In this document: piece by piece, positions 1 through 64,000 of the stretch
Numbering within the stretch: the first letter of the stretch is position 1
How the letters are laid out: each line of letters starts with the position of its first letter
DNA from: Escherichia coli
GTDB taxonomy: Bacteria; Pseudomonadota; Gammaproteobacteria; Enterobacterales; Enterobacteriaceae
Assembly: GCF_050920415.1 (NCBI RefSeq)
Contig: NZ_CP169309.1
Length of the DNA: 64,000 nt
Strand: one strand, 5' to 3'
The notes under the pieces: generated by a model
Database searches by the model: none
Seen by the model: only the letters and a program-made list of their open reading frames with translations
Told to the model about the DNA's origin: nothing
Position numbers and translations under genes: made by a program

Positions 1-387
<387 letters not shown>

Positions 388-494
388 AATTGCCTCACTT
401 AAAGCACGCGGATGAGAGACAGCCTCCTCTCCTCCGTGTGTTACTATAAAAGTTATCTCCCTTCTCGTTCATCGTTCCATATTTGAGAAACAGT

Positions 495-1034
495 ATGTCT
501 TCCAGAGTTTTGACCCCGGACGTCGTTGGTATTGACGCCCTGGTACACGATCACCAAACCGTTCTGGCAAAAGCTGAAGGCGGTGTGGTTGCCGTATTTG
601 CTAACAATGCCCCGGCGTTTTATGCCGTCACGCCTGCGCGCCTGGCTGAACTGCTGGCGCTGGAAGAAAAGCTGGCGCGTCCAGGAAGCGATGTCGCTCT
701 GGACGATCAACTCTATCAGGAACCGCAAGTCGCTCCCGTTGCTGTACCCATGGGGAAATTCGCCATGTATCCGGACTGGCAACCCGATGCCGACTTTATC
801 CGCCTGGCGGCGCTATGGGGCGTGGCGCTAAGAGAGCCGGTGACCACCGAAGAACTGGCCTCATTCATTGCCTACTGGCAGGCGGAAGGTAAAGTCTTTC
901 ACCATGTACAGTGGCAACAAAAACTGGCGCGCAGCCTGCAAATCGGTCGTGCCAGCAACGGCGGACTGCCGAAACGAGATGTGAACACGGTCAGCGAACC
1001 TGACAGCCAAATTCCACCAGGATTCAGAGGGTAA
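495..1034 (+). CDS. dnaT: primosomal protein DnaT
   Basis: The ORF 483..1034 translation from the internal ATG at 495 ([21 protein letters not shown]...) matches recalled DnaT (179 aa); it sits immediately upstream of dnaC. Confidence 0.9.
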
Positions 1035-1036
1035 CG

Positions 1037-1774
1037 ATGAAAAACGTTGGCGACCTGATGCAACGCCTGCAAAAAATGATGCCTGCCCATATCAAACCTG
1101 CGTTTAAAACGGGTGAAGAACTGCTGGCCTGGCAGAAAGAACAAGGGGCAATCCGCTCCGCCGCTCTCGAACGTGAAAACCGGGCGATGAAAATGCAGCG
1201 CACCTTTAACCGCTCCGGTATTCGTCCACTGCATCAGAACTGCTCCTTTGAGAACTATCGCGTTGAGTGTGAAGGGCAGATGAATGCGTTAAGCAAAGCA
1301 CGCCAGTATGTCGAAGAGTTTGACGGCAACATCGCCAGCTTCATCTTTTCTGGCAAGCCAGGAACCGGCAAAAACCATCTGGCGGCGGCAATCTGCAACG
1401 AGCTACTGCTACGCGGTAAATCCGTATTGATCATCACCGTGGCCGATATTATGTCGGCGATGAAAGATACCTTCAGGAATAGCGGTACCAGCGAAGAACA
1501 ACTGCTTAACGATCTGAGCAACGTTGATCTGCTGGTGATCGATGAGATCGGTGTGCAGACCGAATCGAAATACGAAAAAGTGATCATCAACCAGATCGTC
1601 GATCGCCGCTCTTCTTCCAAACGCCCAACCGGGATGCTGACCAACAGTAATATGGAAGAGATGACCAAGTTGCTGGGCGAACGCGTGATGGATCGTATGC
1701 GCCTGGGTAACAGTTTGTGGGTGATCTTCAACTGGGATAGCTACCGTAGCCGGGTAACGGGTAAAGAGTATTAA
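1037..1774 (+). CDS. dnaC: helicase loader DnaC (AAA+ ATPase)
   Basis: 245 aa ORF with Walker A motif GKPGTGKNHL; sequence recognised as E. coli DnaC; 2 bp after the dnaT stop. Confidence 0.95.
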   Translation: MKNVGDLMQRLQKMMPAHIKPAFKTGEELLAWQKEQGAIRSAALERENRAMKMQRTFNRSGIRPLHQNCSFENYRVECEGQMNALSKARQYVEEFDGNIASFIFSGKPGTGKNHLAAAICNELLLRGKSVLIITVADIMSAMKDTFRNSGTSEEQLLNDLSNVDLLVIDEIGVQTESKYEKVIINQIVDRRSSSKRPTGMLTNSNMEEMTKLLGERVMDRMRLGNSLWVIFNWDSYRSRVTGKEY

Positions 1775-1819
1775 TCCCAATTTCTGGCGGTATACTGCGA
1801 CACAATTCCACCTTGAGTA

Positions 1820-2317
1820 ATGATGATGAAAACTATTAAACATCTTCTGTGCTGTGCCCTTGCTGCCAGCGCATTAATTTCCACCGGGGTGCATGCTGCA
1901 TCCTGGAAAGATGCGCTCTCCAGCGCCGCCAGCGAACTTGGCAACCAAAACAGCACGACACAAGAAGGCGGTTGGTCGCTCGCTTCATTAACTAGCTTGC
2001 TTAGCAGCGGGAACCAGGCCTTAAGCGCAGATAACATGAACAATGCCGCAGGCATACTGCAATACTGCGCCAAGCAAAAGCTAGCTTCGGTAACCGATGC
2101 CGAAAACATCAAGAACCAGGTGCTGGAAAAGCTGGGCCTGAACAGTGAAGAGCAAAAAGAAGACACCAACTATCTGGATGGCATTCAGGGTTTGCTGAAA
2201 ACCAAAGATGGTCAGCAACTCAATCTGGATAACATCGGAACGACTCCGCTGGCAGAAAAGGTGAAAACCAAAGCCTGCGATCTGGTGTTAAAGCAGGGGC
2301 TAAACTTCATTTCCTGA
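1820..2317 (+). CDS. yjjA: YjjA, small secreted protein with N-terminal signal peptide
   Basis: 165 aa ORF with a hydrophobic signal-like N-terminus (MMMKTIKHLLCCALAASALISTGVHA); position between dnaC and opgB as in K-12. The exact start among the three ATGs is uncertain. Confidence 0.75.
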   Translation: MMMKTIKHLLCCALAASALISTGVHAASWKDALSSAASELGNQNSTTQEGGWSLASLTSLLSSGNQALSADNMNNAAGILQYCAKQKLASVTDAENIKNQVLEKLGLNSEEQKEDTNYLDGIQGLLKTKDGQQLNLDNIGTTPLAEKVKTKACDLVLKQGLNFIS

Positions 2318-2570
2318 TCCGCGAAACGCCGCGTTTTAGCTGTTACCCGGCTGACGCGGCTCTCTCCTGCCCTTTTCCCTGCTCCTGTACGGTTTTCCCC
2401 CTGTTACACGGGAAGCGACCGTAATCAAAAAAGTCTGTTTATAAACTAATTCCTAACAACATCGCATTTTTTTGACACTAGAATTGCAGCAATATGGCGA
2501 CGCCATTACATTGTGCTTCTCAAAAAGCTTAAACGTTGGCTAAACGGCCCGGTTTAGTGAGGATCGCCCG

Positions 2571-4862
2571 TTGTCAGAACTACTCTCTTTCGCCCTTTTT
2601 CTCGCCTCTGTGCTCATTTACGCATGGAAAGCGGGACGTAATACCTGGTGGTTTGCAGCCACATTAACGGTGCTGGGGCTATTTGTCGTTTTAAATATCA
2701 CCCTGTTTGCCAGCGACTATTTTACTGGTGATGGTATTAACGACGCGGTTCTCTATACCTTAACCAACAGCCTGACCGGTGCTGGCGTCAGCAAATACAT
2801 TCTTCCGGGTATCGGCATTGTGCTGGGGCTGACGGCGGTGTTCGGTGCTCTGGGCTGGATCCTGCGCCGTCGTCGTCATCATCCGCACCATTTTGGTTAC
2901 AGCCTGCTGGCACTCTTACTGGCGCTGGGTTCAGTGGATGCCAGCCCGGCATTTCGTCAGATAACGGAACTGGTGAAATCCCAGTCACGCGACGGCGACC
3001 CGGACTTTGCGGCTTATTATAAAGAGCCGTCGAAAACTATCCCTGACCCGAAACTCAACCTGGTTTATATCTACGGCGAAAGTCTCGAGCGAACCTATTT
3101 TGATAACGAAGCTTTCCCGGATCTCACGCCTGAACTGGGCGCGTTGAAAAATGAAGGCCTGGATTTCAGCCACACGCAGCAGCTGCCAGGAACGGATTAC
3201 ACGATTGCGGGCATGGTGGCTTCTCAGTGCGGCATACCGCTGTTTGCCCCCTTTGAAGGCAACGCCTCCGCTTCTGTTTCCAGCTTCTTCCCACAGAACA
3301 TCTGCCTGGGCGATATCCTGAAGAACTCGGGTTATCAGAACTATTTCGTGCAGGGCGCGAATCTGCGTTTTGCCGGTAAAGATGTGTTCCTGAAGTCGCA
3401 CGGCTTCGACCATTTATATGGCTCAGAAGAGCTGAAAAGCGTGGTGGCAGACCCACACTATCGCAACGACTGGGGATTCTACGACGATACCGTGCTGGAT
3501 GAAGCGTGGAAAAAGTTTGAAGAGCTTTCCCGCTCTGGCCAGCGATTCTCACTGTTTACCCTGACGGTCGATACCCATCACCCGGATGGTTTTATCTCGC
3601 GCACCTGTAACCGCAAAAAATATGATTTTGACGGTAAGCCAAATCAGTCATTCAGTGCGGTAAGTTGCAGCCAGGAGAACATCGCAACGTTTATCAACAA
3701 AATCAAAGCATCACCGTGGTTTAAGGATACCGTTATCGTCGTCTCGTCTGACCATTTAGCGATGAACAACACGGCGTGGAAATACCTCAATAAGCAAGAT
3801 CGCAATAATCTGTTTTTCGTCATTCGTGGCGACAAGCCGCAGCAAGAAACGCTGGCGGTGAAGCGTAATACGATGGATAACGGCGCGACGGTGTTGGACA
3901 TTCTCGGTGGCGATAACTATCTCGGACTTGGTCGTAGCAGTTTATCCGGGCAGTCAATGTCGGAAATCTTCCTCAATATCAAAGAGAAAACGTTGGCGTG
4001 GAAGCCGGATATCATCCGCCTGTGGAAATTCCCTAAAGAGATGAAAGAGTTCACCATCGACCAGCAGAAAAACATGATTGCCTTCTCAGGTAGCCATTTC
4101 CGTTTGCCGCTGCTGTTGCGGGTTTCAGACAAACGCGTGGAACCGCTGCCGGAAAGTGAATACTCAGCACCGCTGCGTTTCCAGTTGGCCGATTTTGCTC
4201 CACGCGACAATTTCGTCTGGGTTGACCGTTGCTATAAGATGGCACAACTCTGGGCTCCGGAACTGGCACTTTCCACCGACTGGTGTGTCTCGCAAGGGCA
4301 GCTTGGCGGTCAGCAAATTGTCCAGCATGTTGATAAAACAACATGGAAGGGCAAAACGGCATTTAAAGATACGGTCATCGACATGGCGCGTTACAAAGGC
4401 AATGTCGATACGCTGAAGATTGTTGATAACGATATTCGCTACAAAGCCGACAGCTTCATTTTTAACGTCGCCGGTGCGCCGGAAGAGGTGAAACAATTTA
4501 GTGGGATTTCCCGTCCGGAGTCGTGGGGCCGCTGGTCCAACGCGCAGTTGGGCGATGAAGTCAAAATTGAGTACAAGCATCCGCTGCCGAAGAAATTTGA
4601 CCTGGTGATTACCGCCAAAGCATACGGCAATAACGCCAGCCGTCCTATTCCGGTACGCGTAGGCAATGATGAACAAACCCTTGTGCTGGGCAATGAAGTA
4701 ACCACCACCACGCTGCATTTCGATAACCCAACCGATGCTGACACGCTGGTGATTGTGCCACCTGAACCCGTCTCAACCAACGAAGGGAATATCCTCGGAC
4801 ACTCGCCGCGTAAGCTTGGTATCGGCATGGTGGAAATTAAAGTGGTGGAACGTGAAGGGTAA
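2571..4862 (+). CDS. opgB: phosphoglycerol transferase I (osmoregulated periplasmic glucan biosynthesis)
   Basis: 763 aa ORF with a TTG start, N-terminal transmembrane segments and a sulfatase-like domain; recognised as OpgB/MdoB. Confidence 0.92.
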
Positions 4863-4876
4863 TTCCTGACTGATTT

Positions 4877-4901
4877 GTAGGTCGCATAAGGTGCGACCTA
4901 C
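4877..4901. terminator. perfect hairpin (GTAGGTCGCA-loop-TGCGACCTAC), REP-like, between convergent opgB and lgoD
   Basis: Inverted repeat read directly; it lies 15 bp after the opgB stop. Confidence 0.4.
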
Positions 4902-4996
4902 ACACCTTCTCCGGCACACAACACATTATTAAGAAACAAAAAAAACAGCGCCCAACACTTCCCCGGACGCTGCATGGCAACTTTAATAATCTCGCC

Positions 4997-6022
4997 TTAT
5001 AAGAAAGTAATTACACCCTTAATCAACTCACGATTGTTAATCACATCGCGCTCATAGGTTTCTGCCAGCGTGGCGAACGGATAGCGATGGGTTAACATCA
5101 TGTCGGCAGTGATTTTTCCTTCCGCCATCAGTCGACCGACTTTAGCGAAATCTTCCGGCGTGGCGTTGCGGCTGCCCATCATCGTCGTTTCTTTTTTATG
5201 GAATTCCGGATCGGAGAACTGCAACTCACCTTTAAACAGACCGACAAATACCACCGTGCCGCCGTGACGAATCAGATTTACGGTGTTATTCATCGCATGT
5301 TGATTACCTGTCGCGTCGATCACTTTCTGCGCCAGCGAACCACCAAACTGCGCCCGCAGCTGCGCGTCAAAATCTTCGGCTGACGGGTCCAGCACGGGCA
5401 ACTCCAGACGCGTTGCCACATGTTCTCGGCGTGCCGGACTGGTATCCGCCACCACCACCTGTGCGCCATCAGCTTTAGCGATTGCCGCCGCGCCCAGACC
5501 AATTGGCCCCGCCCCGACCACCAGCACCTGCTCGCCGGGAGCAATAGCCGCACGACGCACCGCATGAGCGCTAATAGCGAAAGGTTCAATCAATGCTGCC
5601 GCCTGCGGGTCAATACCGTCTGCGGGCAAAATGTTCGCCACCGGCACGCTCAAATACTCACTAAAACCACCATCCTGATGCACACCAATAACTGAAATTT
5701 TTTCACAGCAATTGGTGCGACCGCTTTTACATGCCGGGCATTGCTGACAGGCAACATAAGGGATCACCGCAACTTGCTGACCATTTTTAAGATCAGCAAT
5801 ATTTTTACCCAGCCCAACAATCTCCCCACATATTTCATGGCCTAAAACGCGTGGATAACTAAAAAATGGTTGATTTCCACCCCAGGCATGAATATCGGTA
5901 CCGCAAATCCCGACAGACTTAATTTTTATTAATACTTCATTGTCACCCGGAATAGGTATCTCGCGTTGTTTCCAGACTAATTCTTTCGGCTGCTGGCAAA
6001 TTAAAACATTCATCGTAGACAT
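4997..6022 (-). CDS. lgoD: L-galactonate 5-dehydrogenase (Zn-dependent alcohol dehydrogenase family)
   Basis: The translation (MSTMNVLICQQPKELVWKQ...GHEICGEIV...) shows a Zn-ADH signature and a GxGxxG Rossmann motif; start set at the internal Met matching recalled LgoD/YjjN. Confidence 0.9.
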   Translation of the reverse strand: MSTMNVLICQQPKELVWKQREIPIPGDNEVLIKIKSVGICGTDIHAWGGNQPFFSYPRVLGHEICGEIVGLGKNIADLKNGQQVAVIPYVACQQCPACKSGRTNCCEKISVIGVHQDGGFSEYLSVPVANILPADGIDPQAAALIEPFAISAHAVRRAAIAPGEQVLVVGAGPIGLGAAAIAKADGAQVVVADTSPARREHVATRLELPVLDPSAEDFDAQLRAQFGGSLAQKVIDATGNQHAMNNTVNLIRHGGTVVFVGLFKGELQFSDPEFHKKETTMMGSRNATPEDFAKVGRLMAEGKITADMMLTHRYPFATLAETYERDVINNRELIKGVITFL

Positions 6023-6160
6023 GATTCGGCTCTCCATTTTTTGTTGCCTTAGATATCAATGAAAATGAAAAATGGCAGCGGAACGGAAAATCTGTTTTGT
6101 GAAAACACACGCATAAAAATGTTTTAAATCGGGTTTTAATGGACTCACAAGGAGGAAAAT

Positions 6161-7075
6161 ATGAGTCGCTCACAAAATTTACGCCACAATGTGATTAACC
6201 AGGTCATTGATGATATGGCGCGGGGTCACATCCCTTCCCCACTTCCATCGCAAAGTGCGCTGGCGGAAATGTACAACATCAGCCGCACCACAGTGCGTCA
6301 TATTCTCAGCCACTTACGCGAATGCGGCGTCTTGACGCAGGTTGGAAACGACTATGTTATTGCGCGTAAACCTGACCATGATGACGGTTTCGCCTGTACT
6401 ACCGCTTCAATGAGTGAACAAAACAAAGTGTTTGAGCAGGCTTTTTTCACGATGATAAACCAGCGTCAGTTACGCCCTGGGGAAACTTTTTCTGAACTGC
6501 AACTGGCGCGGGCCGCGGGTGTCAGCCCGGTTGTAGTAAGAGAATATCTTTTAAAATTCGGCCGTTATAATCTTATTCAAAGCGAAAAGCGCGGCCAGTG
6601 GAGCATGAAGCAATTCGATCAATCCTACGCCGAGCAGCTGTTTGAGCTACGCGAAATGCTCGAAACTCATTCACTTCAGCACTTTCTCAACCTGCCTGAT
6701 CATGATCCCCGCTGGCTGCAGGCGAAAACCATGCTCGAACGTCATCGGCTACTGCGTGACAACATCGGCAATAGCTTTCGCATGTTCTCGCAACTTGACA
6801 GAGATTTTCACTCCTTACTGCTTTCAGCTGCCGACAATATCTTTTTTGATCAATCGCTTGAGATCATCTCAGTCATCTTTCATTTTCACTATCAATGGGA
6901 CGAAAGCGATCTTAAACAGCGCAATATCATTGCCGTCGATGAGCATATGACCATTCTCAGCGCTCTGATTTGCCGCAGTGACCTGGATGCCACCCTTGCG
7001 CTCCGTAACCATTTGAATTCAGCTAAACAATCAATGATTCGATCCATTAATGAGAACACGCGTTATGCTCATTAA
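6161..7075 (+). CDS. lgoR: GntR-family regulator with FCD domain (L-galactonate operon regulator)
   Basis: 304 aa ORF with an N-terminal GntR helix-turn-helix; divergent from lgoD as in K-12. Confidence 0.88.
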   Translation: MSRSQNLRHNVINQVIDDMARGHIPSPLPSQSALAEMYNISRTTVRHILSHLRECGVLTQVGNDYVIARKPDHDDGFACTTASMSEQNKVFEQAFFTMINQRQLRPGETFSELQLARAAGVSPVVVREYLLKFGRYNLIQSEKRGQWSMKQFDQSYAEQLFELREMLETHSLQHFLNLPDHDPRWLQAKTMLERHRLLRDNIGNSFRMFSQLDRDFHSLLLSAADNIFFDQSLEIISVIFHFHYQWDESDLKQRNIIAVDEHMTILSALICRSDLDATLALRNHLNSAKQSMIRSINENTRYAH

Positions 7076-7289
7076 GTACGGATTAAAAACAGCAAACTAT
7101 TAGCGGGTGCACGGTTTTATCAAAAGATAAATACCGGAAAATTCCCGCTTACCTATGCTCACAATCAGTCGACTAAAAATGTTTTTGTGAGCGGTAGTAA
7201 AGTCCTAAAACTTTTACCTGCCGTTAATGTCAACCTTGCGTAATGCACAATTACGTAAACAATTAAAATTATAAATACAGGAGTCCGGC

Positions 7290-8651
7290 GTGGAAAAAGA
7301 AAATATCACCCTCGATCCGCGTTCTTCATTTACTCCATCTTCGTCGGCAGATATTCCCGTGCCACCAGATGGATTAGTTCAACGCAGTACCCGAATTAAA
7401 CGCATTCAAACCACCGCCATGTTGTTATTATTTTTTGCGGCGGTAATCAATTATCTCGACCGCAGTTCACTGTCGGTAGCAAATTTAACGATTCGTGAAG
7501 AATTGGGATTAAGTGCCACCGAAATCGGCGCTTTGCTCTCCGTGTTTTCACTCGCTTACGGGATTGCGCAACTTCCTTGCGGCCCACTATTGGATCGTAA
7601 AGGCCCGCGCCTGATGCTGGGACTGGGGATGTTCTTCTGGTCACTGTTCCAGGCAATGTCTGGCATGGTGCACAGCTTTACGCAGTTCGTGTTGGTGCGT
7701 ATAGGTATGGGGATTGGTGAAGCGCCGATGAACCCATGCGGTGTAAAAGTCATTAACGACTGGTTCAACATCAAAGAGCGCGGACGCCCGATGGGCTTCT
7801 TCAACGCAGCTTCTACCATTGGCGTTGCCGTAAGCCCACCGATTCTGGCGGCGATGATGCTGGTGATGGGCTGGCGCGGGATGTTTATTACCATTGGTGT
7901 ACTGGGGATTTTTCTCGCCATCGGTTGGTATATGCTCTATCGCAACCGCGAGCACGTTGAACTGACTGCCGTTGAACAAGCCTATCTCAATGCCGGTAGC
8001 GTCAATGCCCGCCGTGATCCACTCAGTTTTGCTGAATGGCGCAGCCTGTTCCGTAACCGCACAATGTGGGGAATGATGCTCGGATTCAGTGGCATCAATT
8101 ACACTGCGTGGCTGTATCTGGCCTGGCTGCCAGGTTACCTGCAAACAGCCTATAACCTGGATTTAAAAAGCACCGGGTTGATGGCGGCTATCCCTTTCCT
8201 GTTTGGGGCTGCCGGGATGCTGGTCAATGGTTACGTTACCGACTGGCTGGTCAAAGGAGGAATGGCTCCGATTAAAAGCCGTAAGATCTGCATTATTGCC
8301 GGGATGTTCTGTTCTGCCGCCTTTACGCTGGTCGTACCGCAAGCGACAACATCCATGACAGCGGTTCTGCTGATTGGCATGGCACTGTTCTGTATTCACT
8401 TTGCCGGAACATCCTGCTGGGGCTTGATCCACGTCGCAGTTGCTTCTCGCATGACTGCGTCGGTGGGCAGTATCCAAAACTTTGCCAGCTTCATCTGCGC
8501 CTCTTTTGCGCCGATCATTACTGGTTTTATTGTTGATACCACCCACTCATTCCGTCTGGCGCTAATCATCTGCGGTTGCGTCACCGCGGCGGGTGCACTG
8601 GCATACATCTTCCTGGTCCGTCAGCCGATCAACGACCCACGTAAAGATTAA
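7290..8651 (+). CDS. lgoT: MFS transporter (L-galactonate:H+ symporter)
   Basis: 453 aa ORF with a GTG start and 12-TM MFS-like hydropathy; recognised as YjjL/LgoT. Confidence 0.88.
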   Translation: MEKENITLDPRSSFTPSSSADIPVPPDGLVQRSTRIKRIQTTAMLLLFFAAVINYLDRSSLSVANLTIREELGLSATEIGALLSVFSLAYGIAQLPCGPLLDRKGPRLMLGLGMFFWSLFQAMSGMVHSFTQFVLVRIGMGIGEAPMNPCGVKVINDWFNIKERGRPMGFFNAASTIGVAVSPPILAAMMLVMGWRGMFITIGVLGIFLAIGWYMLYRNREHVELTAVEQAYLNAGSVNARRDPLSFAEWRSLFRNRTMWGMMLGFSGINYTAWLYLAWLPGYLQTAYNLDLKSTGLMAAIPFLFGAAGMLVNGYVTDWLVKGGMAPIKSRKICIIAGMFCSAAFTLVVPQATTSMTAVLLIGMALFCIHFAGTSCWGLIHVAVASRMTASVGSIQNFASFICASFAPIITGFIVDTTHSFRLALIICGCVTAAGALAYIFLVRQPINDPRKD

Positions 8652-8658
8652 TTTCCCT

Positions 8659-8692
8659 ATGCCCGATAACATTTTGCTTATCGGGCATTTTT
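8659..8692 (+). terminator. rho-independent terminator downstream of lgoT
   Basis: 11 bp stem ATGCCCGATAA / TTATCGGGCAT followed by TTTT, read directly. Confidence 0.6.
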
Positions 8693-8699
8693 ATGGCGA

Positions 8700-10364
8700 T
8701 TAAAACGTTTCCCAGTTCTCTCCGCTATCTGCCACTGCCACTTTGCGCGGCGCAGATGGCGTCACAGTTTTTACTACTGCCGATGCTTCGCGCTGGCGTT
8801 GCTGCTCTTGCTGAATCCGGAACACTGCCACAGCTTCGGTCAGGCGACTGGCCTGCTCCTCCAGCGCGGCGGCGGCGGCGGCAGATTCTTCCACCAGCGC
8901 GGCGTTTTGTTGGGTTACTCGGTCCATCTCAGCTACTGCTAAGCCAACCTGATCGATACCACGGCTCTGCTCATCAGAAGCCGAAGCAATTTCGCCCATA
9001 ATGTCCGTCACGCGGGTCACAGCGCTGACAATCTCTGCCATGGTTTCCCCGGCGCTTTCGACCAGCGTAGAGCCAACATCCACTTTGCCCACCGAGTCTT
9101 CAATCAGGCTTTTAATTTCGCGAGCCGCCTGAGCGCTACGCTGGGCCAGATTACGCACTTCTCCCGCAACCACCGCAAAACCGCGCCCTTGCTCACCTGC
9201 ACGCGCTGCTTCAACCGCCGCGTTCAAAGCCAGAATATTGGTCTGGAAGGCAATGCCGTCAATTACGCTGATAATATCGGCGATTTTCTGCGAGCTGGTG
9301 GAGATATCGCGCATGGTCTGCACCACGTTATCCACCACTTTGCCGCCACGTTGCGCCGTTTCGGAAGCACTTAACGCCAGATGGCTAGCCTGACGCGCAT
9401 TCTCGGCGTTCTGTTTCACCGTTGCGGTCAGTTGTTCCATGCTGGCTGCCGTCTCTTCCAGCGAAGCGGCCTGTTGCTCGGTGCGCGAAGAGAGATCGTT
9501 ATTGCCGGTGGCGATTTCGCTGGCACCGCTATAGATAGCATTGGCCCCGTTGCGCACATCACCGACGGTACGCATCAGCTCCCCCTGCATATGGCGCAAA
9601 CTCTCTGCCAGTTGCCCCATCTCATTAGAACCATCCACCTCAATCGGTTTCACCAGATCGCCACCTGCAATATGACGAATGCTGTCAATCAGGCGATTCA
9701 TTGGCGCTACCAACGAGGCTTTAATACCGAACCAGACGGCGAAGATGACCGCCAGTACGACGATCATCACGCCCACCAGAATCCACATCGCCTGGCTGTA
9801 GGAGGCATTATTATCGCTGACGGCGATATCATAGAGCCGATCGTTTTGCTCCATGTAAGCCACATACTGCTTCTCGAAACCGTCCTGATATCCCTGAGTC
9901 GGCTGATCAAAGAATTCGTTGATTTTGCCTGCACCTAACAGTTGGATCAGTTCCGCCAGCGCATTGTGATAAATATCGTAATTACGTTTGATCTCTGCCG
10001 CTGCGGCGGTGCTCTGACGCGGGTCACGCGGCAATGCTTCGTAATCCGCCCAGTTTTTTTCCGCCTGTTTCAGCGAAATACTGGCACTCTGCATCAGCTC
10101 GGCAACGGTTGAACCGCTACCAATATTGTTCTGATCCATCATGTAGCGGATCCCCGCGCGGTTGAGGGTGTTACGCGTCTGCAACAACGCGACCCAGCTG
10201 CCATTCAGCGTGGATTGCTGCTGGCGAATGGTTTGTAAAACAGTGAAATTTTCTTTGTCATTCTTTAAGGCATTAAAGAACAGACCGCCTGATGTCAGTT
10301 GTAAAAGGCCAAAAACGGCCAAAACCAGCAGTAAGCTGGTCACGATCTTGATACGTTTTAACAT
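8700..10364 (-). CDS. tsr: methyl-accepting chemotaxis protein I, serine chemoreceptor
   Basis: The translation from the internal Met ([19 protein letters not shown]...) has the highly conserved MCP signalling domain and a C-terminal NWETF pentapeptide; recognised as Tsr. Confidence 0.95.
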
Positions 10365-10395
10365 GGTTTCTCTTTCCACTAGACAGATACACTGG

Positions 10396-10422
10396 TTGTC
10401 GGCCTGGTGGTGGAAAACTTTA
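10396..10422 (-). promoter_or_regulatory. sigma-28 (FliA) class III flagellar promoter for tsr
   Basis: On the minus strand the sequence reads TAAAGTTT-N11-GCCGACAA, a near-consensus match to TAAAGTTT-N11-GCCGATAA, about 30 bp upstream of the tsr start. Confidence 0.6.
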
Positions 10423-10503
10423 TGCTGTGGAAAAGCGTCGGCACTGCTTTTGTTGCAGCAAACTTGCGTTTTTTGTGAGGGTCACACTCTATAGCGGCAG
10501 TTT

Positions 10504-11409
10504 ATGGTACAAAGTATCAATCTTCTTCGAACCAGTGATACTCCTATGGCTTATAGCATCGATATCATCTCCTGCATTACCGAACGATTTATGGCGTTAA
10601 CAGCCACTGAAAAGCGTATCGCACAATTTATTCTTGATGACGTCTCTGCCGCAGTAGAGTTGCCAATTGCTGAGCTGGCACGGTTAACGCAAACCAGTCA
10701 GGCGTCGGTGACGCGTTTTGCCCGTGCACTGGGGTGCAAAGATGTCCGCGAGTTGAAAGTCAAACTGGCGCAGTCACTGGCTGTCGGGCAGCGGTTTATT
10801 CTCGATGTACCGGATCTTGACGGTGTTCAGGGGATCTACGAAGCGATTATTAGCGTGCTGGAAACGCATCGTCGTTCGCTGGATATGAATGCCATCAGCC
10901 AGGCTGTAAGCTGGTTAAGTCAGGCGCGGCAAATTCTTGCGTTAGGAACTGGCGGCGGTTCCACTATCTGTTCACAGGAGATTCAGTACCGTTTATTCCG
11001 TCTGGGGCTACCAGTGGTCAGTCAGAATGATGCCCTGATGATGAGAATGATGTGCTCGGCAGTGATGCCGCAGGATGTGGTGATTGTGCTGTCGCTGGGC
11101 GGTTATACACCGGAAATCATCGAAAGTGCGGCAATCGCCCGTCAGTATGGCGCGCGTGTTATTGCCATTACGCCAGCACAAACACCGCTGGCAGAACAGG
11201 TAGATCTGGTATTGCCGCTGCTGGTTCAGGAGAGTGATTACATCTTTAAACCCACGCCTTCCCGCTACGCGATGTTAGCCATGGTCGATGTACTGGCAAC
11301 GGAACTGGCAATGGCAAATAAAGCGCAGGCGAAAGATCGCCTGCGGCGGATAAAACTGGTGTTAGACAGCCACCGTGGGGGCGCTAACCGCCAGCCACTT
11401 GGCGATTAG
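10504..11409 (+). CDS. RpiR/MurR-family transcriptional regulator (HTH plus SIS sugar-phosphate-binding domain)
   Basis: 301 aa ORF; the domain pattern is recognised by eye. The start is uncertain, with an alternative ATG at 10546. Confidence 0.75.
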   Translation: MVQSINLLRTSDTPMAYSIDIISCITERFMALTATEKRIAQFILDDVSAAVELPIAELARLTQTSQASVTRFARALGCKDVRELKVKLAQSLAVGQRFILDVPDLDGVQGIYEAIISVLETHRRSLDMNAISQAVSWLSQARQILALGTGGGSTICSQEIQYRLFRLGLPVVSQNDALMMRMMCSAVMPQDVVIVLSLGGYTPEIIESAAIARQYGARVIAITPAQTPLAEQVDLVLPLLVQESDYIFKPTPSRYAMLAMVDVLATELAMANKAQAKDRLRRIKLVLDSHRGGANRQPLGD

Positions 11410-11418
11410 CATTGTCGG

Positions 11419-12888
11419 TTATGCTTCTTCAGGTTTGGTGATCACGACACTCTGGTTTTCACGCTCATTGGTGATAATAGCCAAAGCTTCTTCCCGGCTG
11501 ACCTGACTTGCTGGCGTTACCAACGTCACCAGTACGCCAGCGACCAGGCTGCCCAGCACTGACGGAATACACGGGTTACCCCAGTAAGCCAGCCAGTCGG
11601 CATTCATCAGCACCACAATTGACATCACCATACCGCTCACTAACGCCGCCAGCGCGCCCTGCCAGTTAAAGCGTAGCCAGAAGCGACCGAGAATCGAGCA
11701 GATAAACAGCCCGGACATCAGCATCGAAATCATTTTGGTAATGTAGCTGATGATGTCATTAGAGGTCAGAGCAAAGACCAGCGCCAGGCCAATAACAAAG
11801 GTCAACATCCAGCGTGAGTAAGTAATGGCCTTGTCCTCCGGCGGCATTCTGCCGGTAATCATGGTGTAGACGTCGCGCATCATAATCGCCACTGCCGCAA
11901 TGGCATCAGAACTGGCAGAAGACATGGTGGCAGAAAGCCCGGCAATCAGCACCACCAGCCCAAGAATGGCAGGTAAGAAGCTGGTCGCGAACAAGAAGGC
12001 ATAGTTACTGTTTTCCAGATTCGGGTTCATGGTGAACGCCGCCATGCCGATAATGGCAGGCAGAATCGAGAAGAACAGATACAACACGCCAGTAATAACA
12101 AATGAACGCCGTACAGAGGGAACGTCTTTTCCCGAGTAAATACGCTGGCGATAAGATGGTGTGGCCAGTACGCCGACACCAATAACCAGCGCCAGCGAAA
12201 GCGCAGGCAGCACGCCCATTTTATCAATCGCAAACAGGCTCATCGCTTTTGGGTCCATCGCCTGCTCAATCGCACTCCAGCCACCAACGTGAACAACGGC
12301 AAGAATAGCCATTAATATAAAGCCAAAGAACAGAATTAGGGCCTGAATGGTATCGGTCCACACTACCGCCGAATAACCGCCGATAATAACGTAAATCGCA
12401 AAAGCTAAGGCAATAATTAATTTTGCCACCGTAAGATCAATACCTGTTGCCCAGGCAAGATACATACTTCCACCTAATATATGCGCCCCCAGCCAGCCAA
12501 TAGAGGCAATAAATATCATCATGCCGACAATGTTTTTAATTAAATGACTGCCGCCAGTATAATAAGATATTTCTTCACTCATGGTCATAAAACGTAATTT
12601 ACGTACCGGTGCAAACAGCCACGCCACCAGTAATATACCTACGGCCCCACCGACGCCATAAAGCATTCCGGCCCAGCCATTGCTGTAGCCAAAGCCCACT
12701 GCGCCCATACTGGAACCCGTGCCAACCATCGTGGCAACGGTTGACCCCAGCGTCAGAAACAGCGGCAGCGAACGCCCGCCCAGCAGAAAATCTTCTCCGC
12801 TTTTCTGATTACGAGAAACAAACCAACCAAGCCAAATCATGGCGATGGCATAAATAATAAAGCCGACTAAAAAGATATGACTGTTCAT
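11419..12888 (-). CDS. sodium:solute symporter (SSS) family transporter
   Basis: 489 aa ORF, highly hydrophobic with multiple TM segments, PutP/PanF-like N-terminus, and an AGGA Shine-Dalgarno before the ATG. Confidence 0.8.
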   Translation of the reverse strand: MNSHIFLVGFIIYAIAMIWLGWFVSRNQKSGEDFLLGGRSLPLFLTLGSTVATMVGTGSSMGAVGFGYSNGWAGMLYGVGGAVGILLVAWLFAPVRKLRFMTMSEEISYYTGGSHLIKNIVGMMIFIASIGWLGAHILGGSMYLAWATGIDLTVAKLIIALAFAIYVIIGGYSAVVWTDTIQALILFFGFILMAILAVVHVGGWSAIEQAMDPKAMSLFAIDKMGVLPALSLALVIGVGVLATPSYRQRIYSGKDVPSVRRSFVITGVLYLFFSILPAIIGMAAFTMNPNLENSNYAFLFATSFLPAILGLVVLIAGLSATMSSASSDAIAAVAIMMRDVYTMITGRMPPEDKAITYSRWMLTFVIGLALVFALTSNDIISYITKMISMLMSGLFICSILGRFWLRFNWQGALAALVSGMVMSIVVLMNADWLAYWGNPCIPSVLGSLVAGVLVTLVTPASQVSREEALAIITNERENQSVVITKPEEA

Positions 12889-12990
12889 AATTCACATCCT
12901 GCCAGTAGAGAGAGAATAATGTAAGAGTTCCCGGAGTGCTGAATGTATTCAGCACTCAATTGCGGTCTGTTTTTTTAATTCTTAAATTTA

Positions 12991-13386
12991 TTAGCGGGTC
13001 GCGTTATAACAGGTCACATCGACTTCGACTTTACAATCGACAACCAGATCAGCCACACAACAAATACGTGCAGGCGGATTCTCGCCAAAAAATTCTCTGA
13101 ATACTTTATTAAATGACTGGAAATAGCGGGCGTCGGTCAGGATCACTTTCACGTGAACCACATCCGCCAGGCTATAACCGGCTTCAGTCATGATGTCGAC
13201 ACAGTTTTGGATCGCCAGTCGTGACTGTTCAACGATTCCGCCTTCTACCACTTCACCGTTTTTCATGGGTGTTTGCCCGGAGACGTACAGCCAGCCGCCC
13301 GCCTCAACCGCCCTGGCAAAAGGCAAATGCTGCCCGCCAGTGCCTGTTCCACCTTCCGTACCGTAACGTTTAATGCTCATATTCAC
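12991..13386 (-). CDS. RidA/YjgF/TdcF-family enamine/imine deaminase
   Basis: 131 aa ORF with a conserved Rid-family C-terminal region; the stop is 3 bp from the start of the upstream deacylase gene. Confidence 0.8.
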   Translation of the reverse strand: MNMSIKRYGTEGGTGTGGQHLPFARAVEAGGWLYVSGQTPMKNGEVVEGGIVEQSRLAIQNCVDIMTEAGYSLADVVHVKVILTDARYFQSFNKVFREFFGENPPARICCVADLVVDCKVEVDVTCYNATR

Positions 13387-13389
13387 TCC

Positions 13390-14841
13390 TTAATGTGAGG
13401 TCTGCCGGCGCAGGAAGCGTCCCGCACGGCCTGTAATATGTTTATCGCGACCATAGCTCATAACGCCGTTCACCATCACCGCCTCAATGCCATCTGCCGG
13501 GCGTTTGGGATCAGAAAAGCTGGCAACATCACGAATGGTTTGTGGATCGAACAACACCAGGTCCGCAAAATAGCCAACTTTCACCAGTCCACGCTGGGGC
13601 AGGCGAAAACGGCTGGCAGAAAGCCCGGTCATTTTGTGGATAGCCGTGGTCAGAGGGAATAAACCTTCATCACGGCAATAGTGACCCAGCACGCGAGGGA
13701 AGGCGCCCCATAAACGTGGATGCGGCATGGGATCATTGGGCAGGCCGTCAGAGCCAATCATACTGACTGGATAACTCAATACTCTGCGGACGTCGCGCTC
13801 GTCCATGTTGTAATAGATAGCCCCGGCAGGCATTAGCAGCTTCGCGGCCTCCAGCATACTCATCTGCCAGTCGATGGCGATTTGCGCCAGTGTTTTCCCG
13901 GCCTGCTGCGGATGTGTTTGTGACCAGGTGATCACAATATCGAATTCGTCGGTGACTTGTTTGAGATCCAGCGTTGAAGAGCTGGCTGAGTAAGGGTAGA
14001 CATCGCAGCCAATTTCCTGGTGTTGACGCATTTGGTCAAAAAAAGCCAACGTTTCTTTTGTCCGCCCCCAGTTTTTCGCCCCGGCGCATTTATGGTGGGA
14101 AACCACGACAGGCACTTTGCCATGACGCCCAATACGAAACGCCTCATCCAGGGCATCGAGAATCGGTTCAAATTCAGAACGCAGATGGGTGGTATAAACG
14201 CCCTTCTCACCGGCTAATTCTTCCGCCAGCGCCATGACTTCTTCGGTAGTCGCCTGAAATGCTGTGGCATAGGCCAGCCCGGAACTTAACCCCAGCGCCC
14301 CCTGACTCAACGCCAGACGTAAGTCGGCGCGCATGGCGGCAATTTCATCCGCCGTCGCCGGGCGAAACAGGTCGTCCATATGGTTATTACGCAGCGCCGT
14401 ATGACCAATCAGCGTGCCAACGTTCAGTGACGGCCTGGCTGCTTCCACTGCCTGGGCATAGCTTTCAACGGTAGGATAAATAAAGTGCTCCGCTTCCCCC
14501 AACAGATTCATCGGGTCAGGAACTTCGCCTTTCATTTTCGCCGACGCCGCACTGATCCCGCAGTTACCGACAATCACCGTGGTGATCCCCTGGCTGATTT
14601 TTGGCAGATATTCCGGGATGCGAATAACGTTGATATCGTCATGGGTATGAACGTCGATAAACCCTGGTGCCAGCACCCGCCCTTCCCCGTCAATGACCTG
14701 CTGCGCCGTAACGTTAAGCGCAGGGGCAATATCGACAATCCGATCACCTGTTATTGCCACGTCACCGCGAAATTCAGGGCCGCCGCTACCGTCGATAACG
14801 GTCACATTTTTGATTAACCAGTCAACCTGCATGTTCGTCAC
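13390..14841 (-). CDS. N-acyl-D-amino-acid deacylase (D-aminoacylase) family amidohydrolase
   Basis: 483 aa ORF with a metal-dependent amidohydrolase N-terminus (DGxG...PGFIDVHTHDD) typical of D-aminoacylases. Confidence 0.8.
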   Translation of the reverse strand: MTNMQVDWLIKNVTVIDGSGGPEFRGDVAITGDRIVDIAPALNVTAQQVIDGEGRVLAPGFIDVHTHDDINVIRIPEYLPKISQGITTVIVGNCGISAASAKMKGEVPDPMNLLGEAEHFIYPTVESYAQAVEAARPSLNVGTLIGHTALRNNHMDDLFRPATADEIAAMRADLRLALSQGALGLSSGLAYATAFQATTEEVMALAEELAGEKGVYTTHLRSEFEPILDALDEAFRIGRHGKVPVVVSHHKCAGAKNWGRTKETLAFFDQMRQHQEIGCDVYPYSASSSTLDLKQVTDEFDIVITWSQTHPQQAGKTLAQIAIDWQMSMLEAAKLLMPAGAIYYNMDERDVRRVLSYPVSMIGSDGLPNDPMPHPRLWGAFPRVLGHYCRDEGLFPLTTAIHKMTGLSASRFRLPQRGLVKVGYFADLVLFDPQTIRDVASFSDPKRPADGIEAVMVNGVMSYGRDKHITGRAGRFLRRQTSH

Positions 14842-15032
14842 TCCATTTCTGCAATGGTGACAAGTTAACCATTTACAAGGATGAAAAACAGTGGAAAACT
14901 ACGCAAAACCCAGATGATTTTATGATACTTTTATTCATAAACTATAAGATAAATAAACTAAATATTTATATTTCATTTAGTTACAAATGATACTCACATC
15001 CGATACGGTGAAAAACTTAAAAGGTAAATGTT

Positions 15033-16253
15033 ATGAAATACCACTCAGAACCTCTGGTTCCCCATAAATCGGCCCTGATGCAAATGCCCGCAAATCTCCT
15101 TGCCGAAGATGTCTGTTTACCTGCCGCGATCATTAAAAAGCAGGCCCTGGAGAACAACATTACGTGGATGCAGCGTTATGCTGACGCGCGCGGCGTTTCG
15201 CTGGCACCGCACGGTAAAACCACCATGACGCCGTGGATTTTTCAGGCGCAGCAGGCGGCTGGTGCCTGGGCAATAGGTGTCGGTAGCGCATGGCAGGCTG
15301 GTGCGGCAATGGCGAGCGGTATTCAGCGAGTGCTGATGGTTAACCAGCTGGTCGGCAAGGCGAATATGCAGTTGATTGCCCGGTTGCAACAACATTACCC
15401 GACGGTCGATTTTATCTGCTGTATCGACAGCATTGAGAACGCCCGCGCTTTGTCTGCCTTTTTTGCCAGTCAGCAACAGACACTGAACGTGATGATTGAG
15501 CTGGGTGTTCCCGGCGGACGCTGTGGTTGCCGCTCAACGGATGCCGCACTGGCACTGGCTAAACAGGCGGCCCAATTACCAGGGCTACGTCTGCGCGGGC
15601 TTGAGTTATATGAAGGTGTTTTACACGGTGACGATCCACAACCGCAGGTAGAAGCTCTGCTGCGGGATGCCGCACAACTGGCCTGTGATATGGCAAGTCT
15701 GGTTGATGGCGAGTTTATTCTCACCGGAGCAGGCACGGTCTGGTATGACGTGGTGTGCAATATCTGGCTGGCGGCAGAAAAGCCTGATAACTGCCGCATT
15801 GTTATTCGCCCTGGCTGCTACATCACTCACGACACCGGGATCTACGACGCGGCACAACAACAGTTGCTTGCCCGCGATCCTGTGGCCTGCGATCTTGCAG
15901 GCGATCTCACATCTGCGCTGGAACTGGTCGCCATGGTGCAATCGGTGCCGGAAGCTGATCGTGCGGTGGTAAATTTTGGTAAGCGTGATTGCGCCTTCGA
16001 CGCCGGACTGCCGCAACCAGTCGCCCACTACCGCAACGGCAAATCACTGGCATTTGATCCACAGGCGATTCGCAGTACAGGTATTATGGATCAGCACTGC
16101 ATGTTGCAACTGTCAGCTAATAGCGACGTGCAAGTGGGGGATATTCTGGTGTTTGGCACATCGCATCCGTGCCTGACCTTCGACAAATGGAAAACGTTGT
16201 TATTGGCTGATGACGACTACAACGTACTGGCAGAGCTGGATACGCTGTTTTGA
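15033..16253 (+). CDS. PLP-dependent enzyme of the alanine-racemase fold (DSD1-like D-serine or D-threo-hydroxy-amino-acid dehydratase/aldolase type)
   Basis: 406 aa ORF with an N-terminal region containing the HGKT lysine motif characteristic of fold-type III PLP enzymes; divergent from the deacylase-RidA-transporter operon. Confidence 0.7.
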   Translation: MKYHSEPLVPHKSALMQMPANLLAEDVCLPAAIIKKQALENNITWMQRYADARGVSLAPHGKTTMTPWIFQAQQAAGAWAIGVGSAWQAGAAMASGIQRVLMVNQLVGKANMQLIARLQQHYPTVDFICCIDSIENARALSAFFASQQQTLNVMIELGVPGGRCGCRSTDAALALAKQAAQLPGLRLRGLELYEGVLHGDDPQPQVEALLRDAAQLACDMASLVDGEFILTGAGTVWYDVVCNIWLAAEKPDNCRIVIRPGCYITHDTGIYDAAQQQLLARDPVACDLAGDLTSALELVAMVQSVPEADRAVVNFGKRDCAFDAGLPQPVAHYRNGKSLAFDPQAIRSTGIMDQHCMLQLSANSDVQVGDILVFGTSHPCLTFDKWKTLLLADDDYNVLAELDTLF

Positions 16254-16261
16254 TAGCGCAG

Positions 16262-16283
16262 ATGGCGGGTTCCTTCCCGCCAT
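16262..16283. terminator. hairpin between convergent genes (ATGGCGGG-loop-CCCGCCAT)
   Basis: Inverted repeat read directly in the 58 bp gap. Confidence 0.45.
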
Positions 16284-16311
16284 TAATTGTATGTATATCC
16301 TTAAGTATCTA

Positions 16312-17322
16312 TCAGCTACTTATGGATCGAATATCATCATAGATTGACTGGCTGATCTCTACCCCCTGTTGCTCACTGCGCAATCGTGCCTGGTAGCGAC
16401 GTTCTCCCGGCAGGCGCGCGCCCTGAGCCTGCATCTGACTAAACAGCGTTTCCGCCCTTGCCAGATGCCTCCCTGCATCCTCACCAAGAAAACGCTGCGG
16501 ATCGAGTGCCAGGATCAACTCTCCACCATACGGCAAACCACCTGCACCGTTATCCCACGCAAGAGACTCAGCACTGGTCATATCGCCAATCAGTGGTCCC
16601 GCAATCAGCTCCACCATCGCTGCCAGTGCCGAACCTTTATGACCGCCGAAGGTTAACATTGCTCCGTCCAACACAGCTTGTGGATCGGTGGTGGCATTGC
16701 CATGGCTGTCGATCCCCCAACCTTCAGGAAGTGATTTCCCGGCTCGCTGATGTAACTGAATCTCCCCGCGTGCCGCCGCACTGGTCGCCATATCAAAAAT
16801 AAATGGCGGCAGCTTGTCGCGCGGCCAACCAAACGCGATTGGGTTAGTACCAAAAAGAGGTTTGCCCCCCCCTTTCGGCGCAACCCAGGCATGGCTTGGC
16901 GTGGTCGCCAGCGCCACCAGTCCGGCTTCAGTCAGCGGTTCAACATCCGCAAATAAGGCGGAGTAGTGAACACAATGATTAATTGCCAGTGCTGCAATCC
17001 CGCACTGACGCGTTTTCTCGATCAGTAACGGTAGTGCCTGCTGATAAGCCAACAGCGAATAGCCACCTTTGGCATCGGCCTTAACGATTGCCGGAGCCTG
17101 AGATTCCACTGTCGGCAGAGCATCGGCAGAGACTTTCCCTTTTCGCAGCGTGTCAACAATCCCCAGCAGTCGCCATAAACCGTGCGAGGCACAACCGTCG
17201 CGCTCCCCGGCGGTAACGTTTTTCGCGATCACCACTGCATGTTGCTCACTAAATCCGTTACTAATGAGCGCATGATAGGCTAGTGCGTAAGCCTCTGATA
17301 ACGAGAGGATTACTCTATCCAT
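16312..17322 (-). CDS. Ldh_2-family (malate/L-lactate dehydrogenase-like) oxidoreductase, delta1-pyrroline-2-carboxylate or delta1-piperideine-2-carboxylate reductase-like
   Basis: 336 aa ORF resembling the Ldh_2 family, which includes Pyr2C/Pip2C reductases and ureidoglycolate dehydrogenase. Confidence 0.7.
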   Translation of the reverse strand: MDRVILSLSEAYALAYHALISNGFSEQHAVVIAKNVTAGERDGCASHGLWRLLGIVDTLRKGKVSADALPTVESQAPAIVKADAKGGYSLLAYQQALPLLIEKTRQCGIAALAINHCVHYSALFADVEPLTEAGLVALATTPSHAWVAPKGGGKPLFGTNPIAFGWPRDKLPPFIFDMATSAAARGEIQLHQRAGKSLPEGWGIDSHGNATTDPQAVLDGAMLTFGGHKGSALAAMVELIAGPLIGDMTSAESLAWDNGAGGLPYGGELILALDPQRFLGEDAGRHLARAETLFSQMQAQGARLPGERRYQARLRSEQQGVEISQSIYDDIRSISS

Positions 17323-17333
17323 TTTCTACTCCT

Positions 17334-18935
17334 TTATTCTTCTTCATCCCCGTTAAAGTTCGCCCGAGGAAGACAGGTGTATGCGCCCCAGTAATAAATT
17401 CCCAACGACATCAGCGCGACGACGATAGTATCCCACGGGTGCCCTATAATGCCGCTACCGCCAAAGCTACCCAGCCAGGAAAACAGCATAATCAGGGCAT
17501 AGAAGGCAATAAGCCACAATGAAGATTTAATCTGCTGCGCCAGGCTGACATGCTGAACAGGCACTTTCGACTTGCAACTCACGTAAACCACAAACATTAC
17601 GATTTGTAGCCCCAGCAGCCAGGAAAGCGTCCCCCAACCAGACCAAAAAACAATCAGTGCGGAAATCATAAAAGAGAGTGGGCCAAGCACCGCAAAACCA
17701 CGAACGCGGAACGGGCGCGGCATATCAGGTGCATTACGGCGCAGTCCTGCAGCTGTAACCGGCGCGATGGCGTAGCTCAGTACCAGAGCCGCAGAAACCA
17801 CGCTAATCAATTGCTCCCACGACGGGAACGGTAGCGTCCAGAAGATAGATAAACCAAACGTCAGCCACAGTGCCGGACGTGGAATACCTGACTCCTTATC
17901 GATATGAGTAAAGGTTTTAAAGAATGTCCCCGCCTTCGCCCAGCCATAGATCACACGCGGTGTCGCATTCATGTAAATATTGCCAGTGCCGCTGGGAGAC
18001 ACAATAGCATCACATACCACCATAAATGCCAGCCAGCCCATCCCGAGAGTAATGGCGATATCGCGATATGGCAGCGAATAGTTCTTACTGATCTCCGCCC
18101 AACCACCACTTAGCGATTCAGTTGGAATACTGCCCAAAAAGGCGACCTGCAACAGAACGTAGATGATGGTCGAGAGAATTACCGAGAGGATCAGCGCAAA
18201 TGGGATGGTACGTTGCGGATTTTGCGCCTCGCTGGCTACGGAGATAATCGGTGTCAGTCCAAGGTAAGCGAAGATAATCCCACCCGCGCTAATTGCCGCT
18301 TCCACTCCTGACATACCAAATGGAGCCATACCCTGTATATGCAGATTCTCCGGTTTGAAGAAGGCAAATAACGTTATTACCACCAGCAACGGCACCAGAA
18401 ACTTCAGCACGCTAATAAAATTGTTCGAGCGAGCGAAAGTTTTAACACTGTAGTAGTTCAGGGCAAAAAAGAAGCACAACAGTAAGAACTGCACCACCCA
18501 GCCTAACAGCGTCGGGTCACTACTCCCCGTCTGCGTCAGCGCAGGAAACCAGGCGGCGGCATATTGCCGTGCGGCTACAATCTCAATGGAGATCAGGCTG
18601 GAGAAGGCAATCAGGGTAATAAAACCCAGCAGATAGCCCATCAATTCGCCGTGCGAAAATACCGGGTAACGAATAATACCGCCCGCGCGGGGAAGCGCCG
18701 CCCCCAGTTCGCAGTAAATAATCCCCAGTAGCAGCACCGCAAAACCGCCAATAACCCAGGAAGCAATCCCTGCTGGGCCAGCGATCGATGCGACATGGCT
18801 GGCAGCAAACAGCCAGCCAGAACCGAAAATCGCCCCCAGACCAATAAAGGTCAAGTCGGTGAGCGTTAACTGCTTTTTAAACTTCCCCGACTCAACAACG
18901 ACGGTTTGCGTGCTTTGGGTAGAAGGAATTGTCAT
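17334..18935 (-). CDS. APC-superfamily amino-acid permease
   Basis: Polytopic membrane protein. The start was moved to the internal ATG at 18935 to remove a 40 bp overlap with the upstream gene. Confidence 0.8.
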   Translation of the reverse strand: MTIPSTQSTQTVVVESGKFKKQLTLTDLTFIGLGAIFGSGWLFAASHVASIAGPAGIASWVIGGFAVLLLGIIYCELGAALPRAGGIIRYPVFSHGELMGYLLGFITLIAFSSLISIEIVAARQYAAAWFPALTQTGSSDPTLLGWVVQFLLLCFFFALNYYSVKTFARSNNFISVLKFLVPLLVVITLFAFFKPENLHIQGMAPFGMSGVEAAISAGGIIFAYLGLTPIISVASEAQNPQRTIPFALILSVILSTIIYVLLQVAFLGSIPTESLSGGWAEISKNYSLPYRDIAITLGMGWLAFMVVCDAIVSPSGTGNIYMNATPRVIYGWAKAGTFFKTFTHIDKESGIPRPALWLTFGLSIFWTLPFPSWEQLISVVSAALVLSYAIAPVTAAGLRRNAPDMPRPFRVRGFAVLGPLSFMISALIVFWSGWGTLSWLLGLQIVMFVVYVSCKSKVPVQHVSLAQQIKSSLWLIAFYALIMLFSWLGSFGGSGIIGHPWDTIVVALMSLGIYYWGAYTCLPRANFNGDEEE

Positions 18936-18946
18936 AGTGATGCCCT

Positions 18947-20557
18947 TCAATGAGTCAACAAGGAGGAAATGGCTTCCCGGGTCCACTGGCCGTTAACCAA
19001 GCGCAGCAGGTTTAATGGATTACTGTCCTGCAGCGCAGGCGGTAATAGTGCAGCGGGTGCATTTTGCAGGCATACCGGGCGCAGAAAACGAGTAATGGCC
19101 AGCGTGCCTACGGACGTGCCGCGCGCGTCGGTGGTTGCCGGGAACGGACCACCGTGTACCATGGCATCGCAAACCTCGACGCCGGTGGGATAGCCATTGA
19201 ACAATACGCGTCCGGCTTTATCAGCCAACAATGGCAATAAACGACCAGCCAGTTGCCGGTCATCCTCATCCGCCTGAAGTGTGGCAGTAAGTTGCCCTTG
19301 CAGAGCGTTAATTACCTGCAACAACTCCGCTTCATCAGCGGCTTCAACCACAATCGCGAGCGGCCCGAACACTTCCTCCTGCAACAGAGGATCTTTTTCA
19401 AGTATGTTTGCCGCCTGAGCCTGATAGAGACGAGTTTCTGCTCGTCCGGCTTGATGATTATCGTCCCCCGCCAAACACCGAATAGTCGGATGTTCTGCCA
19501 GTTTCTCCACGCTGTGGCGATAGTGCTCAAGCGTGGAGGCGTTTAGCATGAGTTGCGGTGTGGCGGCATTCACTTTCTCAACCAGTTGCTGTAAAAAGTC
19601 CGCGTTTTTCTCCCCTTTCAGCAACACAATCAGGCCTGGTTTAGTGCAGAACTGTCCACATCCCAACGTGAACGACGCGACTAAATCGCGGGCCAGCGTA
19701 TCGGCACGTACTGATAGCGCCTGCGGCAGAATGAAAAAGGGATTGAGAGCCGACATTTCGGCAAAAACCGGTATCGGCTGTGGACGCTGTTGGGCCAAAC
19801 GAAAGAGCGCCATGCCACCACGTAATGAGCCGGTAAAACCCACCGCCTGAATTGCGGGATGTTTCACCAGTTCAGCACCGATATCAGTACCGAAAATCAT
19901 ATTGAATACGCCTGCGGGCATGGCGCATTTAGTCACGGCACGAGCGATCGCTGATGCGATAATTTCTGCCGTTGCCATATGCCCAGGATGCGCTTTCACA
20001 ACTACCGGGCATCCTGCAGCCAGTGCCGCTGCTGTATCACCACCGGCGATAGAAAAAGCGAGTGGAAAGTTGCTGGCACCAAATACCGCCACCGGCCCGA
20101 GAGCCGTTTTATACTGGCGCAAATCCGGTCGAGGCAGAGGCTGACGCTCCGGCAACGCAGTATCAATTCTTACCTCAAACAGATCGCCCCGACGTAATAA
20201 CCCGGCAAACATGCGCATCTGCCCGCTGGTTCTTGCCCGCTCTCCCTGTAAACGCGCCAGGGGTAACGCTGTCTCCTGATGTGCCGTAGCGAACAGTTCG
20301 TCGCCTGCTGCATCAAGTTCATCGGCGATGGTTTCTAAAAAATCGGCACGTTGCCCGGCATTGGTCAGTGAATAGCACACAAAAGCCTGCTGCGCCGCAA
20401 TAGCCGCCTGCTCGGCCTCCTCCACGGAGGCCGGGTAAAAACGTTGCCCGGTAGGTTCGCCATCCTGCGCTCGCAGGCTGACCAGCGACGGTTCACCGCT
20501 GGCAACACGTTGCCCGGCGATGAACTGTTGCCCGGTGAAAGGGAAAGTTTCAGTCAT
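18947..20557 (-). CDS. NAD(P)-dependent aldehyde dehydrogenase, 2,5-dioxovalerate (alpha-ketoglutarate semialdehyde) dehydrogenase-like
   Basis: 536 aa ALDH-superfamily protein with catalytic Cys context (GQFCTKPG) and a length typical of KGSADH. Confidence 0.8.
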   Translation of the reverse strand: MTETFPFTGQQFIAGQRVASGEPSLVSLRAQDGEPTGQRFYPASVEEAEQAAIAAQQAFVCYSLTNAGQRADFLETIADELDAAGDELFATAHQETALPLARLQGERARTSGQMRMFAGLLRRGDLFEVRIDTALPERQPLPRPDLRQYKTALGPVAVFGASNFPLAFSIAGGDTAAALAAGCPVVVKAHPGHMATAEIIASAIARAVTKCAMPAGVFNMIFGTDIGAELVKHPAIQAVGFTGSLRGGMALFRLAQQRPQPIPVFAEMSALNPFFILPQALSVRADTLARDLVASFTLGCGQFCTKPGLIVLLKGEKNADFLQQLVEKVNAATPQLMLNASTLEHYRHSVEKLAEHPTIRCLAGDDNHQAGRAETRLYQAQAANILEKDPLLQEEVFGPLAIVVEAADEAELLQVINALQGQLTATLQADEDDRQLAGRLLPLLADKAGRVLFNGYPTGVEVCDAMVHGGPFPATTDARGTSVGTLAITRFLRPVCLQNAPAALLPPALQDSNPLNLLRLVNGQWTREAISSLLTH

Positions 20558-20572
20558 AATCTCTCCCCCACC

Positions 20573-21514
20573 TCAAAGGCCCACGTCCGGCAGCGCAGGG
20601 CGAGTCGCCAGCGATTTCTCAACGATCGCCACAACCTGGGCACGCGTTTCGCCTTCCAGCGCCAGACGCGGCGGGCGAGTAACCTCACTGCCACGCCCCA
20701 ACAGGGCTTCACACAGCTTGATACACTGCACCAGGTCAGGGCGCGCATCGAGATGTAGCAGTGGCATAAACCAGCGATAGAGCGCCATAGCCTCGGCAAA
20801 ACGCTGTTGTTTTGCCAAACGGAACAACGTCTCACCTTCGCGTGGGAAGGCGTTTGACATCCCGGAAATCCAGCCTTCAGCGCCCACCGCAATGCTCTCA
20901 ACCACGACATCGTCCAGCCCGGCAAACAGCACAAAGCGATCGCCTACCGCATTGCGAAGATCGATAAAGCGCCGGGTATCACCAGAGGAATCTTTAAAGC
21001 AGACGATATTTTCGCAATCAGCTAGTGTTTCCAGGATATCAGGGGTGACATCGTTTTTATAAATCGGAGGGTTGTTATAGACCATGATCGGCAGGTCGGT
21101 CGCCATTGCCACACTGCGGAAGTGCGCTGCAGTTTCATGAGGCTTAGATGAGTAAACCAAAGCAGGCATCACCATAACGCCATCAACACCGACCTTCTCG
21201 GCCTCTTTTGCCATCGTCCGGGCAAAGGCAGTGGTGAACTCAGCAACCCCGGCAATCACCGGAATTTTTCCGCCAGCAGCATCTTTCGCTACTTCGATGA
21301 TTTGCAGTTTTTCCTGAGTGGTAAGTGACGTGTTTTCTCCAACGCTGCCGCACACTACCAGGCCAGAAACCCCATCTTTAACCAAGTTTTTCATCACCGC
21401 ATGTGTGGCATCCAAATCAAGTGAGTAATCACTACGGAACTGAGTGCTAACCGCCGGAAAAACGCCACTCCAGTTAATCGCTTTATTGCTCATCTTTGGT
21501 TTCCTTATTGTCAA
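20573..21514 (-). CDS. DapA/DHDPS-family lyase, candidate delta1-pyrroline-4-hydroxy-2-carboxylate deaminase
   Basis: 313 aa ORF of the dihydrodipicolinate synthase/N-acetylneuraminate lyase family; the specific function is inferred from the neighbouring epimerase, oxidase and KGSADH genes. Confidence 0.75.
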   Translation of the reverse strand: MTIRKPKMSNKAINWSGVFPAVSTQFRSDYSLDLDATHAVMKNLVKDGVSGLVVCGSVGENTSLTTQEKLQIIEVAKDAAGGKIPVIAGVAEFTTAFARTMAKEAEKVGVDGVMVMPALVYSSKPHETAAHFRSVAMATDLPIMVYNNPPIYKNDVTPDILETLADCENIVCFKDSSGDTRRFIDLRNAVGDRFVLFAGLDDVVVESIAVGAEGWISGMSNAFPREGETLFRLAKQQRFAEAMALYRWFMPLLHLDARPDLVQCIKLCEALLGRGSEVTRPPRLALEGETRAQVVAIVEKSLATRPALPDVGL

Positions 21515-21644
21515 TCTGTTGCGTCAATGTGAATTAAAAGTGAATCTTCATTAACAGATTGACCTCTCCTTGCGCTGGCGGCTTGTCGATTTTCTTTCCC
21601 CAGGATGACGAAATTAGCACAATGCCCAGTTGTGATTTGTCGTG

Positions 21645-22472
21645 TTACCCCATCAACGTCATCCGAAAATCACGCGGAGTTGAGCCTGTCATCGCCTTAA
21701 ATTGACGGCTGAACGCACTATGGTCGGTATAACCGCACTGCAAAGCGATATCGGTAATCGGCGTAGTTCCGGCAAGTAACTCGGTGGCCTTTTCCAGTCG
21801 AACTTTGTGGATCATCTGGCGAGGCGTCAGGTGAAAAATCCGCTTACAGTAGCGTTCAATTTGCGCCACAGACATTCCGCTCATTTCAGTCAACTCTTCC
21901 ATAGAGATCGCACGGTAGTAGTGATTGCGAATGTGCTCATCGATGATCGCCAGGCGTTGCCAGGCTGGATGACGCGCATGTGCTTCCTGGAGATCATGTG
22001 AGATCCCCGCCATTCCGATCACACGCCCCTGCATATCGCGCAGTGCCAGTTTCTGCGTCAGACACCAGCCGCGTTCGCGACCGTTATAGAGATGCATCTC
22101 TAGTTGATCACGTAACGCAACCCCTTCGCGTAGCACACGCAGATCCTGTTCGGTATATCCTCGTCCCAATGCAGAAGGGAAAACATCTGCCGATGTCTTC
22201 CCCAGTAGCGATGTCACATTTTTAAACCCGCAGCGTCGCGCCAACGTCATATTGACTAACAGATAACGGGCCTGCATATCCTTAATAAAAAACACCACAT
22301 TAGGAATGGCGTTGAGAAGTGGCGCAATCAGCGCCAGTGCATTTAACAACGCCTGAATATTTTGTGGACGCTGCCGCGCCAGCCCCTCGCAAATCTGACT
22401 AAGTTCATCAACGGCCAGCGCAGTTTCTTCACAAGGGGAAAACTCAAAAGTCTGATGACATATGCTGGACAT
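21645..22472 (-). CDS. AraC-family transcriptional regulator
   Basis: 275 aa ORF with a C-terminal AraC-type double helix-turn-helix; divergent from the epimerase operon. Confidence 0.85.
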   Translation of the reverse strand: MSSICHQTFEFSPCEETALAVDELSQICEGLARQRPQNIQALLNALALIAPLLNAIPNVVFFIKDMQARYLLVNMTLARRCGFKNVTSLLGKTSADVFPSALGRGYTEQDLRVLREGVALRDQLEMHLYNGRERGWCLTQKLALRDMQGRVIGMAGISHDLQEAHARHPAWQRLAIIDEHIRNHYYRAISMEELTEMSGMSVAQIERYCKRIFHLTPRQMIHKVRLEKATELLAGTTPITDIALQCGYTDHSAFSRQFKAMTGSTPRDFRMTLMG

Positions 22473-22783
22473 AGTTGTTCCTCATAGCGATTGAGGATGA
22501 ATGTTTATTAACCTTTGATTAACATGACAAGTACTGAAAGTGCATTTTGCGATCCTTCCGTGTATTTCCACTTTCCGTTGCTCTCACTACTGACGAACGC
22601 TTGTTCCTGGTCTAACACATCACTAACAAAATGATTAATATTAAAAAAACATGACCACTCCTGGTGTCGCGAAATAATTCACTGTGCTGATTTCGTCATT
22701 TCCCTTGCAGAAACCCTTCAAGCGATAAAGTTGCAATTACGCCAGCATTTAGAAACATTTTGTTAACCACATGGAGCCAGAGC

Positions 22784-23731
22784 ATGCATGTTCCTCACCA
22801 AATCACTGAACTCAGGGCTATCGACTCCCATACCGGAGGCGAGCCGACCCGGTTGATTATTGATGGCTTTCCCGATCTCGGTAGCGGCAGCATGGCCGAA
22901 CGGCGCGAACGTTTTACCCGGGAATTTGACTGTTGGCGCAAAGCCATAATTCTTGAGCCACGCGGCAACGACGTGCTGGTCGGCGCGCTACTGTGTGAGC
23001 CGCTTTCCCCTCATGCCACGGCGGGTGTCATCTTTTTCAATAATGCCGGATACCTGAATATGTGTGGGCACGGCACTATCGGGCTTGTTGCCTCACTGGC
23101 CTGGTTGGGTCGTATTAAACCGGGCGTTCATCGCATTGAAACCCCTGTCGGAGATGTAAACGCCACATTGCATGATGATGGCAGTGTGTCAGTTGAAAAT
23201 GTTCCGGCCTGGCGCTGGCAAAAACAGGTAAGTGTGGAAACAGCGGTGGGTACAGTTACAGGAGATATCGCCTGGGGTGGTAACTGGTTTTTTCTTATTA
23301 ATGATCATCCATTTGATATTGTGCCGGAACAAATCCCGCAGTTAACTGAATACGCCTGGGCGGTACGGGAAGGGCTCGATAATGCGGGGATCGTCGGTGA
23401 AAACGGTGGCATTATCGATCATATCGAACTTTTTGCCGATGACGATCAGGCGGATAGCCGTAGCTTCGTCCTTTGCCCAGGTAAAGCGTGGGATCGTTCT
23501 CCCTGTGGCACAGGCACCAGCGCCAAGCTGGCCTGTCTGGCAGAAGACGGAAAACTCGCCCCCGGCGATAGCTGGCGCCAGGCCAGTATTATTGGTAGCC
23601 AGTTTACGGCTCACTATACCCGCCATGGCGAGAAGATTATCCCCACCATTCGTGGAGAAGCCTGGGTATGCGGCGACAATCGCCTGCTCCTTAATCCGGA
23701 CGATCCCTTCTGCTGGGGGATTAGCCTGTGA
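22784..23731 (+). CDS. proline racemase family enzyme, 4-hydroxyproline 2-epimerase-like
   Basis: Two catalytic Cys motifs (MCGHG and SPCGTGTSA) typical of the proline racemase / 4-Hyp epimerase family; GGAG Shine-Dalgarno before the ATG at 22784. Confidence 0.85.
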
Positions 23732-24837
23732 ACAGCACGGAGGTCATTGTCATCGGCGCAGGCATCATCGGGGCCTCCTGCGCATGGCAACTGGCAAAAC
23801 GTGGTGTGAGAGTCACGCTAATTGACAACGGCCGAGCCGGAGCGACAGCTGCAGGAATGGGGCATCTGGTCTGTATGGATGATGATCCCGCAGAACTGAC
23901 GCTCTCTGCCTGGTCGCTGGAACTGTGGCGCACGTTGACGCCTCAGTTACCGGAAAGCTGTGCCTGGTGCGGCTGTGGCACATTGTGGCTGGCGGAAACA
24001 CCAGAAGAACTGGAAATTGCCCGAGAGAAGCAGCGACGTCTGGCATCGCATGAGGTCAACAGCGAAATGCAAAGCGCTGCACAATTGGCTGAGCGGGAAG
24101 TTATGCTACGCCCGGGGTTATCCGGCGGGTTATGGGTGCCGGGCGATGGCATCGTCTACGCCCCAAACGTTGCCCGTTGGTTTATTGCCAATGCAGGCGA
24201 TAAGCTGACACATCTGGTTGATCCGGCCATTCGTCTGGAAGAACCTACAGTGACATTACAGAGCGGTCGCCAATTACGCGCCGATGCGATCGTCGTCGCC
24301 TGTGGTCTGGGGGCCAATACGTTACTGGGGGAGCCATGGCTGCGCGCGAAGAAAGGCCAACTTGCGATTACCGATCGCTATGGTCCACTAGTCAATCACC
24401 AACTGGTTGAACTTGGCTACGGCGCCAGTGCTCACGGCAGCGGCACGTCAGTGGCCTTTAATGTGCAGCCTCGTCCCACCGGACAACTGCTGATTGGCTC
24501 TTCACGTCAGTTCGATAACGAGGATCGCGAACTGGACCTTCCACTCCTGGCCGCGATGCTGTCCAGAGCGCAACACTTTCTGCCGTCTCTGGCAACGCTC
24601 AATATTATTCGTTGCTGGAGCGGTTTTCGCGCCGCCTCGCAGGATGGTAATCCCCTTCTCGGCCCGCATCCTTCCCGTGCTGGCGTCTGGCTGGCTCTTG
24701 GTCATGAAGGGCTTGGAGTGACTACTGCCCCCGCCAGCGCGTCGCTGTTAGTCGCACAGTTGCTGGGTGAACGCAGCCTCGTATCTCCTGCCCCCTGGCT
24801 ACCCGCAAGACTTATCTCCCTGGAGGCCAGCGCATGA
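23728..24837 (+). CDS. FAD-dependent oxidoreductase (DadA/HcnC/OoxB-like), candidate D-hydroxyproline dehydrogenase beta subunit
   Basis: N-terminal FAD dinucleotide-binding motif [14 protein letters not shown]; the GTG start overlaps the upstream stop, suggesting translational coupling. Confidence 0.8.
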
Positions 24838-25097
24838 GTGGCACCATTAGAATTTTTATTGCCGGACAGCCCTGGTTTGTCCCGACGGGTATTAGCGTAG
24901 CGGCGGCACTGGCCTTAACTGATAACCCCATTACGCGCCTTTCGGTGAGCGGGCAACCACGTACGCCCTTCTGCGGCATGGGCGTTTGCCAGGAGTGTCG
25001 GGTGAGCGTTAATGGTCGTCGGGTACCCGGTTGTCAGACCCTTTGCCAGCCAGACATGCAGATTGAAAGGAGCGGATATGCAGACCTTACAGTGTGA
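24834..25097 (+). CDS. small [2Fe-2S]-binding subunit (HcnA / sarcosine-oxidase-alpha N-terminus-like)
   Basis: 87 aa ORF with a Cys cluster (CGMGVCQEC...GC); ATGA overlap with the upstream gene. Confidence 0.65.
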   Translation: MSGTIRIFIAGQPWFVPTGISVAAALALTDNPITRLSVSGQPRTPFCGMGVCQECRVSVNGRRVPGCQTLCQPDMQIERSGYADLTV

Positions 25098-26343
25098 CAT
25101 TTTAATTCTCGGTGCAGGCCCGGCGGGGCTATCAGCGGCTCTGGCCGCAGCAAAGTGCGATAAGCAGGTCATCATCCTTGATGATAATCCGCTTCCTGGC
25201 GGTCAAATCTGGCGCGATGGTCCACAAAGTCAGCTTCCTCCACTGGCCCGCCATTACCGTGATGCCGTTGCCAACGAATCGCGGATTCGTGTGCTCAACG
25301 GAGCGAGGTTAATCGCCCGCCGCAGCGAAAATTGTGTACTGTTCGAAACTGCAGAAGACTACGGCACAGTAAGCTGGAATAAGCTGATTCTCTGCTGCGG
25401 CGCACGTGAACTTGCATTACCGTTTCCAGGCTGGACGCTGCCCGGTGTCAGTGGCGCGGGTGGGCTACAGGCACAAATGAAACAGGGGCTGCACATGGCA
25501 AATCAAAAAGTGGTTATTGCCGGAAGTGGGCCACTATTACTGGCCGTTGCTGACACCGTTCGCCGTGCCGGAGGCGAAGTGGTGGCGATTGTGGAACAAG
25601 CCCCACGCGCAGCGCTATTGCGCTTTGGCTTCGGACTATGGCGTTGGCCGGGTAAGCTGCGCCAACTGGCGACACTATTTCCTCGTCGTTATCTCAGTGC
25701 AAGCCAGGTTATCGCTGCACACGGCGACGCCACATTGCGTGCTGTCACCCTCCGACACAATGGTAGGGAAATCACACTGCCATGCGACAAATTAGCTATT
25801 GGCTATGGTCTAGTGCCTAATCTTGAACCTGGGTTGTTCTTCAGTTGTGCCATCAGCAATGATGCCGTGCAGGTGGATGAACTGCAGCGAACCTCGGTTA
25901 AAAACATCTATGCAGCCGGTGAATGTACTGGATTTGGTGGCAGTGAACTGGCGCTGATAGAAGGTGAAATAGCCGGACTTTGTGCGGCCGATCGCGCCCA
26001 TGAAACAAAGTTTCTGCAACAAAAACGCACCAGGTGGCAGCGCTTCGCCCTCGCGCTTCATAAAACCTTTGCCCTGCCCGAAAGTCTCAAGCGCGTTGCG
26101 ACACCAGAAACGCTGCTTTGCCGCTGCGAAGACATTCGCTGTGGCGATGTAGAGCAAGCACAAAGCTGGCTGCAGGCCAAATTAACGACCCGCTGCGGCA
26201 TGGGAGCCTGTCAGGGGAGAACCTGCGCCGCTACCGCACGATGGTTGTACGGCTGGCCATTACTGGAACCGCGAGCCCCCCTTTCCCCCTCTCGCAGCGA
26301 AACGTTAATTGCCCTGGCGCAACAACCACCTTCGCCACATTAA
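25078..26343 (+). CDS. FAD/NAD(P)-binding oxidoreductase with C-terminal BFD-like [2Fe-2S] domain (HcnB/OoxA-like), candidate D-hydroxyproline dehydrogenase alpha subunit
   Basis: N-terminal DILILGAGPAGLSAA motif and a C-terminal Cys cluster (CRCEDIRCGD...CGMGACQGRTC); strong AAGGAG Shine-Dalgarno before the ATG at 25078. Confidence 0.8.
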   Translation: MQTLQCDILILGAGPAGLSAALAAAKCDKQVIILDDNPLPGGQIWRDGPQSQLPPLARHYRDAVANESRIRVLNGARLIARRSENCVLFETAEDYGTVSWNKLILCCGARELALPFPGWTLPGVSGAGGLQAQMKQGLHMANQKVVIAGSGPLLLAVADTVRRAGGEVVAIVEQAPRAALLRFGFGLWRWPGKLRQLATLFPRRYLSASQVIAAHGDATLRAVTLRHNGREITLPCDKLAIGYGLVPNLEPGLFFSCAISNDAVQVDELQRTSVKNIYAAGECTGFGGSELALIEGEIAGLCAADRAHETKFLQQKRTRWQRFALALHKTFALPESLKRVATPETLLCRCEDIRCGDVEQAQSWLQAKLTTRCGMGACQGRTCAATARWLYGWPLLEPRAPLSPSRSETLIALAQQPPSPH

Positions 26344-26370
26344 ATCCCTGATAATAATTTGGCGTTAAGG

Positions 26371-26435
26371 GCTTATCTGGTCTGGTAAATCTTACAAATT
26401 CAATATATTGCAGAATCTATCCAGGCCAGATAAGC
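26371..26435. repeat. 15 bp imperfect inverted repeat (GCTTATCTGGTCTGG ... CCAGGCCAGATAAGC) at the right boundary of the tsr-btsT island
   Basis: Read directly; one mismatch between arms, about 35 nt spacer. Confidence 0.4.
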
Positions 26436-26535
26436 GTAGCGCAGCTGGCAATTATTGAGCCGTAAACGAGGAATCTACCCAGAAAAAATTTCGTGATCTC
26501 AATCACATATTAGCTCGATGAATAATTCTTGCCCA

Positions 26536-26584
26536 ACCGCTCACCGCCATTCCTGACCGCTTACGTCCCAAATATAACCACTCA
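26536..26584 (+). promoter_or_regulatory. candidate BtsR (YehT) response-regulator binding site: three direct repeats ACC(G/A)CT(C/T)A
   Basis: ACCGCTCA, ACCGCTTA and ACCACTCA with 12 and 13 bp spacers, 136-184 bp upstream of btsT; matches the recalled LytTR-type motif reported for the yjiY promoter. Confidence 0.45.
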
Positions 26585-26719
26585 GTTATTTACCTTACTT
26601 TACGCGCGCGTAACTCTGGCAACATCACTGCAGGATAGCGGTCAATTTACCTCCTCAAACGCAACGCAAACCTAGAACGGCTTCGGCCAACTATTAATCA
26701 ATACATGCCAGGTTTTACT

Positions 26720-28870
26720 ATGGATACTAAAAAGATATTCAAGCACATACCCTGGGTGATTCTTGGAATCATCGGTGCATTCTGCCTCGCGGTAGTTGCA
26801 TTACGTCGGGGGGAGCACGTCAGCGCCCTGTGGATCGTGGTCGCCTCTGTGTCAGTGTATCTGGTGGCTTATCGCTACTACAGTCTGTACATCGCCCAGA
26901 AAGTGATGAAACTCGACCCCACGCGCGCGACGCCTGCGGTTATTAACAACGACGGTCTGAACTATGTTCCGACCAACCGTTACGTGTTGTTTGGTCACCA
27001 CTTCGCTGCTATCGCCGGTGCGGGTCCGCTGGTTGGTCCGGTTCTCGCCGCGCAGATGGGTTACCTGCCTGGCACACTGTGGCTGCTGGCGGGGGTAGTG
27101 CTGGCCGGTGCGGTACAGGACTTTATGGTGCTGTTTATCTCTTCTCGCCGTAACGGCGCATCTCTCGGTGAGATGATCAAAGAAGAGATGGGGCCAGTAC
27201 CGGGGACTATCGCGCTGTTTGGCTGTTTCTTAATCATGATCATCATCCTCGCCGTTCTGGCGCTGATTGTGGTTAAAGCCCTGGCCGAAAGTCCGTGGGG
27301 TGTCTTCACCGTTTGCTCAACCGTACCAATTGCGCTGTTTATGGGTATCTACATGCGCTTTATCCGTCCTGGGCGTGTAGGTGAAGTCTCTGTTATTGGT
27401 ATCGTGCTGCTGGTTGCCTCTATCTACTTCGGTGGCGTAATTGCTCACGATCCGTACTGGGGTCCGGCACTGACCTTTAAAGACACCACCATTACCTTCG
27501 CACTGATTGGCTATGCGTTTGTTTCCGCACTGCTGCCGGTGTGGCTGATCCTCGCACCGCGCGACTATCTGGCAACCTTCCTGAAAATCGGCGTTATCGT
27601 CGGCCTGGCGCTGGGTATCGTGGTGCTGAACCCGGAACTGAAAATGCCTGCGATGACCCAGTACATTGACGGTACTGGCCCGCTGTGGAAAGGCGCTCTG
27701 TTCCCGTTCCTGTTCATCACCATCGCCTGTGGTGCGGTATCTGGCTTCCACGCGCTGATCTCTTCCGGTACGACGCCGAAACTGCTGGCTAACGAAACCG
27801 ACGCGCGTTTCATTGGCTACGGCGCAATGCTGATGGAGTCCTTCGTGGCGATTATGGCGCTGGTTGCTGCGTCCATCATCGAACCGGGTCTTTACTTCGC
27901 GATGAATACCCCGCCTGCGGGCCTTGGCATCACCATGCCTAACCTGCATGAAATGGGTGGCGAGAACGCGCCGATCATCATGGCACAACTGAAAGACGTT
28001 ACCGCACACGCGGCAGCGACTGTCAGCTCCTGGGGCTTCGTGATTTCGCCAGAGCAGATCCTGCAAACCGCGAAAGACATTGGTGAGCCTTCTGTCCTGA
28101 ACCGTGCAGGTGGTGCGCCGACGCTGGCGGTAGGTATCGCTCACGTGTTCCACAAAGTGCTGCCGATGGCTGACATGGGCTTCTGGTATCACTTCGGCAT
28201 TCTGTTCGAAGCCCTGTTCATCCTGACCGCGCTGGATGCGGGTACCCGTTCTGGCCGCTTTATGCTGCAAGACCTGCTGGGTAACTTCATCCCGTTCCTG
28301 AAAAAAACCGACTCTCTGGTTGCCGGTATCATCGGTACTGCGGGCTGTGTGGGTCTGTGGGGCTACCTGCTGTATCAGGGCGTGGTCGATCCGCTGGGCG
28401 GCGTTAAGAGCCTGTGGCCGCTGTTCGGTATCTCCAACCAGATGCTGGCAGCCGTAGCGCTGGTACTGGGCACCGTTGTGCTGATTAAGATGAAGCGCAC
28501 CCAATACATCTGGGTGACTGTTGTTCCGGCTGTATGGCTGCTTATCTGCACCACCTGGGCGCTGGGCCTGAAACTGTTCAGCACCAACCCGCAGATGGAA
28601 GGCTTCTTCTACATGGCAAGCCAGTACAAAGAGAAGATTGCTAACGGTACTGACCTGACGGCACAGCAGATTGCCAACATGAACCACATCGTTGTGAACA
28701 ACTACACCAACGCAGGCCTGAGTATTCTGTTCCTGATTGTGGTGTACAGCATCATCTTCTACGGTTTCAAAACCTGGCTGAAGGTGCGTAACAGCGACAA
28801 ACGTACTGACAAAGAAACACCGTACGTTCCAATCCCGGAAGGCGGCGTGAAGATTTCTTCGCACCACTAA
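26720..28870 (+). CDS. btsT: pyruvate/H+ symporter BtsT (CstA family)
   Basis: The translation from the ATG at 26720 ([19 protein letters not shown]...) is recognised as YjiY/BtsT; large polytopic CstA-type protein. Confidence 0.93.
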
Positions 28871-28876
28871 CCGGTT

Positions 28877-28951
<75 letters not shown>

Positions 28952-29000
28952 AAATCCCCGGCCCGGACCTTCCGGGCTTTACGCATATCTGGAAGGCAAA

Positions 29001-29204
29001 ATGTTTGGTAACTTAGGACAGGCAAAAAAATATCTCGGCCAGGCGGCAAAGATGTTGATTGGCATTCCAGACTACGACAACTACGTCGAGCATATGAAGA
29101 CCAACCATCCCGACCAGCCGTACATGAGCTATGAAGAATTCTTCCGCGAACGCCAGAACGCGCGCTACGGCGGCGATGGTAAAGGCGGTATGCGCTGTTG
29201 TTAA
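29001..29204 (+). CDS. yjiX: small protein YjiX (YbdD/YjiX family, partner of CstA-type transporters)
   Basis: 67 aa from the internal ATG ([33 protein letters not shown]...); immediately downstream of btsT. Confidence 0.85.
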
Positions 29205-29214
29205 TGGAGAGAGC

Positions 29215-30171
29215 ATGAACCCGATTGCAGTTACCCTACTCACCGGTTTTTTAGGCGCAGGCAAAACCACCCTGCTGCGCCATATTCTTAATGAACAGCA
29301 CGGCTACAAAATTGCCGTGATTGAAAACGAATTCGGCGAAGTCTCCGTTGATGATCAACTGATTGGCGACCGCGCCACGCAGATCAAAACGCTGACCAAC
29401 GGCTGCATCTGTTGTTCGCGCTCCAACGAGCTGGAGGACGCGCTACTCGACCTGCTGGACAATCTCGACAAGGGCAATATTCAGTTCGATCGTCTGGTTA
29501 TTGAATGCACCGGCATGGCCGATCCCGGCCCGATTATTCAGACCTTTTTCTCCCATGAGATTTTATGCCAGCGCTACCTGCTGGACGGCGTGATTGCGCT
29601 GGTGGATGCGGTACATGCCGATGAGCAGATGAACCAGTTCACCATCGCCCAGTCACAGGTTGGCTACGCCGACCGTATTCTGCTGACCAAAACCGACGTC
29701 GCAGGCGAAGCAGAAAAACTGCGTGAACGCCTGGCGCGCATCAACGCCCGCGCACCGGTCTACACCGTCACCCACGGCAACATCGATCTGGGCCTGCTGT
29801 TCAACACCAACGGTTTTATGCTGGAAGAAAACGTTGTCAGCACCAAACCGCGTTTCCACTTTATCGCGGATAAACAAAACGATATTTCGTCGATTGTGGT
29901 AGAACTGGATTATCCGGTAGATATCAGCGAAGTTTCCCGCGTGATGGAAAACCTGCTGCTGGAATCGGCAGATAAACTGCTGCGTTACAAAGGGATGCTG
30001 TGGATTGACGGCGAACCTAATCGCCTGCTGTTCCAGGGCGTCCAGCGCCTCTACAGCGCCGACTGGGACCGCCCGTGGGGCGATGAAAAACCGCATAGCA
30101 CAATGGTGTTTATCGGGATTCAGCTGCCGGAGGATGAGATTCGGGCAGCGTTTGCGGGGTTGAGGAAGTAA
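29215..30171 (+). CDS. yjiA: COG0523/CobW-family GTPase YjiA
   Basis: 318 aa with P-loop GFLGAGKTTLL and a CxCC metal-binding motif (GCICCS). Confidence 0.92.
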   Translation: MNPIAVTLLTGFLGAGKTTLLRHILNEQHGYKIAVIENEFGEVSVDDQLIGDRATQIKTLTNGCICCSRSNELEDALLDLLDNLDKGNIQFDRLVIECTGMADPGPIIQTFFSHEILCQRYLLDGVIALVDAVHADEQMNQFTIAQSQVGYADRILLTKTDVAGEAEKLRERLARINARAPVYTVTHGNIDLGLLFNTNGFMLEENVVSTKPRFHFIADKQNDISSIVVELDYPVDISEVSRVMENLLLESADKLLRYKGMLWIDGEPNRLLFQGVQRLYSADWDRPWGDEKPHSTMVFIGIQLPEDEIRAAFAGLRK

Positions 30172-30204
30172 TTTTAGATGATGGCCGCCATGTGGCGGCC
30201 TGAA

Positions 30205-30507
30205 TTATTTTTTATTCTGATCGCGCAGCATCGCTTCACGTAAAATTGCGTTCAGGCGAGTTTGATAGCCTTTACCTGGTCGCTTCAACCATTCCATCAC
30301 ATCAGCATCAATACGCACCGAAGCCTGAGTTTTCAATGGCCGATAAAACTTACCGCGTTCTGCGTTAGACCATTGCTCATCGCTGGAAGGTGGGATATCA
30401 CTGTAATCAATATCTTCGTCGGATTTATTCGCCAGCGCCTTCAGTTCGGCCTCATGCTGCACATCGAGTGAAGAGGAGGTCCCTCGTTTATGTTTAACCA
30501 TGCTCAT
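30205..30507 (-). CDS. BrnA-like antitoxin (DUF4415/COG3514)
   Basis: 100 aa ORF; the C-terminal pattern YQTRLNAILREAML resembles BrnA-family antitoxins; its start overlaps the stop of a BrnT-like remnant. Confidence 0.6.
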   Translation of the reverse strand: MSMVKHKRGTSSSLDVQHEAELKALANKSDEDIDYSDIPPSSDEQWSNAERGKFYRPLKTQASVRIDADVMEWLKRPGKGYQTRLNAILREAMLRDQNKK

Positions 30508-30623
30508 AGCGGCTCCGTTCGTTGTGGCTCATCAAACACTAACACCGCATCTTCAAAGCGGATGCCATGTTTCACCCGATTACTTTTGGCCTTGTTTGCA
30601 TCCCATTCAAACTCCATTGGCAT
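30504..30623 (-). pseudogene. truncated BrnT-like toxin (DUF497) remnant, 39 codons
   Basis: My own translation of the minus strand gives MPMEFEWDANKAKSNRVKHGIRFEDAVLVFDEPQRTEPL*, which matches only the conserved N-terminus (FEWDxxKxxxNxxKHG..F..A..VF.DP) of roughly 90 aa BrnT toxins. Confidence 0.45.
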
Positions 30624-30819
30624 AGTTGCCATCCCCAATTGTATATACAAAAATGTATCTACAATCATTCTGCAATTATAGCGTTGATGTTGGAAATAGC
30701 ATCACGTTTTGGATAATCAACCATGAAATTGACAATGAGTGAGTTGGACTTGATTCATCCAATAGAATTTCTCGCCTGACATGGCACACTAAACACCTCG
30801 CTGTCGTTAAGGGATTACC

Positions 30820-31986
30820 GTGAAAAACTACAAAGTTATTACTCCGCTTTTTCCTACCTATGCGCAAGTTAAGGCTATGATGAAAGCCGTCTCAGGCTAT
30901 TCCCTGAAAGCGGTACGCAATATGATTACCGCCATTCACGAGCAAACCGGTACGCCGCAAAAACCCGTTGACTGGTCGGAACCTGACCTGTGGATCAGCG
31001 AACGCTTAACGGGTGAAGATGCCGACATCGCCCGTCGTATTTGGGATACCGATAATCACATATTGAACCCGCGCCACAGCTACGGCTGCTACTTATTTCT
31101 CAACTATCCTCAGTTTGAGCTGATGGAAAGCACGCCAGATGATACCTGGCAGCCCACCTCGCGCGGGCAAAAATTCCTGCAAGATGACGAAAAAACGCTG
31201 CGTTCACTGGACGACCAGGAAGGCATTCTGCAACTGCTTGAGCTGCTGGCTGGCCGGGAAATGTCGCGCCGCGCCGATTTATTGCCGGAATGGCAGGCCT
31301 TTTTGCATCAGCATTCGAAATTCGCGTCAGCAAGTTCAGTGAAAAGCACGCTCTACTCCCGTCTCTATAACCTTATCGACCGTGACATGGTTAACCGTGA
31401 AGGCATGAGCTATCGCATCACCGATACCGGGCGCGCCTGGCTTGGAAAAGCGTTGCCTGCACGAAAAAGCGATCCGCGTAAAGAGCTGTTGGAAGCGGTA
31501 AAACGCTATAACGAACAGCAAAAAGAGCTGCTGCGCGAACAAATCAGCACGATGAACCCGTACAAATTTGAGCAACTGGTTGGTCAATTACTGGAAGCAA
31601 TGGGCTACGAACAGGTTGAAGTGACCAAAGCCTCAGGCGACAAAGGTGTGGACGTGATTGGTCAGGTGCAGGTCGGCATCACCACTATTACCGAAGTGGT
31701 GCAGGTCAAAAGAATGCTGAACACTATCACTCGCCCGTATATCGACCAGTTGCGTGGGGCGTTGCCTTACCACAAAGCCATTCGCGGTACGCTCATCACC
31801 ACCGGGAAATTTGCGGCGAAATGTGCAGAAGCGGCGCTCTTTCCGGGTGCCGCGCCCATTACGCTTATCGACGGCGATCGTTTACTGGAACTGTTAATCG
31901 AAAATAACGTCGGCATTCGCCGCAGCAATGCAGTGGAATTGCTGGATGTAGATTTGCAGTTGTTTGATGAGCTGGAGATGGATTAA
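30820..31986 (+). CDS. Mrr-family (Mrr_cat, PD-(D/E)xK) restriction endonuclease with extended N-terminal region
   Basis: The C-terminal 150 aa carry an Mrr catalytic-domain pattern (GDKGVDVIG...EVVQVKR...ITTGKF); 388 aa in total; GTG start, exact start uncertain. Confidence 0.72.
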   Translation: MKNYKVITPLFPTYAQVKAMMKAVSGYSLKAVRNMITAIHEQTGTPQKPVDWSEPDLWISERLTGEDADIARRIWDTDNHILNPRHSYGCYLFLNYPQFELMESTPDDTWQPTSRGQKFLQDDEKTLRSLDDQEGILQLLELLAGREMSRRADLLPEWQAFLHQHSKFASASSVKSTLYSRLYNLIDRDMVNREGMSYRITDTGRAWLGKALPARKSDPRKELLEAVKRYNEQQKELLREQISTMNPYKFEQLVGQLLEAMGYEQVEVTKASGDKGVDVIGQVQVGITTITEVVQVKRMLNTITRPYIDQLRGALPYHKAIRGTLITTGKFAAKCAEAALFPGAAPITLIDGDRLLELLIENNVGIRRSNAVELLDVDLQLFDELEMD

Positions 31987-32049
31987 AGGGCGAAATCCGC
32001 CGCCTCAACCATTACAATAGCGACCCAATTTATCTGAACAGAGTTCATC

Positions 32050-33669
32050 ATGGCCAAAGCACCAACTAAAAAAGCCAAAGCAAAAAAAGGCTTTGAAGAA
32101 ACATTATGGGATACCGCAAACCAGCTTCGCGGTAGCGTTGAATCCTCCGAATACAAGCACGTGGTGTTGAGCCTCGTGTTCCTGAAATTCATCAGCGATA
32201 AGTTTGAAGCACGCCGCAAAAAAATGATTGCCGATGGGCAAGCAGACTTCCTTGAGATGGAAGTGTTCTACCAGCAGGACAACATTTTCTACCTGCCGGA
32301 AGAGGCGCGCTGGTCATTTATCAAACAAAATGCCAAACAGGACGATATTGCGGTCCGTATTGACACCGCCCTCTCGACCATTGAGAAACGTAACCCAACG
32401 CTGAAAGGCGCGCTGCCAGACAACTACTTCAGCCGTCAGAATCTGGAAACCAAAAAACTGGCGTCACTGATTGATACCATCGACAACATCGAAACGCTGG
32501 CACACGAAACTGACGTTGAAACGTTATCGAAAGAAGACCTGGTCGGACGCGTTTACGAATACTTCCTCGGTAAGTTTGCCGCAACTGAAGGCAAAGGCGG
32601 TGGTGAGTTCTACACGCCTAAATGTGTGGTTACGCTGTTAACTGAAATGCTCGAACCCTTTCAGGGCAAAATTTATGACCCGTGCTGCGGCTCGGCAGGG
32701 ATGTTCGTGCAGTCGGTGAAGTTTGTCGAGAGCCATCAGGGTAAAAGTCGTGATATCGCGCTGTATGGTCAGGAACTGACAGCCACGACGTATAAACTGG
32801 CAAAAATGAACCTCGCTATTCGCGGTCTTTCAGCTAACCTCGGCGAACGACCGGCAAACACTTTCTTTAGCGACCAGCACCCGGACCTGAAAGCTGACTA
32901 CATTCTGGCGAACCCGCCGTTCAACCTGAAAGACTGGCGCAATGAAGCCGAATTAACCAAAGACCCACGTTTTGCTGGGTATCGTATGCCGCCAACCGGT
33001 AACGCCAACTACGGCTGGATTTTGCATATGCTCTCCAAGCTGTCGGCTAACGGCACAGCAGGTTTTGTACTGGCAAACGGTTCGATGAGTTCTAACACCA
33101 GCGGCGAAGGCGAGATCCGTGCACAGATGATCGAAAATGATCTGATCGACTGCATGATCGCCCTACCTGGACAGTTGTTTTACACCACGCAGATCCCGGT
33201 GTGTTTATGGTTTATGACCAAATCGAAGGCTGCCGACCCGGCCAAAGGTTATCGTGATCGTCAGGGCGAGACGCTGTTTATTGATGCGCGTAACCTCGGC
33301 ACCATGATTAGCCGCACAACTAAAGAGTTAACAGCGGAAGATATTGCCACAATCGCCGATACTTACCATGCCTGGCGCAGCACGCCGGAAGAACTGGCTG
33401 CACGGATTGCGCGTGGTGACAGCAAGCTGGAAAAATATGAAGACCAGGCTGGCTTCTGCAAAGTTGCGACCCTGCAAGACATTAAAGATAACGGCTACGT
33501 TCTGACACCGGGCCGCTATGTAGGTGCAGCCGAGCAGGAAGAGGACGGCGTGGCATTTGAGACCAAAATGCGTGAATTGTCGAAGACGTTGTTTGAGCAG
33601 ATGAAGCAGGCGGAAGAACTGGATCGTGCGATTCGCCAGAATCTGGAGGCGCTGGGTTATGGGGAGTAA
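32050..33669 (+). CDS. hsdM: Type I restriction-modification system N6-adenine DNA methyltransferase subunit
   Basis: 539 aa with an HsdM N-terminal domain, AdoMet motif DPCCGSAGMF and catalytic motif NPPF. Confidence 0.92.
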   Translation: MAKAPTKKAKAKKGFEETLWDTANQLRGSVESSEYKHVVLSLVFLKFISDKFEARRKKMIADGQADFLEMEVFYQQDNIFYLPEEARWSFIKQNAKQDDIAVRIDTALSTIEKRNPTLKGALPDNYFSRQNLETKKLASLIDTIDNIETLAHETDVETLSKEDLVGRVYEYFLGKFAATEGKGGGEFYTPKCVVTLLTEMLEPFQGKIYDPCCGSAGMFVQSVKFVESHQGKSRDIALYGQELTATTYKLAKMNLAIRGLSANLGERPANTFFSDQHPDLKADYILANPPFNLKDWRNEAELTKDPRFAGYRMPPTGNANYGWILHMLSKLSANGTAGFVLANGSMSSNTSGEGEIRAQMIENDLIDCMIALPGQLFYTTQIPVCLWFMTKSKAADPAKGYRDRQGETLFIDARNLGTMISRTTKELTAEDIATIADTYHAWRSTPEELAARIARGDSKLEKYEDQAGFCKVATLQDIKDNGYVLTPGRYVGAAEQEEDGVAFETKMRELSKTLFEQMKQAEELDRAIRQNLEALGYGE

Positions 33670-34975
33670 GTGGGAAACAGTTAGACTTGGTGATTTAACA
33701 AAGTGGTCATCAGGTGGAACACCTAATAAATCGGAGGATTCATATTGGAATGGTACTATTCCGTGGATTAGCGCGTCCTCTATGGAAGGTCATTTATATA
33801 GCGATTCAAAGCTAAAAATAACTGAAGATGGCTTAATAAATGGCTCTCGACTCGCCCCTGCTAATAGCATTCTTCTTTTAGTAAGAGGCAGTATTCTTCA
33901 TCAAAAAATTCAAGTAGGTTTGGCTACAAAGGCTGTTGCATTTAATCAAGATGTAAAATGTCTCATAGTCAATAATGATATGATTGATCCTTGGTATCTT
34001 TTGCTATGGTTTAAAGCAAAAGAACAAGATCTACTAAAAATAGTAGAAAGCACTGGGATAGGCGCAGGGAAGCTTGACACTAAATTATTAATGGATTACC
34101 CAGTTGAAATTCCACCAAAAGAGATTAAAGAATATATCCGTTTTTTGGGGAAAGCGATTTTTGATAAAATAACGCTCAACGAAAATATAAACTATAATTT
34201 GGAAAAAATGTCCCAAACCTTGTTCAAATCCTGGTTTGTGGATTTTGATCCGGTGATTGATAACGCTCTGGATGTCGGAAATCAAATCCCGGAAGCCCTG
34301 CAAGCTCGTGCCGAATTGCGTCAAAAAGTACGTAATAGTGCAGATTTCAAACCACTTCCGACGGAAATCCGCTCGCTTTTCCCAAGTGAATTTGAAGAAA
34401 CGGAGTTAGGTTGGGTACCAAAAGGTTGGGAAATTGGAAAACTTCAAGACTTACTTATTTTACAAAGAGGATTTGATCTTCCTTCTACCCAAAGAAATAT
34501 CGGTTTACACCCAATAATAGCTGCTAGTGGCTATAATGGCACACATGACATCGCAATGGTGAAAGCCCCTGGGATTGTTACTGGCCGCTCTGGTGTATTA
34601 GGTAATGTTTTCCTAATCCTTGAAGACTTCTGGCCTCTGAATACAACGTTGTGGGTAAAAGAGCTAAAACATGCTACACCATGTTACGGATATGAGTTAC
34701 TTAAAATGATAGATTTCTCTTCATTTAATGGCGGTTCAGCTGTTCCAACATTAAACCGTAATCATATTCACAATTTGGATTACTTGCTTCCACCAAGAAA
34801 TTTAATTGAGAAATTTGAGTTATTTTCTATGTCGTTATATAGACAAGTTCACGAATTCAAAAAACAAGCCCAAACCCTAACAGCCCTCCGCGACACCCTG
34901 CTCCCGAAACTCATCTCCGGCGAGCTATCCCTGGAAGATCTTCCGGATCTCAGCACCGATACAGAAGCTGCATAA
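33659..34975 (+). CDS. hsdS: Type I restriction-modification specificity subunit with two target recognition domains
   Basis: The ATG overlaps the hsdM stop by 11 bp; the region is AT-rich; two variable regions are separated by a conserved central segment and followed by a conserved C-terminal region. Confidence 0.88.
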   Translation: MGSKWETVRLGDLTKWSSGGTPNKSEDSYWNGTIPWISASSMEGHLYSDSKLKITEDGLINGSRLAPANSILLLVRGSILHQKIQVGLATKAVAFNQDVKCLIVNNDMIDPWYLLLWFKAKEQDLLKIVESTGIGAGKLDTKLLMDYPVEIPPKEIKEYIRFLGKAIFDKITLNENINYNLEKMSQTLFKSWFVDFDPVIDNALDVGNQIPEALQARAELRQKVRNSADFKPLPTEIRSLFPSEFEETELGWVPKGWEIGKLQDLLILQRGFDLPSTQRNIGLHPIIAASGYNGTHDIAMVKAPGIVTGRSGVLGNVFLILEDFWPLNTTLWVKELKHATPCYGYELLKMIDFSSFNGGSAVPTLNRNHIHNLDYLLPPRNLIEKFELFSMSLYRQVHEFKKQAQTLTALRDTLLPKLISGELSLEDLPDLSTDTEAA

Positions 34976-34983
34976 CGCATTTT

Positions 34984-35003
34984 GCCCCTGTAAAATCAGG
35001 GGC
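34984..35003 (+). terminator. hairpin (GCCCCTG-TAAAAT-CAGGGGC) followed by TTTCT between hsdS and hsdR
   Basis: Read directly in the 94 bp gap; it may be a partial terminator or attenuator separating the hsdMS and hsdR transcription units. Confidence 0.3.
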
Positions 35004-35069
35004 TTTCTGGTAAGGTTTTCTACTGATACGGGAATGCTTACCAGAAATTAGCCAGGGTTGGAGCGCGAT

Positions 35070-38000
35070 ATGAGTCTCTCTTTCAGTGAAGCAAAATTAG
35101 AACAAGCGATCATTGAACTGTTACAGGATCAGGGATATCAACACCTGATCGGCGATAATGTCCCACGTTCAAGTCTCGATCAGGTCATTATCGAAGACGA
35201 TCTCCGTCATTATTTAGCGGCACGCTACCAGCCTGATGGCATTACTGAAGAAGAGATTCAGCGACTGATCAAACAGTTCACCACGCTCCCCGCTTCCGAT
35301 CTTTATGAAAGCAACAAAACATTTTGTCGCTGGCTGGCAAATGGTTTTCTGTTCAAACGCGACGATCGGCAACAAAAAGATCTCTATATTGAATTGCTCG
35401 ACACCCGGCATCTACCTGCCGCACTGCGCCAGATATTTGACGCCGAAGATGTCCCGTTGCAACAGGCGGCGGAACTCCCGCCCTCCTATATTAATCCGCC
35501 GCTTAACCGGATTAAGATTGTTAACCAGCTTAAAATCTCCGGTAAAGATAATCAGACTCGTATTCCTGACGGCATTCTCTATATCAACGGTCTGCCACTG
35601 GTCGTCTTTGAATTTAAAAGTGCGGTGCGCGAGCAGGATGCCAGTATTGGCGATGCCTGGAAGCAGCTCTGTAAACGCTATCGCCGGGATATTCCGCAAC
35701 TGTTTATCTACAACGCGCTCTGCATTATTAGCGATGGCGTAAATAACCGGATGGGCAACCTGTTTGCGCCCTATGAATACTTTTACTCATGGCGCAAAGT
35801 CACCGGTAATGAAAACCGTGAACAGGACGGAATTCCGTCATTGCACTCAATGATTCAGGGGCTGTTTCATCCGGTACGTCTGCTGGATGTGATTAAAAAC
35901 TTTATCTGCTTCCCGGATAAAGCCAGGCACGAAGTAAAAATTTGCTGCCGATATCCGCAGTACTATGCCGCCCGCAAACTCTATTACAGCATCAAGCAAG
36001 CGCGTAAACCTTTCGGTAGCGGTAAAGGCGGCACCTACTTTGGCGCAACGGGCTGTGGCAAAAGTTACACCATGCAATTTTTAACGCGTCTTTTGATGAA
36101 GAGCGTGGAGTTTGCCAGCCCGACCATTGTTTTGATCACCGACCGCACCGATCTGGACGATCAGCTTTCTGCGCAAATGTGCAATGCCAAAAATTACATT
36201 GGCGACGACACCATCGTTCCTGTTACCAGCCGTGAAGATTTGCGTAATCAACTGGCGGGACGCAATAGTGGCGGTGTATTCCTGACAACGATCCATAAAT
36301 TCACCGAAGACACCGAACTCCTTTCTGAACGCAGCAATATCATTTGCATCTCGGACGAAGCACATCGCAGCCAGGTTAACCTCGACCAGAAAGTCATCGT
36401 CGATAAAGAAAGCGGAAAAGTGCGCAAAACTTATGGCTTTGCGAAATACCTGCACGATTCACTGCCAAACGCCACCTATGTTGGCTTTACCGGCACACCG
36501 ATTGACGCGACGCTCGATGTCTTCGGTGAGGTGATCGACAGTTACACCATGACCGAATCCGTTCAGGATGAAATCACTGTACGCATCGTGTACGAAGGCC
36601 GTGCGGCTAAAGTGATCCTGGACTCCAGCAAACTGGAAGAAGTCGAAAAGTATTACGAAGAGTGCGCAAACGCAGGCACCAATGAGTGGCAAATCGACGA
36701 AAGCAAGAAAGCCACGGCTACCATGAATGCGGTTCTGGGTGATGAAGATCGGTTAAAAGCCCTCGCGGAAGATTTTGCTAAACATTATGAAAAACGCGTA
36801 GCCGAAGGTTCCACCGTAAAAGGCAAAGCCATGTTTGTTTGCACCAGCCGTGAAATTGCCTGGGATTTCTACCGCCAGCTTAAAGCTATTCGCCCTGCCT
36901 GGTTTGAAGTGAAGCAAGCCCCCGATGGCGTCGTCCTGACGGAACAGGAGCAGAAAGAGTTACCGCCTTCAGAAATGGTGAAGATGGTCATGACGCGCGG
37001 TAAAGATGACGACGAGGCGCTTTATGATTTACTGGGCACAAAAGAATATCGTAAAGAGCTGGATAAGCAGTTCAAAAACGCTAAATCGAATTTCAAAATT
37101 GCCATTGTCGTTGATATGTGGCTGACCGGTTTCGACGTTCCTGAACTGGATACTATCTATATTGATAAACCCTTACAAAAACATAACCTTATCCAGACCA
37201 TTTCTCGCGTTAACCGTAAACTGGAAGGCAAAAGTAAAGGGTTAGTGGTGGACTATATCGGCATTAAGAGTCAGATGAACCAGGCACTGGCAATGTATTC
37301 CCGCATTGATGCCACCAACTTTGAAGATATTCAGCAATCGGTAATAGAAGTTAAAAACCATCTCGATTTGTTGGGGCAAGTCTTTTACGAATTTGACAGT
37401 CGGGATTATTTTAGTGGTGAGCCGCAAGCGCAATTATCCTGCCTCAACCGCGCGGCGGAATTCGTTCTGAGTACCCAGAAAGTTGAACGTCGTTTTATGG
37501 GACTGGTTAAACGCATGAAAGCCGCCTACGACGTCTGCTGCGGCAGCGAAGCATTATCACAGACAGAACGTGACTATATTCACTATTATCTTGCTGTTCG
37601 TTCAATTGTTTTCAAACTGACGAAAGGTGACGCACCGGATGTTACCCAGATGAATGCACGCGTTCGCGAAATGATTGCAGAAGCGTTAAAAGCTGATGGC
37701 GTAGAAGAGATTTATTTTCTTGGCGATAAAAAAGCGGAATCCATCGATATTTTTGACGAAGATTATCTGGCGCGAATTAACAAGATCAAACTTCCGGCAA
37801 CGAAGATCCAGTTATTACAAAAATTACTGGAAAAAGCAATCAGCGACTTCAAGAAAGTGAACCAGTTGCAAGGGATTAACTTCACCCGCCGCTTCCAGGC
37901 GATTATAGATCGTTATAATGAGCGGCGAGAAGATGATGTACTCAACGGTGAAGAATTCGATACATTCAGTCAGGAAATGACCGATATTATCTATGATATT

Positions 38001-38372
38001 AAAACCGAAATGGGCACCTGGGCCGACTTAGGCATTGATATTGAAGAAAAAGCCTTTTTCGACATTCTTGCTCATATGCGCGATAAATATCAGTTCACCT
38101 ATGACGATGAAAAAATGCTGTCACTGGCAAAAGAGATGAAAAGCGTGGTTGACAACACATCGAAATATCCTGACTGGAGTAAACGCGATGATATTAAAGC
38201 GAAACTGAAAGTTGAACTTATTCTGCTTCTACACAAGCATAAGTTCCCGCCAGTAGCGAATGATGATGTTTATATGGGTGTGCTGGCACAGGCAGAGAAT
38301 TTTAAAGAACATCATATGAGTGCTTTAAATTACTATGAACGCCGGATACACTTTGTTATCCGGCCATTGTGA
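35070..38372 (+). CDS. hsdR: Type I restriction enzyme R subunit (SF2 helicase/translocase plus endonuclease)
   Basis: About 1100 aa with an N-terminal HsdR domain and DEAD-box-like helicase motifs (GTGKS-type Walker A, DEAH-like box); GGAG Shine-Dalgarno before the ATG at 35070. Confidence 0.9.
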   Translation: MSLSFSEAKLEQAIIELLQDQGYQHLIGDNVPRSSLDQVIIEDDLRHYLAARYQPDGITEEEIQRLIKQFTTLPASDLYESNKTFCRWLANGFLFKRDDRQQKDLYIELLDTRHLPAALRQIFDAEDVPLQQAAELPPSYINPPLNRIKIVNQLKISGKDNQTRIPDGILYINGLPLVVFEFKSAVREQDASIGDAWKQLCKRYRRDIPQLFIYNALCIISDGVNNRMGNLFAPYEYFYSWRKVTGNENREQDGIPSLHSMIQGLFHPVRLLDVIKNFICFPDKARHEVKICCRYPQYYAARKLYYSIKQARKPFGSGKGGTYFGATGCGKSYTMQFLTRLLMKSVEFASPTIVLITDRTDLDDQLSAQMCNAKNYIGDDTIVPVTSREDLRNQLAGRNSGGVFLTTIHKFTEDTELLSERSNIICISDEAHRSQVNLDQKVIVDKESGKVRKTYGFAKYLHDSLPNATYVGFTGTPIDATLDVFGEVIDSYTMTESVQDEITVRIVYEGRAAKVILDSSKLEEVEKYYEECANAGTNEWQIDESKKATATMNAVLGDEDRLKALAEDFAKHYEKRVAEGSTVKGKAMFVCTSREIAWDFYRQLKAIRPAWFEVKQAPDGVVLTEQEQKELPPSEMVKMVMTRGKDDDEALYDLLGTKEYRKELDKQFKNAKSNFKIAIVVDMWLTGFDVPELDTIYIDKPLQKHNLIQTISRVNRKLEGKSKGLVVDYIGIKSQMNQALAMYSRIDATNFEDIQQSVIEVKNHLDLLGQVFYEFDSRDYFSGEPQAQLSCLNRAAEFVLSTQKVERRFMGLVKRMKAAYDVCCGSEALSQTERDYIHYYLAVRSIVFKLTKGDAPDVTQMNARVREMIAEALKADGVEEIYFLGDKKAESIDIFDEDYLARINKIKLPATKIQLLQKLLEKAISDFKKVNQLQGINFTRRFQAIIDRYNERREDDVLNGEEFDTFSQEMTDIIYDIKTEMGTWADLGIDIEEKAFFDILAHMRDKYQFTYDDEKMLSLAKEMKSVVDNTSKYPDWSKRDDIKAKLKVELILLLHKHKFPPVANDDVYMGVLAQAENFKEHHMSALNYYERRIHFVIRPL

Positions 38373-38444
38373 ATTAACGTTAATTTCTCTTCCAGATATC
38401 TCCAGTAACGCTTTTATTATTTTCTATTTTTAGCTGGACTTTCC

Positions 38445-38469
38445 CTGTATTTACTGATGATATGTCCAG
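38445..38469 (+). promoter_or_regulatory. candidate LexA operator(s) in the symE promoter
   Basis: CTG-N10-CAG arrangement (CTGATGATATGTCCAG) overlapping CTGTATTTACTG about 80-100 bp upstream of symE; symE is a known SOS gene. The match to the CTGT-N8-ACAG consensus is imperfect. Confidence 0.3.
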
Positions 38470-38475
38470 GTATTT

Positions 38476-38552
38476 AGCGCGGTGCGGATGTGCGCCAACA
38501 CACCCGCACCGCTAATCACAATCCCTATTTCTAAGGAATAGTAATCATGACT
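38476..38552 (-). ncRNA. symR: SymR antisense sRNA (type I antitoxin of SymE), approximate placement
   Basis: Placed by recalled K-12 biology (about 77 nt, antisense to the symE 5' UTR and start codon). A 9 bp stem, GCGGTGCGG at 38477-38485 pairing with CCGCACCGC at 38504-38512, is visible in this interval. The ends are not determined from sequence. Confidence 0.3.
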
Positions 38553-38888
38553 GACACGCATTCTATTGCACAACCGTTCGAAGCAGAAGTCTCCCCGGCA
38601 AATAACCGTCAATTAACCGTGAGTTATGCGAGTCGCTACCCGGATTACAGCCGTATTCCCGCCATCACCCTGAAAGGTCAGTGGCTGGAAGCCGCCGGTT
38701 TTGCCACCGGCACGGCGGTAGATGTCAAAGTGATGGAAGGCTGTATTGTCCTCACCGCCCAACCACCCGCCCCCGAAGAGAGCGAACTGATGCAGTCGCT
38801 GCGCCAGGTGTGCAAACTGTCAGCGCGTAAACAGAAGCAGGTGCAGGAGTTTATTGGGGTGATTGCCGGTAAACAGAAAGTCGCCTGA
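38547..38888 (+). CDS. symE: SOS-induced toxin SymE (AbrB-fold endoribonuclease-like)
   Basis: 113 aa ORF ([52 protein letters not shown]...) recognised as SymE/YjiW. Confidence 0.92.
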
Positions 38889-38896
38889 TACATTGA

Positions 38897-38920
38897 CCCG
38901 GTAGCGCCAGTGCTACCGGG
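38897..38920. terminator. hairpin between convergent symE and the DUF262/DUF1524 gene (CCCGGTAGC-loop-GCTACCGGG)
   Basis: Read directly. Confidence 0.45.
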
Positions 38921-38934
38921 TATTATTCGCCACG

Positions 38935-64000: not shown

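Follow-up and report, generated by a model that had tools for sequence, protein, structure and literature searches.

The ong cluster of Pseudoalteromonas prydzensis ACAM 620, for which a role in the catabolism of N-acetyl-D-glucosaminate (GlcNAc1A) has been genetically proven (Jiang et al., 2022, PMC9537276), has also been described by Wang et al. (2025, PMC12017989). Within it, OngR is a MurR/RpiR repressor, OngIT is a member of the SSS family, and OngD is a RidA protein required for growth on GlcNAc1A (PMC9537276). OngC additionally deaminates D-serine and D-threonine, PpOngB does not act on N-acetyl-D-serine or N-acetyl-D-glutamate, and ong clusters have been reported in Klebsiella and Serratia too (PMC9537276). 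A second kind of catabolic cluster is represented by lhp/hyp in Pseudomonas aeruginosa, P. putida and Sinorhizobium (Watanabe et al.; PMC5144071, PMC4113996). The hydroxyproline pathway set comprises DAO, Fer2_4, Pyr_redox_2, DHDPS, ALDH and MLD2 families (PMC4113996, PMC5144071); the DHDPS family has a described role in it, and MLD2 members encoded beside proline-racemase genes reduce the proline ketimine (PMC4113996). E. coli MG1655 does not grow on 4-hydroxyproline (PMC4113996).

The 4-hydroxyphenylacetate (hpa) cluster of E. coli B, C and W occupies the interval between tsr and btsT. The block described here lies in that same interval, shares both its boundaries with hpa and, like that cassette of 11-16 kb, is catabolic, absent from K-12 and free of mobility genes. 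It combines an ong-type module (A) with a predicted hydroxyproline module (B). No published account of it was found in the literature on tsr/yjiY islands or on hydroxyproline and E. coli.

The tsr-btsT interval and its boundaries

The window is a stretch of 64,000 nucleotides from E. coli (contig NZ_CP169309.1). As the first-pass annotation had stated, tsr and btsT are neighbors in K-12 MG1655, with a spacer of 377 bp. Here a 135-bp filler of that spacer is replaced by 16,068 bp (10425-26492), for which DNA comparison found no match in K-12, in agreement with the earlier claim that the block has no counterpart there. Its extent had been put at 10380-26440, with 13 genes in four transcription units; the variable segment in fact runs from 10425 to 26492, the RefSeq annotation of the identical record NZ_CP169399 gives 14 genes, and orientation and gaps suggest 5-6 transcription units. 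Module A covers 10425-16234 and module B 16235-26492, the boundary (16234|16235) being the breakpoint relative to SMS-3-5 (Table 1).

Table 1. Features of the tsr-btsT interval, with positions in the window and the basis of each assignment
Feature	Position	Strand	Basis
tsr, left core flank	8700..10364	-	RefSeq annotation of identical record NZ_CP169399; 97% identity to K-12 tsr
tsr sigma-28-type promoter, TAAAGTTT + 11 nt + GCCGACAA	10396..10422	-	sequence reading
A1, MurR/RpiR regulator, OngR-like	10546..11409	+	NCBIfam RpiR/HexR-type matches
A2, sodium:solute symporter, OngIT-like	11419..12888	-	TIGR00813 SSS
A3, RidA family protein, OngD-like	12991..13380	-	TIGR00004
A4, predicted OngB-type N-acetyl-aminoaldonate deacetylase	13390..14832	-	PDB 9kb1 PpOngB, 561 bits
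A5, fold-type III PLP deaminase, OngC-like	15033..16253	+	Pfam Ala_racemase_N + D-ser_dehydrat
Hairpin between convergent A5 and B1	16261..16284	+	terminator scan
B1, Ldh_2 (MLD2), DpkA-like delta1-pyrroline/piperideine-2-carboxylate reductase	16312..17322	-	PDB 1wtj, 251 bits
B2, APC-family amino-acid permease, probable hydroxyproline uptake	17334..18935	-	TIGR00909; role from context
B3, NADP+ aldehyde dehydrogenase, probable 2-oxoglutarate semialdehyde dehydrogenase	18947..20557	-	ALDH-family matches; RefSeq name
B4, DHDPS-family protein, probable Pyr4H2C deaminase	20573..21493	-	DHDPS-family matches
B5, AraC-family regulator, PAS-like N-terminal part	21645..22472	-	NCBIfam; orthologue Pfam PAS_4 + HTH_18
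B6, 4-hydroxyproline 2-epimerase	22784..23731	+	NF010577 equivalog
B7, DAO-family flavoprotein, cis-4-hydroxy-D-proline dehydrogenase beta-like	23728..24837	+	NCBIfam ThiO/DAO-type matches
B8, small [2Fe-2S] protein, gamma-like subunit	24834..25097	+	Pfam Fer2_4, 7e-17
B9, Pyr_redox_2 flavoprotein, alpha-like subunit	25078..26343	+	Pfam; SoxA-subfamily match
BIME/REP-type extragenic repeat	26360..26455		contains 15-nt inverted repeat
btsT conserved control region, start	26493..26563	+	sequence reading, allele alignment
btsT, right core flank	26720..28870	+	RefSeq annotation + K-12 comparison

In an alignment of five alleles, the sequences part at 10424|10425, 2 nt upstream of the -35 box of the tsr promoter (the sigma-28 consensus being TAAAGTTT-N11-GCCGATAA). 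At the other end, the conserved btsT control region contains a CRP-like palindrome, GTGATCTCAATCACA (26493-26507), which we take to be a CRP site, and a direct repeat, ACCGCTCA (26536-26543) and ACCGCTTA (26556-26563), presumably the BtsR site. Promoter and terminator consensus scans returned no more sites than in shuffled sequence, and their use is limited to the hairpin between A5 and B1.

The inverted repeat and REP-like sequence noticed at the right end are present, with 15-nt arms (26371-26385 and 26421-26435) that are 93% complementary, but they do not mark the end of an island. The 96-bp element containing them is an ordinary BIME: it is an inverted pair of imperfect palindromes found at 7-43 places per genome (median 23) in 5,425 of 5,426 E. 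coli genomes, mostly where no feature is annotated. The repeat was thus rejected as an island terminus.

The GC content of the block is 53.0% (left flank 50.8%, right flank 48.7%), close to the 54.3% of hpa. The enrichment proposed earlier therefore exists, at about 2 points over the flanks, but it is marginal, and the block genes have a lower GC3 (0.51-0.58) than either tsr (0.60) or btsT (0.68). Codon usage resembles that of neighboring core genes (Karlin B 0.310 vs. 0.344 for 30 local core genes, Mann-Whitney p = 0.94). A lack of deviation in GC and codon usage had itself been named beforehand as counting against an island, and no compositional signature of one was found. The absence of integrase, IS and tRNA genes is borne out by the annotation of NZ_CP169399 and by a tRNA search at the block; direct repeats were looked for at its two ends and are lacking as well, no Rfam family matched, and no plasmid carries the block, the best matches in the plasmid collection being 65-70% identical. 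Among the traits of classical islands, the block shows a sporadic distribution, and neither atypical composition nor a mobility gene, tRNA, att site or direct repeats.

Predicted pathways of the two modules

Module A contains the same five core families as the Pseudoalteromonas ong cluster and is predicted, from homology and gene context, to be a reduced five-gene version of it. A4 scores 561 bits against PpOngB (9kb1) and 460 bits against the D-aminoacylase 1m7j (D-aminoacylases 455-460). Of the 15 residues with which PpOngB contacts its substrate, A4 retains 14. Among them are the two specificity residues (S292 as S286 and Q298 as Q292), where D-aminoacylases carry Thr and either Leu or Arg. 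A5 is likened to OngC by domain architecture and by adjacency to the OngB-type gene, and scores 361 bits against PDB 3gwq, named "D-serine deaminase." The RidA protein, the SSS transporter and the MurR/RpiR repressor are also present, each recognized at the family level only. None of the 14 genes encodes a KDG kinase (kdgK), the GH20 beta-hexosaminidase OngA or a TonB-dependent outer-membrane transporter (OngOT), all of which belong to the Pseudoalteromonas cluster, and the layout differs (R / IT-D-B / C here, ongCRBD there).

The module would import an N-acetylated 2-amino-2-deoxy-aldonic acid, most likely GlcNAc1A derived from oxidative chitin cleavage. Removal of the acetyl group and subsequent deamination would yield a 2-keto-3-deoxy sugar acid, to be passed on to central metabolism by a kinase and an aldolase encoded in the core genome. 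Orthologous clusters of Raoultella, Klebsiella and Enterobacter additionally hold a keto-deoxy-sugar-acid kinase and an aldolase; these are of the DgoK/DgoA type and not the KdgK/Eda type, so the galacto-epimer is a possible substrate.

Degradation of N-acyl-D-amino acids (e.g., N-acetyl-D-serine or N-acetyl-D-threonine) by module A, and not of an oxidized amino sugar, appears unlikely. It would fit the RefSeq names of A4 ("N-acyl-D-amino-acid deacylase family") and A5 ("amino acid deaminase"), the scores of D-aminoacylases against A4, the action of OngC on two D-amino acids, and a RidA protein, which suits an enamine-producing dehydratase. Against this, PpOngB outscores the D-aminoacylases and shares the Ser/Gln pair with A4, two N-acetyl-D-amino acids are not PpOngB substrates, A1 belongs to the RpiR/SIS regulators, which sense sugars, and the orthologous clusters include the sugar-acid kinase and aldolase.

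Module B is predicted to encode a complete pathway from trans-4-hydroxy-L-proline to 2-oxoglutarate. B6 exceeds the cutoff of the epimerase model NF010577 (487.7 vs. 442 bits), scores 465-472 bits against PDB 4j9w and 2azp (PA1268 of P. aeruginosa, 465 bits) and carries the Cys/Cys pair (MCGH at residue 93, SPCG at residue 239). The P. aeruginosa genes to which B6 and B7 align carry the annotations 4-hydroxyproline epimerase and lhpB, respectively. The reading frames of B7, B8 and B9 overlap, and their assignment as a three-subunit dehydrogenase is made at the family level. The same holds for the co-oriented B3 and B4, for which every specific model stays below its curated cutoff, including the 2,5-dioxovalerate/alpha-KGSA dehydrogenases among the matches of B3.

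Trans-4-hydroxy-L-proline would be taken up by the APC permease B2 and epimerized by B6 to cis-4-hydroxy-D-proline, which the putative flavin/iron-sulfur dehydrogenase B7-B9 would oxidize. B4 would then deaminate and dehydrate the product, and B3 would convert 2-oxoglutarate semialdehyde to 2-oxoglutarate. The DpkA-like reductase B1 may act on related imino acids, and B5 is the candidate regulator of the module. The epimerase and the MLD2-type Pyr2C reductase are shared with the lhp/hyp clusters, as are, at the family level, the DHDPS-family protein (the probable deaminase) and the aldehyde dehydrogenase; the putative three-subunit dehydrogenase is of the P. aeruginosa type. Unlike those clusters, module B has an APC permease in place of the ABC transporter, an AraC-type regulator, no gene for aconitase-X or another 3-hydroxyproline dehydratase, and a fixed chromosomal site next to tsr in Enterobacteriaceae. 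MG1655 lacks the module.

Alleles and divergence within Escherichia

Among 5,426 complete E. coli genomes, the interval is K-12-like in 3,116 and holds hpa in 2,020, ong only in about 160 and ong with Hyp in 34. Module A is thus carried by 194 genomes, and the whole block, which differs from hpa in pathway, is rare where hpa is common. The roughly 160 genomes with module A only also show that the supposed single island consists of two separable modules. Carriers of the whole block include ETEC O6:H16 challenge strains and poultry isolates, and unclassified Escherichia drafts show the same layout. The junctions are identical in all block carriers, and the flanks of one of them, TW10598, are a mosaic relative to K-12 (94-99.8%). 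In the ong-only allele the 3' end of A5 is recoded and the terminator is the one found in the hpa allele, which suggests inter-allelic recombination and not simple deletion.

Divergence was measured at four-fold degenerate sites. Between E. coli lineages, module A differs by 0.066-0.068 and the flanks by 0.07-0.09; between E. coli and unclassified Escherichia, module B differs by 0.075-0.084 and the right flank by 0.057-0.095. The pattern changes between two E. coli carrier lineages, where module B differs by 0.006, module A by 0.038 and the flanks by 0.037-0.056. Between these two lineages, divergence is about 6 times lower for module B than for module A or the flanks (Fisher p = 4e-9 and 1e-13), and by this measure module B has spread recently among E. 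coli carriers. Flank divergence suggests at least two carrier backgrounds in E. coli. Escherichia sp. E1V33 was considered as its donor and rejected, since it and four other unclassified Escherichia all lie 0.075-0.084 from the E. coli copies, vs. 0.006 among carriers. The earlier suggestion of homologous replacement of a variable segment gains support from the identical junctions, the mosaic flanks of TW10598 and the low divergence of module B.

Origin of the block

Raoultella, Enterobacter, Citrobacter, Klebsiella, Kluyvera and Pseudocitrobacter hold subsets of the modules at the tsr-btsT locus, as found in a survey of 36 loci retrieved with B1 as the one query and hence confined to genomes with B1. 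All six keep the order ong, Hyp, hpa, and order and orientation are invariant across Raoultella, Enterobacter, Citrobacter, Klebsiella, Pseudocitrobacter and Escherichia; in the genera other than Escherichia, the array continues rightward from module B into hpa. The modules of other genera share 73-77% nucleotide identity with the block, nearly as much as the core genes on either side (78-81%). K. pneumoniae retains deletion scars between B1 and hpaR, namely the final 31 aa of B2 and C-terminal fragments of B9, which makes the K-12 state look derived by deletion; together with the fixed order in six genera, the scars point to an old array and differential loss.

The block is therefore best regarded, with reasonable confidence, as two catabolic modules that form one allele of the tsr-btsT interval, a remnant of an old ong-Hyp-hpa array, with no mobile element involved. 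The interval is multi-allelic and bounded by the tsr and btsT promoters. The enterobacterial array would have been trimmed differently by lineage, K-12 losing all three modules, and E. coli alleles would be exchanged by homologous recombination via the flanks. Two observations sit less easily with this history. Representatives of E. albertii, E. marmotae, E. ruysiae and Salmonella gave no match, so that an ancestral array requires many independent losses, and an identical left breakpoint in five alleles is unexpected under independent deletions unless the promoter constrains the breakpoint.

That single breakpoint also favors a recombination hotspot into which ong, Hyp and hpa were inserted independently and repeatedly in different lineages. 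The recent spread of module B, the recoded A5 end with its hpa-type terminator, and the occurrence of module B in another context in Serratia and Pragia point the same way, and the interval resembles known integration and recombination hotspots in its alternative contents between two core genes, its lack of an integrase and its mosaic flanks. Unlike in such hotspots, the contents are non-random: one set of three modules keeps its order from genus to genus, a pattern that argues for decay of one array and not for open-ended gain. The B2 and B9 remnants record loss in place, and module divergence follows that of the flanking core genes. Repeated insertion is accordingly given a low probability.

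Recent acquisition from another genus by a mobile element is very improbable and largely refuted. The presence of the whole block in 34 of 5,426 genomes, its slightly raised GC and the inverted repeat at its right end could be read in this way, but mobility genes, tRNA genes and flanking direct repeats are lacking, codon usage is like that of core genes, and the repeat is a BIME with about 23 copies per genome. The plasmid collection contains no copy, and the nearest copies outside Escherichia, which occupy this very locus, show no more than 73-77% identity; the same modules in the same order in at least six other enterobacterial genera speak against the inserted island of the first-pass annotation.

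Equally doubtful is a true cassette-exchange site, at which whole modules would replace one another almost to the base pair and leave flanking polymorphisms behind. Strain BS-01, whose flanks are 99.9% identical to TW10598 right up to both junctions and whose filler is identical to that of K-12, would fit, and a recombination route using about 10 bp of common sequence at the two promoter-proximal junctions would be implied. The BS-01 pattern could also arise from reference-guided assembly, but assembly or annotation differences as the source of the rarity and modularity have a negligible probability and are refuted for the main alleles by base-identical junctions in 34 and about 160 independent complete genomes and by the matching layout in draft unclassified Escherichia genomes.

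The decayed array is the preferred history, and the block is a real but ordinary accessory segment composed of known kinds of catabolic module. For module A, comparison with the ong cluster suggests replacing the database names "D-aminoacylase / amino acid deaminase" with those of an ong-type sugar-acid pathway. Two nutritional traits that K-12 lacks are predicted for a small group of E. coli, among them the ETEC challenge strains and poultry isolates: growth on hydroxyproline, which derives from collagen, and growth on an oxidized N-acetyl amino sugar, which derives from chitin. The textbook adjacency of tsr and btsT in K-12 is probably the end state of the decay of a three-module catabolic array, and the interval offers a useful, if unsurprising, case of accessory metabolism being lost and reshuffled without mobile elements.

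Alleles and limits of the tsr-btsT interval

The interval between tsr and btsT is a known variable interval with several alleles, and the segment that fills it in the window consists of two known kinds of catabolic cluster, real but ordinary. In K-12 the two genes are indeed adjacent, as the first-pass annotation had stated, with a spacer of 377 bp in MG1655 (the window runs in reverse of the K-12 map). The alignment of K-12 with the window is collinear up to 10424 and again from 26537, and a five-allele alignment puts the right-hand limit at 26492. At the left end, all alleles part 2 nt upstream of a sigma-28-type tsr promoter. On the right, all non-K-12 alleles share a CRP-like palindrome from 26493, followed by the direct repeat ACCGCTCA/ACCGCTTA; together these presumably form the btsT control region. 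The variable segment is therefore placed at 10425-26492 (16,068 bp), which corrects the limits of 10380-26440 first given for the proposed island. The K-12 equivalent is a 135-bp filler. The chromosome of E. coli MFDS1022581 (NZ_CP169399) is 100% identical to the window across the segment.

Matches to the segment occur in 195 of 5,426 complete E. coli genomes: 34 carry all of it, about 160 only its first 5.85 kb, and one, BS-01, only 45 bp next to tsr. The break between module A (genes A1-A5) and module B (B1-B9) lies at 16234|16235, within the last codons of A5. A K-12 junction probe matched 3,116 genomes at a coverage of at least 80%, a count that takes in the O157 form; in O157:H7 the interval is of a fifth type, containing an ORF of 543 nt that is annotated as a hypothetical protein. 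The REL606 interval holds an 11-gene 4-hydroxyphenylacetate (hpa) cluster; this cluster is present in 2,020 genomes, with its position at tsr-btsT confirmed for REL606. The K-12-like, hpa, ong-only (module A) and ong+Hyp (modules A and B) types account for about 5,330 of the 5,426 genomes. The last seven A5 codons of the ong-only allele encode the same peptide (ELDTLF) with 7/24 synonymous differences, and the right arm of the terminator that follows, with the sequence downstream, is common to the REL606 hpa allele. The A5 3' end of the ong+Hyp allele matches the form found in Klebsiella, Raoultella and Enterobacter. The btsT 5' leader of REL606 and Escherichia sp. E1V33 (L006) carries an ERIC-like insert of about 125 bp, missing from the window, K-12 and the ong+Hyp carrier TW10598.

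The 15-nt inverted repeat noticed near the right end was confirmed. The surrounding 96-bp element is found at 7-43 places per genome (median 23, about 80% identity) in 5,425 of the 5,426 genomes. It is a REP pair of the BIME type and as such an ordinary repeat of the chromosome, and it is unchanged in all segment carriers and in Escherichia sp. E1V33. A classical REP pair also lies in the btsT-yjiX spacer, which measures 127 bp against 46 bp in K-12.

Coordinates of features in the window and in the compared loci
Feature	Sequence	Position	Strand	Remark
tsr	window	8700-10364	-	left core neighbour
sigma-28-type promoter of tsr	window	10396-10422		TAAAGTTT-N11-GCCGACAA
15-nt inverted repeat	window	26371-26385 / 26421-26435		
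btsT	window	26720-28870	+	right core neighbour
REP pair in the btsT-yjiX spacer	window	28877-29000		
mrr-hsdRMS-mcrBC region of K-12	window	30200-41100		replaced
pentapeptide-repeat and iatD genes	window	~49700-51800 and 54300-59600		no alignment with K-12
ong-only A5 3' end	L002 (SMS-3-5)	13856-13914		against window 16235-16256
543-nt ORF	L005 (O157:H7)	2129-2671		
ERIC-like insert	L004 (REL606)	~14165-14290		
module B remnants	L022 (K. pneumoniae ATCC 13883)	662-1192		between hpaR and B1
extra kinase and aldolase genes	L026	15961-17500		
extra kinase and aldolase genes	L022	7100-8642		
extra kinase and aldolase genes	L040	15913-17452		
BS-01 interval	L046	5986-6361		equals window 10365-26719

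Gene content and predicted functions

RefSeq annotates 14 genes in the segment rather than the 13 counted earlier, and orientation and spacing predict five or six transcription units (A1; A4-A3-A2; A5; B4-B3-B2-B1; B5; B6-B7-B8-B9), not four. The gap from B5 to B4 is 151 bp, and the reading frames of B6 to B9 overlap. The segment is richer in GC than its flanks, as had been judged by eye (53.0%, with 51.7% in module A and 53.8% in module B, against 50.8% and 48.7%), but its genes have a GC3 of 0.51-0.58, below that of tsr (0.60) and btsT (0.68). Measured against 30 core genes from this part of the chromosome, their Karlin codon bias is 0.310, and the core genes give 0.344 (p = 0.94 for a greater bias). 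With both measures unremarkable, a compositional mark of foreign origin is absent. The RefSeq annotation and a tRNA search show no integrase, tRNA or IS element in the segment, as first reported; no Rfam family was found in it and no direct repeat pairs its two ends. The segment is thus free of mobility or compositional anomalies.

RefSeq names the products of module A, from A1 to A5, a MurR/RpiR regulator, a sodium:solute symporter, RidA, an "N-acyl-D-amino-acid deacylase family" protein and an "amino acid deaminase." In a sequence search of the PDB, A4 scores 938 bits with the amidohydrolase 9g5m and 561 bits with PpOngB (9kb1), a deacetylase of N-acetyl-D-glucosaminate (GlcNAc1A), above the 455-460 bits of true D-aminoacylases. 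The PpOngB structure defines 15 substrate-contact residues, among which Ser292 and Gln298 set GlcNAc1A deacetylases apart from D-aminoacylases, which carry Thr and Leu or Arg at these positions (PMC12017989). The two proteins align without gaps at a constant offset of 6, and 14 of the 15 residues are present in A4, including S286 and Q292. The ong cluster has been dissected genetically in Pseudoalteromonas prydzensis, where it comprises OngR (MurR/RpiR repressor), OngIT (SSS), OngD (RidA), OngB and OngC (fold-type III PLP deaminase), and according to its authors Klebsiella and Serratia have ong clusters too (PMC9537276). These are exactly the protein families of module A, and the Ala_racemase_N + D-ser_dehydrat architecture of A5 fits the OngC type at the domain level. 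On the A4 residues, the family set and the A5 architecture, module A is read as a reduced ong cluster, lacking in E. coli the kinase, hexosaminidase and outer-membrane transporter. It would import an N-acetyl-2-amino-2-deoxy-aldonate, deacetylate it, and deaminate the product to a 2-keto-3-deoxy sugar acid. The ong modules of Raoultella, Klebsiella and Enterobacter have two extra genes between symporter and regulator, one for a DgoK-like kinase and one for an aldolase passing the NCBIfam model for 2-dehydro-3-deoxy-6-phosphogalactonate aldolase. This pair makes a galacto-epimer a live alternative, and the substrate of module A may be that epimer.

Module B is a predicted hydroxyproline (Hyp) module. 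B6 scores 487.7 bits with the curated equivalog model for 4-hydroxyproline epimerase, above its cutoff of 442, and 465-472 bits with solved epimerases including PA1268; both catalytic cysteines are kept. B7 (DAO family), B8 (Fer2_4) and B9 (Pyr_redox_2) are similar to the cis-4-hydroxy-D-proline dehydrogenase of P. aeruginosa with its three subunits (PMC5144071), and B6-B7 align with P. aeruginosa genes annotated as epimerase and lhpB. B1 is an Ldh_2/MLD2 protein nearest to the DpkA pyrroline/piperideine-2-carboxylate reductase (251 bits); B2 belongs to the APC permeases and B5 to the AraC regulators. For B3, an NADP+ aldehyde dehydrogenase, and B4, a DHDPS-family protein, the assignment comes from family and context only. 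The 4-hydroxyprolines do not support growth of MG1655 (PMC4113996). A search of a plasmid collection found no close copy of module B. In Kluyvera (L012, L014, L019) and Pseudocitrobacter (L007, L008) B1 stands alone beside tsr with the rest of the module absent, and this lone survival suggests a separate function of its own.

Divergence and recombination within Escherichia

Clustered at 90% identity, the epimerase groups with Escherichia sequences only (from E. coli and from several unclassified strains), the cluster of the OngB-like protein includes E. fergusonii as well, and four further unclassified Escherichia loci have the ong+Hyp-btsT layout. At four-fold degenerate sites, module A of the window differs from that of the ong-only strain SMS-3-5 by 0.066-0.068, similar to the flanks (0.07-0.09), so that its age in E. 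coli matches that of the lineages compared. For module B, the distance to the copies in unclassified Escherichia is 0.075-0.084, in line with btsT-yjiA (0.057-0.095). When the two carrier haplotypes of E. coli are compared (the window with two genomes, and TW10598 with about 30), the values are 0.006 for module B, 0.038 for module A and 0.037-0.056 for the flanks. The lower divergence of module B (Fisher p = 4e-9 and 1e-13) shows that it has moved or swept between E. coli backgrounds recently, and the obvious anchors for such recombination are module A and btsT. The flanks of TW10598 are mosaic relative to K-12 (94-99.8% identity), which supports the homologous replacement proposed earlier, although of alleles of an old locus and not of a newly inserted island.

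Across window 6299-27197, Escherichia sp. E1V33 is strongly mosaic: four-fold differences are 0.36 in tsr and A1, mostly 0.16-0.20 in A2-A5 (A3 only 0.03) and 0.08 in module B, while the btsT start is 97% identical in nucleotides and lgoT only 82% in protein. In BS-01 (NZ_CP172816, assembly GCF_044647575.1) the flanks are 99.93% and 99.83% identical to those of TW10598 up to both junctions, and a 135-bp filler, 100% identical to that of K-12, replaces the 16 kb. In other strains with the empty site, 7-8 positions of the filler differ from K-12, and about 10 bp are common to both types at each switch point. The BS-01 sequence comes either from a cassette swap of remarkable precision or from reference-guided assembly. 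Elsewhere in the window, the place of K-12's mrr-hsdRMS-mcrBC region is taken by BrnA with a truncated BrnT, a restriction endonuclease, a type I R-M system unlike that of K-12, symE and a GmrSD-type enzyme, and two further stretches hold genes for a pentapeptide-repeat protein and the inverse autotransporter iatD.

Origin of the locus

A scan for B1 with one genome per species yielded 36 loci, onto which the 14 segment proteins, those of hpa and the neighbouring core genes were mapped. In window orientation the layouts are opgB - ong - Hyp - hpaR - hpaG... (Raoultella ornithinolytica, Enterobacter sp. JUb54), opgB - Hyp - hpa (R. planticola and relatives), tsr - Hyp - hpaR - hpaG (Citrobacter spp., Enterobacter soli, E. 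genomosp. O), ong - B1 - hpa (Raoultella sp., Enterobacter sp. 10-1, K. pneumoniae), tsr - B1 - hpa (Pseudocitrobacter), tsr - B1 - btsT (Kluyvera) and tsr - ong - Hyp - btsT (Escherichia sp. E1V33), with Hyp in another context in Serratia and Pragia. The order and orientation of ong, Hyp and hpa are invariant. K. pneumoniae ATCC 13883 retains, between B1 and hpaR, the final 31 codons of B2 and C-terminal fragments of B9 with a broken frame, the scar of an internal deletion in a decayed hydroxyproline module. At the nucleotide level the modules are 73-77% identical to those of these genera, only a little less than opgB and tsr (78-81%), and protein identity declines from Enterobacteriaceae through Serratia to Pragia. 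Independent insertions into a hotspot, instead of one old array, are an unlikely origin. Most simply, the locus once had an old array that lineages have trimmed in different ways, with K-12 as the fully trimmed, derived state. To the known variability of this interval, the analysis adds the modular structure of the segment, the frequencies of its alleles and evidence that the K-12 arrangement is derived, together with a functional reading of module A that improves on the RefSeq names.

Follow-up and report, generated by a model that had tools for sequence, protein, structure and literature searches.

The sigma-28 promoter of tsr beside a strain-variable metabolic cassette in Escherichia coli

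What becomes of a promoter of the flagellar cascade when the DNA immediately upstream of it is replaced by an unrelated segment? The question is raised by a stretch of 64,000 nucleotides of Escherichia coli DNA (hereinafter the window), in which the serine chemoreceptor gene tsr adjoins a cassette of hydroxyproline and D-amino-acid catabolism genes. An earlier reading of this DNA, made from the sequence alone, had proposed that a near-consensus sigma-28 promoter was retained for tsr next to an island insertion and that regulation of the chemoreceptor by the flagellar cascade was thereby left untouched. The sigma-28 promoter of tsr is already known, textbook biology; what the window offers is the same promoter kept beside a different neighbourhood.

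The promoter element in the window

The minus strand at positions 10396-10422 reads TAAAGTTT-N11-GCCGACAA, a single mismatch from the sigma-28 consensus TAAAGTTT-N11-GCCGATAA, within the context CA-TAAAGTTT-TCCACCACCAG-GCCGACAA-CCAGTG. Both coordinates and sequence are exactly those of the sequence-only reading, and its placement of the motif suitably upstream of tsr likewise holds: the element lies on the tsr strand and is directed toward tsr, with 31 nt from the end of the -10 octamer to the ATG. The features of this side of the locus are:

10415-10422, minus strand: -35 element TAAAGTTT of the sigma-28 (FliA) promoter of tsr, matching the consensus at 8/8 positions
10404-10414, minus strand: spacer TCCACCACCAG of 11 nt, read off the sequence
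10396-10403, minus strand: -10 element GCCGACAA, matching the consensus GCCGATAA at 7/8 positions, with the CGA core intact
10388-10391, minus strand: predicted transcription start, about 6 nt past the -10 octamer, near 10390, placed by alignment transfer
10365-10387, minus strand: short 5' leader, from the sequence, with the ribosome-binding site GGAAAGAG at 10377-10370
8700-10364, minus strand: tsr, serine chemoreceptor, from the list of open reading frames, its translation and the RefSeq annotation of E. coli MFDS1022581

Searching the window for TAAAGTTT-N11-GCCGATAA with up to three mismatches recovered the tsr site as the sole match. At that stringency 0.76 matches per window are expected by chance, a figure that would leave room for a fortuitous motif, and the significance therefore depends on the site having a single mismatch; with up to one mismatch allowed, 0/100 dinucleotide-preserving shuffles yielded any match. 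A position weight matrix built from 51 FliA ChIP-seq motifs (Fitzgerald et al., PMC4183435, Table 2), with the K-12 tsr motif excluded, likewise ranked the tsr site first over both strands of the 64 kb (18.62 bits; the next-best site scored 15.07). A scan of the tsr-RpiR intergenic region for sigma-70-like promoters gave no candidate, and a second, sigma-70 promoter for tsr was accordingly dropped, there being none to consider between tsr and the divergent gene; an Rfam scan of 8500-10700 returned nothing at the promoter.

The alignment with the K-12 tsr promoter that had been proposed as a check was carried out, and the window element proved to be the orthologue of that promoter, aligning base for base and in register with TAAAGTTT-TTCCTTTCCAG-GCCGAAAA of K-12 (MC1061). 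The K-12 site has the third-highest FliA ChIP-seq score (94) of 52, with the motif TAAAGTTTTTCCTTTCCAGGCCGAAAAT, and tsr RNA falls about 70-fold, from 630 in the wild type to 9 in a fliA mutant (PMC4183435); Zhao et al. reported tsr expression 5.4-fold lower in a fliA mutant and 3.1-fold higher upon sigma-F induction (PMC1935009). This orthology to an experimentally bound, FliA-dependent promoter, the correct distance from tsr, the single mismatch that no shuffle equalled, and the conservation of the element across genera while its surroundings differ together make it exceedingly improbable that the motif is a chance match devoid of promoter function. We hold with high confidence that this element serves tsr as its functional promoter, read by FliA (sigma-28) RNA polymerase as part of class 3 of the flagellar cascade. 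Our own evidence for the window concerns its sequence, rarity, K-12 orthology, conservation and breakpoint, and FliA binding and dependence come from the K-12 literature; we infer by analogy that tsr would be FliA-dependent in the window strain too. Since neither octamer, nor the 11-nt spacing, nor the CGA is disrupted, continued FliA control is the natural expectation, and it is most likely that this control is preserved beside the cassette. On this basis tsr can be annotated as FliA-controlled in the window strain, with a well-characterised promoter at the expected place.

In the proposed mechanism, region 4 of FliA would read TAAAGTTT (10422-10415) and region 2 would read GCCGACAA (10403-10396) across the obligatory 11-nt spacer; transcription would start about 6 nt downstream, near 10390, to give a leader of about 25 nt that carries a strong ribosome-binding site ahead of the tsr ATG. 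The predicted start takes its distance from the aer promoter, where transcription begins 6 bp downstream of the -10 octamer, and from K-12 tsr, where the CRP site placed at -132.5 by Hollands et al. also puts +1 at 6 nt (PMC2859248); a mapped tsr start was found neither in the supplements of studies of transcription starts and sigma networks (PMC3415461, PMC4161252, PMC3923258) nor by full-text search. The promoter would require no upstream activator site, and the DNA upstream of the -35 element would consequently be freely exchangeable, which fits a cassette abutting it at a distance of 2 nt.

The tsr gene served by this promoter is intact (ATG at 10364-10362, C-terminal NWETF) and encodes 554 amino acids, as against 551 in K-12; the stretch 8725-8824, which codes for the C-terminal linker before NWETF, is a hotspot of divergence with 19 differences per 100 nt from K-12. 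Beyond the 3' end of tsr, the window conserves at 8643-8670 (plus strand), with two bases changed in the spacer, a second and weak site from the K-12 FliA ChIP data, entered there as "tsr/yjiZ convergent" (AAAGATTAATCTCCTTATGCCCGATAAC, score 3; PMC4183435). The site overlaps both the stop codon of lgoT and a bidirectional terminator hairpin (8659-8688), and points antisense into the 3' end of tsr. A sub-threshold Rfam match to SdsR_RyeB at this tsr/lgoT terminator hairpin (27 bits, against a gathering threshold of 38) was taken as chance.

The junction and the alternative segments upstream

The window region is 99.99% identical to E. coli MFDS1022581 over 23.5 kb, and the RefSeq annotation of that strain supplied the gene assignments for the cassette. 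The features on this side of the promoter are:

10424/10425: breakpoint of K-12 similarity, from BLAST, 2 nt upstream of the -35 element
10425-26536: variable cassette of 16.1 kb, carrying genes for the catabolism of hydroxyproline and D-amino acids, where K-12 has 135 bp
10546-11409, plus strand: divergent regulator of the MurR/RpiR family, the first gene of the cassette, from the list of open reading frames and the MFDS1022581 RefSeq annotation, with an alternative ATG at 10504

In BLAST comparison with the K-12 locus (L001), one block of similarity joins K-12 3001-6424 to window 10424-6991, and the other joins K-12 529-2865 to window 28873-26537. With K-12 similarity reaching 2 nt past the -35 element on its upstream side, the whole promoter lies outside the variable segment, in agreement with the earlier claim that the insertion point must lie beyond it. 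The cassette encodes regulators of the MurR/RpiR and AraC families and transporters (an SSS symporter and an APC permease), along with RidA, a D-aminoacylase, an amino acid deaminase, an Ldh-family oxidoreductase and an aldehyde dehydrogenase; further genes code for a DHDPS-family protein, a 4-hydroxyproline epimerase, two FAD oxidoreductases and a 2Fe-2S protein. It is variably present, in 193/5426 complete E. coli genomes. No integrase or transposase is annotated among the cassette genes in the 99.99% identical strain MFDS1022581, no tRNA genes lie in 5000-31000, the two cassette ends share no word of at least 7 nt, and the GC content (0.47-0.59 within the cassette, 0.46-0.57 in the flanks) does not deviate; a canonical mobile island was ruled out on these grounds, and the cassette is better described as a flexible metabolic segment. 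Of the "island insertion" of the sequence-only reading, the strain-variable segment thus stands, but it replaces 135 bp rather than being simply inserted, is one of four alternatives, and bears no marks of a mobile island.

These four alternatives between btsT and tsr emerged from a survey of 5426 complete E. coli genomes:

K-12-type segment, 135 bp: 2753 genomes
hpa cluster, with hpaR adjoining tsr: 2073 genomes
O157-type segment, 822 bp, with a hypothetical gene: 360 genomes
hydroxyproline/D-amino-acid cassette, the window type: 193 genomes

Combined, they account for 5379/5388 genomes having the tsr 5' region. The window and O157 types diverge from K-12 at identical points (L001 2865/2866 and 3000/3001), and for the hpa type, where the comparison covered just the tsr side, the break coincides with that of the window. 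In a four-way alignment similarity starts at (C/T)ATAAAGTTTT, with four unrelated sequences upstream of it. The -35 element TAAAGTTT (unchanged in Escherichia sp. E1V33 as well), the GCCGA of the -10 element, the 11-nt spacing (found in all homologues compared) and the ribosome-binding site GGAAAGAG, invariant in the alignments of locus types, are constant among the four types; the sequences of spacer and leader vary with the type of cassette. Constant core elements with a variable spacer and leader are what one would expect of a self-sufficient promoter. The locus thereby illustrates how compact a sigma-28 promoter can be: in more than 5000 genomes one or another of four unrelated segments comes to within 2 nt of the -35 element and leaves the core undisturbed, which fits a promoter needing no upstream activator.

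Several observations were made around the two ends of the cassette. About 31 nt inside its far end there is a CRP-like site (TGTGATTGAGATCACG, window 26491-26506), whose offset from the btsT-side breakpoint equals that of a strong K-12 CRP site (AAATATGTGATTCATATCACATATTT, L001 2890-2915); given this equal offset in otherwise unalignable surroundings, the CRP input to btsT seems to have been kept in position. At the tsr end, the blocks TACTTTGTACCATAAA and AGAGTGTGACCCTCA (10476-10516, read on the minus strand) are conserved between E. coli and E1V33 amid diverging surroundings; the latter contains the inverted repeat TGTGA-CCC-TCACA, and both are candidates for a promoter or operator of the MurR/RpiR gene. 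The 8-nt word TTTTCCAC occurs as a direct repeat at 10410-10417 and 10427-10434, 17 nt apart, around the -35 element, and the first 17 nt of tsr (ATGTTAAAACGTATCAA, 10348-10364) match the alternative RpiR start (ATGGTACAAAGTATCAA, 10504-10520) at 82%; we considered a duplication as the source of both and rejected it, the similarities being short, forming no coherent duplication and probably due to chance. A natural tsr deletion was also encountered: in E. coli CUVET20-416 (L004) the locus is intact through the promoter to 19 nt into tsr, IS1A follows shortly after, and the remainder of tsr, lgoT and lgoR are absent.

A promoter-plus-leader allele linked to the cassette

The claim that the tsr promoter was "retained" and "untouched" requires qualification when the region downstream of the breakpoint is compared with K-12. 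The 100 nt from 10424 to 10325 hold 16 differences, 14 of which fall between the -35 element and the ribosome-binding site, and the next 900 nt of tsr hold only 0-3 per 100 nt. A search with the 60-nt promoter-plus-leader recovered exactly 193 genomes, a count equal to that of the cassette, with 188/193 identical; in KV7, the sole variant examined among cassette strains, the change lies in the spacer and the core elements are unaltered. Four cassette-bearing strains, including PKF8 and E1624, whose intergenic region is unlike that of the window, have an identical promoter and leader. From the equal counts the allele is fully cassette-linked, and is not an untouched K-12 promoter. The core elements, their spacing and the CGA are intact, within a distinct cassette-linked allele that departs from K-12 at 14 positions between the -35 element and the ribosome-binding site.

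The data are compatible with two histories. In one, an E. coli allele of old or ancestral origin has stayed linked to the cassette; in the other, promoter and leader were co-imported with it. In the latter, a functional promoter-plus-leader allele would have come with the cassette from a divergent Escherichia or a Citrobacter-like donor, which we consider a serious possibility though not the favoured one; in that case the recombined tract would have extended to the vicinity of the ribosome-binding site or the start codon instead of stopping upstream of the -35 element, and to this part we attach the same tentative weight. The clustering of 14 of the 16 differences ahead of the ribosome-binding site, followed by 0-3 per 100 nt, and the occurrence of allele and cassette in exactly 193 genomes each are as such an import would leave them. 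An old E. coli allele, however, predicts the same pattern, since recombination cannot start inside non-homologous cassettes, and the K-12, hpa and O157 types also differ from one another mainly in these 100 nt (3-8 differences).

Comparisons with other species bear on the same choice. We scanned one genome per species for the pattern TAAAGTTT-N11-GCCGANAA-N15-35-ATGTTAAAACG, which leaves out species with no exact match (e.g., Salmonella, E. albertii and E. fergusonii), and retrieved 26 representatives from Citrobacter, Pseudocitrobacter, Kluyvera, E. coli and Escherichia sp. E1V33; as the pattern demanded both core elements, their constancy among these 26 is not independent evidence. Among the 26 representatives, position 6 of the -10 element is occupied by either A or C and in no case by T; the upstream DNA bears no relation from one clade to another. 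The leader of the window agrees with those of C. amalonaticus, C. sedlakii and C. braakii at 28/31 positions and with that of K-12 at 23/31, a closeness that speaks for co-import from a Citrobacter-like source but could just reflect an ancestral allele; a donor with an identical allele was not found.

Outside E. coli the cassette recurs in Escherichia sp. E1V33 (L025), which has the same junction of cassette and tsr. Over window 6866-19968 its cassette is 1-7% diverged from that of the window and the tsr-lgoT flank 10-20%; amino acid identities are 97.9% for RpiR and 99.2% for the SSS symporter, against 94.4% for Tsr and 81.9% for LgoT. A divergence so far below that of the adjoining core genes suggests, from these alignments, that the cassette has passed between species, and the shared junction would accord with promoter and leader having travelled along. 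Promoter plus leader differ from those of E1V33 at 7/62 aligned positions, which counts against co-import from this source. The 200 nt of 10568-10370, comprising intergenic region, promoter and leader, are the most diverged stretch against E1V33 (43 differences), yet the 27-nt promoter itself is 26/27 identical.

A broader reading, which we offer as speculative and judge quite improbable as a whole, takes these observations jointly: a replaceable four-state site would extend from the promoter region of btsT to the -35 element of tsr, at the upstream edge of the latter, and its occupants would carry linked alleles of spacer and leader; the allele of the hydroxyproline/D-amino-acid cassette has a C-type -10 element and a leader like that of Citrobacter. 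If such linked alleles set different levels of Tsr, whichever cassette is present would adjust serine, AI-2 and energy taxis along with the metabolic trait. Alternatively, the sharp common boundaries could stem from a targeted exchange mechanism and not from selection on the two promoters.

Comparison with known tsr and aer promoters

With K-12 tsr the window shares the gene, the position of the promoter relative to the start codon, the -35 element, the 11-nt spacing, the GCCGA core and the ribosome-binding site. It differs in having C in place of A at position 6 of the -10 element (K-12 GCCGAAAA), in 5/11 spacer bases, in a leader that is 1 nt longer with 7 substitutions, and in the DNA upstream of -37, which is wholly unrelated and lacks the K-12 CRP site at -132.5. 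These differences could mean that FliA recognises the element and that tsr expression, and hence chemoreceptor dosage, is nonetheless altered by the C replacing the consensus T in the -10 element together with the exchanged DNA upstream, an outcome that we regard as unlikely. The C at position 6 occurs in just 1/52 FliA-bound K-12 sites and the K-12 tsr site scores 20.69 bits with the same FliA matrix, about 2 bits above that of the window, for which reasons promoter strength may differ; everything upstream of -37 is unlike K-12, and at a distance of 123 bp there is a divergent regulator gene, with conserved blocks in the intergenic region. K-12 tsr, however, deviates from the consensus at the same -10 position (with A) and is still among the strongest FliA sites (PMC4183435), and the CGA core that dominates activity is intact in the window (PMC2859248). 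Moreover, the strong CRP site at -132.5 has no detectable effect on the K-12 tsr promoter (PMC2859248), so that loss of the upstream DNA need not matter.

The window form of the promoter has close counterparts elsewhere, which also weigh against an altered dosage, GCCGACAA being the -10 element of tsr in several Citrobacter species and in E1V33. The tsr promoters of the Citrobacter amalonaticus group have TAAAGTTT-N11-GCCGACAA and a very similar leader, as in the window (the 28/31 agreement given above); they differ in the spacer and in the DNA preceding the -35 element, which is unrelated to that of the window, and their tsr has neither RpiR nor SSS genes for neighbours. Escherichia sp. E1V33 is like the window in both TAAAGTTT-N11-GCCGACAA and the cassette upstream of tsr, and differs in the spacer.

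The aer promoter, TAAAGATA-N11-GCCGACAT, offers a characterised comparison from a second chemoreceptor-type gene under sigma-28, in which mutation showed both octamers to be essential, the CGA above all (Hollands et al., PMC2859248). In the window we looked for an aer-like CRP site at -49.5 upstream of tsr and rejected the nearest TGTGA..TCACA (about 10490-10478), which has a gap of 3 nt and not 6. Like the window tsr promoter, aer has the GCCGAC form of the -10 element (PMC2859248), and its FliA dependence thus gives the C at position 6 a functional precedent. Unlike the window tsr arrangement, aer combines a weaker -35 element with a need for CRP, bound at -49.5, to reach full activity (PMC2859248).

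What the first reader, a model, noticed from the sequence alone, without database searches (positions are those of the whole stretch)
10504..16253. Second module in the island: candidate N-acyl-D-amino-acid uptake and catabolism (SSS transporter, D-aminoacylase, RidA, DSD1-like PLP enzyme, RpiR regulator)
A sodium:solute symporter, a RidA deaminase and a D-aminoacylase-family amidohydrolase form one operon, divergent from a fold-type III PLP enzyme of the D-serine dehydratase / D-threonine aldolase type. A coherent chemistry is deacylation of an N-acyl-D-amino acid, PLP-dependent elimination on the released D-hydroxy amino acid, and RidA-assisted hydrolysis of the enamine/imine to a 2-oxo acid. 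The substrate is unknown.
Basis: inference. Interest (0 to 1): 0.55.

Follow-up and report, generated by a model that had tools for sequence, protein, structure and literature searches.

The report
E. coli copy of oxidized-chitin-sugar pathway

Summary
The five genes are real, intact and under strong purifying selection. They form a self-contained accessory module between tsr and btsT, present in 194 of 5,426 complete E. coli genomes. About 160 of those carry it without the neighbouring hydroxyproline genes.

All five proteins match, over their full length, the characterized ong cluster of Pseudoalteromonas prydzensis:
- OngR 44%
- OngIT 57%
- OngD 83%
- OngB 54%
- OngC 45%

That cluster converts 2-acetamido-2-deoxy-D-gluconate (GlcNAc1A) to glucosaminate and then to 2-keto-3-deoxygluconate. 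The E. coli amidohydrolase keeps every residue that binds the sugar acid in the PpOngB crystal structure except one (G348 to N). It lacks the hydrophobic pocket of true D-aminoacylases.

The "unknown" substrate is an N-acetyl-hexosaminic acid. E. coli lacks the cluster's kinase, hexosaminidase and outer-membrane receptor.

One new twist: related enterobacterial clusters carry a DgoK/DgoA-type (galactonate-type) kinase and aldolase. Vibrio clusters carry the KdgK/Eda type instead. The enteric clade may therefore use the C4 epimer, N-acetyl-galactosaminate.

Jiang et al. 2022 already list E. coli strains as ong-positive in a supplementary table. Novelty is low and interest is moderate.

The parts
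10546..11409 (+). ongR-like MurR/RpiR (HexR-like) transcriptional regulator with HTH and SIS domains; the maximal ORF starts at 10504
   Evidence: 44% identity over 284 aa to P. prydzensis OngR and 55% to V. harveyi OngR. Best NCBIfam match is HexR, 199 bits, below its cut-off. PGAP start at 10546. OngR is a repressor in P. prydzensis.
11419..12888 (-). ongIT-like sodium:solute symporter, the predicted inner-membrane importer of the N-acetyl-hexosaminate
   Evidence: 57% identity over 475 aa to OngIT of P. prydzensis and 69% to the V. harveyi protein. Matches the SSS superfamily model only. Deleting ongIT abolishes growth on GlcNAc1A in P. prydzensis.
12889..12990 (.). 102-nt spacer between the RidA and SSS genes, with a perfect 11-bp-stem hairpin at 12934-12957 that has no T-tract after it
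   Evidence: Read directly from the sequence. Function unknown.
12991..13380 (-). ongD-like RidA-family protein, a predicted 2-imino/enamine deaminase
   Evidence: 83% identity to P. prydzensis OngD and 85% to V. harveyi OngD. The 'PAR' arginine aligns with the same motif in RidA-family structures. OngD is essential in vivo in P. prydzensis.
13390..14832 (-). ongB-like metal-dependent N-acetyl-hexosaminate deacetylase (D-aminoacylase-like fold, subtype V Cys/His/His site)
   Evidence: PDB matches: KleDacyl 9G5M at E 7e-282 (84% identity), PpOngB 9KB1 at 1e-167 (54%), A. faecalis D-aminoacylase 1M7J at 9e-137. It keeps 17 of the 18 metal, catalytic and substrate-binding residues of PpOngB.
14833..15032 (.). 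divergent control region with three sequence blocks conserved across Enterobacterales: 14862-14879 AAGTTAACCATTTACAAG, 14887-14908 AACAGTGGAAAACTACGCAAAA, 14923-14937 TGATACTTTTATTCA
   Evidence: Alignment of 26 enterobacterial intergenic regions. Each exact block occurs only once in the 64-kb window. The role as promoter or OngR operator is inferred, not tested.
15033..16253 (+). ongC-like fold-type III PLP enzyme (hexosaminate ammonia-lyase/dehydratase of the D-serine-dehydratase type)
   Evidence: 45% identity over 399 aa to P. prydzensis OngC and 48% to V. harveyi OngC. Pfam PF01168 plus PF14031. The PHGKTT lysine (K62) and SHPC (H378/C380) are invariant against OngC. Closest solved structure is 3GWQ, 361 bits. 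It sits next to an OngB homologue in 52 of 53 enterobacterial loci and in nearly all marine loci.

Best explanation
This is a five-gene, cut-down version of the 'ong' cluster for uptake and catabolism of an N-acetyl-D-hexosaminic acid. The most likely substrate is 2-acetamido-2-deoxy-D-gluconate (GlcNAc1A), the oxidized sugar made when lytic polysaccharide monooxygenases or sugar oxidases act on chitin or GlcNAc.

Proposed steps:
1. The sodium:solute symporter imports the free sugar acid.
2. The OngB-like zinc amidohydrolase removes the acetyl group, giving D-glucosaminate, a D-beta-hydroxy-alpha-amino acid.
3. The OngC-like PLP enzyme eliminates the C3 hydroxyl and then ammonia, via an enamine/imine.
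4. The RidA-like protein speeds hydrolysis of that reactive imine, giving 2-keto-3-deoxygluconate.
5. Because the module has no kinase or aldolase, the product is finished by the core-genome KdgK and Eda, yielding pyruvate and glyceraldehyde-3-phosphate.
6. The HexR-like RpiR protein represses the divergent promoters until the substrate or a downstream intermediate appears.

E. coli has no lpmo, GH20 OngA or TonB receptor. It would therefore scavenge monomer made by other organisms.

Basis of each step:
- Steps 1-3 and the repressor role are shown in Pseudoalteromonas and transferred here by homology.
- The RidA role, the use of KdgK/Eda and the regulator's effector are inferred.

I put mechanism-level confidence (an N-acetyl-hexosaminate route of this kind) at about 0.85. 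The figure below is for GlcNAc1A specifically.
For: All five proteins match the P. prydzensis DSM 14232 (= ACAM 620) ong proteins over their full length: OngR 44%, OngIT 57%, OngD 83%, OngB 54%, OngC 45%. They are closer still to the V. harveyi cluster: 55, 69, 85, 61 and 48%.

The ong pathway has genetic and biochemical support (PMC9537276). Vibrio strains with the cluster grow on GlcNAc1A and those without it do not.

The E. coli OngB-like protein aligns without gaps to PpOngB. It keeps the following residue groups:
- metal ligands C97/H222/H252 and the catalytic D368;
- the acetamido- and carboxylate-binding residues L116/Y194/K254/Y285/S291/L370/R379;
- the sugar-hydroxyl residues and small pocket residues E226/S290/S292/Q298/A193/A256.
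A. faecalis D-aminoacylase has F, M, G and T at positions 193, 256, 290 and 292.

PfOngB is only 57% identical to PpOngB and is still GlcNAc1A-specific.

KleDacyl is 84% identical to the E. coli protein and is encoded inside the K. pneumoniae ong-like cluster. It is a poor D-acylase: Km 32 mM and kcat/Km 2.8 per min per mM on N-acetyl-D-Met.

The five-gene core is syntenic in nearly all 79 loci recovered from 79 species. The genes are under strong purifying selection in Escherichia.

Jiang et al. list E. coli strains gene by gene as ong-cluster positive.
Against: Nothing has been tested in E. coli or in any enterobacterium.

The E. coli module lacks kdgK, ongA and ongOT-1.

In 33 of 53 enterobacterial loci the cluster carries a DgoA-type aldolase, most of them with a DGOK-family kinase as well. 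The GlcNAc1A-validated Vibrio and Pseudoalteromonas clusters carry KdgK/Eda-type genes instead. This argues that the enteric clade may produce the galacto-configured keto-deoxy acid.

OngB position 348 is Asn in the main enteric clade, but Gly or Cys in marine clusters.

No NCBIfam equivalog model reaches its cut-off for any of the five proteins.
Confidence: 0.55

Rival explanations
1. The mechanism is the same, but the physiological substrate of the enterobacterial clade, including E. coli, is the C4 epimer: 2-acetamido-2-deoxy-D-galactonate (N-acetyl-D-galactosaminate). Deacetylation and PLP elimination would give 2-keto-3-deoxy-D-galactonate. That enters the De Ley-Doudoroff route through a DgoK-type kinase and a DgoA-type aldolase. 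Klebsiella, Raoultella and Serratia encode these in the cluster. E. coli would borrow them from its core dgo operon.
For: In Raoultella, Klebsiella, Rahnella, Buttiauxella, Serratia, Providencia and others, two extra genes lie between the SSS and regulator genes.
- One is a PF05035 DGOK-family kinase (1e-91). It scores 309 bits to the K. pneumoniae 2-oxo-3-deoxygalactonate kinase 3R1X.
- The other is an aldolase 50-70% identical to E. coli DgoA in the 36 enterobacterial loci that have one (41% in one marine locus). It scores 274 bits to 2V81 against 49 bits to Eda, and passes the NCBIfam KDPGal-aldolase cut-off.
- All 37 such aldolases keep K126 and the 'AVGG' valine (V154 of DgoA). From memory of Walters et al. 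2008, this is the residue that distinguishes KDPGal from KDPG aldolase (Thr161).

The Vibrio harveyi cluster belongs to a genus in which cluster-positive strains grow on GlcNAc1A. It has instead a PfkB KdgK (371 bits to the KdgK model) and an Eda-type aldolase with 'PTGG'.

OngB position 348 tracks the split: N or Q in enterics, G or C in marine clusters.
Against: E. coli itself lacks the DgoK/DgoA-type genes.

Every residue that contacts GlcNAc1A in PpOngB is conserved, including E226, which binds the C4 hydroxyl.

Paralogous kinases and aldolases can change specificity.

No natural source or catabolic route for N-acetyl-galactosaminate is described in the searchable literature.

Serratia and Klebsiella carry lpmo, which makes GlcNAc1A ends.

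In E. coli the core dgo operon is induced by D-galactonate (my recollection of Singh et al. 2019). KDGal made this way might therefore not be consumed.
Confidence: 0.3
2. This is a generic route for ordinary N-acyl-D-amino acids, for example N-acetyl-D-serine, -threonine or -methionine, which is the plain reading of the first reader's title. The amidohydrolase acts as a true D-aminoacylase. The PLP enzyme acts as a D-serine/D-threonine dehydratase.
For: KleDacyl (84% identical) hydrolyses N-acetyl-D-Met, -Phe, -Trp and -aminobutyrate with strict D-specificity. P. prydzensis OngC also deaminates D-Ser and D-Thr. [quoted passage not shown]
Against: KleDacyl's activity is very weak, with Km 19-32 mM or more and kcat/Km 1.5-2.8 per min per mM.

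PpOngB, PaOngB and PfOngB have no detectable activity on N-acetyl-D-amino acids.

The hydrophobic pocket residues of AfDam are replaced by Ala/Ala/Gln/Asn, and Thr by Ser, exactly as in OngB.

The regulator is a sugar-phosphate-type SIS/HexR-like protein. The transporter groups with sugar and sialic-acid SSS members rather than amino-acid ones. Related clusters carry keto-deoxy-sugar-acid kinases and aldolases, which make no sense for Ser, Thr or Met.
Confidence: 0.08
3. In E. coli the module is a non-functional remnant of a larger enterobacterial cluster, left after loss of the kinase and aldolase genes.
For: The kinase and aldolase present in Klebsiella and Raoultella are missing, with only 9 nt between the regulator and transporter genes. 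The module is patchy, at 3.6% of genomes. It is disrupted by IS3 in some strains and truncated in one.
Against: All five genes are full length. dN/dS is 0.00-0.11 between E. coli lineages and against Escherichia sp. E1V33, at dS up to 0.56. Several marine and enteric species also have kinase-less clusters. E. coli has core kdgK/eda and dgoK/dgoA (established knowledge, not checked here).
Confidence: 0.04

Closest known systems
ong cluster of Pseudoalteromonas prydzensis ACAM 620 (oxidative chitin utilization; Jiang et al. 2022, Nat Commun 13:5899, PMC9537276)
   Same: It has the same five core proteins: the RpiR repressor OngR, the SSS importer OngIT, the RidA protein OngD, the D-aminoacylase-like deacetylase OngB and the fold-type III PLP deaminase OngC. 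Identities are 44-83% over full length. The predicted chemistry is the same: deacetylation, then deamination to a 2-keto-3-deoxy acid without prior phosphorylation.
   Different: The E. coli module has no TonB-dependent receptor (ongOT-1), no GH20 hexosaminidase (ongA) and no PfkB kinase (kdgK). There is no lpmo in the genome according to the authors' table. Gene order also differs: E. coli has ongR | ongIT-ongD-ongB <> ongC, against ongC-R-B-D and ongIT-kdgK-ongA. E. coli could use only the free monomer.
Enterobacterial ong-like clusters (Klebsiella, Raoultella, Serratia, Rahnella and others), including the crystallized 'D-acylase' KleDacyl (PDB 9G5M/9GV8; PMC12149444)
   Same: These are the closest relatives: OngB 72-86%, OngC 65-84%, and the same divergent layout and conserved control-region blocks. 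Raoultella even has the same adjacent hydroxyproline module. KleDacyl is the OngB-like gene of the K. pneumoniae cluster, at 99.8% identity to L005.
   Different: Most of them carry a DGOK-family kinase and a DgoA-type aldolase between the transporter and regulator genes. E. coli and Escherichia sp. E1V33 do not. KleDacyl was characterized only on N-acetyl-D-amino acids, never on sugar acids.
D-aminoacylase of Alcaligenes faecalis (PDB 1M7J) and N-acyl-D-glutamate deacylase Bb3285 (PDB 3GIP)
   Same: [quoted passage not shown]
   Different: The side-chain pocket differs. E. coli has A190, A253, S289, Q295 and N345, where AfDam has Phe191, Met254, a Thr, Leu298 and Met346, and Bb3285 has Arg295. 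The PDB scores are lower (460 and 392 bits, against 562 for PpOngB).
DSD1-type D-serine dehydratase, D-threo-3-hydroxyaspartate dehydratase and D-threonine aldolase (fold-type III PLP); structural-genomics entry 3GWQ
   Same: The same two Pfam domains (PF01168 and PF14031), a PLP lysine in PHGKTT, and a His-x-Cys motif near the C-terminus. 3GWQ aligns end to end at 361 bits.
   Different: It is only distantly related to the characterized dehydratases and aldolases (57-100 bits, mostly over the N-terminal domain). The OngC clade is separate. Its validated substrate is D-glucosaminate, with side activity on D-Ser and D-Thr.
Salmonella dga pathway for D-glucosaminate (mannose-family PTS, DgaE ammonia-lyase, DgaF aldolase; recalled from Miller et al. 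2013, not checked here)
   Same: It also turns a hexosaminic acid into a keto-deoxy-phosphogluconate and then into pyruvate plus glyceraldehyde-3-phosphate.
   Different: That route phosphorylates first, through a PTS, and uses a fold-type I enzyme on the 6-phosphate. The module here acts on the unphosphorylated N-acetylated acid, using an SSS importer and a fold-type III enzyme.

Membership tests
ong cluster (GlcNAc1A catabolism, Jiang et al. 2022) | An OngB-type deacetylase with the GlcNAc1A-binding residues of the PpOngB crystal structure (A193, E226, A256, S290, S291, S292, Q298, G348, plus the shared metal, catalytic and carboxylate residues) | tested here: met
   17 of 18 positions are identical in a gapless alignment. 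The only change is G348 to N345.
ong cluster (GlcNAc1A catabolism, Jiang et al. 2022) | An adjacent OngC-type fold-type III PLP deaminase | tested here: met
   45% identity over 399 aa to P. prydzensis OngC. The gene is divergent from, and adjacent to, the OngB-like gene. This adjacency holds in nearly all 79 loci.
ong cluster (GlcNAc1A catabolism, Jiang et al. 2022) | The RidA-family OngD, the SSS-family OngIT and the MurR/RpiR OngR in the same cluster | tested here: met
   83%, 57% and 44% identity respectively, all full length and all contiguous.
ong cluster (GlcNAc1A catabolism, Jiang et al. 2022) | A cluster-encoded KDG kinase (PfkB KdgK) | tested here: not met
   tblastn finds no match to P. 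prydzensis KdgK anywhere in the 64-kb window. The authors' table also shows '-' for E. coli. The kinase is also absent from several marine clusters.
ong cluster (GlcNAc1A catabolism, Jiang et al. 2022) | The periplasmic GH20 hexosaminidase OngA, the TonB-dependent receptor OngOT-1, and an AA10 lpmo in the genome | tested here: not met
   Neither OngA nor the TBDR has a match in the window or in any enterobacterial locus. lpmo is '-' for E. coli in Suppl. Data 3 of the paper. I did not search the rest of the genome.
ong cluster (GlcNAc1A catabolism, Jiang et al. 2022) | Growth on and induction by GlcNAc1A; enzymatic conversion of GlcNAc1A to GlcN1A and then KDG | not testable with these tools
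   This needs wet-lab work. No published test in any enterobacterium was found.
[quoted passage not shown] | A hydrophobic side-chain pocket (Phe191, Met254, Leu298, Met346, and Thr at the Ser292-equivalent position) and efficient hydrolysis of N-acetyl-D-Met and similar substrates | tested here: not met
   The pocket residues are Ala, Ala, Gln, Asn and Ser. The 84%-identical KleDacyl has Km 32 mM and kcat/Km 2.8 per min per mM on N-acetyl-D-Met.
Amidohydrolase superfamily subtype V (D-aminoacylase-like fold) | Cys/His/His metal ligands and a catalytic Asp | tested here: met
   C94, H219, H249 and D365 in E. coli correspond to C97, H222, H252 and D368 in PpOngB.
   Only short N-terminal matches of 35-54 bits, far below the cut-offs of 279-728.
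DSD1-type D-serine dehydratase family (fold-type III PLP) | An alanine-racemase-like N-terminal barrel with a PLP lysine, plus a C-terminal D-ser_dehydrat domain with a His/Cys metal motif | tested here: met
   PF01168 at 8.9e-13 and PF14031 at 4.8e-16. K62 in PHGKTT and H378/C380 in SHPC are conserved with OngC and 3GWQ. The metal-binding role of His/Cys is recalled from the chicken DSD and Delftia D-THA dehydratase structures, not tested here.
RidA (archetypal imine/enamine deaminase subfamily) | The conserved arginine (Arg105 in Salmonella RidA) needed for imine hydrolysis | tested here: met
   The 'PPARI' motif aligns with 'KPARV' of PH0854, and the protein matches TdcF and YjgF structures. 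It scores 82 bits on TIGR00004, below the 106-bit cut-off. The role of the arginine is established knowledge (Lambrecht et al. 2012), recalled.
De Ley-Doudoroff lower pathway attached to the cluster (DgoK/DgoA type) | A DGOK-family kinase and a KDPGal-type aldolase encoded in the cluster | tested here: not met
   Both are absent from E. coli and Escherichia sp. E1V33. The aldolase is present in 33 of 53 enterobacterial loci, most of them with a DGOK-type kinase.

The most novel reading that the evidence does not exclude
The enterobacterial branch of the ong family, including this E. coli module, may not be a GlcNAc1A pathway. It may be a previously undescribed route for the C4 epimer, N-acetyl-D-galactosaminic acid. 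That route would feed 2-keto-3-deoxy-galactonate into a dedicated DgoK/DgoA-type lower pathway. E. coli lost or never had those two genes and would rely on its core dgo genes. This would define a new catabolic pathway and a new nutrient, oxidized GalNAc, perhaps from oxidized mucin or microbial glycans, for gut and plant-associated Enterobacterales.
Probability: 0.3. Interest if true: 0.55.

Novelty: new member of a known kind. Interest (0 to 1): 0.33.

Why it matters
It gives a specific, testable function to five accessory E. coli genes that currently carry only generic annotations. That function is scavenging of oxidized amino sugar (N-acetyl-hexosaminic acid) released by other organisms' chitin oxidation or by sugar oxidases.

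It also re-reads a crystallized 'D-acylase' from Klebsiella (9G5M) as most likely a sugar-acid deacetylase whose natural substrate was never assayed.

Finally, it flags a clean genomic contrast. Marine clusters validated on GlcNAc1A carry a KdgK/Eda-type lower pathway, while enterobacterial clusters carry a DgoK/DgoA-type one. This could mean that the enteric clade uses a different epimer.

None of this changes a major question. The pathway type is published, and E. coli is already listed as a carrier in a supplementary table.

Tried and rejected
- **NCBIfam naming.** No equivalog model reached its cut-off for any of the five proteins; only generic superfamily or subfamily matches appeared. 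Naming by HMM alone led nowhere.
- **Ldh-family oxidoreductase (16312-17322).** I considered it as part of the module, because it also follows the PLP gene in Klebsiella and Raoultella. I rejected this: about 160 E. coli genomes have the five genes without it, and it heads the hydroxyproline operon.
- **Operator search.** I looked for a palindromic HexR/RpiR-type operator in the divergent region. The AT-rich inverted repeats at 14946-14983 are not conserved in other Enterobacterales. The conserved blocks are not palindromes. No operator can be claimed.
- **Literature.** Searches for N-acetyl-glucosaminate or -galactosaminate catabolism in enterics found nothing relevant.
- **Thaumasiovibrio and Vibrio sp. 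10N loci.** These were fetched to type the Vibrio kinase and aldolase, but they have none in the cluster. V. harveyi gave the answer.
- **Further partner genes.** A survey of enterobacterial loci found nothing beyond the seven genes. The recurrent neighbours are unrelated PTS, GH1 and GH4 sugar genes.
- **Rejected identities.** Dihydroorotase, hydantoinase and alanine racemase were rejected.
- **Not attempted.** I did not try structure prediction or docking, because the tools return no ligand geometry that could separate the gluco and galacto epimers.

Full report
**Observation.** The five ORFs are present on the stated strands. The window is 100% identical to the chromosome of E. coli MFDS1022581 (NZ_CP169399.1). 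[quoted passage not shown] PGAP and alignment to orthologues place three starts slightly inside the maximal ORFs: 10546, 13380 and 14832. The module lies between tsr and btsT.

**Distribution in E. coli.** The five genes occur in 194 of 5,426 complete E. coli genomes, always on the chromosome. The adjacent hydroxyproline-catabolism genes (Ldh-family oxidoreductase through the FAD oxidoreductases) occur in only 34. In most carriers the five genes stand alone between tsr and btsT. The finding's coordinates therefore delimit a self-contained unit. Between E. coli lineages, and against Escherichia sp. E1V33, dN/dS is 0.00-0.11 with no internal stops. The genes are maintained by selection.

**What it is.** A PDB sequence search with the amidohydrolase returned three informative matches:
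- the Klebsiella pneumoniae 'D-acylase' KleDacyl (9G5M), E 7e-282;
- PpOngB (9KB1), E 1e-167, the GlcNAc1A deacetylase of Pseudoalteromonas prydzensis;
- the classical Alcaligenes D-aminoacylase, E 9e-137.

Jiang et al. 2022 (PMC9537276) showed by transcriptomics, knock-outs and enzymology that the P. prydzensis ong cluster imports and degrades 2-acetamido-2-deoxy-D-gluconate (GlcNAc1A). [quoted passage not shown] OngB deacetylates GlcNAc1A to glucosaminate. OngC, a fold-type III PLP enzyme, converts glucosaminate to 2-keto-3-deoxygluconate plus ammonia. KdgK phosphorylates the product. OngIT, an SSS transporter, is needed for uptake. OngR, an RpiR protein, is a repressor. OngD, a RidA protein, is essential in vivo with no assigned reaction.

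I retrieved the ong locus of the type strain, P. prydzensis DSM 14232 = ACAM 620 (L081). All five E. coli proteins match its products over their full length: OngR 44%, OngIT 57%, OngD 83%, OngB 54%, OngC 45%. Against the Vibrio harveyi cluster the figures are 55, 69, 85, 61 and 48%.

**Membership test for OngB.** The 2025 structure paper (PMC12017989) lists the residues that bind GlcNAc1A and those that separate OngB from D-aminoacylases. The E. coli protein aligns to PpOngB without gaps, at an offset of 3. It keeps the following groups:
- the metal ligands and the catalytic Asp;
- the acetamido and carboxylate ligands L116, Y194, K254, Y285, S291, L370 and R379;
- the hydroxyl ligands E226, S290, S292 and Q298;
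- the small pocket residues A193 and A256.

The only difference is G348 to Asn. AfDam has F, M, G and T at positions 193, 256, 290 and 292. PfOngB, only 57% identical to PpOngB, is still specific for GlcNAc1A and inactive on N-acetyl-D-amino acids.

KleDacyl is 84% identical to the E. coli protein. It is the gene inside the K. pneumoniae ong-like cluster, at 99.8% identity to L005. It was assayed only on N-acetyl-D-amino acids and is weak on them: Km 32 mM and kcat/Km 2.8 per min per mM for N-acetyl-D-Met. PpOngB on GlcNAc1A reaches 1.6 per s per mM. The published 'D-acylase' activity is most simply read as a side activity.

**The other four proteins.**
- **PLP enzyme.** It has the Ala_racemase_N and D-ser_dehydrat Pfam domains. 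The PHGKTT lysine and an SHPC motif are conserved with OngC and with the structural-genomics entry 3GWQ, its closest solved relative. Characterized D-threonine aldolases and D-threo-3-hydroxyaspartate dehydratase are far more distant.
- **RidA protein.** It keeps the 'PAR' arginine.
- **Regulator.** Its best match is HexR, below the cut-off.
- **Transporter.** It matches only the SSS superfamily model.

**Comparative genomics.** A scan of one genome per species with an OngC alignment returned 79 loci. The PLP, deacetylase and RidA genes are adjacent in nearly all of them, usually with the SSS and RpiR genes.

Marine loci add the GH20 hexosaminidase, and often a PfkB kinase and a TonB receptor. 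Enterobacterial loci never have the hexosaminidase or receptor.

Many enterobacterial loci (33 of 53) carry an aldolase between the transporter and regulator genes, most of them with a kinase as well. These two genes are of a different kind from the marine ones:
- The kinase is a DGOK-family protein (PF05035, 1e-91). It scores 309 bits to the K. pneumoniae 2-oxo-3-deoxygalactonate kinase.
- The aldolase is 50-70% identical to E. coli DgoA in the 36 enterobacterial loci that have one (one marine locus has a 41% match). It passes the NCBIfam KDPGal-aldolase cut-off and keeps the 'AVGG' valine in all 37 cases.

V. harveyi belongs to a genus in which cluster-positive isolates grow on GlcNAc1A and cluster-negative ones do not. 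Its cluster carries a PfkB KdgK and an Eda-type aldolase with 'PTGG'.

E. coli and Escherichia sp. E1V33 have neither pair. The regulator and transporter genes are 9 nt apart, and no kinase or aldolase homologue lies anywhere in the window.

**Mechanism.** The steps shown by homology to a tested system are import by the SSS protein, deacetylation by the OngB-like enzyme, PLP-dependent elimination and deamination by the OngC-like enzyme, and repression by the RpiR protein. Three points are inferred:
- The RidA protein hydrolyses the 2-imino/enamine intermediate. This is the family's established role and fits the in vivo requirement for OngD.
- The keto-deoxy acid is finished by core-genome KdgK/Eda, or by DgoK/DgoA.
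- E. coli scavenges free monomer, because it lacks lpmo, OngA and the receptor.

The divergent control region holds three blocks conserved across 26 enterobacterial species, at 14862-14879, 14887-14908 and 14923-14937. Their role is untested and they are not palindromic.

**Which epimer?** PLP elimination does not touch C4. A gluco substrate therefore gives KDG and a galacto substrate gives KDGal. The clean split in lower-pathway genes is hard to explain if the enteric clusters make KDG: every enteric bacterium already has a KDG-inducible kdgK/eda. OngB position 348 follows the same split, with G or C in marine clusters and N or Q in enterics.

Against this, all GlcNAc1A-contacting residues are conserved. 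E. coli itself lacks the galactonate-type genes. Serratia and Klebsiella have lpmo. No source or pathway for N-acetyl-galactosaminate is described.

I put GlcNAc1A at about 0.55, the galacto epimer at about 0.3, ordinary N-acyl-D-amino acids at under 0.1, and a dead remnant at under 0.05.

**Novelty.** The pathway type was published in 2022. Jiang et al. noted ong clusters in terrestrial Klebsiella and Serratia. Their Supplementary Data 3 lists E. coli strains (CVM N36401PS, E308 and others) gene by gene as ong-positive, with lpmo, ongOT-1, kdgK and ongA absent.

The E. coli module is therefore an uncharacterized member of a known kind. Three points appear to be new here:
- the observation that the module is autonomous in E. 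coli;
- the re-reading of KleDacyl;
- the DgoK/DgoA versus KdgK/Eda contrast, which the authors labelled simply 'kdgA'.

**Limits.** No enzyme or growth data exist for any enterobacterial member. Three points rest on my recollection of the literature rather than on a tool result: the Val154/Thr161 stereochemical determinant, the RidA arginine, and the His/Cys metal site. I did not verify kdgK/eda/dgo in this genome.

Noticed in passing
window 16312-26343: This is the adjacent hydroxyproline-catabolism module: an Ldh-family oxidoreductase, APC permease, aldehyde dehydrogenase, DHDPS-family protein, AraC regulator, 4-hydroxyproline epimerase, two FAD oxidoreductases and a 2Fe-2S protein. It occurs in only 34 of 5,426 complete E. 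coli genomes, against 194 for the ong-like module. The two modules are also adjacent in Raoultella ornithinolytica (L004), next to opgB.
   Followed up: partly
L004-L058 (enterobacterial loci), e.g. L004:4825-6355: Enterobacterial ong-like clusters carry a DGOK-family kinase and a DgoA-type aldolase ('AVGG'). The Vibrio cluster carries a PfkB KdgK and an Eda-type aldolase ('PTGG'). The 2022 paper labels the enteric aldolase 'kdgA' without noting this difference.
   Followed up: yes
L005:8364-9800 (K. pneumoniae ATCC 13883): The crystallized 'D-acylase' KleDacyl (PDB 9G5M/9GV8) is 99.8% identical to the OngB-like gene of the K. pneumoniae ong-like cluster. It was never assayed on a sugar acid, so its annotation as a D-acylase is probably a side-activity label.
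   Followed up: yes
window 12991-13380 and OngD homologues: The RidA protein is far more conserved than its neighbours: 83-85% identity between E. coli and marine bacteria, against 44-69% for the other four proteins. It has an unusual Gly/Thr-rich N-terminal stretch (GTEGGTGTGGQHLPF). In P. prydzensis it is essential in vivo, yet no in vitro activity was found.
   Followed up: partly
window 12934-12957: A perfect 11-bp-stem hairpin (GAGTGCTGAAT-GT-ATTCAGCACTC) lies in the 102-nt RidA-SSS spacer, with no T-tract after it. Its function is unknown.
   Followed up: no
E. coli genomes NZ_CP101233.1 and NZ_CP032073.1 (hits H4, H5); NZ_CP116411.1 (H29): In two strains the module is interrupted by an IS3-family element: the match splits into two pieces spanning about 7.26 kb. 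In strain HH45 only about 38% of the query matches (window 13966-16231, covering part of the deacylase gene and most of the PLP gene).
   Followed up: no
L056 (Providencia rettgeri) 3932-11227; also L044, L047, L054, L057, L058: This second enterobacterial layout is a single operon of kinase, DgoA-like aldolase, OngB, RidA, SSS and OngC. In Providencia an IclR/KdgR-family regulator replaces RpiR. OngB carries S193, G290 and Q348.
   Followed up: partly
L007 (record titled Chryseobacterium sp. 18061): This contig carries an enterobacterial-type cluster with 81-93% protein identity to E. coli and Klebsiella-like synteny. The assembly is probably contaminated or mislabelled.
   Followed up: no
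PDB 3GWQ: The Burkholderia 'D-serine deaminase' structural-genomics entry aligns end to end with the E. coli OngC-like protein (361 bits). It is probably a member of the OngC family rather than a dedicated D-serine enzyme. I did not examine its genomic context.
   Followed up: no
window 50001-52000 and 34001-40000: These stretches have markedly low G+C: 36% at 50-52 kb and 44-46% at 34-40 kb, against about 51% elsewhere. This suggests other horizontally acquired segments in the window.
   Followed up: no

What the first reader, a model, noticed from the sequence alone, without database searches (positions are those of the whole stretch)
12934..12957. Near-perfect 24 bp palindrome upstream of the SSS-transporter operon
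GAGTGCTGAAT-G-TATTCAGCACTC lies 46-69 bp upstream of the transporter start codon and just downstream of the RidA stop. It is a candidate operator for a dimeric regulator (possibly the adjacent RpiR-family protein) or a terminator/attenuator between the two minus-strand genes.
Basis: seen in the sequence. Interest (0 to 1): 0.3.

Follow-up and report, generated by a model that had tools for sequence, protein, structure and literature searches.

The report
Conserved stem-loop before a transporter gene
The palindrome is real and conserved, and most likely acts as a stable RNA hairpin in the untranslated gap between an enzyme gene and a transporter gene of an E. coli sugar-acid (oxidised-chitin) utilisation cluster; it is an ordinary kind of element, with the twist that its core also resembles the binding site of the global regulator Cra.

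Summary
In detail: 11-nt perfect arms around a 2-nt centre at 12934-12957. It is single-copy and invariant in about 193 E. coli carriers, and about 0.07 such repeats are expected per window.

The genes form a compact ong-type cluster for catabolism of GlcNAc1A, an oxidised-chitin product (RpiR/OngR, SSS/OngIT, RidA/OngD, deacylase/OngB, deaminase/OngC). The palindrome lies in the 102-nt RidA–SSS spacer.

Evidence for an RNA stem-loop on the operon's sense strand (10 bp plus tetraloop, about −15 to −17.5 kcal/mol):
- In Klebsiella and Serratia-like relatives the stem is kept through one compensatory change (U–A / U·G / C–G) and G·U wobbles that pair only on the sense strand.
- The loop and flanks diverge freely.
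- Other genera carry unrelated hairpins at the same junction.

It has no U-tract, so it is not a canonical terminator. I infer a leaky attenuator or mRNA-stability barrier at the enzyme/transporter junction.

The RpiR-operator idea is not supported. No related motif occurs in the conserved divergent promoter region. The regulator is conserved in genera that lack the palindrome. In Pseudoalteromonas the transporter unit is not OngR-regulated.

A serious rival remains. The core GCTGAAT-NN-ATTCAGC matches the Cra/FruR box at 14 of 16 positions but lacks the central CG in every lineage.

Interest is low to moderate.

The parts
12934..12957 (-). The palindrome. On the sense (minus) strand it reads 5'-GAGUGCUGAA-UACA-UUCAGCACUC-3', a 10-bp stem with a 4-nt loop.
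   Evidence: -17.5 kcal/mol with the E. coli-specific CCG/CGG extension; z = -5.4. RNAalifold predicts exactly this helix, and only this helix, in the Group A leader alignment. All 100 stem cells pair on the sense strand; pair 4 is UA/UG/CG, pair 1 is GC/GU, pair 9 is AU/GU.
12938..12953 (.). 16-bp core GCTGAAT-GT-ATTCAGC, resembling the Cra/FruR box gcTGAAtCGaTTCAgc at 14 of 16 positions. Both mismatches are the central CG.
   Evidence: only hit in the window with 2 or fewer mismatches; 0.08 expected. Motif from PMC5888115. All operators I could read are CG-centred.
12958..12990 (-). AU-rich, unstructured 33-nt stretch between the RidA stop codons (TAA TAA) and the stem-loop.
   Evidence: Poorly conserved (column identity about 0.60).
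12889..12933 (-). 45-nt leader between the stem-loop and the SSS start codon. It is a G-poor, CU-rich tract followed by the nearly invariant block ACUGGCAGGAUGUGAAUU, which contains the Shine-Dalgarno AGGA (12900-12897).
   Evidence: RBS block identity 0.96; tract identity 0.55. No sigma-70-like promoter on the minus strand here.
11419..12888 (-). Sodium:solute symporter gene (OngIT-like; 57-58% identical to the P. prydzensis ortholog).
12991..13386 (-). RidA-family gene (OngD-like; PGAP start at 13380).
13390..14841 (-). N-acyl-D-amino-acid deacylase family gene (OngB-like GlcNAc1A deacetylase).
14842..15032 (.). Divergent regulatory region between the deacylase and deaminase genes. It has constant length and three invariant blocks, and is the likely site of the main promoter(s) and the OngR operator.
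15033..16253 (+). D-serine-dehydratase-like amino acid deaminase gene (OngC-like).
10504..11409 (+). MurR/RpiR-family regulator gene (OngR-like), convergent with the SSS gene.

Best explanation
The palindrome encodes a stable RNA stem-loop (10 bp, UACA loop) on the minus strand, inside the 102-nt untranslated spacer between the RidA (ongD-like) and sodium:solute symporter (ongIT-like) genes of an ong-type cluster for catabolism of N-acetyl-glucosaminic acid (GlcNAc1A). What is shown: the structure is thermodynamically strong; it is conserved in Escherichia, Klebsiella and two Serratia-like lineages while its loop and flanks diverge; and every substitution in the stem keeps pairing on the sense strand. 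What is inferred: no promoter-like site lies in the 45 nt between the hairpin and the start codon, so the hairpin is transcribed as part of the RNA that carries the transporter cistron. There it marks the junction between two expression units, the enzymes upstream and the transporter downstream. The most likely action is post- or co-transcriptional. It could act as a barrier to 3'-to-5' exonucleases that stabilises the upstream deacylase-RidA message after cleavage or termination downstream. It could also act as a weak, U-tract-less attenuator that lowers transporter expression relative to the enzymes. It is not a canonical intrinsic terminator and not the operator of the neighbouring RpiR-family regulator.
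For: Structure: -14.8 to -17.5 kcal/mol in E. coli, K. pneumoniae and Serratia sp., z = -3.6 to -5.4. RNAalifold independently returns this single helix. Conservation pattern: stem column identity is 0.91, against 0.55-0.60 in the flanks and 0.59 in the loop. Covariation: pair 4 is U-A (Escherichia), U.G (two Serratia-like lineages) and C-G (Klebsiella). Pairs 1 and 9 show G.U. All 100 cells pair on the sense strand, whereas 7 of 10 rows lose 1-2 pairs on the antisense strand or as a DNA palindrome. All 1-3 differences in the outer four pairs keep pairing, P about 0.03-0.10 for three random substitutions. Same place, different sequence: Pluralibacter, with a homologous leader, has a different GC-rich hairpin there. 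Most other Enterobacterales have unrelated hairpins, some REP-like, in this spacer. In 34 spacers of at least 90 nt the median z is -2.65 and 76% fall below -2. CTG...CAG-cored hairpins of at least 6 pairs, with loops of 3-11 nt, occur in 16 of 37 long spacers against about 2% of shuffles. Context: the deacylase-RidA-SSS order is conserved in all 51 loci. In P. prydzensis, RNA-seq places an operon boundary exactly at ongD|ongIT (PMC9537276), and its spacer also carries U-tract-less hairpins. No promoter-like site lies on the sense strand around or after the hairpin.
Against: The covariation sample is small: about 4 lineages, one fully compensatory pair, and 49 of 500 shuffles do as well. Seven of ten stem pairs never vary, so sequence as well as structure may be constrained. 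The invariant core matches the Cra operator far better than chance. A DNA-level role therefore cannot be dismissed, and a palindromic operator also looks like a hairpin. There is no U-tract, and no transcript-end or half-life data exist for any enterobacterial ong cluster, so the precise function (stability barrier versus attenuator versus 5' protection) is inferred only. Homology of the hairpin beyond Group A is positional and not demonstrated: the covariance model finds only Group A, Pluralibacter weakly and two Serratia loci marginally. Marine relatives with 16-45-nt spacers manage without any hairpin.
Confidence: 0.55

Rival explanations
1. Cra/FruR-type (LacI-family) operator. The 16-bp core GCTGAAT-NN-ATTCAGC would be bound by the global carbon-flux regulator Cra, or a close paralogue. 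Bound Cra would repress or roadblock transcription into the transporter gene (and, in Klebsiella, the kinase and aldolase genes). This could be the sole function or act in addition to the RNA hairpin.
For: 14 of 16 positions match the published Cra motif gcTGAAtCGaTTCAgc (PMC5888115). It is the only hit in 64 kb with 2 or fewer mismatches, with 0.08 expected, and P is about 1e-4 in shuffled spacers. The outer GCTGAA/TTCAGC is invariant in 9 of 10 Group A rows. The site lies 46-69 nt upstream of the start codon, within the 30-140 nt range typical of LacI-family sites (PMC4052901). It makes physiological sense: the pathway ends in KDG-6-P and KDPG aldolase, Cra controls Entner-Doudoroff and glycolytic genes in Escherichia, and the transporter unit is not under OngR control in the model organism.
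Against: The central CG is among the most informative positions of the ChIP-exo motif and is present in 1,173 of 1,303 LacI-family motifs. It is absent in every lineage (AC, TC, TA, TT), and the centre drifts like a loop. Every experimentally used Cra operator I could read is CG-centred. The palindrome extends 4 bp beyond the Cra core on each side, and those outer pairs evolve by pairing-preserving changes, which a 16-bp protein site does not explain. No sigma-70 promoter is evident nearby. Other enterobacterial genera have no Cra-like box in this spacer. No LacI-family gene is linked to the cluster.
Confidence: 0.25
2. Operator of the adjacent RpiR-family regulator (OngR-like). A dimer or tetramer would bind the palindrome to control the transporter gene.
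For: The regulator gene is adjacent. RpiR-family proteins bind inverted repeats (general knowledge). The palindrome lies upstream of a gene of the same pathway.
Against: No copy, half-site or relative of the palindrome occurs in the divergent deacylase/deaminase region. That region has its own blocks, invariant across at least 17 genera. The regulator is about 71-85% identical in enterobacterial genera whose spacer lacks the palindrome. In P. prydzensis, OngR represses ongOT-1 and ongCRBD but not ongIT-kdgK-ongA. Perfect 10-11-bp arms with wobble-type substitutions are more typical of hairpins than of operators.
Confidence: 0.04
3. Plus-strand element: a terminator for antisense or read-through transcription from the RpiR gene side, or a tiny antisense RNA. 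This is suggested by a promoter-like site at 12891-12920, the hairpin, and a T7 run at 12970-12976.
For: A promoter-like TTCACA-18-AATAAT lies on the plus strand. The plus-strand fold is -33.3 kcal/mol, z = -3.55, over 121 nt. A T7 run lies 12 nt after the stem.
Against: The T-run is 12 nt from the stem and is absent in Klebsiella and the Serratia-like relatives. The promoter-like hexamers overlap the conserved RBS and start-codon block and are explained by it. The G.U wobbles become A.C mismatches on the plus strand.
Confidence: 0.03
4. Functionless relic: a decayed terminator, a former mobile-repeat insertion, or a former operator that persists by drift.
For: This spacer is a hotspot for insertion of unrelated hairpins, some REP-like, in other genera. 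Relatives with short spacers need no hairpin.
Against: Stem identity is 0.91 while the flanks are 0.55-0.60 across Escherichia, Klebsiella and Serratia-like lineages, and all changes preserve pairing. It is single-copy and not a dispersed repeat.
Confidence: 0.08

Closest known systems
Intercistronic mRNA stem-loops that set differential expression within operons (for example the REP hairpins between malE and malF in E. coli; named from general knowledge, not tested here)
   Same: A stable hairpin in an untranslated spacer between an upstream soluble-protein gene and a downstream membrane-transporter gene. It has no U-tract. The structure is conserved more than the sequence across genera. REP-like elements occupy the same spacer in other genera.
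   Different: It is single-copy and not a member of the REP/BIME repeat family. It has a short 10-bp stem with a tetraloop. No stability or abundance data exist for this locus.
ongD|ongIT operon boundary of the Pseudoalteromonas prydzensis ACAM 620 ong cluster (PMC9537276)
   Same: Orthologous genes in the same order (RidA 81-84%, SSS 57-58%, deacylase 53-54% identity). The palindrome sits at the junction that RNA-seq defined there as the end of ongCRBD and the start of ongIT-kdgK-ongA. That spacer also has strong hairpins without U-tracts.
   Different: The spacer sequences are unrelated. The E. coli spacer is much shorter (102 nt against 144-420 nt) and has no recognisable internal promoter. 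E. coli lacks kdgK and ongA after the transporter gene, and the regulator gene sits elsewhere in the cluster.
Cra (FruR) operator, LacI/GalR family
   Same: A 16-bp even palindrome with TGAA/TTCA half-sites and GC flanks, matching at 14 of 16 positions, at a position typical for LacI-family sites.
   Different: It lacks the central CG in all lineages. It is embedded in a longer 24-bp palindrome whose outer pairs covary. No promoter is evident and no binding data exist.
Rho-independent (intrinsic) terminator
   Same: A GC-containing stem-loop shortly downstream of a stop codon. Analogous hairpins in Entomohabitans and Pluralibacter are followed by U-rich tracts.
   Different: In E. coli the stem is followed by CGGGAACUCUUAC, with no U-tract, and the scan finds no terminator here. 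In Klebsiella the first U-run starts 9 nt after the stem.

Membership tests
Intrinsic (Rho-independent) terminator | Stable GC-containing stem-loop at the end of a transcription unit | tested here: met
   10-bp stem, -15 to -17.5 kcal/mol, 33 nt after the RidA stop codon.
Intrinsic (Rho-independent) terminator | U-tract immediately (0-2 nt) 3' of the stem on the transcribed strand | tested here: not met
   The sense strand continues CGGGAACUCUUAC. The terminator scan finds nothing here in E. coli or K. pneumoniae.
Intrinsic (Rho-independent) terminator | Transcript 3' ends map to the site | not testable with these tools
   No Term-seq or RNA-seq data are available for this island.
Cra/FruR operator (LacI family) | Even 16-bp palindrome with TGAA / TTCA half-sites (gcTGAAtCGaTTCAgc) | tested here: met
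   GCTGAATGTATTCAGC matches 14 of 16 positions; 0.08 expected per window.
Cra/FruR operator (LacI family) | Central CG step (high-information positions; hinge-helix contact in the family) | tested here: not met
   The centre is AC/GT in E. coli and TC, TA or TT in relatives, never CG. All operators I could read are CG-centred. 1,173 of 1,303 family motifs have CG.
Cra/FruR operator (LacI family) | Position relative to a promoter or start codon (30-140 nt upstream) | tested here: inconclusive
   At 46-69 nt upstream of the ATG it fits the range, but no sigma-70-like promoter is detectable on the sense strand.
Cra/FruR operator (LacI family) | Binding by Cra, released by fructose-1-phosphate | not testable with these tools
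   Needs EMSA or ChIP.
Operator of the cluster's RpiR-family regulator (OngR-like) | The same motif present at the regulator's main target promoter(s) | tested here: not met
   No copy or half-site occurs in 14842-15032 or anywhere else in the window. The conserved blocks there are unrelated.
Operator of the cluster's RpiR-family regulator (OngR-like) | The motif co-occurs with the regulator across genomes | tested here: not met
   The regulator is present at about 71-85% identity in many enterobacterial genera whose spacer lacks the palindrome.
Operator of the cluster's RpiR-family regulator (OngR-like) | The downstream gene is regulated by the regulator | tested here: not met
   From the literature only: ongIT-kdgK-ongA expression is unchanged in the P. 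prydzensis ongR deletion mutant (PMC9537276). This has not been tested in E. coli.
REP/BIME dispersed palindromic repeats | Many copies per genome sharing a consensus | tested here: not met
   One locus per genome in E. coli. The '2 places' per genome are the self-match on both strands.
Conserved structured cis-RNA (stem-loop under selection) | Base pairs maintained by compensatory or wobble changes while unpaired positions diverge | tested here: met
   100% of cells pair; there is one compensatory pair and two wobble pairs; the loop and flanks are 55-60% identical against 91% for the stem. Statistical support is weak (49 of 500 shuffles).
Any described Rfam family | Covariance-model match at or near the gathering score | tested here: not met
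   Only chance-level hits, E > 4 and bit scores far below the gathering scores.

The most novel reading that the evidence does not exclude
The element is a dual-use palindrome. As DNA it would be a non-canonical (CG-less) Cra-type operator or roadblock that ties uptake of the oxidised-chitin sugar acid GlcNAc1A to the cell's glycolytic-flux sensor in Escherichia and Klebsiella. As RNA it would be a stability or attenuation hairpin. The two constraints together would explain why both the Cra-like core and the extra outer base pairs are conserved.
Probability: 0.15. Interest if true: 0.45.

Novelty: new member of a known kind. Interest (0 to 1): 0.22.

Why it matters
If the main reading is right, this is one more example of how bacteria uncouple the expression of enzymes and a membrane transporter encoded on one gene string by placing a hairpin at the junction. 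That is useful for annotating and engineering the ong (oxidised-chitin) pathway in enteric bacteria, but it is not surprising.

The context may be of more practical value than the hairpin itself. A minority of E. coli strains (194 of 5,426 complete genomes) carry a compact version of a pathway so far characterised only in marine bacteria.

If the Cra-like reading holds, it would add an accessory, horizontally acquired catabolic unit to the Cra regulon through a site that breaks the family's central-CG rule.

Tried and rejected
1. Second copies or half-sites of the palindrome in the window and island promoters: none.
2. Dispersed-repeat (REP-like) membership in E. coli: rejected, single copy.
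3. E. coli population variation for covariation analysis: uninformative, because the 40 nt are identical in all carriers.
4. Metagenome scan anchored on the RBS block, to gather unbiased variants: 21 contigs but only one new stem variant.
5. Covariance model from Group A, to find remote homologues in 51 loci: it finds only Group A, Pluralibacter (41 bits) and two Serratia loci at E about 1-2. Homology to the hairpins of other genera is therefore not demonstrated.
6. Rfam: no family.
7. Canonical terminator on either strand: rejected. The plus-strand T7 run is E. coli-specific.
8. Internal promoter. The only candidate is an extended -10-like TGTTATAAC inside the RidA 3' end. It is largely explained by conserved Cys-Tyr-Asn codons and is TGTTTTAAC in K. 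pneumoniae, so it was left as unverified. A K. pneumoniae promoter-like site overlapping the loop is not conserved.
9. SD-sequestering structure downstream of the hairpin: not supported by RNAalifold.
10. Cra-like boxes in the spacers of other genera: none.
11. A LacI-family gene linked to the cluster in Group A genomes: none.
12. A table of Cra sites for a weight matrix: not obtainable. The Shimada paper is not held and no supplements are held for the ChIP-exo paper.
13. K. pneumoniae genome-wide TSS table searched for spacer and promoter fragments: no hit, and the stored file is truncated.
14. CRP, KdgR and NagC motifs, considered from memory only: no resemblance in spacing or half-site. Not formally tested.

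Full report
**Observation.** The sequence at 12934-12957 is GAGTGCTGAATGTATTCAGCACTC. It is an inverted repeat with two perfect 11-nt arms and a 2-nt centre. Perfect inverted repeats of this size are expected about 0.07 times per 64-kb window and occur four times. Two of the other three lie between convergent genes (opgB|lgoD and lgoT|tsr). This is the only one I placed between two co-directional genes. The palindrome is unique in the window, with no relaxed copy or extra half-site beyond chance.

**Where it is.** The window is E. coli chromosome, 100% identical to strain MFDS1022581. The locus lies in an accessory island between tsr and btsT, present in 194 of 5,426 complete genomes. The local genes are:
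- a MurR/RpiR regulator (10504-11409, +);
- a sodium:solute symporter (11419-12888, −);
- a RidA protein (12991-13386, −);
- an N-acyl-D-amino-acid deacylase-family amidohydrolase (13390-14841, −);
- a divergent D-serine-dehydratase-like deaminase (15033-16253, +).

This is the gene set of the ong cluster, shown experimentally in Pseudoalteromonas prydzensis ACAM 620 to catabolise GlcNAc1A, the C1-oxidised product of LPMO action on chitin. The components there are OngB deacetylase, OngC deaminase, OngD RidA, OngIT SSS transporter and OngR repressor (PMC9537276). P. prydzensis loci were among the relatives I retrieved: RidA 81-84%, SSS 57-58%, deacylase 53-54% and regulator 44-45% identical. 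The paper also reports ong clusters in Klebsiella and Serratia.

**Comparative anatomy of the spacer.** A protein-anchored scan of one genome per species returned 53 loci. The deacylase-RidA-SSS order is kept in all 51 loci that include RidA. The RidA-SSS spacer ranges from 16 nt to 420 nt.
- **Group A** (Escherichia sp., K. oxytoca, K. grimontii, K. pneumoniae, Serratia sp. AKBS12, plus metagenomic variants) has a spacer of about 100 nt carrying a clearly homologous hairpin at the same distance from the start codon (43-45 nt).
- **Pluralibacter** has a homologous leader (41 bits to the Group A covariance model), but a different GC-rich hairpin sits there.
- **Other Enterobacterales** have unrelated hairpins. 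Often a REP-like element follows the RidA stop, and there is a second hairpin nearer the transporter gene.
- **Marine taxa and a few enterics** have spacers of 16-45 nt and no hairpin.
- **All long spacers together:** across 34 spacers of at least 90 nt, folding energy is consistently lower than for shuffles (median z = −2.65; 76% below −2).

**RNA or DNA?** Within Group A, column identity is 0.91 in the stem, 0.59 in the 4-nt loop and 0.55-0.60 in the flanks. The ribosome-binding block is 0.96 identical. Stem pair 4 is U–A in Escherichia, U·G in two Serratia-like lineages and C–G in Klebsiella. Pair 1 is G–C or G·U, and pair 9 is A–U or G·U. All 100 stem cells pair on the sense (minus) strand. 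On the antisense strand, or viewed as a DNA palindrome, 7 of 10 rows lose one or two pairs. RNAalifold predicts this helix and nothing else in the leader. The hairpin alone is worth −14.8 to −17.5 kcal/mol.

This evidence is coherent but thin. It rests on roughly four lineages and three or four substitution events. 49 of 500 column shuffles do as well. A simulation gives P≈0.03-0.10 that three random substitutions in the outer four pairs would all keep pairing.

**Not a canonical terminator.** On the sense strand the stem is followed by CGGGAACUCUUAC. The scan finds no terminator in E. coli or K. pneumoniae. The plus-strand T7 run, 12 nt from the stem, is E. coli-specific. Analogous hairpins in Entomohabitans and Pluralibacter are followed by U-rich tracts, so a decayed or weak terminator ancestry is plausible.

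No σ70-like promoter lies on the sense strand near or after the hairpin. An extended −10-like TGTTATAAC inside the RidA 3′ end is mostly explained by conserved codons. I therefore infer that the transporter cistron is expressed from RNA that contains the hairpin.

**The RpiR-operator idea.** The divergent deacylase/deaminase region has a constant length of 191-195 nt. It carries three blocks that are invariant across at least 17 genera: TGAATAAAAGTATCA, TTTTGCGTAGTTTTCCACTGTTTT and CTTGTAAATGGTTAAC. None resembles the palindrome. The regulator is about 71-85% identical in enterobacterial genera that lack the palindrome. In P. prydzensis, RNA-seq and RT-qPCR put ongD at the end of the ongCRBD operon. 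There ongIT heads a separate unit (ongIT-kdgK-ongA) whose expression is unchanged in the ongR deletion mutant. In Klebsiella and Serratia the SSS gene is likewise followed by a ketodeoxy-sugar kinase (DGOK family) and a KDPG aldolase. E. coli has lost these two genes from the cluster.

**A rival I did not expect.** The invariant core GCTGAAT-NN-ATTCAGC matches the Cra (FruR) box gcTGAAtCGaTTCAgc at 14 of 16 positions (motif from PMC5888115). It is the only site in the window with 2 or fewer mismatches, with 0.08 expected. A match this good arises in about 1 in 10,000 shuffled spacers. Its position fits LacI-family practice, and Cra control of an Entner-Doudoroff-feeding uptake unit would make sense.

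Several points count against it:
- Both mismatches are the central CG. It is among the most informative positions of the ChIP-exo motif and is the consensus centre in 1,173 of 1,303 family motifs.
- The CG is present in every experimentally used operator I could read: fruB O1 and O2, aceBAK, P. putida fruB and the synthetic consensus.
- The four Group A lineages have AC, TC, TA and TT at the centre, never CG.
- The palindrome extends four pairs beyond the Cra core, and those pairs evolve by pairing-preserving changes.
- Other genera have no Cra-like box in the spacer.
- No LacI-family gene is linked to the cluster.

A pure Cra site explains the core but not the centre or the outer stem. A pure hairpin explains the stem and loop but leaves the core match as a coincidence of roughly 1% after allowing for the number of motifs one might recognise (my estimate). 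A dual role cannot be excluded.

**Verdict.** The palindrome is real, conserved and under selection for pairing. The best-supported reading (about 0.55) is an RNA stem-loop on the operon strand at the enzyme/transporter junction of an ong-type cluster. It would act as a stability barrier and/or a weak attenuator. The exact action is inferred, not shown. A Cra-type operator, alone or in addition, is the main rival (about 0.25). The RpiR operator, a plus-strand element and a functionless relic are minor. This is a new member of a known kind of element, and interest is low to moderate.

**Side observations.**
- The cluster is identified as an enterobacterial ong cluster present in a minority of E. 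coli.
- A different, apparently undescribed two-hairpin leader lies upstream of the transporter gene in at least 12 other genera.
- The divergent promoter region has invariant blocks that are the natural candidates for the OngR operator.

Noticed in passing
window 10504-16253: The five genes form a compact enterobacterial version of the ong cluster for GlcNAc1A (oxidised-chitin product) catabolism, characterised so far only in the marine bacterium Pseudoalteromonas prydzensis (PMC9537276). The cluster is in an accessory island between tsr and btsT, found in only 194 of 5,426 complete E. coli genomes. Unlike Klebsiella and Serratia, it lacks the kinase and KDPG-aldolase genes after the transporter gene.
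   Followed up: partly
window 14842-15032: The divergent deacylase/deaminase regulatory region has a constant length (191-195 nt) and three blocks invariant across at least 17 genera: TGAATAAAAGTATCA, TTTTGCGTAGTTTTCCACTGTTTT and CTTGTAAATGGTTAAC. These are the natural candidates for the main promoters and the OngR (RpiR-family) operator.
   Followed up: partly
L008:4900-5003 and the equivalent region in L010, L013, L014, L017, L019, L020, L023, L024, L025, L040, L051: Twelve other enterobacterial genera share a different, roughly 90-nt conserved leader upstream of the transporter gene. It has a covarying hairpin (GGCAC..GTGCC / GGCAT..ATGCC / GGCCTG..CAGGCC) followed by a nearly invariant AACGGGUUUCCUGU-AUG-U7-CAGGCGGCU, which can form either a short terminator-like hairpin plus U7 or a longer hairpin with a U-rich loop. 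There is no Rfam match. It may be an undescribed attenuator.
   Followed up: partly
L013:4797-4900, L017, L040, L051, L014, L019 (first ~50 nt after the RidA stop): REP-like GC-rich palindromes (for example GCCGGATGC...GCATCCGGC and GGCGGATAACGC..GCTTATCCGCC) are inserted just after the RidA stop codon in several genera. This spacer is therefore a recurrent landing site for hairpin elements.
   Followed up: no
E. coli records NZ_CP101233.1 (H6) and NZ_CP032073.1 (H7), region matching window 11400-15000: In these two strains the match is split in two pieces, with an IS3-family transposase annotated beside a second 'sodium:solute symporter family transporter' fragment. The transporter gene appears to be disrupted by IS3.
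   Followed up: no
window 4876-4902, 8659-8688, 60936-60965: These are the three other perfect inverted repeats with 11-12-nt arms. The first two lie between convergent genes (opgB|lgoD and lgoT|tsr), the usual place for bidirectional terminators. I did not place the third.
   Followed up: no
window 12889-12933 (minus strand): The 26 nt after the hairpin (AACUCUUACAUUAUUCUCUCUCUACU) contain no G and are CU-rich. The same composition, though not the same sequence, holds in Klebsiella and the Serratia-like relatives. This is compatible with a Rho-loading (rut-like) tract or an S1-binding translational enhancer. It is followed by a nearly invariant ACUGGCAGGAUGUGAAUU block that is more conserved than a Shine-Dalgarno alone would require.
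   Followed up: no
window 16312-26400 approx. (from the L001 annotation): The rest of the island encodes a hydroxyproline-type catabolic set: 4-hydroxyproline epimerase, FAD oxidoreductases with a 2Fe-2S subunit, a DHDPS-family protein, an aldehyde dehydrogenase, an APC permease, an Ldh-family oxidoreductase and an AraC regulator.
   Followed up: no

What the first reader, a model, noticed from the sequence alone, without database searches (positions are those of the whole stretch)
20573..26343. Predicted complete 4-hydroxyproline catabolic module (epimerase, three-subunit dehydrogenase, deaminase, KGSA dehydrogenase) with AraC regulator
The gene set matches the known trans-4-hydroxy-L-proline pathway. 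A proline-racemase-family enzyme with both catalytic Cys is followed by translationally coupled beta (DadA-like FAD), gamma (small 2Fe-2S) and alpha (FAD plus BFD-like 2Fe-2S) subunits resembling the heterotrimeric D-hydroxyproline dehydrogenase of Pseudomonas aeruginosa (LhpBEF; HcnABC/opine-oxidase architecture). Divergent from these are an AraC regulator, a DapA-family enzyme (Pyr4H2C deaminase candidate), a KGSADH-like ALDH, an APC permease and an Ldh_2 reductase. This would let the strain convert host collagen-derived hydroxyproline to 2-oxoglutarate, a trait not present in K-12.
Basis: partly seen in the sequence, partly recalled or inferred. Interest (0 to 1): 0.65.

Follow-up and report, generated by a model that had tools for sequence, protein, structure and literature searches.

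The report
Hydroxyproline-degradation gene island in E. coli
A rare 10-kb insert in this E. coli chromosome carries a complete, intact copy of the well-studied Pseudomonas pathway that turns the collagen amino acid hydroxyproline into 2-oxoglutarate, so it is a new host for a known pathway, not a new kind of system.

Summary
The full module is nine genes at window 16312-26343, so it extends beyond the stated 20573-26343.

- **Location:** it sits in a 10,258-bp insert (16235-26492) between tsr and btsT.
- **Orthology:** eight of the nine products are full-length orthologues of the Pseudomonas aeruginosa lhp proteins. Identities are LhpA epimerase 67%, D-hydroxyproline dehydrogenase beta/gamma/alpha 56/55/50%, LhpC deaminase 75%, KGSA dehydrogenase 59%, Pyr2C reductase 62% and the PAS-AraC regulator LhpR 58%. 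The ninth is an APC permease, 73-74% identical to the transporter that occupies the PP_1259 position in P. putida-type clusters.
- **Motifs:** the catalytic and cofactor motifs are all present.
- **Rival functions:** the beta subunit is at most 27% identical to Ti-plasmid opine oxidases.
- **Regulation:** a conserved 20-nt motif lies upstream of both divergent operons here and about 100 nt upstream of lhpA homologues in dozens of other bacteria. It is a candidate LhpR operator.
- **Distribution:** the module is in 34 of 5,426 complete E. coli genomes, always chromosomal and at this locus, and is absent from a K-12-like chromosome. Serratia shares the nine-gene order. A contig whose DapA-like protein belongs to a Klebsiella/Raoultella cluster carries the nine genes plus four of the neighbouring island genes.

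Function in E. coli is inferred, not tested. This is a new member of a known kind, of modest interest.

The parts
16235..26492 (.). 10,258-bp insert carrying the hydroxyproline module. It is absent from E. coli genomes that have only the neighbouring 5-gene module, and absent from K-12-like genomes.
   Evidence: blastn of L082 and L083 against the window and the junction sequences. Found in 34/5426 genomes. GC is 54.1% against 50.1% for the whole window. No integrase, flanking repeat or tRNA.
16312..17322 (-). Ldh_2-family reductase, orthologue of PA1252 (LhpD; NADPH-dependent Pyr2C/Pip2C reductase).
   Evidence: 62% identity over the full length to PA1252. Best PDB hit is P. syringae DpkA, 1WTJ/2CWH, E=1e-73. 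PaLhpD biochemistry is in PMC3958920.
17334..18935 (-). APC-family amino-acid permease, the candidate hydroxyproline importer.
   Evidence: NCBIfam TIGR00909 amino acid transporter, below the cut-off. 73-74% identical to the APC gene in the PP_1259 position of P. putida-type Hyp clusters (L075, L077, L080). The role of PP_1259 comes from bioRxiv 10.1101/2023.07.21.550116.
18947..20557 (-). NADP-type aldehyde dehydrogenase, orthologue of PA1253 (alpha-ketoglutaric semialdehyde dehydrogenase, LhpG).
   Evidence: 59% identity over 524 aa to PA1253. The catalytic GQFCTKPG Cys and the FAEMS Glu are conserved. PDB hits 3V4C and 1EYY.
20573..21493 (-). DHDPS/NAL-family protein, orthologue of PA1254 (LhpC, Pyr4H2C deaminase).
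   Evidence: 75% identity over the full length to PA1254. The Schiff-base Lys in FKDSSG is conserved. [quoted passage not shown]
21605..21624 (-). Conserved 20-nt motif CATTGTGCTAATTTCGTCAT upstream of the DapA-like operon; candidate LhpR operator.
   Evidence: Inverted-repeat pair I9. Two exact matches in the window against 0.32 expected. The same motif is conserved upstream of Hyp operons in related loci: 76 core matches against about 2.9 expected.
21645..22472 (-). PAS_4 + HTH_18 (AraC-family) regulator, orthologue of LhpR (PA1261).
   Evidence: Pfam PAS_4 at residues 53-165 and HTH_18 at 195-270. 58% identity over 260 aa to PA1261, which has the same architecture. LhpR/PP_4602 respond to L-hydroxyproline.
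22680..22699 (+). Second copy of the motif (CACTGTGCTGATTTCGTCAT), 85-104 nt upstream of the epimerase start.
   Evidence: It sits at the same relative position (about -100) in Serratia, Photorhabdus, Burkholderia and about 50 Pseudomonas loci. A variant lies upstream of P. aeruginosa lhpA and PA1252.
22784..23731 (+). 4-hydroxyproline 2-epimerase (LhpA orthologue).
   Evidence: NCBIfam NF010577 at 487.7 bits, above the 442 cut-off. E=1e-140 to 4J9W and 1e-138 to 2AZP (PA1268), both 4HypEs. 67% identity to LhpA. Cys94 and Cys241 are present.
23728..24837 (+). Beta (catalytic, DAO-family FAD) subunit of D-hydroxyproline dehydrogenase.
   Evidence: 56% identity over 365 aa to PA1267. GAGIIG is present at residue 10 and R-x-W at residue 295, as in PA1267. 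At most 27% identity to Ti-plasmid OoxB-type proteins.
24834..25097 (+). Gamma ([2Fe-2S]) subunit.
   Evidence: Pfam Fer2_4, E=7e-17. C-x4-C-x2-C-x11-C motif at Cys47 (motif defined in PMC4575208). 55% identity to PA1266.
25078..26343 (+). Alpha (Pyr_redox_2 FAD, C-terminal four-Cys cluster) subunit.
   Evidence: Pfam Pyr_redox_2 at residues 7-286. GAGPAG at residue 12, and C-x-C-x22-C-x4-C at 348-378 with spacing identical to PA1265. 50% identity over 408 aa to PA1265.

Best explanation
[quoted passage not shown] It works like the P. aeruginosa lhp pathway.

Inferred sequence of events:
1. The APC permease imports hydroxyproline.
2. The PAS-AraC regulator (LhpR orthologue) senses it. The regulator activates both divergent operons through the shared 20-nt site upstream of each.
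3. The Cys/Cys epimerase converts trans-4-L-Hyp to cis-4-D-Hyp.
4. The beta-gamma-alpha flavo-iron-sulfur dehydrogenase oxidises this to delta1-pyrroline-4-hydroxy-2-carboxylate and passes the electrons to the respiratory chain.
5. The DHDPS-family deaminase converts that product to alpha-ketoglutaric semialdehyde and ammonia.
6. The NADP-type aldehyde dehydrogenase oxidises the semialdehyde to 2-oxoglutarate.
7. The Ldh_2 reductase (PA1252 orthologue) is an accessory Pyr2C/Pip2C/Pyr4SH2C reductase. It would feed D-proline or cis-4-L-Hyp side routes to L-proline or into the main path.

Shown here: gene content, order, integrity, orthology, motifs, the conserved cis-element and the distribution. 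Inferred: every catalytic activity, the inducer, operator binding and the growth phenotype.
For: - Full-length blastp orthology to all eight P. aeruginosa Lhp proteins, at 50-75% identity. The comparison locus has the published PA1268..PA1252 order, including the AcnX gene PA1259 and the PAS-AraC gene PA1261 (PMC5144071; PMC8694187).
- The NCBIfam equivalog for 4-Hyp epimerase is passed. The top seven PDB hits are all 4HypEs.
- Cofactor and catalytic motifs are conserved. The motif definitions come from PMC4575208.
- The same nine-gene order occurs in four Serratia species at 55-86% identity. Photorhabdus has it without Ldh_2. A contig (L087) whose DapA-like protein belongs to a Klebsiella/Raoultella cluster has it at 65-92% identity.
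- The 20-nt motif lies upstream of both operons and is conserved at about -100 of lhpA homologues. It also lies upstream of the transporter gene that occupies the PP_1259 position in the P. putida-type locus L075; in P. putida the PP_1259 promoter is L-Hyp-responsive.
- All nine ORFs are intact in three divergent E. coli carriers. PGAP flags none as a pseudogene.
Against: - There is no experimental datum for any E. coli carrier.
- The P. aeruginosa comparison locus is not PAO1 itself. Its LhpA differs from PA1268 (PDB 2AZP) at 17 of 311 residues.
- The permease assignment rests on synteny with P. putida-type clusters, not on a direct comparison with PP_1259.
- Within-E. coli substitutions are too few to show purifying selection: 15 nonsynonymous against 9 synonymous, and 14 against 23.
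- Pfam does not recognise an Fe-S domain in alpha.
- The natural electron acceptor of this dehydrogenase class is not defined. The published assays use artificial acceptors (PMC4575208).
Confidence: 0.85

Rival explanations
1. The module's main role is D-proline, D-lysine/pipecolate or 3-hydroxyproline salvage. The dehydrogenase would make Pyr2C or Pip2C, and the Ldh_2 reductase would convert it to L-proline or L-pipecolate. 4-hydroxyproline would be only a side substrate.
For: The Ldh_2 protein is 62% identical to PA1252 and strongly similar to DpkA. Both are Pyr2C/Pip2C reductases (PMC3958920). Members of the proline-racemase superfamily can be promiscuous (PMC4113996).
Against: The cluster encodes LhpC and KGSA dehydrogenase orthologues, at 75% and 59% identity. 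These are needed only downstream of 4-Hyp oxidation. The epimerase falls in the 4HypE equivalog, not in the ProR or t3HypD models. No Cys/Thr t3Hyp dehydratase or AcnX cis-3-Hyp dehydratase is present. The regulator is an LhpR orthologue.
Confidence: 0.06
2. The beta-gamma-alpha genes encode a flavin opine dehydrogenase (OdhABC/Oox/Nox type) or an HCN synthase (HcnABC type), not a D-hydroxyproline dehydrogenase.
For: These enzymes share the three-subunit architecture and motifs with D-HypDH (PMC4575208). NCBIfam has no specific model and returns only sub-threshold ThiO and SoxA hits.
Against: Beta is 56-60% identical to LhpB-type proteins, but at most 27% identical to Ti-plasmid OoxB/FAD oxidoreductases. 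The gene order is beta-gamma-alpha, and the genes are translationally coupled to a 4-Hyp epimerase, as in P. aeruginosa. No opine transport or arginine/ornithine genes lie nearby. HcnABC was not compared directly.
Confidence: 0.02
3. The module is silent or decaying cargo in E. coli. The genes are intact, but they are either not expressed or not able to support growth. Possible causes include a missing electron-transfer partner or poor assembly of the heterododecamer.
For: The module is rare, in 34 of 5,426 genomes. Most genomes with the neighbouring 5-gene module lack it, 159 of 193. The within-species nonsynonymous to synonymous counts are not clearly skewed. Simple sigma-70 consensus sites are no more frequent than chance.
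Against: All nine ORFs are intact in all three carriers examined. Identity is at least 99.6% across the 34 genomes. Both copies of the operator-like motif are retained. The identical DapA-like protein is recorded on at least 1,000 E. coli contigs. AraC-type activated promoters are expected to lack good -35 boxes (general knowledge).
Confidence: 0.07

Closest known systems
Pseudomonas aeruginosa L-hydroxyproline (lhp) gene cluster, PA1252-PA1269 (LhpA, LhpB/E/F D-HypDH, LhpC, LhpG, LhpD, LhpR)
   Same: It has orthologues of all eight proteins at 50-75% identity over the full length. The lhpA-beta-gamma-alpha order with overlapping stop and start codons is the same. So are the cofactor motifs and the PAS_4+HTH_18 regulator. 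A related motif lies upstream of lhpA and PA1252.
   Different: The E. coli module is compact, with nine genes in 10 kb against 18 genes. It uses an APC permease instead of the ABC transporter PA1256-PA1260. It lacks AcnX (PA1259, cis-3-Hyp dehydratase), the second proline-racemase-family gene (PA1255), and the unrelated EamA, LysR and MFS genes. The deaminase, ALDH, permease and reductase form an operon divergent from the epimerase operon.
Pseudomonas putida KT2440 PP_1255-PP_1259 with regulator PP_4602
   Same: An APC-type transporter next to the epimerase (73-74% identity in P. putida-type loci), the epimerase, a KGSADH-type ALDH (51-53%), an LhpR-type PAS-AraC regulator, and the same 20-nt motif upstream of the transporter gene.
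   Different: The P. putida type uses a homomeric FAD D-HypDH rather than beta-gamma-alpha. Its LhpC belongs to a different DHDPS subfamily that is only 34% identical to the E. coli protein and has PDB relatives 4MPQ, 2HMC and 5CZJ.
Homologous modules in Serratia (plymuthica, grimesii, bockelmannii, oryzae), Photorhabdus, and a contig (L087) whose DapA-like protein clusters with Klebsiella/Raoultella
   Same: Serratia has the identical nine-gene order and orientation at 55-86% identity. L087 carries the nine genes plus four of the neighbouring D-aminoacylase-module genes, collinear, at 65-95% identity.
   Different: They sit in different chromosomal contexts; L087 lies next to hpa genes. GC is higher, 62.7% in L087 against 54.1%. 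Photorhabdus lacks the Ldh_2 gene. I found no experimental work on any of these in the searched library.
Flavin-containing opine dehydrogenase OdhABC / Ti-plasmid Oox and Nox, and HCN synthase HcnABC
   Same: Three-subunit architecture: a DAO-like beta, a small 2Fe-2S gamma and a Pyr_redox alpha. They share the ADP-binding, Fe-S and R-x-W motifs (PMC4575208).
   Different: Beta is at most 27% identical to Ti-plasmid homologues. The genomic context is hydroxyproline catabolism. HcnABC was not compared directly.

Membership tests
4-hydroxyproline 2-epimerase (proline racemase superfamily, EC 5.1.1.8) | Cys/Cys catalytic pair, as opposed to the Cys/Thr or Ser/Thr pairs of t3Hyp dehydratases. | tested here: met
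   MCGH (Cys94) and PCGTG (Cys241) align with Cys88 and Cys236 of the P. aeruginosa LhpA.
4-hydroxyproline 2-epimerase (proline racemase superfamily, EC 5.1.1.8) | Scores above the curated cut-off of an equivalog model, and is closest to biochemically assigned 4HypEs. | tested here: met
   NF010577 scores 487.7 bits against a cut-off of 442. The ProR and t3HypD models score far below their cut-offs. The top PDB hits 4J9W, 2AZP, 4K7X, 4JCI, 4JBD and 4JUU are all deposited as 4HypEs.
4-hydroxyproline 2-epimerase (proline racemase superfamily, EC 5.1.1.8) | Epimerisation of trans-4-L-Hyp to cis-4-D-Hyp in vitro. | not testable with these tools
   Needs an enzyme assay.
Heteromeric (alpha4 beta4 gamma4) D-hydroxyproline dehydrogenase, LhpB/E/F type | Three genes in the order beta-gamma-alpha, in tandem next to lhpA. 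| tested here: met
   Coordinates 23728-26343 with overlapping stops and starts. PA1267-PA1265 have the same order (PMC4575208).
Heteromeric (alpha4 beta4 gamma4) D-hydroxyproline dehydrogenase, LhpB/E/F type | G-x-G-x2-G in both beta and alpha; C-x4-C-x2-C-x11-12-C in gamma; C-x-C-xn-C-x4-C in alpha; R-x-W in beta. | tested here: met
   All are found. The alpha spacer is 22 residues in both E. coli and P. aeruginosa, slightly outside the 15-20 quoted in PMC4575208. Pfam detects Fer2_4 in gamma but no Fe-S domain in alpha.
Heteromeric (alpha4 beta4 gamma4) D-hydroxyproline dehydrogenase, LhpB/E/F type | Closer to LhpB/E/F than to the opine dehydrogenase or HCN synthase subunits. | tested here: inconclusive
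   This holds against Ti-plasmid Oox-type proteins: at most 27% identity against 56% to PA1267. HcnABC and the chromosomal OdhABC were not compared directly.
Heteromeric (alpha4 beta4 gamma4) D-hydroxyproline dehydrogenase, LhpB/E/F type | Specificity for cis-4-D-Hyp; FAD, FMN and 2Fe-2S content; dodecameric assembly. | not testable with these tools
   Needs purified protein.
Pyr4H2C deaminase LhpC (DHDPS/NAL family, EC 3.5.4.22) | Orthology to a characterised LhpC, and retention of the family's Schiff-base Lys. | tested here: met
   75% identity over 304 aa to the PA1254 orthologue. The Lys in FKDSSG is conserved. Identity to the P. putida-type LhpC subfamily is only 34%. NCBIfam has no specific model; the DapA, KdgD and NanA models all score below their cut-offs.
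alpha-Ketoglutaric semialdehyde dehydrogenase LhpG (ALDH superfamily) | Orthology to the Hyp-cluster KGSADH, and the catalytic Cys and Glu. | tested here: met
   59% identity over 524 aa to the PA1253 orthologue. The GQFCTKPG and FAEMS motifs are conserved. The protein is unrelated to the GucD-type KGSADH model, scoring 92 bits against a cut-off of 770.
LhpD/DpkA Pyr2C/Pip2C reductase (Ldh_2 family) | Orthology to PA1252 or DpkA. | tested here: met
   62% identity to the PA1252 orthologue. E=1e-73 to P. syringae DpkA. The sulfolactate, ureidoglycolate and malate dehydrogenase models score below their cut-offs.
LhpR (PAS-AraC hydroxyproline-responsive activator) | An N-terminal PAS domain in place of the canonical AraC ligand domain, a C-terminal HTH_18, and orthology to PA1261. 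| tested here: met
   PAS_4 at residues 53-165 and HTH_18 at 195-270. 58% identity over 260 aa to the PA1261 orthologue. The architecture is as described.
LhpR (PAS-AraC hydroxyproline-responsive activator) | Binds promoters of the Hyp genes and responds to hydroxyproline. | not testable with these tools
   The only evidence is a conserved candidate site. Li & Lu 2016, which may define the operator, is not in the library.

The most novel reading that the evidence does not exclude
The linkage of the hydroxyproline module with the adjacent genes may be functional rather than accidental. Those genes encode an N-acyl-D-amino-acid deacylase, a PLP 'amino acid deaminase', RidA and an SSS transporter. 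The linkage is conserved between E. coli and contig L087, whose DapA-like protein belongs to a Klebsiella/Raoultella cluster. Together the 13-14 genes could form one extended route for acylated or D-configured imino and hydroxy-amino acids, for example from degraded peptides, peptidoglycan or host matrix. That route would give the E. coli lineages that carry it, which include strains labelled O6:H16, a private gut nutrient niche.
Probability: 0.1. Interest if true: 0.55.

Novelty: new member of a known kind. Interest (0 to 1): 0.3.

Why it matters
Hydroxyproline is abundant wherever collagen is degraded, and E. coli K-12 cannot use it. An intact, self-regulated ten-kilobase module would give about 0.6% of sequenced E. 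coli a respiratory carbon and nitrogen source that most of the species lacks. The carriers include several strains labelled O6:H16 and many poultry and human isolates. That makes the module a testable candidate for niche partitioning.

Two practical points follow. The generic PGAP names for eight of the nine genes can now be replaced by specific ones. The conserved 20-nt motif together with the PAS-AraC regulator offers a native hydroxyproline-responsive switch.

The biochemistry itself is already known from Pseudomonas, Azospirillum and Sinorhizobium.

Tried and rejected
1. **Mobility signatures.** I found no integrase, no flanking direct or inverted repeats, no tRNA and no Rfam element at the insert. 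The insert looks like an allelic replacement, not a mobile element.
2. **Sigma-70 and terminator scan.** It found 6 promoter-like sites against 8.2 expected, so it was uninformative.
3. **Classifying the DapA-like protein by PDB.** The best hits (3EB2, 3NA8) are uncharacterised. The P. putida-type LhpC falls in a different subfamily. I resolved this by retrieving the P. aeruginosa cluster through LhpA and walking to PA1254.
4. **Watanabe et al. 2012 (PMC3463351).** This primary paper is not held. I took definitions from later papers by the same group. Note that their subunit letters differ between papers: LhpB/E/F in 2014-15 and LhpB/C/D in 2016.
5. **GTDB scan with the epimerase.** It missed closer Klebsiella/Raoultella-type relatives, which turned up later. 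No claim about the closest donor should rest.
6. **Pfam Fer2_BFD in alpha.** Not detected.
7. **Within-species synonymous and nonsynonymous counts.** Too few differences to decide.
8. **Literature searches.** Searches for hydroxyproline catabolism in E. coli or Enterobacteriaceae found nothing. Absence from this library is not proof of absence.

Full report
**What is there**

The window is E. coli chromosome. It is 100% identical over 16.5 kb to strain MFDS1022581, NZ_CP169399.1. Between the core genes tsr (8700-10364, minus strand) and btsT (26720-28870, plus strand) lie 14 accessory genes.

The finding concerns the right-hand nine. In window coordinates, using PGAP starts, they are:

| Gene | Coordinates | Strand |
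|---|---|---|
| Ldh_2 oxidoreductase | 16312-17322 | - |
| APC permease | 17334-18935 | - |
| ALDH | 18947-20557 | - |
| DHDPS-family protein | 20573-21493 | - |
| AraC-family regulator | 21645-22472 | - |
| 4-hydroxyproline epimerase | 22784-23731 | + |
| FAD oxidoreductase (beta) | 23728-24837 | + |
| 2Fe-2S protein (gamma) | 24834-25097 | + |
| FAD oxidoreductase (alpha) | 25078-26343 | + |

All nine are uninterrupted ORFs.

The translational coupling is real. The epimerase and beta genes overlap as GTGA, and beta and gamma overlap as ATGA. The alpha start lies 20 nt inside gamma.

**Identity of the parts**

The epimerase passes the NCBIfam equivalog NF010577, '4-hydroxyproline epimerase', at 487.7 bits against a cut-off of 442. 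The proline racemase and trans-3-Hyp dehydratase models score far below their cut-offs.

Its best solved relatives are 4J9W (P. fluorescens PFL_1412, E=1e-140) and 2AZP (PA1268, E=1e-138). Five further entries follow that the depositors list as 4-Hyp epimerases. Both catalytic cysteines are present.

To compare the other proteins with experimentally studied ones, I retrieved a P. aeruginosa genome segment. I located LhpA by homology and then walked along the contig. Locus L086 reproduces the published PA1268-PA1252 cluster, in this order:
- LhpA, then beta, gamma and alpha;
- EamA, LysR, HTH and MFS genes;
- the PAS-AraC regulator LhpR (PA1261);
- a solute-binding protein and AcnX (PA1259), followed by two permease genes and an ATPase gene;
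- a second proline-racemase-family gene (PA1255), DHDPS (PA1254), ALDH (PA1253) and Ldh_2 (PA1252).

This matches the descriptions in PMC5144071 and PMC3958920. The strain is not PAO1: its LhpA differs from 2AZP at 17 of 311 positions.

blastp of the window proteins against this cluster gave these identities, all over essentially the full length:

| Window protein | P. aeruginosa protein | Identity |
|---|---|---|
| Epimerase | LhpA | 67% |
| Beta | PA1267 | 56% |
| Gamma | PA1266 | 55% |
| Alpha | PA1265 | 50% |
| AraC-family regulator | LhpR (PA1261) | 58% |
| DHDPS-like | PA1254 (LhpC) | 75% |
| ALDH | PA1253 | 59% |
| Ldh_2 | PA1252 | 62% |

PMC4575208 gives the motifs that define the heteromeric D-hydroxyproline and opine dehydrogenases. 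All are present, at the same positions as in P. aeruginosa:
- G-x-G-x2-G in both beta and alpha;
- C-x4-C-x2-C-x11-C in gamma;
- C-x-C-x22-C-x4-C in alpha;
- R-x-W in beta.

Pfam finds Fer2_4 in gamma, Pyr_redox_2 in alpha, and PAS_4 plus HTH_18 in the regulator. It finds no Fe-S domain in alpha, so 'BFD-like' overstates what can be shown. The DHDPS-family Lys and the ALDH catalytic Cys and Glu are conserved.

tblastn of beta against 72,556 plasmid records covers Ti and Ri plasmids with annotated ooxB genes. It gave at most 27% identity to those genes. By contrast, it gave 47-60% to Burkholderia and Acinetobacter homologues that are large chromosome-sized records in that collection.

With the beta-gamma-alpha order fused to a 4-Hyp epimerase, an opine oxidase is not supported. 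HCN synthase was not compared directly. It is unlikely on context and gene order.

**A nuance on the deaminase**

LhpC-type deaminases come in at least two DHDPS subfamilies. The gene that sits between the epimerase and the ALDH in P. putida-type clusters (L075 10962-11930) is only 34% identical to the E. coli protein. Its solved relatives are 4MPQ, 2HMC and 5CZJ. The E. coli protein belongs to the PA1254 subfamily.

**Regulation**

A 20-nt sequence occurs twice in the window, once upstream of each divergent operon and in the same orientation relative to it:
- CATTGTGCTAATTTCGTCAT at 21605-21624 (minus strand);
- CACTGTGCTGATTTCGTCAT at 22680-22699 (plus strand).

This pair was found as inverted repeat I9. 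One search found two exact matches in 64 kb, against 0.32 expected even when three mismatches are allowed.

The 12-nt core occurs 76 times in 1.5 Mb of related loci, against about 2.9 expected. Nearly all copies lie about 100 nt upstream of the lhpA homologue, or upstream of the partner Hyp operon.

In the P. putida-type locus L075 the motif lies upstream of the APC transporter gene, which occupies the PP_1259 position. In P. putida, the PP_1259 promoter is induced 310-fold by L-hydroxyproline and depends on the LhpR homologue PP_4602. A variant also lies upstream of P. aeruginosa lhpA and PA1252.

I therefore propose this motif as the LhpR operator. That is an inference. The paper that may define the operator (Li & Lu 2016) is not in the library.

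**Distribution and origin**

- The 10,258-bp insert (16235-26492) is present in 34 of 5,426 complete E. coli genomes. It is always chromosomal, always at this locus, and at least 99.6% identical.
- Carriers include several strains labelled O6:H16 (for example 2014EL-1346-6 and M9682-C1), TW10598, and many poultry and human isolates.
- The left-hand 5-gene module (RpiR, SSS transporter, RidA, N-acyl-D-amino-acid deacylase, PLP 'amino acid deaminase') is in 193 genomes. K-12-like chromosomes have neither module.
- The left breakpoint lies inside the last six codons of the deaminase gene. Both alleles encode LAELDTLF, but they use different synonymous codons. This looks like homologous replacement from a diverged allele that carried both modules.
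- Consistent with that, contig L087 carries 13 of the 14 genes collinearly, at 65-95% protein identity. Its DapA-like protein belongs to a cluster named from Klebsiella aerogenes, K. pneumoniae, K. quasipneumoniae, K. variicola and Raoultella.
- Four Serratia species share the nine-gene order at 55-86% identity.
- The module's GC is 54.1%, against 50.1% for the window.
- There is no integrase, att-like repeat or tRNA.

**Mechanism**

The best-supported reading is the four-step pathway set out in PMC3958920. It runs epimerase, then D-Hyp dehydrogenase, then Pyr4H2C deaminase, then KGSA dehydrogenase, and yields 2-oxoglutarate and ammonia. Uptake would be by the APC permease, and induction by the LhpR orthologue.

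The Ldh_2 protein is the orthologue of PaLhpD. That enzyme is an NADPH-dependent Pyr2C/Pip2C reductase that also reduces Pyr4SH2C. Its authors propose that it serves cis-4-L-Hyp degradation. I treat it as accessory.

MG1655 does not grow on any hydroxyproline isomer (PMC4113996, Table 3). The trait would therefore be new to carriers.

**Limits**

- No experiment exists for any E. coli carrier.
- The within-species substitution counts (15 nonsynonymous to 9 synonymous, and 14 to 23) are too few to show constraint.
- The permease role rests on synteny.
- I found no paper on hydroxyproline catabolism in E. coli or Enterobacteriaceae in the library.

**Verdict**

The module is a new member, in a new host, of a well-characterised catabolic system. 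PGAP already names the epimerase. Interest is modest.

Noticed in passing
window 10546-16253: A separate 5-gene accessory module lies immediately left of the Hyp insert. It encodes a MurR/RpiR regulator, an SSS symporter, RidA, an N-acyl-D-amino-acid deacylase and a PLP 'amino acid deaminase' (Ala_racemase_N + D-ser_dehydrat). It is present in 193/5426 E. coli genomes. Only 34 of those also carry the Hyp module. Its substrate is unknown; the best NCBIfam hit for the deaminase, BhcC, scores far below its cut-off.
   Followed up: partly
L087 5158-20151 (Logan ERR3931865 contig) compared with window 11454-26318: 13 of the 14 island genes are collinear in a 61% GC contig, next to hpa (4-hydroxyphenylacetate) genes. 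The block comprises the Hyp module plus the deaminase, deacylase, RidA and SSS genes. The contig's DapA-like protein clusters with Klebsiella aerogenes, K. pneumoniae, K. quasipneumoniae, K. variicola and Raoultella. The two modules are therefore linked outside E. coli, although Serratia has the Hyp module alone.
   Followed up: partly
window 16228-16256 compared with L082 8865-8890: The left boundary of the Hyp insert falls inside the last six codons of the deaminase gene. Both alleles encode LAELDTLF*, but nearly every codon differs synonymously. This suggests allelic replacement by homologous recombination, not insertion by a mobile element.
   Followed up: partly
window 21605-21624 (-) and 22680-22699 (+); about -100 of lhpA homologues in L002-L081; L086 521 and 19630: A 20-nt motif (consensus about CTGTGCCGATTTCGTCATC) is conserved upstream of hydroxyproline operons across Enterobacterales, Burkholderia and Pseudomonas. 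Its core occurs 76 times against about 2.9 expected. It is a candidate LhpR operator.
   Followed up: yes
L075 10962-11930 compared with window 20573-21493: Hydroxyproline clusters use two distant DHDPS-family subfamilies for the deaminase step, only 34% identical to each other. The P. putida/alpha-proteobacterial type is related to PDB 4MPQ, 2HMC and 5CZJ. The PA1254 type is the one found here.
   Followed up: partly
window 26372-26445: A long imperfect hairpin lies just after the alpha gene, inside the insert: GGGCTTATCTGGTCTGG ... CCAGGCCAGATAAGCG, with about 15-bp arms and a loop of about 35 nt. It looks like a REP element or a terminator without a T-run.
   Followed up: no
window 29200-43000: The 'immigration control' region downstream holds a BrnA antitoxin with a truncated BrnT pseudogene, a restriction endonuclease and a type I R-M system (M, S, R). 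It also holds symE with its SymR antisense RNA (Rfam RF01809 at 38476-38552), a GmrSD-domain endonuclease and a truncated DUF262 gene.
   Followed up: no
window about 49727-52886: A low-GC stretch (36-40%) covers a 685-aa pentapeptide-repeat protein gene and an SdiA-regulated-domain gene, between yjiL and yjiJ.
   Followed up: no
literature (PMC3958920 compared with PMC5144071): The same research group uses different letters for the D-HypDH subunits and downstream enzymes in different papers: LhpB/E/F with LhpC and LhpG in 2014-15, and LhpB/C/D in 2016. Names must therefore be tied to locus tags.
   Followed up: yes

What the first reader, a model, noticed from the sequence alone, without database searches (positions are those of the whole stretch)
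26371..26435. 15 bp inverted repeat at the island/btsT boundary
GCTTATCTGGTCTGG and CCAGGCCAGATAAGC flank about 35 bp immediately after the last island gene and before the btsT promoter. It resembles REP-type palindromes but could mark the recombination junction of the island or act as the terminator of the dehydrogenase operon.
Basis: seen in the sequence. Interest (0 to 1): 0.3.

Follow-up and report, generated by a model that had tools for sequence, protein, structure and literature searches.

The report
Worn REP/BIME-1 repeat after an operon
The inverted repeat is a real but ordinary feature: a worn copy of BIME-1, a short repeated element that E. coli carries dozens of times per genome, sitting after the last gene of an accessory hydroxyproline operon, and it does not mark where that island joined the chromosome.

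Summary
The 15-nt inverted repeat exists exactly as described: 26371-26385 and 26421-26435, 14/15 complementary plus one G·T, with a 35-nt spacer. It is not a free-standing palindrome. The two arms are the facing halves of two inverted REP units, and the spacer is the conserved "L" linker of an E. coli BIME-1 (RIB/RIP) element. A profile built from 75 independent family copies hits 26358-26452 at E=3e-21. The element's sequence recurs at a median of at least 22 places in 5,425 of 5,426 E. coli genomes. Rfam's ES036/CssrF model, which turns out to be this linker, scores 32.9 bits on the spacer, just under its threshold of 37.6.

This copy is degenerate. The left REP has lost its 5' half, and both conserved GTAG/CTAC feet are replaced by CCAG/CTGG. 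The arms still pair better than in canonical copies, and the left arm has been reshaped to match the right (P about 5e-5 by chance).

The copy is absent from K-12's tsr-btsT spacer and is present in only 34 genomes, all of which carry the hydroxyproline module. It lies 57 nt inside island-specific DNA, so it is not the junction. It is also not an intrinsic terminator. Its likely roles are those of the family: an RNA 3'-end hairpin or transcription attenuator, plus an IHF site. Interest is low.

The parts
25078..26343 (+). Last gene of the hydroxyproline-catabolism operon (NAD(P)/FAD-dependent oxidoreductase, 421 aa). Its stop codon is at 26341-26343, and the element follows directly.
   Evidence: Annotation of the near-identical genome NZ_CP169399.1; ORF list.
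26358..26385 (+). Left unit: remnant of a y-type inverted REP. Only its 3' half is well preserved, and its 5' half has decayed so it no longer folds on its own.
   Evidence: The family profile alignment starts at 26358, model position 11. The unit's own fold has z = +1.0. Its best match to any family copy is 21/28.
26371..26385 (+). Left arm of the reported inverted repeat (GCTTATCTGGTCTGG). It ends in CTGG where the family has the CTAC foot.
   Evidence: CTAC is present in 67 of 75 family copies.
26386..26420 (+). 35-nt L linker of BIME-1. It contains the family's conserved core AAATTCAATATATTGCAG (26396-26413) and the IHF-type site ATTCAATATATTG (26398-26410).
   Evidence: The core is 18/18 identical to the family consensus. 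The linker matches other copies at up to 32/35. The IHF-type site has one mismatch to WATCAANNNNTTR and is identical to the site in the family consensus. Rfam ES036/CssrF hits 26386-26428 at 32.9 bits.
26421..26450 (+). Right unit: z1-type REP. It comprises the foot CCAG (26421-24, family GTAG), the 5' stem strand GCCAGAT (26425-31) and the 3' stem strand AGCTGGC (26443-49). Position 26444 is G in this strain and T in most carriers, where the 7-bp stem is perfect.
   Evidence: It matches the yqjG-yhaH copy's right unit at 31/32.
26421..26435 (+). Right arm of the reported inverted repeat (CCAGGCCAGATAAGC).
26451..26492 (+). 42 nt of island-specific spacer between the element and the shared backbone. 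The sister configurations carry an intrinsic-terminator hairpin at this position instead.
   Evidence: Alignment A3; sequences.
26492..26507 (+). CRP-like palindrome (C/T)GTGATCTCAATCACA, the first backbone sequence shared with K-12, hpa-type and D-amino-acid-type strains. The right junction of island-specific DNA is at 26492/26493.
   Evidence: Alignments A2 and A3. The identification as a CRP site rests on the consensus from memory and was not tested.

Best explanation
The repeat is the core of a degenerate BIME-1 (RIB/RIP-type) element spanning about 26358-26450. It consists of a y-type REP remnant, the 35-nt L linker and an inverted z1-type REP, lodged directly after the stop codon of the last gene of an accessory hydroxyproline-catabolism operon and upstream of the btsT control region. 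The 15-nt inverted repeat is simply the facing halves of the two REP units, which are 13/15 complementary in every canonical BIME-1.

Shown here: homology to the family, its dispersed multicopy nature, the position at a gene 3' end, absence from K-12, and the decay of the left unit and of both GTAG/CTAC feet.

Inferred, how it works: (1) When the operon is transcribed, the element forms a long stable RNA hairpin that blocks 3'-to-5' exonucleases and, as reported for BIMEs, attenuates read-through into btsT in a Rho-dependent way. It occupies the position where sister configurations have an intrinsic terminator. I put this at about 0.5. (2) At the DNA level, the intact L core offers the IHF site characteristic of BIME-1. 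I put this at about 0.5. (3) Because GTAG is required for binding and cleavage by the REP-associated transposase, this copy is probably no longer mobilisable. (4) The arms were made more complementary to each other, most simply by quasipalindrome template-switch replication errors and otherwise by selection for the hairpin.
For: Identity. The linker and REP motifs occur far above chance in the window (4 matches against 0.20 expected, 6 against 0.09). BLAST of 26344-26452 finds matches covering at least 80% of the query in 5,425 of 5,426 genomes, with a median of 22 places per genome at about 75-82% identity. The exact 18-mer linker core is REP-flanked in 75 copies, all from Escherichia or Pseudocitrobacter apart from one contig binned as a Bacteroides MAG, and appears as 22 unrelated singletons elsewhere. 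The nhmmer profile of those 75 copies hits 26358-26452 at E=3e-21, covering model positions 11-105 of 106. Rfam ES036/CssrF is the L linker: it scores 41.5-52.9 bits on canonical copies and 32.9 bits here.

Definitions. A BIME-1 is y plus z1 REPs in inverse orientation, occurring singly, with a long conserved L linker that frequently carries an IHF site and GTAG at the foot (PMC3333891). The inter-REP sequence binds IHF, and REPs facilitate Rho-dependent termination (PMC2817692).

Built-in inverted repeat. Canonical arms pair at 13/15 in 39 of 75 copies.

Position. All three linker-bearing copies in the window lie at gene 3' ends. There is no intrinsic terminator on the + strand in 26100-26800, whereas hpa-type and D-amino-acid-type strains have one at the same spot.

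Concerted arms. Four of the five left-arm substitutions create pairs with the right arm, exact P=4.5e-5. Precedents are compensatory changes in REPIN hairpins (PMC3116915) and quasipalindrome template switching in E. coli (PMC7202029).
Against: The copy is only 75% identical to the family consensus, against a median of 91.5%. Both GTAG/CTAC feet are changed. The left REP no longer folds on its own. Rfam's curated threshold is missed. The IHF consensus match has one mismatch, and matches of that quality occur about once per 1.8 kb. No transcript, IHF-binding or termination data exist for this copy, so every functional statement is carried over from the family. It may equally be a functionless relic.
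Confidence: 0.9

Rival explanations
1. It marks the island's recombination junction or attachment site: the repeat would be the site at which the hydroxyproline module, or the whole tsr-btsT island, was joined to the backbone.
For: It lies in island-specific DNA near the right end of the module, and REPs are reported targets of insertion sequences (PMC3333891 introduction).
Against: Shared backbone starts at 26493, 57 nt beyond the right arm and 42 nt beyond the element. The profile finds no copy at the tsr/D-amino-acid border (10365-10545) or the D-amino-acid/hydroxyproline border (16254-16311). The same sequence family occurs at 22 or more places per genome, mostly unrelated to islands. No integrase or transposase is annotated in the island.
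Confidence: 0.03
2. It is a Rho-independent (intrinsic) terminator of the dehydrogenase operon.
For: It is a strong GC-containing hairpin directly after the last gene. The sister configurations have a genuine terminator hairpin at the equivalent position.
Against: The loop is 35 nt, and neither the long hairpin nor the right REP's own hairpin is followed by a T-run (the next bases are AATTATTGAG). The terminator scan finds nothing on the + strand in 26100-26800.
Confidence: 0.04
3. It is a functionless relic: a decayed repeat copy with no present role, whose arm complementarity is a mutational by-product (template switching) and not the result of selection.
For: It is among the five most diverged of 78 copies. 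Both transposase-recognition feet are lost (PMC3333891). The left REP is half gone. The window's strain has even acquired a mismatch in the right REP stem at 26444. Template switching alone can perfect quasipalindromes (PMC7202029).
Against: The linker core is intact at 18/18 and the long hairpin is better than in canonical copies. It is the only strong structure between a co-directional operon and the btsT promoter. None of this proves function.
Confidence: 0.35
4. It encodes a small RNA of the ES036/CssrF type, transcribed from the linker.
For: There is a full-length Rfam match to RF02751 at 26386-26428, 32.9 bits, E=1.8e-4.
Against: The score is below the gathering threshold of 37.6. The model is simply the BIME-1 L linker plus the GTAG foot, and canonical copies score 41.5-52.9 bits. 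No promoter-like site was found in 26100-26800. Any RNA here is most simply the operon's 3' UTR.
Confidence: 0.05

Closest known systems
BIME-1 / RIB (RIP) elements of E. coli: y REP, L linker with IHF site, z1 REP (Gilson et al. 1991 and Boccard & Prentki 1993, as summarised in PMC3333891 and PMC2817692)
   Same: The architecture and order of parts are the same: two inverted REP units with a 35-nt linker. The linker core is 18/18 identical. The right unit is z1-like. It occurs as a single copy at the locus, in an extragenic position at the 3' end of a transcription unit, and belongs to a dispersed multicopy family.
   Different: The left REP lacks its 5' half. Both conserved feet are changed (CTAC to CTGG, GTAG to CCAG). 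It is 75% identical to the consensus against a median of 91.5%. The conserved outer flanks seen around most copies are absent. The arms pair at 14/15 instead of 13/15.
The BIME-1 copy in the yqjG-yhaH intergenic region (core-genome copy, found in 5,408 E. coli genomes)
   Same: It shares the rare right-unit variant GGCCAGATAAGCGTAGCGCATCTGGC (31/32 against a family median of 27) and the CTTATCTG variant in the left unit. In Escherichia sp. E1V33 it even has the CCAG foot.
   Different: It sits at a different locus with different flanks. Its left unit is complete and keeps the CTAC foot. Over the whole length it is no closer to the finding than other copies are (75/95 against a median of 73). 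The relationship, whether gene conversion or common descent, is unresolved.
REPINs: REP doublets forming hairpins, mobilised by RAYT/TnpA-REP transposases (PMC3116915, PMC3333891)
   Same: It has two inverted REPs that form one long hairpin, and correlated changes on the two sides of the hairpin as reported for REPINs.
   Different: The GTAG tetranucleotide, required for TnpA-REP binding and cleavage (PMC3333891), is missing on both sides, so this copy is probably not a substrate.
Rfam RF02751 ES036 (CssrF) sRNA
   Same: The model consensus AAAuUUGUGCAAAUUCAAUAAAUUGCAGGAaAUACGUAGGCCU is the L linker plus the GTAG foot. The finding gives a full-length match.
   Different: It scores 32.9 bits, below the 37.6 gathering score. 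Its changed foot (CCAGGCCA against the model's GUAGGCCU) falls within the modelled stretch.

Membership tests
BIME-1 / RIB element | Significant sequence similarity to the family along the whole unit | tested here: met
   The nhmmer profile of 75 independent copies hits 26358-26452 at E=3e-21, model positions 11-105 of 106. BLAST matches at 75-82% identity occur in 5,425 of 5,426 genomes.
BIME-1 / RIB element | A z1-type REP with its own imperfect palindrome | tested here: met
   26421-26450. The stem is GCCAGAT/ATCTGGC, perfect over 7 bp in most carriers and with one A·G mismatch in this strain. It matches other copies at 27-31 of 32.
BIME-1 / RIB element | A y-type REP in inverse orientation with its own palindrome | tested here: inconclusive
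   The 3' half (GGCGTTAAGGGCTTATCTGG) aligns to the y consensus, but the 5' half is lost and the unit does not fold on its own, z=+1.0. The orientation and position are right, but the unit is incomplete.
BIME-1 / RIB element | A long, conserved L linker between the two REPs | tested here: met
   The spacer is 35 nt, its core is 18/18 identical to the family, and it matches individual copies at up to 32/35.
BIME-1 / RIB element | IHF binds the linker | not testable with these tools
   The sequence ATTCAATATATTG (26398-26410) is identical to the consensus linker's site and has one mismatch to WATCAANNNNTTR. Binding itself needs a gel shift or ChIP.
BIME-1 / RIB element | Conserved GTAG (CTAC on the inverted unit) at the foot of each REP | tested here: not met
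   The feet are CCAG and CTGG. The family has GTAG in 69 of 75 copies and CTAC in 67 of 75, so about 8-11% of accepted copies also deviate. I treat this as a mark of decay, not as exclusion from the family by descent.
BIME-1 / RIB element | Extragenic, at the 3' end of a transcription unit, single copy at the locus | tested here: met
   It starts 15-27 nt after the stop codon of the last operon gene, with one unit only.
REPIN (RAYT-mobilisable REP doublet) | GTAG-bearing REP recognised by TnpA-REP, together with the stem mismatch | tested here: not met
   GTAG is absent on both units. PMC3333891 shows that GTAG mutants are neither bound nor cleaved. I file this copy as a probable immobile relic.
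Rfam RF02751 ES036/CssrF | Score at or above the curated gathering threshold (37.6 bits) | tested here: not met
   32.9 bits, E=1.8e-4. No hit at the gathering threshold anywhere in the window.
Intrinsic (Rho-independent) terminator | GC-rich stem, short loop, T-run directly after the stem | tested here: not met
   The loop is 35 nt, there is no T-run, and the scan finds none on the + strand.
Island attachment site / junction repeat | Located at the boundary with the backbone and matched by a partner at the other boundary | tested here: not met
   The boundary is at 26492/26493, and no copy lies at the other module borders.

The most novel reading that the evidence does not exclude
This copy is a natural record of a REP doublet that lost both transposase-recognition feet, and so became immobile, while its two arms were driven to near-perfect complementarity and its IHF-linker core stayed intact. 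In other words, a selfish repeat domesticated as the hairpin insulator or attenuator that replaces the intrinsic terminator found between the cargo and the btsT promoter in sister configurations of the same hotspot.
Probability: 0.2. Interest if true: 0.3.

Novelty: new member of a known kind. Interest (0 to 1): 0.12.

Why it matters
It matters little for biology at large. REP/BIME elements have been known since the 1980s, and another copy at the 3' end of an operon is expected. The finding has three practical uses. First, it should not be annotated as an island junction, an att site or an intrinsic terminator. Second, it explains why short-read assemblies of these strains break or mis-join right after the hydroxyproline operon. 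Third, the reshaping of the left arm to match a variant right arm is a clean natural example of concerted change within a quasipalindrome, of minor interest to people who study REPIN evolution or template-switch mutagenesis.

Tried and rejected
1. I looked for REP/RIP features in K-12 MG1655's record to use as references. The current record lists none, so I built the reference family from a genome-collection scan instead.

2. The strict IHF consensus WATCAANNNNTTR has no exact match in the linker. With one mismatch it matches, but sites of that quality are common, so the IHF inference rests on identity to the family linker.

3. The primary papers (Boccard & Prentki 1993, Gilson 1991, Raghavan 2011) are not held. 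A search for ES036/CssrF found nothing relevant, and a review on mRNA stability yielded only a reference.

4. My first claim was that the CCAG foot and the compensated T:A-to-A:T stem flip arose in place and were unique. I withdrew it when an unbiased profile search showed the same right unit at the yqjG-yhaH locus. I then recomputed the chance calculation under that ancestry.

5. An apparent second allele with a different downstream flank (contig L104) proved to be a probable assembly join into the yqjG-yhaH copy.

6. I searched for a donor of the operon. The nearest non-E. coli homologues are at most 72% identical, with unrelated 3' flanks, so the time of insertion is undetermined.

7. The linker core being intact (0 of 18 changes) is not significantly better preserved than the right REP (4-5 of 30 changes), so I make no claim of special constraint.

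8. One simulation timed out and was replaced by exact enumeration.

Full report
Observation. The inverted repeat is real and sits at the stated coordinates. The arms are 26371-26385 (GCTTATCTGGTCTGG) and 26421-26435 (CCAGGCCAGATAAGC), 14 of 15 complementary with one G·T, and 35 nt apart. It folds far better than shuffled sequence. As RNA the energy is -26.6 kcal/mol, z = -4.9, with 0 of 200 shuffles as good. As DNA it is -13.7 kcal/mol, z = -4.8. It begins 27 nt after the stop codon (26341-26343) of the last gene of a four-gene operon (4-hydroxyproline epimerase, two FAD-dependent oxidoreductases and a 2Fe-2S protein). It lies 285 nt upstream of btsT, which starts at 26720.

What it is. The right arm continues into GATAAGCGTAGCGCAGCTGGCA, and the spacer contains AAATTCAATATATTGCAG. 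Both motifs recur together at two other places in the window, 42993-43094 (+) and 60987-61090 (-). There they form complete modules of a REP, a linker of about 35 nt and an inverted REP. Published definitions (PMC3333891; PMC2817692) describe this as BIME-1. It is a y REP and a z1 REP in inverse orientation, occurring singly, separated by a long well-conserved L linker that frequently carries an IHF site, with a conserved GTAG (CTAC on the inverted unit) at each foot.

Four independent tests place the finding in that family:
- BLAST of 26344-26452 finds matches covering at least 80% of the query in 5,425 of 5,426 complete E. coli genomes. The median is 22 places per genome (an undercount) at about 75-82% identity. 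Only 34 genomes hold the copy at 99% identity or more.
- A scan of one genome per species for the exact 18-mer linker core returned 93 stretches. Of the copies extracted, 75 are flanked by REPs, and all come from Escherichia or Pseudocitrobacter apart from one contig binned as a Bacteroides MAG. Another 22 are unrelated singletons in other taxa.
- An nhmmer profile of those 75 copies, built without any window sequence, hits 26358-26452 at E=3e-21 over model positions 11-105 of 106.
- Rfam's ES036/CssrF model (RF02751) proved to be the L linker plus the GTAG foot. Canonical copies score 41.5-52.9 bits in five of the six loci scanned. The finding scores 32.9 bits, below the 37.6 threshold.

The inverted repeat is built into the family. 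In the consensus, the 3' half of the left REP (CCTTATCCGGCCTAC) and the 5' half of the right REP (GTAGGCCTGATAAGC) already pair at 13 of 15 positions. Thirty-nine of the 75 copies score 13.

How this copy differs. It is 75% identical to the family consensus, against a median of 91.5%. The 5' half of the left REP is gone, and that unit no longer folds by itself, z = +1.0. Both feet are changed, CTAC to CTGG and GTAG to CCAG. The family has CTAC/GTAG together in 64 of 75 copies, and no other copy has both feet changed in a complementary way.

I first took the right unit's oddities to be local inventions. An unbiased profile search of about 780 kb of fetched loci showed otherwise. The BIME-1 copy between yqjG and yhaH, present in 5,408 E. 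coli genomes, carries the same rare right unit GGCCAGATAAGCGTAGCGCATCTGGC. Its foot reads GTAG in E. albertii, GCAG in E. coli and CCAG in Escherichia sp. E1V33. The finding's right unit matches that copy at 31/32 against a family median of 27. Its linker is closest to canonical copies (32/35), and its left unit is far from every copy (at most 21/28). The ancestry is thus mosaic, and I could not resolve whether gene conversion or common descent accounts for it.

What is specific to this locus is that the left arm has changed to match the variant right arm. Whichever plausible ancestor is assumed, four of the five left-arm substitutions create base pairs and one weakens a pair to G·T. The exact probability of reaching 14/15 or better by random substitution is 4.5e-5, and an earlier simulation gave 1.5e-5. 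Two known processes produce this pattern. One is quasipalindrome template-switch mutagenesis, which makes imperfect inverted repeats more perfect in E. coli (PMC7202029). The other is selection for the hairpin, as argued from compensatory changes in REPINs (PMC3116915). Sequence alone cannot separate them.

Backbone or island. The tsr-btsT gap is a cargo hotspot:
- In K-12 it is empty.
- Some strains hold the hpa cluster.
- Some hold a D-amino-acid module only.
- This window holds the D-amino-acid module plus the hydroxyproline module.

K-12's spacer has neither the arms nor the linker motif. Only 34 of 5,426 genomes carry this copy, and all have the same arrangement. Most of them read T at 26444, which gives the right REP a perfect 7-bp stem. 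The window's strain has a derived G there.

Sequence shared with all other configurations begins at 26493, at a CRP-like palindrome. That point is 57 nt beyond the right arm and 42 nt beyond the element. No related copy lies at the other module borders. The element is therefore on the island side, but it is not the junction.

I could not date its arrival. No empty site exists among the complete genomes. Outside E. coli, the nearest homologues of the last operon gene are at most 72% identical. In Klebsiella the next gene starts 4 nt after the stop codon, and in C. rodentium the 121-nt gap downstream shows no REP-like sequence. Because the linker core is the Escherichia/Pseudocitrobacter form, acquisition within Escherichia is the simpler reading. 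This is an inference.

How it probably works. It is not an intrinsic terminator. The loop is 35 nt, there is no T-run, and the scan finds none on the + strand between the operon and btsT. The hpa-type and D-amino-acid-type strains carry a classic terminator hairpin (GCCCCTTCG...CGAAGGGGCATTTTT) at the same position. In carriers, the element is the only strong structure between a co-directional operon and the btsT control region.

By analogy with the family (summaries in PMC3333891 and PMC2817692), the most likely roles are two. The first is a stable hairpin at the 3' end of the operon mRNA that slows exonucleolytic decay and promotes Rho-dependent attenuation. The second is an IHF site in the linker: ATTCAATATATTG at 26398-26410, identical to the family's site and one mismatch from WATCAANNNNTTR. 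All three linker-bearing copies in the window sit at gene 3' ends, as described for RIBs. Because GTAG is required for binding and cleavage by the REP-associated transposase (PMC3333891), this copy is probably immobile. None of these functions was or could be tested here, and a functionless relic remains a serious alternative, which I put at about 0.35.

Verdict. The one mildly notable feature is the concerted reshaping of its arms.

Noticed in passing
window 57957-59288: There is a 1,332-bp insertion relative to the otherwise identical genome NZ_CP169399.1, splitting the inverse autotransporter gene iatD into ORFs 54342-57959 and 59251-60918. Its two overlapping ORFs (136 and 301 aa) look like IS2 InsC/InsD from memory. 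No family search was run.
   Followed up: partly
window 28875-28954: A REP pair without the L linker lies in the btsT-yjiX gap (profile E=2e-14). The gap is 130 nt here but only 49 nt in K-12 and in strain JNE23-011, so this is another strain-variable REP insertion.
   Followed up: partly
window 42993-43094 (+) and 60987-61090 (-): Two canonical BIME-1 copies lie between converging 3' ends, yjiR and an Rpn-family gene for the first and iatD and kptA for the second. A single REP also lies near 4870-4924.
   Followed up: partly
window 10365-26492: The tsr-btsT gap is a cargo hotspot with at least four states: empty (K-12), hpa cluster, D-amino-acid module, and D-amino-acid plus hydroxyproline modules (34 of 5,426 genomes). 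The hpa and D-amino-acid-only forms share the same terminator hairpin immediately before the CRP-like site.
   Followed up: partly
window 26492 and 26511-26520: Hydroxyproline carriers have C instead of T at the first base of the CRP-like palindrome upstream of btsT. The window's strain also differs from other carriers in a 10-nt patch just after it (TTAGCTCGAT against CCACCCGACG). Possible effects on btsT regulation were not examined.
   Followed up: no
window 38476-38552 (-): The SymR antitoxin RNA (Rfam RF01809, 93 bits) lies next to symE, as expected.
   Followed up: no
L104 4254-4402; L105; L106: The three short-read contigs shown that carry the last hydroxyproline gene end 108-136 nt past its stop codon, inside the repeat. 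L104 runs on into the flank of the yqjG-yhaH BIME-1, which is probably a chimeric join through the shared right REP of about 30 nt.
   Followed up: yes
L062 6057-6074: A contig binned as a Bacteroides MAG carries a perfect Escherichia-type BIME-1, which is probably binning contamination.
   Followed up: no
L091 230-1020; L090 31-936; L085 2675-3420: Escherichia sp. MOD1-EC7003 has tandem arrays of L-linker units with a period of about 107-115 nt. BIME-1 is described as single-copy, so these would count as atypical BIMEs.
   Followed up: no
L109 / L110 / L094 6543-6645 / L012 5801-5904 (yqjG-yhaH intergenic): At this core-genome BIME-1 the GTAG foot varies between lineages: GTAG in E. albertii, GCAG in E. 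coli and CCAG in E1V33. The compensated GCCAGAT/ATCTGGC stem is conserved in all of them.
   Followed up: partly

What the first reader, a model, noticed from the sequence alone, without database searches (positions are those of the whole stretch)
26536..26584. Triple ACC(G/A)CT(C/T)A direct repeat upstream of btsT
This matches the motif I recall for the LytS/LytTR-type regulator BtsR (YehT) at the yjiY promoter. Its preservation next to a newly inserted island suggests the pyruvate-responsive control of btsT is intact even though the upstream neighbour changed.
Basis: partly seen in the sequence, partly recalled or inferred. Interest (0 to 1): 0.3.

Follow-up and report, generated by a model that had tools for sequence, protein, structure and literature searches.

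The report
Known BtsR operator of btsT promoter
The three short repeats are real and are the already-described docking site of the pyruvate-responsive regulator BtsR in front of the E. coli pyruvate importer gene btsT, so this is an ordinary, well-conserved promoter element.

Summary
Three ACCRCTYA boxes lie on the + strand: M1 26536-26543, M2 26556-26563, M3 26577-26584. Spacers are 12 and 13 bp, and the boxes sit 184-136 nt upstream of the btsT ATG (26720). About 6e-8 such triples are expected by chance per window.

M2-13bp-M3 is identical to the K-12 yjiY/btsT promoter pair that the literature describes as the YehT/BtsR site (a direct repeat with a 13-bp spacer). The encoded BtsT matches K-12 at 714/716 residues. 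btsSR is present in 5425/5426 complete E. coli genomes.

Three refinements:
- The published site is a pair. M1 is a third upstream box that reads GCCGCTCA in K-12 but is a perfect match here and in at least 2059/5426 E. coli genomes. It is also conserved in other genera, so it is probably functional.
- A CRP-like site (26492-26507) starts exactly 64 nt upstream of M2 in all 15 enterobacterial promoters examined. A conserved extended -10-like TGnCAnnAT lies at 26617-26625.
- Only the hydroxyproline module of the upstream island is rare (34/5426 genomes). Its right junction abuts the CRP site and leaves the control block intact.

The parts
26492..26507 (+). CRP-like site CGTGATCTCAATCACA (TGTGA-N6-TCACA with one mismatch)
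   Evidence: Pattern search. The site starts exactly 64 nt upstream of M2 in all 15 enterobacterial btsT promoters examined, and both half-sites are invariant in alignment A2. btsT promoter activity is lost in a K-12 crp mutant (PMC7730263; PMC5936718). The site itself is not mapped in any text I could read.
26536..26543 (+). Box M1, ACCGCTCA: distal third BtsR-type box, 12-bp spacer to M2
   Evidence: Sequence. It is a perfect consensus match here and in all island-bearing E. coli alleles, but reads GCCGCTCA in K-12 and CFT073. The core CC.CT is invariant in 13 promoters from at least 5 genera that were selected without reference to M1. A third box with at most 1 mismatch is present in 16/21 CstA-family-linked loci. 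Whether it binds BtsR is an inference.
26556..26563 (+). Box M2, ACCGCTTA: upstream half of the published YehT/BtsR direct repeat
   Evidence: Identical to K-12. It lies inside the 'yjiY YehT bs' oligo (PMC4847170). The 13-bp spacer to M3 matches the published spacing (PMC4222967).
26577..26584 (+). Box M3, ACCACTCA: promoter-proximal half of the published direct repeat
   Evidence: Identical to K-12 and invariant in all nine intact E. coli alleles examined.
26617..26625 (+). Extended -10-like element TGGCAACAT (TGnCAnnAT): inferred core promoter
   Evidence: T162 G163 C165 A166 A169 T170 are invariant columns in the 13-sequence, multi-genus alignment. No canonical -35/-10 pair is found by the consensus scan, as expected for an activator-dependent promoter. 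The transcription start site was not determined here, so this is an inference.
26720..28870 (+). btsT (yjiY), pyruvate/H+ symporter of the CstA family: the regulated gene
   Evidence: RefSeq annotation of a matching record (100% identical over the 421-nt query), Pfam CstA hit at E=6e-243, and 714/716 identity to K-12 BtsT.

Best explanation
The repeats are the operator of the btsT promoter for the LytTR-type response regulator BtsR (YehT).

Proposed sequence of events:
1. Extracellular pyruvate is sensed by the histidine kinase BtsS (established in the literature).
2. Activated BtsR binds the direct repeats (established for K-12). M2-13 bp-M3 is the documented pair. M1 is probably a third, cooperative site on the same face of the helix, because the starts are 20 and 21 bp apart (inferred).
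3. Bound BtsR activates a weak sigma-70 promoter that lacks a good -35 and carries an extended -10-like TGGCAACAT at 26617-26625 (inferred).
4. cAMP-CRP acts as co-activator (established for K-12), most likely from the site at 26492-26507, which keeps a fixed distance from the boxes (site assignment inferred).
5. The product, BtsT, imports pyruvate (established).

If transcription starts about 7 nt after the -10 element, the box centres lie near -52, -72 and -92 and CRP lies near -132 (inferred).

The upstream island ends immediately 5' of the CRP site and leaves this block untouched. BtsS/BtsR- and CRP-dependent control of btsT is therefore expected to operate in this strain as it does in K-12.
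For: - Exact boxes and spacing. Chance expectation is about 6e-8 triples per window.
- M2 and M3 are orthologous to and identical with the K-12 yjiY promoter.
- K-12 'yjiY YehT bs' oligo: PMC4847170. YehT binds a direct repeat with a 13-bp spacer: PMC4222967.
- LytTR regulators generally bind 8-13-bp imperfect direct repeats about 12 bp apart, and the spacing is critical: PMC4064291.
- BtsS/BtsR has btsT as its single target and is modulated by cAMP-CRP, LeuO and CsrA: PMC5936718. crp dependence of the btsT promoter: PMC7730263.
- The K-12 promoter reporter is activated in other genera whose btsT promoters carry the motifs: PMC5552118.
- Independent comparative support comes from loci retrieved only by exact M2-N13-M3. 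Of these, 21 sit directly upstream of a CstA-family gene.
- In the enterobacterial subset, the CRP-like site is always 64 nt upstream of M2.
- In the same alignment, the CRP half-sites, the M1 core and TGnCAnnAT are the conserved patches in otherwise free-varying sequence.
- btsSR is present in 5425/5426 E. coli genomes. BtsT is 714/716 identical to K-12.
Against: - There is no binding or expression data for this allele.
- The primary paper defining the site (Kraxenberger 2012, PMC3416263) is not held. I could not check the footprint limits, the transcription start, or whether M1 was tested.
- The inclusion of M1 in the SPR oligo may only reflect length-matching to the YpdB oligo.
- btsS/btsR lie outside the window, so their presence in the source genome is inferred from species-wide prevalence.
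- The CRP half-site reads CGTGA rather than TGTGA. However, the same variant occurs in the Lelliottia sp. WAP21 locus, an Enterobacter MAG and Enterobacteriaceae UBA3516.
- M2 and M3 invariance in the cross-genus set is by construction of the search pattern. Only M1, CRP and the -10 conservation count as independent evidence.
Confidence: 0.93

Rival explanations
1. Only the M2-M3 pair is the functional BtsR operator. M1 is a non-functional relic or fortuitous near-repeat, so the 'triple' is really a pair plus a bystander.
For: The literature I could read speaks of a direct repeat with one 13-bp spacer (PMC4222967), and LytTR regulators classically use two repeats (PMC4064291). M1 is imperfect in K-12 (GCCGCTCA), where the system works. 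Five of 21 CstA-family-linked loci (three Shewanella, two Gilliamella) lack a recognisable third box.
Against: The M1 core CC.CT is invariant, and positions 1 and 8 are nearly so, in 13 promoters of at least 5 genera, while the flanking 28-bp and 12-bp segments vary freely. A box with at most 1 mismatch sits at 12-13 bp in 16/21 loci, against about 2e-4 expected per locus for a perfect box. Some loci carry four boxes (UBA3516, Aliivibrio). The starts are phased at about two helical turns.
Confidence: 0.25
2. The boxes are bound by the paralogous LytTR regulator YpdB/PyrR rather than by BtsR.
For: YpdA/YpdB influences btsT expression in K-12 (PMC5936718).
Against: The YpdB motif is GGCATTTCAT, and no copy with at most 1 mismatch lies near btsT. 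PyjiY DNA was used as the non-binding control for YpdB-D53E in SPR ('PyjiY DNA, no binding', PMC4847170).
Confidence: 0.02
3. The repeats are a chance or repeat-element artefact, for example part of a REP/tandem array, with no regulatory role.
For: Many hits of the same pattern elsewhere in the genome collection are 7-bp or 21-22-bp tandem arrays (Bacteroidia MAGs, Sporosarcina).
Against: Here the spacers are unrelated to each other and vary between genera, while the boxes stay fixed. The boxes sit at a fixed position relative to the CRP site and to btsT. The chance expectation is about 6e-8.
Confidence: 0.01

Closest known systems
YehT/BtsR binding site in the E. coli K-12 yjiY (btsT) promoter (Kraxenberger et al. 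2012, J Bacteriol 194:4272)
   Same: It occupies the same orthologous position upstream of the same gene. M2 (ACCGCTTA) and M3 (ACCACTCA) are identical and share the 13-bp spacer. The distance to the ATG is the same (-164 and -143). A CRP-type site lies 64 nt upstream of M2 in both.
   Different: M1 is ACCGCTCA here and GCCGCTCA in K-12. The M1-M2 spacer and the 28 bp between CRP and M1 are unrelated in sequence to K-12. The first base of the CRP site is C rather than T. The upstream neighbour is a 16-kb catabolic island instead of tsr.
YpdB (PyrR) operator of yhjX: two GGCATTTCAT direct repeats with sequential, cooperative 'AB-BA' binding (PMC4847170)
   Same: It belongs to a paralogous LytTR regulator of the same pyruvate network. 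It uses the same direct-repeat logic and probably a similar cooperative binding mode.
   Different: The box sequence is different. It has two boxes rather than three. PyjiY DNA is not bound by YpdB.
AgrA / VirR / PlnC-type LytTR operators (8-13-bp imperfect direct repeats about 12 bp apart; PMC4064291)
   Same: The repeat length (8 bp core), the direct orientation, the 12-13-bp spacers and the position just upstream of a weak promoter all match.
   Different: The consensus sequence is different. There is a three-box array plus a fixed distal CRP site. The host is Gram-negative and the signal is metabolic (pyruvate) rather than quorum sensing.

Membership tests
BtsR (YehT) operator of the btsT/yjiY promoter | Direct repeat of the 8-bp box (recalled consensus ACC[G/A]CT[C/T]A) separated by a 13-bp spacer | tested here: met
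   M2 at 26556-26563 and M3 at 26577-26584 have a 13-bp spacer. The spacer length is confirmed by PMC4222967. The consensus string itself comes from memory because the primary paper is not held.
BtsR (YehT) operator of the btsT/yjiY promoter | Orthologous to the K-12 sequence used as the 'yjiY YehT binding site' | tested here: met
   The oligo in PMC4847170 Table 1 equals K-12 L002 5470-5413. It aligns without gaps to window 26528-26588, with M2 and M3 identical.
BtsR (YehT) operator of the btsT/yjiY promoter | Lies upstream of btsT, the sole documented BtsR target | tested here: met
   The btsT ATG is at 26720. The protein is CstA family and 714/716 identical to K-12 BtsT. Single-target statement: PMC5936718.
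BtsR (YehT) operator of the btsT/yjiY promoter | Cognate btsS/btsR genes present in the same genome | tested here: inconclusive
   They are not in the window. btsSR is found in 5425/5426 complete E. coli genomes, so their presence is almost certain, but it was not shown for the source genome.
BtsR (YehT) operator of the btsT/yjiY promoter | BtsR binding in vitro, and BtsS/BtsR- and pyruvate-dependent transcription | not testable with these tools
   This needs EMSA, SPR or footprinting and reporter assays. It is published for K-12 and Salmonella only (PMC5431176, PMC9504724).
LytTR-type response-regulator operator | 8-13-bp imperfect direct repeats about 12 bp apart | tested here: met
   The boxes are 8 bp with spacers of 12 and 13 bp. 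The property is stated in PMC4064291.
LytTR-type response-regulator operator | Repeats positioned immediately upstream of a weak, activator-dependent promoter | tested here: inconclusive
   There is no canonical sigma-70 match in 26300-26760. A conserved extended -10-like TGnCAnnAT lies 33 nt downstream of M3. The transcription start site is not known to me.
cAMP-CRP co-activated promoter | TGTGA-N6-TCACA site at a conserved position, with crp dependence | tested here: met
   CGTGATCTCAATCACA at 26492-26507. The 64-nt offset to M2 is fixed in 15/15 promoters and both half-sites are invariant. crp dependence is published for the K-12 promoter (PMC7730263). The site-to-function link itself was not tested.

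The most novel reading that the evidence does not exclude
M1 is a genuine third BtsR site. Its first base is a natural polymorphism that splits E. coli into two promoter classes:
- perfect ACCGCTCA, linked to island-type upstream flanks, in at least 2059 genomes;
- GCCGCTCA, linked to the tsr-adjacent K-12-type flank, in at least 2632 genomes.

The homology break between the two allele classes falls exactly at that base. On this reading the three-perfect-box arrangement shared with other genera is ancestral. The K-12 reference promoter would then be a derived, possibly weaker or differently cooperative variant, so strains like this one would have a different pyruvate induction threshold or a different degree of cell-to-cell heterogeneity in btsT expression.
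Probability: 0.3. Interest if true: 0.3.

Novelty: already known. Interest (0 to 1): 0.15.

Why it matters
It confirms that the pyruvate-scavenging circuit (BtsS/BtsR to btsT, with CRP) is structurally intact in a strain whose tsr-btsT interval has been remodelled by a 16-kb catabolic island. This is useful for annotation but not surprising.

The comparative by-products are modestly useful to people working on LytTR regulators:
- The control region is a rigid CRP-28 bp-M1-12/13 bp-M2-13 bp-M3-33 bp-extended -10 scaffold, conserved across enterobacterial genera. Only the functional patches are conserved within it.
- The K-12 reference carries an imperfect distal box that roughly half of E. coli shares, while the other sizeable class carries a perfect one.

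Tried and rejected
1. Primary paper (PMC3416263) and two companion J Bacteriol papers (PMC4010973, PMC3562098): none is held. I could not read the footprint limits, the transcription start, or any test of M1.
2. Literature searches for a text quoting the consensus or a mapped start site. These yielded only the 13-bp-spacer statement and the oligo sequence.
3. Sigma-54 promoter. TGGCAACATCACTGCA at 26617-26632 fits the TGGCAC-N5-TTGC spacing. I rejected it because the essential GG is GT in three genera and the -12 GC is not conserved.
4. TAACTC at 26611-26616 as the -10 element. It is not conserved in the Enterobacter or Citrobacter sequences, so TGnCAnnAT is preferred.
5. Consensus promoter/terminator scan of 26300-26760: nothing found.
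6. YpdB motif: absent near btsT.
7. Third-box frequency in pattern hits without a CstA gene, intended as a control. It was confounded by 7-bp and 21-22-bp tandem arrays, so I used the analytic expectation instead.
8. A Markov Monte Carlo timed out and was replaced by an analytic estimate.
9. The megablast break at 26537 first looked like the island junction. The alignment shows it is an allele boundary. The island junction lies at about 26491.

Full report
**Observation**

The window is E. coli. Over 26340-26760 it is 100% identical to NZ_CP169399.1, where the gene starting at window 26720 is annotated btsT.

Reading 26200-27000 shows three boxes on the + strand:
- M1, ACCGCTCA, at 26536-26543
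- M2, ACCGCTTA, at 26556-26563
- M3, ACCACTCA, at 26577-26584

The spacers are 12 and 13 bp, and the boxes lie 184, 164 and 143 nt upstream of the ATG. The degenerate 8-mer occurs 12 times in the window against 5.7 expected, and only these three are clustered. A first-order Markov estimate gives about 6e-8 triples with such spacing per window.

**Identity with the known site**

K-12 carries, at the orthologous place, GCCGCTCA-12-ACCGCTTA-13-ACCACTCA.

Two papers tie this to YehT/BtsR:
- The oligonucleotide that the Jung laboratory calls 'yjiY YehT bs' (PMC4847170, Table 1) is this K-12 stretch.
- PMC4222967 states that YehT binds a direct repeat of its sequence separated by a 13-bp spacer, citing Kraxenberger 2012.

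M2 and M3 are therefore the documented pair, and they are identical here.

Supporting facts:
- BtsT is 714/716 identical to K-12 and belongs to the CstA family.
- btsS-btsR lie elsewhere on the chromosome and are present in 5425/5426 complete E. coli genomes.
- The regulatory logic is published: pyruvate, then BtsS, then BtsR, then btsT as the single target, with cAMP-CRP, LeuO and CsrA as further layers (PMC5936718, PMC7730263, PMC5431176, PMC10653868).
- The paralogue YpdB does not bind PyjiY DNA, and its motif is absent here.

The primary paper is not held. The consensus string itself, and whether M1 was tested, remain unverified.

**The third box**

I aligned ten E. coli alleles. M2 and M3 are invariant in every intact promoter.

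M1 differs by context:
- It is ACCGCTCA in every allele that has an island upstream. These are the hpa cluster in KSC64, CFSAN061770 and CFSAN027343; a short D-amino-acid module in MDR_56; and the composite island in E308 and this window.
- It is GCCGCTCA where tsr is the direct neighbour (K-12, CFT073, M25631H).

Sequence identity between the two classes stops exactly at base 1 of M1. The 28 bp between there and the CRP-type site are unrelated in sequence, yet both classes have a CRP-type site at the same distance.

Species-wide, the island-type flank with perfect M1 is found in 2059/5426 genomes and the K-12-type flank in 2632/5426.

**Other genera**

The pattern says nothing about M1, CRP or the gene downstream.

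Of these loci, 21 have a CstA-family gene immediately downstream:
- BtsT orthologues in Enterobacter, Citrobacter, Lelliottia, two further Escherichia species and Gilliamella.
- CstA-family genes of about 480 aa in Shewanella, Aliivibrio, Pseudovibrio and a Desulfobacteraceae MAG.

A third box with at most 1 mismatch lies 12-13 bp upstream of M2 in 16 of the 21, and it is perfect in 12. Two loci have four boxes.

In all 15 enterobacterial promoters examined, NGTGA-N6-TCACN starts exactly 64 nt upstream of M2.

In the 13-sequence alignment, the invariant patches outside M2 and M3 are the CRP half-sites, the M1 core CC.CT, and TGnCAnnAT 33 nt downstream of M3.

I read this as a rigid scaffold: CRP-28-M1-12/13-M2-13-M3-33-extended -10. 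That M1 is functional is an inference from conservation, not a demonstration.

**Mechanism**

- Shown in the literature for K-12: BtsR binds the repeat, and btsT transcription needs BtsS/BtsR, pyruvate and CRP.
- Shown here: every sequence element is present and correctly spaced in this strain.
- Inferred: the boxes are phased at about two helical turns, so BtsR protomers sit on one face of the DNA, probably binding cooperatively as described for YpdB (PMC4847170). The core promoter is the conserved extended -10-like TGGCAACAT (26617-26625) with no good -35. A start near 26632 would put the boxes near -52, -72 and -92 and CRP near -132.

**The island**

tsr lies at 8700-10364 on the - strand.
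- Homology to the K-12 tsr upstream region ends near 10432.
- Module A runs to the amino-acid deaminase gene, ending at about 16253. It comprises a MurR/RpiR regulator, a Na+/solute symporter, RidA, a D-aminoacylase and the amino-acid deaminase.
- Module B runs from about 16254 to 26491. It comprises an Ldh-family oxidoreductase, an APC permease, an aldehyde dehydrogenase, a DHDPS-family enzyme, an AraC regulator, 4-hydroxyproline epimerase and FAD/2Fe-2S oxidoreductases.

Module A alone abuts btsT in MDR_56 and in E. whittamii. Module B is rare: 34/5426 genomes carry its junction. Its right end abuts the first base of the CRP site, where a terminator hairpin plus TTAT sits in MDR_56 and hpa strains.

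The interval is thus a recombination and indel hotspot. The CRP-to-ATG block is kept in all of these arrangements. The one exception seen is strain ABWA45, in which an IS3-family element separates the boxes from btsT.

**Verdict**

This is a real, non-random, correctly interpreted and already known regulatory element. Interest is low.

The only mildly new points are the conserved third box and its A/G polymorphism, the fixed CRP offset, and the likely extended -10.

Noticed in passing
window 26492-26507: A CRP-like site, CGTGATCTCAATCACA, starts exactly 64 nt upstream of M2. The offset is identical in 15/15 enterobacterial btsT promoters, even though the intervening 28 bp are unrelated between alleles and genera.
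   Followed up: yes
window 26617-26625: TGGCAACAT matches a TGnCAnnAT patch that is invariant across at least 5 genera. It is probably an extended -10 promoter element. The overlapping sigma-54-like TGGCA-N7-TGCA is not conserved elsewhere.
   Followed up: partly
window ~10433-26491: A composite island of about 16 kb lies between tsr and btsT. It has a D-amino-acid/RidA module (to ~16253) and a 4-hydroxyproline catabolism module (~16254-26491). The second module's junction is found in only 34/5426 complete E. coli genomes. The first module alone abuts btsT in strain MDR_56 and in E. whittamii. GC content is 0.47-0.59, not atypical.
   Followed up: partly
L004 (E. coli ABWA45) 1702-2909, insertion point equivalent to window ~26637: An IS3-family element is inserted in the btsT leader, so the sequence upstream of the equivalent of window ~26637 is IS DNA and no ACCRCTYA box lies within 520 bp of the btsT ATG. 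This is a natural promoter disruption that should make btsT unresponsive to BtsR.
   Followed up: no
L003 (KSC64) ~3215-3340; also L007, L008: hpa-island strains carry a ~123-bp insertion in the btsT 5' UTR. It has internal inverted repeats (GTGAATCCCCGGGAGCTTACA...AGTAAGTGACAGGGGTGAAC) and resembles an ERIC/IRU element from memory. It moves the boxes from -184/-143 to -307/-266 relative to the ATG.
   Followed up: no
L013, L015, L045, L071, L086, L096, L104, L117, L119: The same M2-13-M3 pair, often with a third or fourth box, sits 54-93 nt upstream of ~480-aa CstA-family genes in Aliivibrio, Shewanella, Pseudovibrio and a Desulfobacteraceae MAG. These are possibly BtsU-type pyruvate transporters. 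The BtsR box therefore appears conserved well beyond Enterobacteriaceae.
   Followed up: partly
L058, L066, L067, L094, L115, L116, L126, L127 (Sporosarcina spp.): Dispersed arrays of 21-22-bp tandem repeats with a conserved TTATCACCRCTYA core occur at several loci per genome. They hit the BtsR pattern, but their nature is unknown (LytTR sites, iterons or a repeat family).
   Followed up: no
window 26637-26644 vs 26554-26561: AGCGGTCA in the btsT leader is the exact reverse complement of TGACCGCT, which overlaps M2. It is an inverted partial box (6/8 to the consensus on the - strand), seen in E. coli alleles only, and its significance is unknown.
   Followed up: no
window 26371-26436: An imperfect inverted repeat, GCTTATCTGGTCTGG ... 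CCAGGCCAGATAAGC, lies just after the last island gene (stop at 26343). It could be a REP-like or terminator-like hairpin, and no T-run terminator was called by the scan.
   Followed up: no
L044, L089 (Gilliamella MAGs): The BtsT homologue is 87-88% identical to the E. coli protein, which seemed high to me for an Orbaceae MAG (not checked against other genes). Upstream there is a two-box site in AT-rich DNA. This may reflect horizontal transfer or a binning artefact.
   Followed up: no
window ~30200-46000 (from L001 annotation): Downstream of btsT-yjiX-yjiA lies the variable 'immigration control' region. It contains a BrnA antitoxin gene with a truncated (pseudogene) BrnT toxin gene, a restriction endonuclease, a type I R-M system (hsdM/S/R), symE and a GmrSD-family enzyme.
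   Followed up: no
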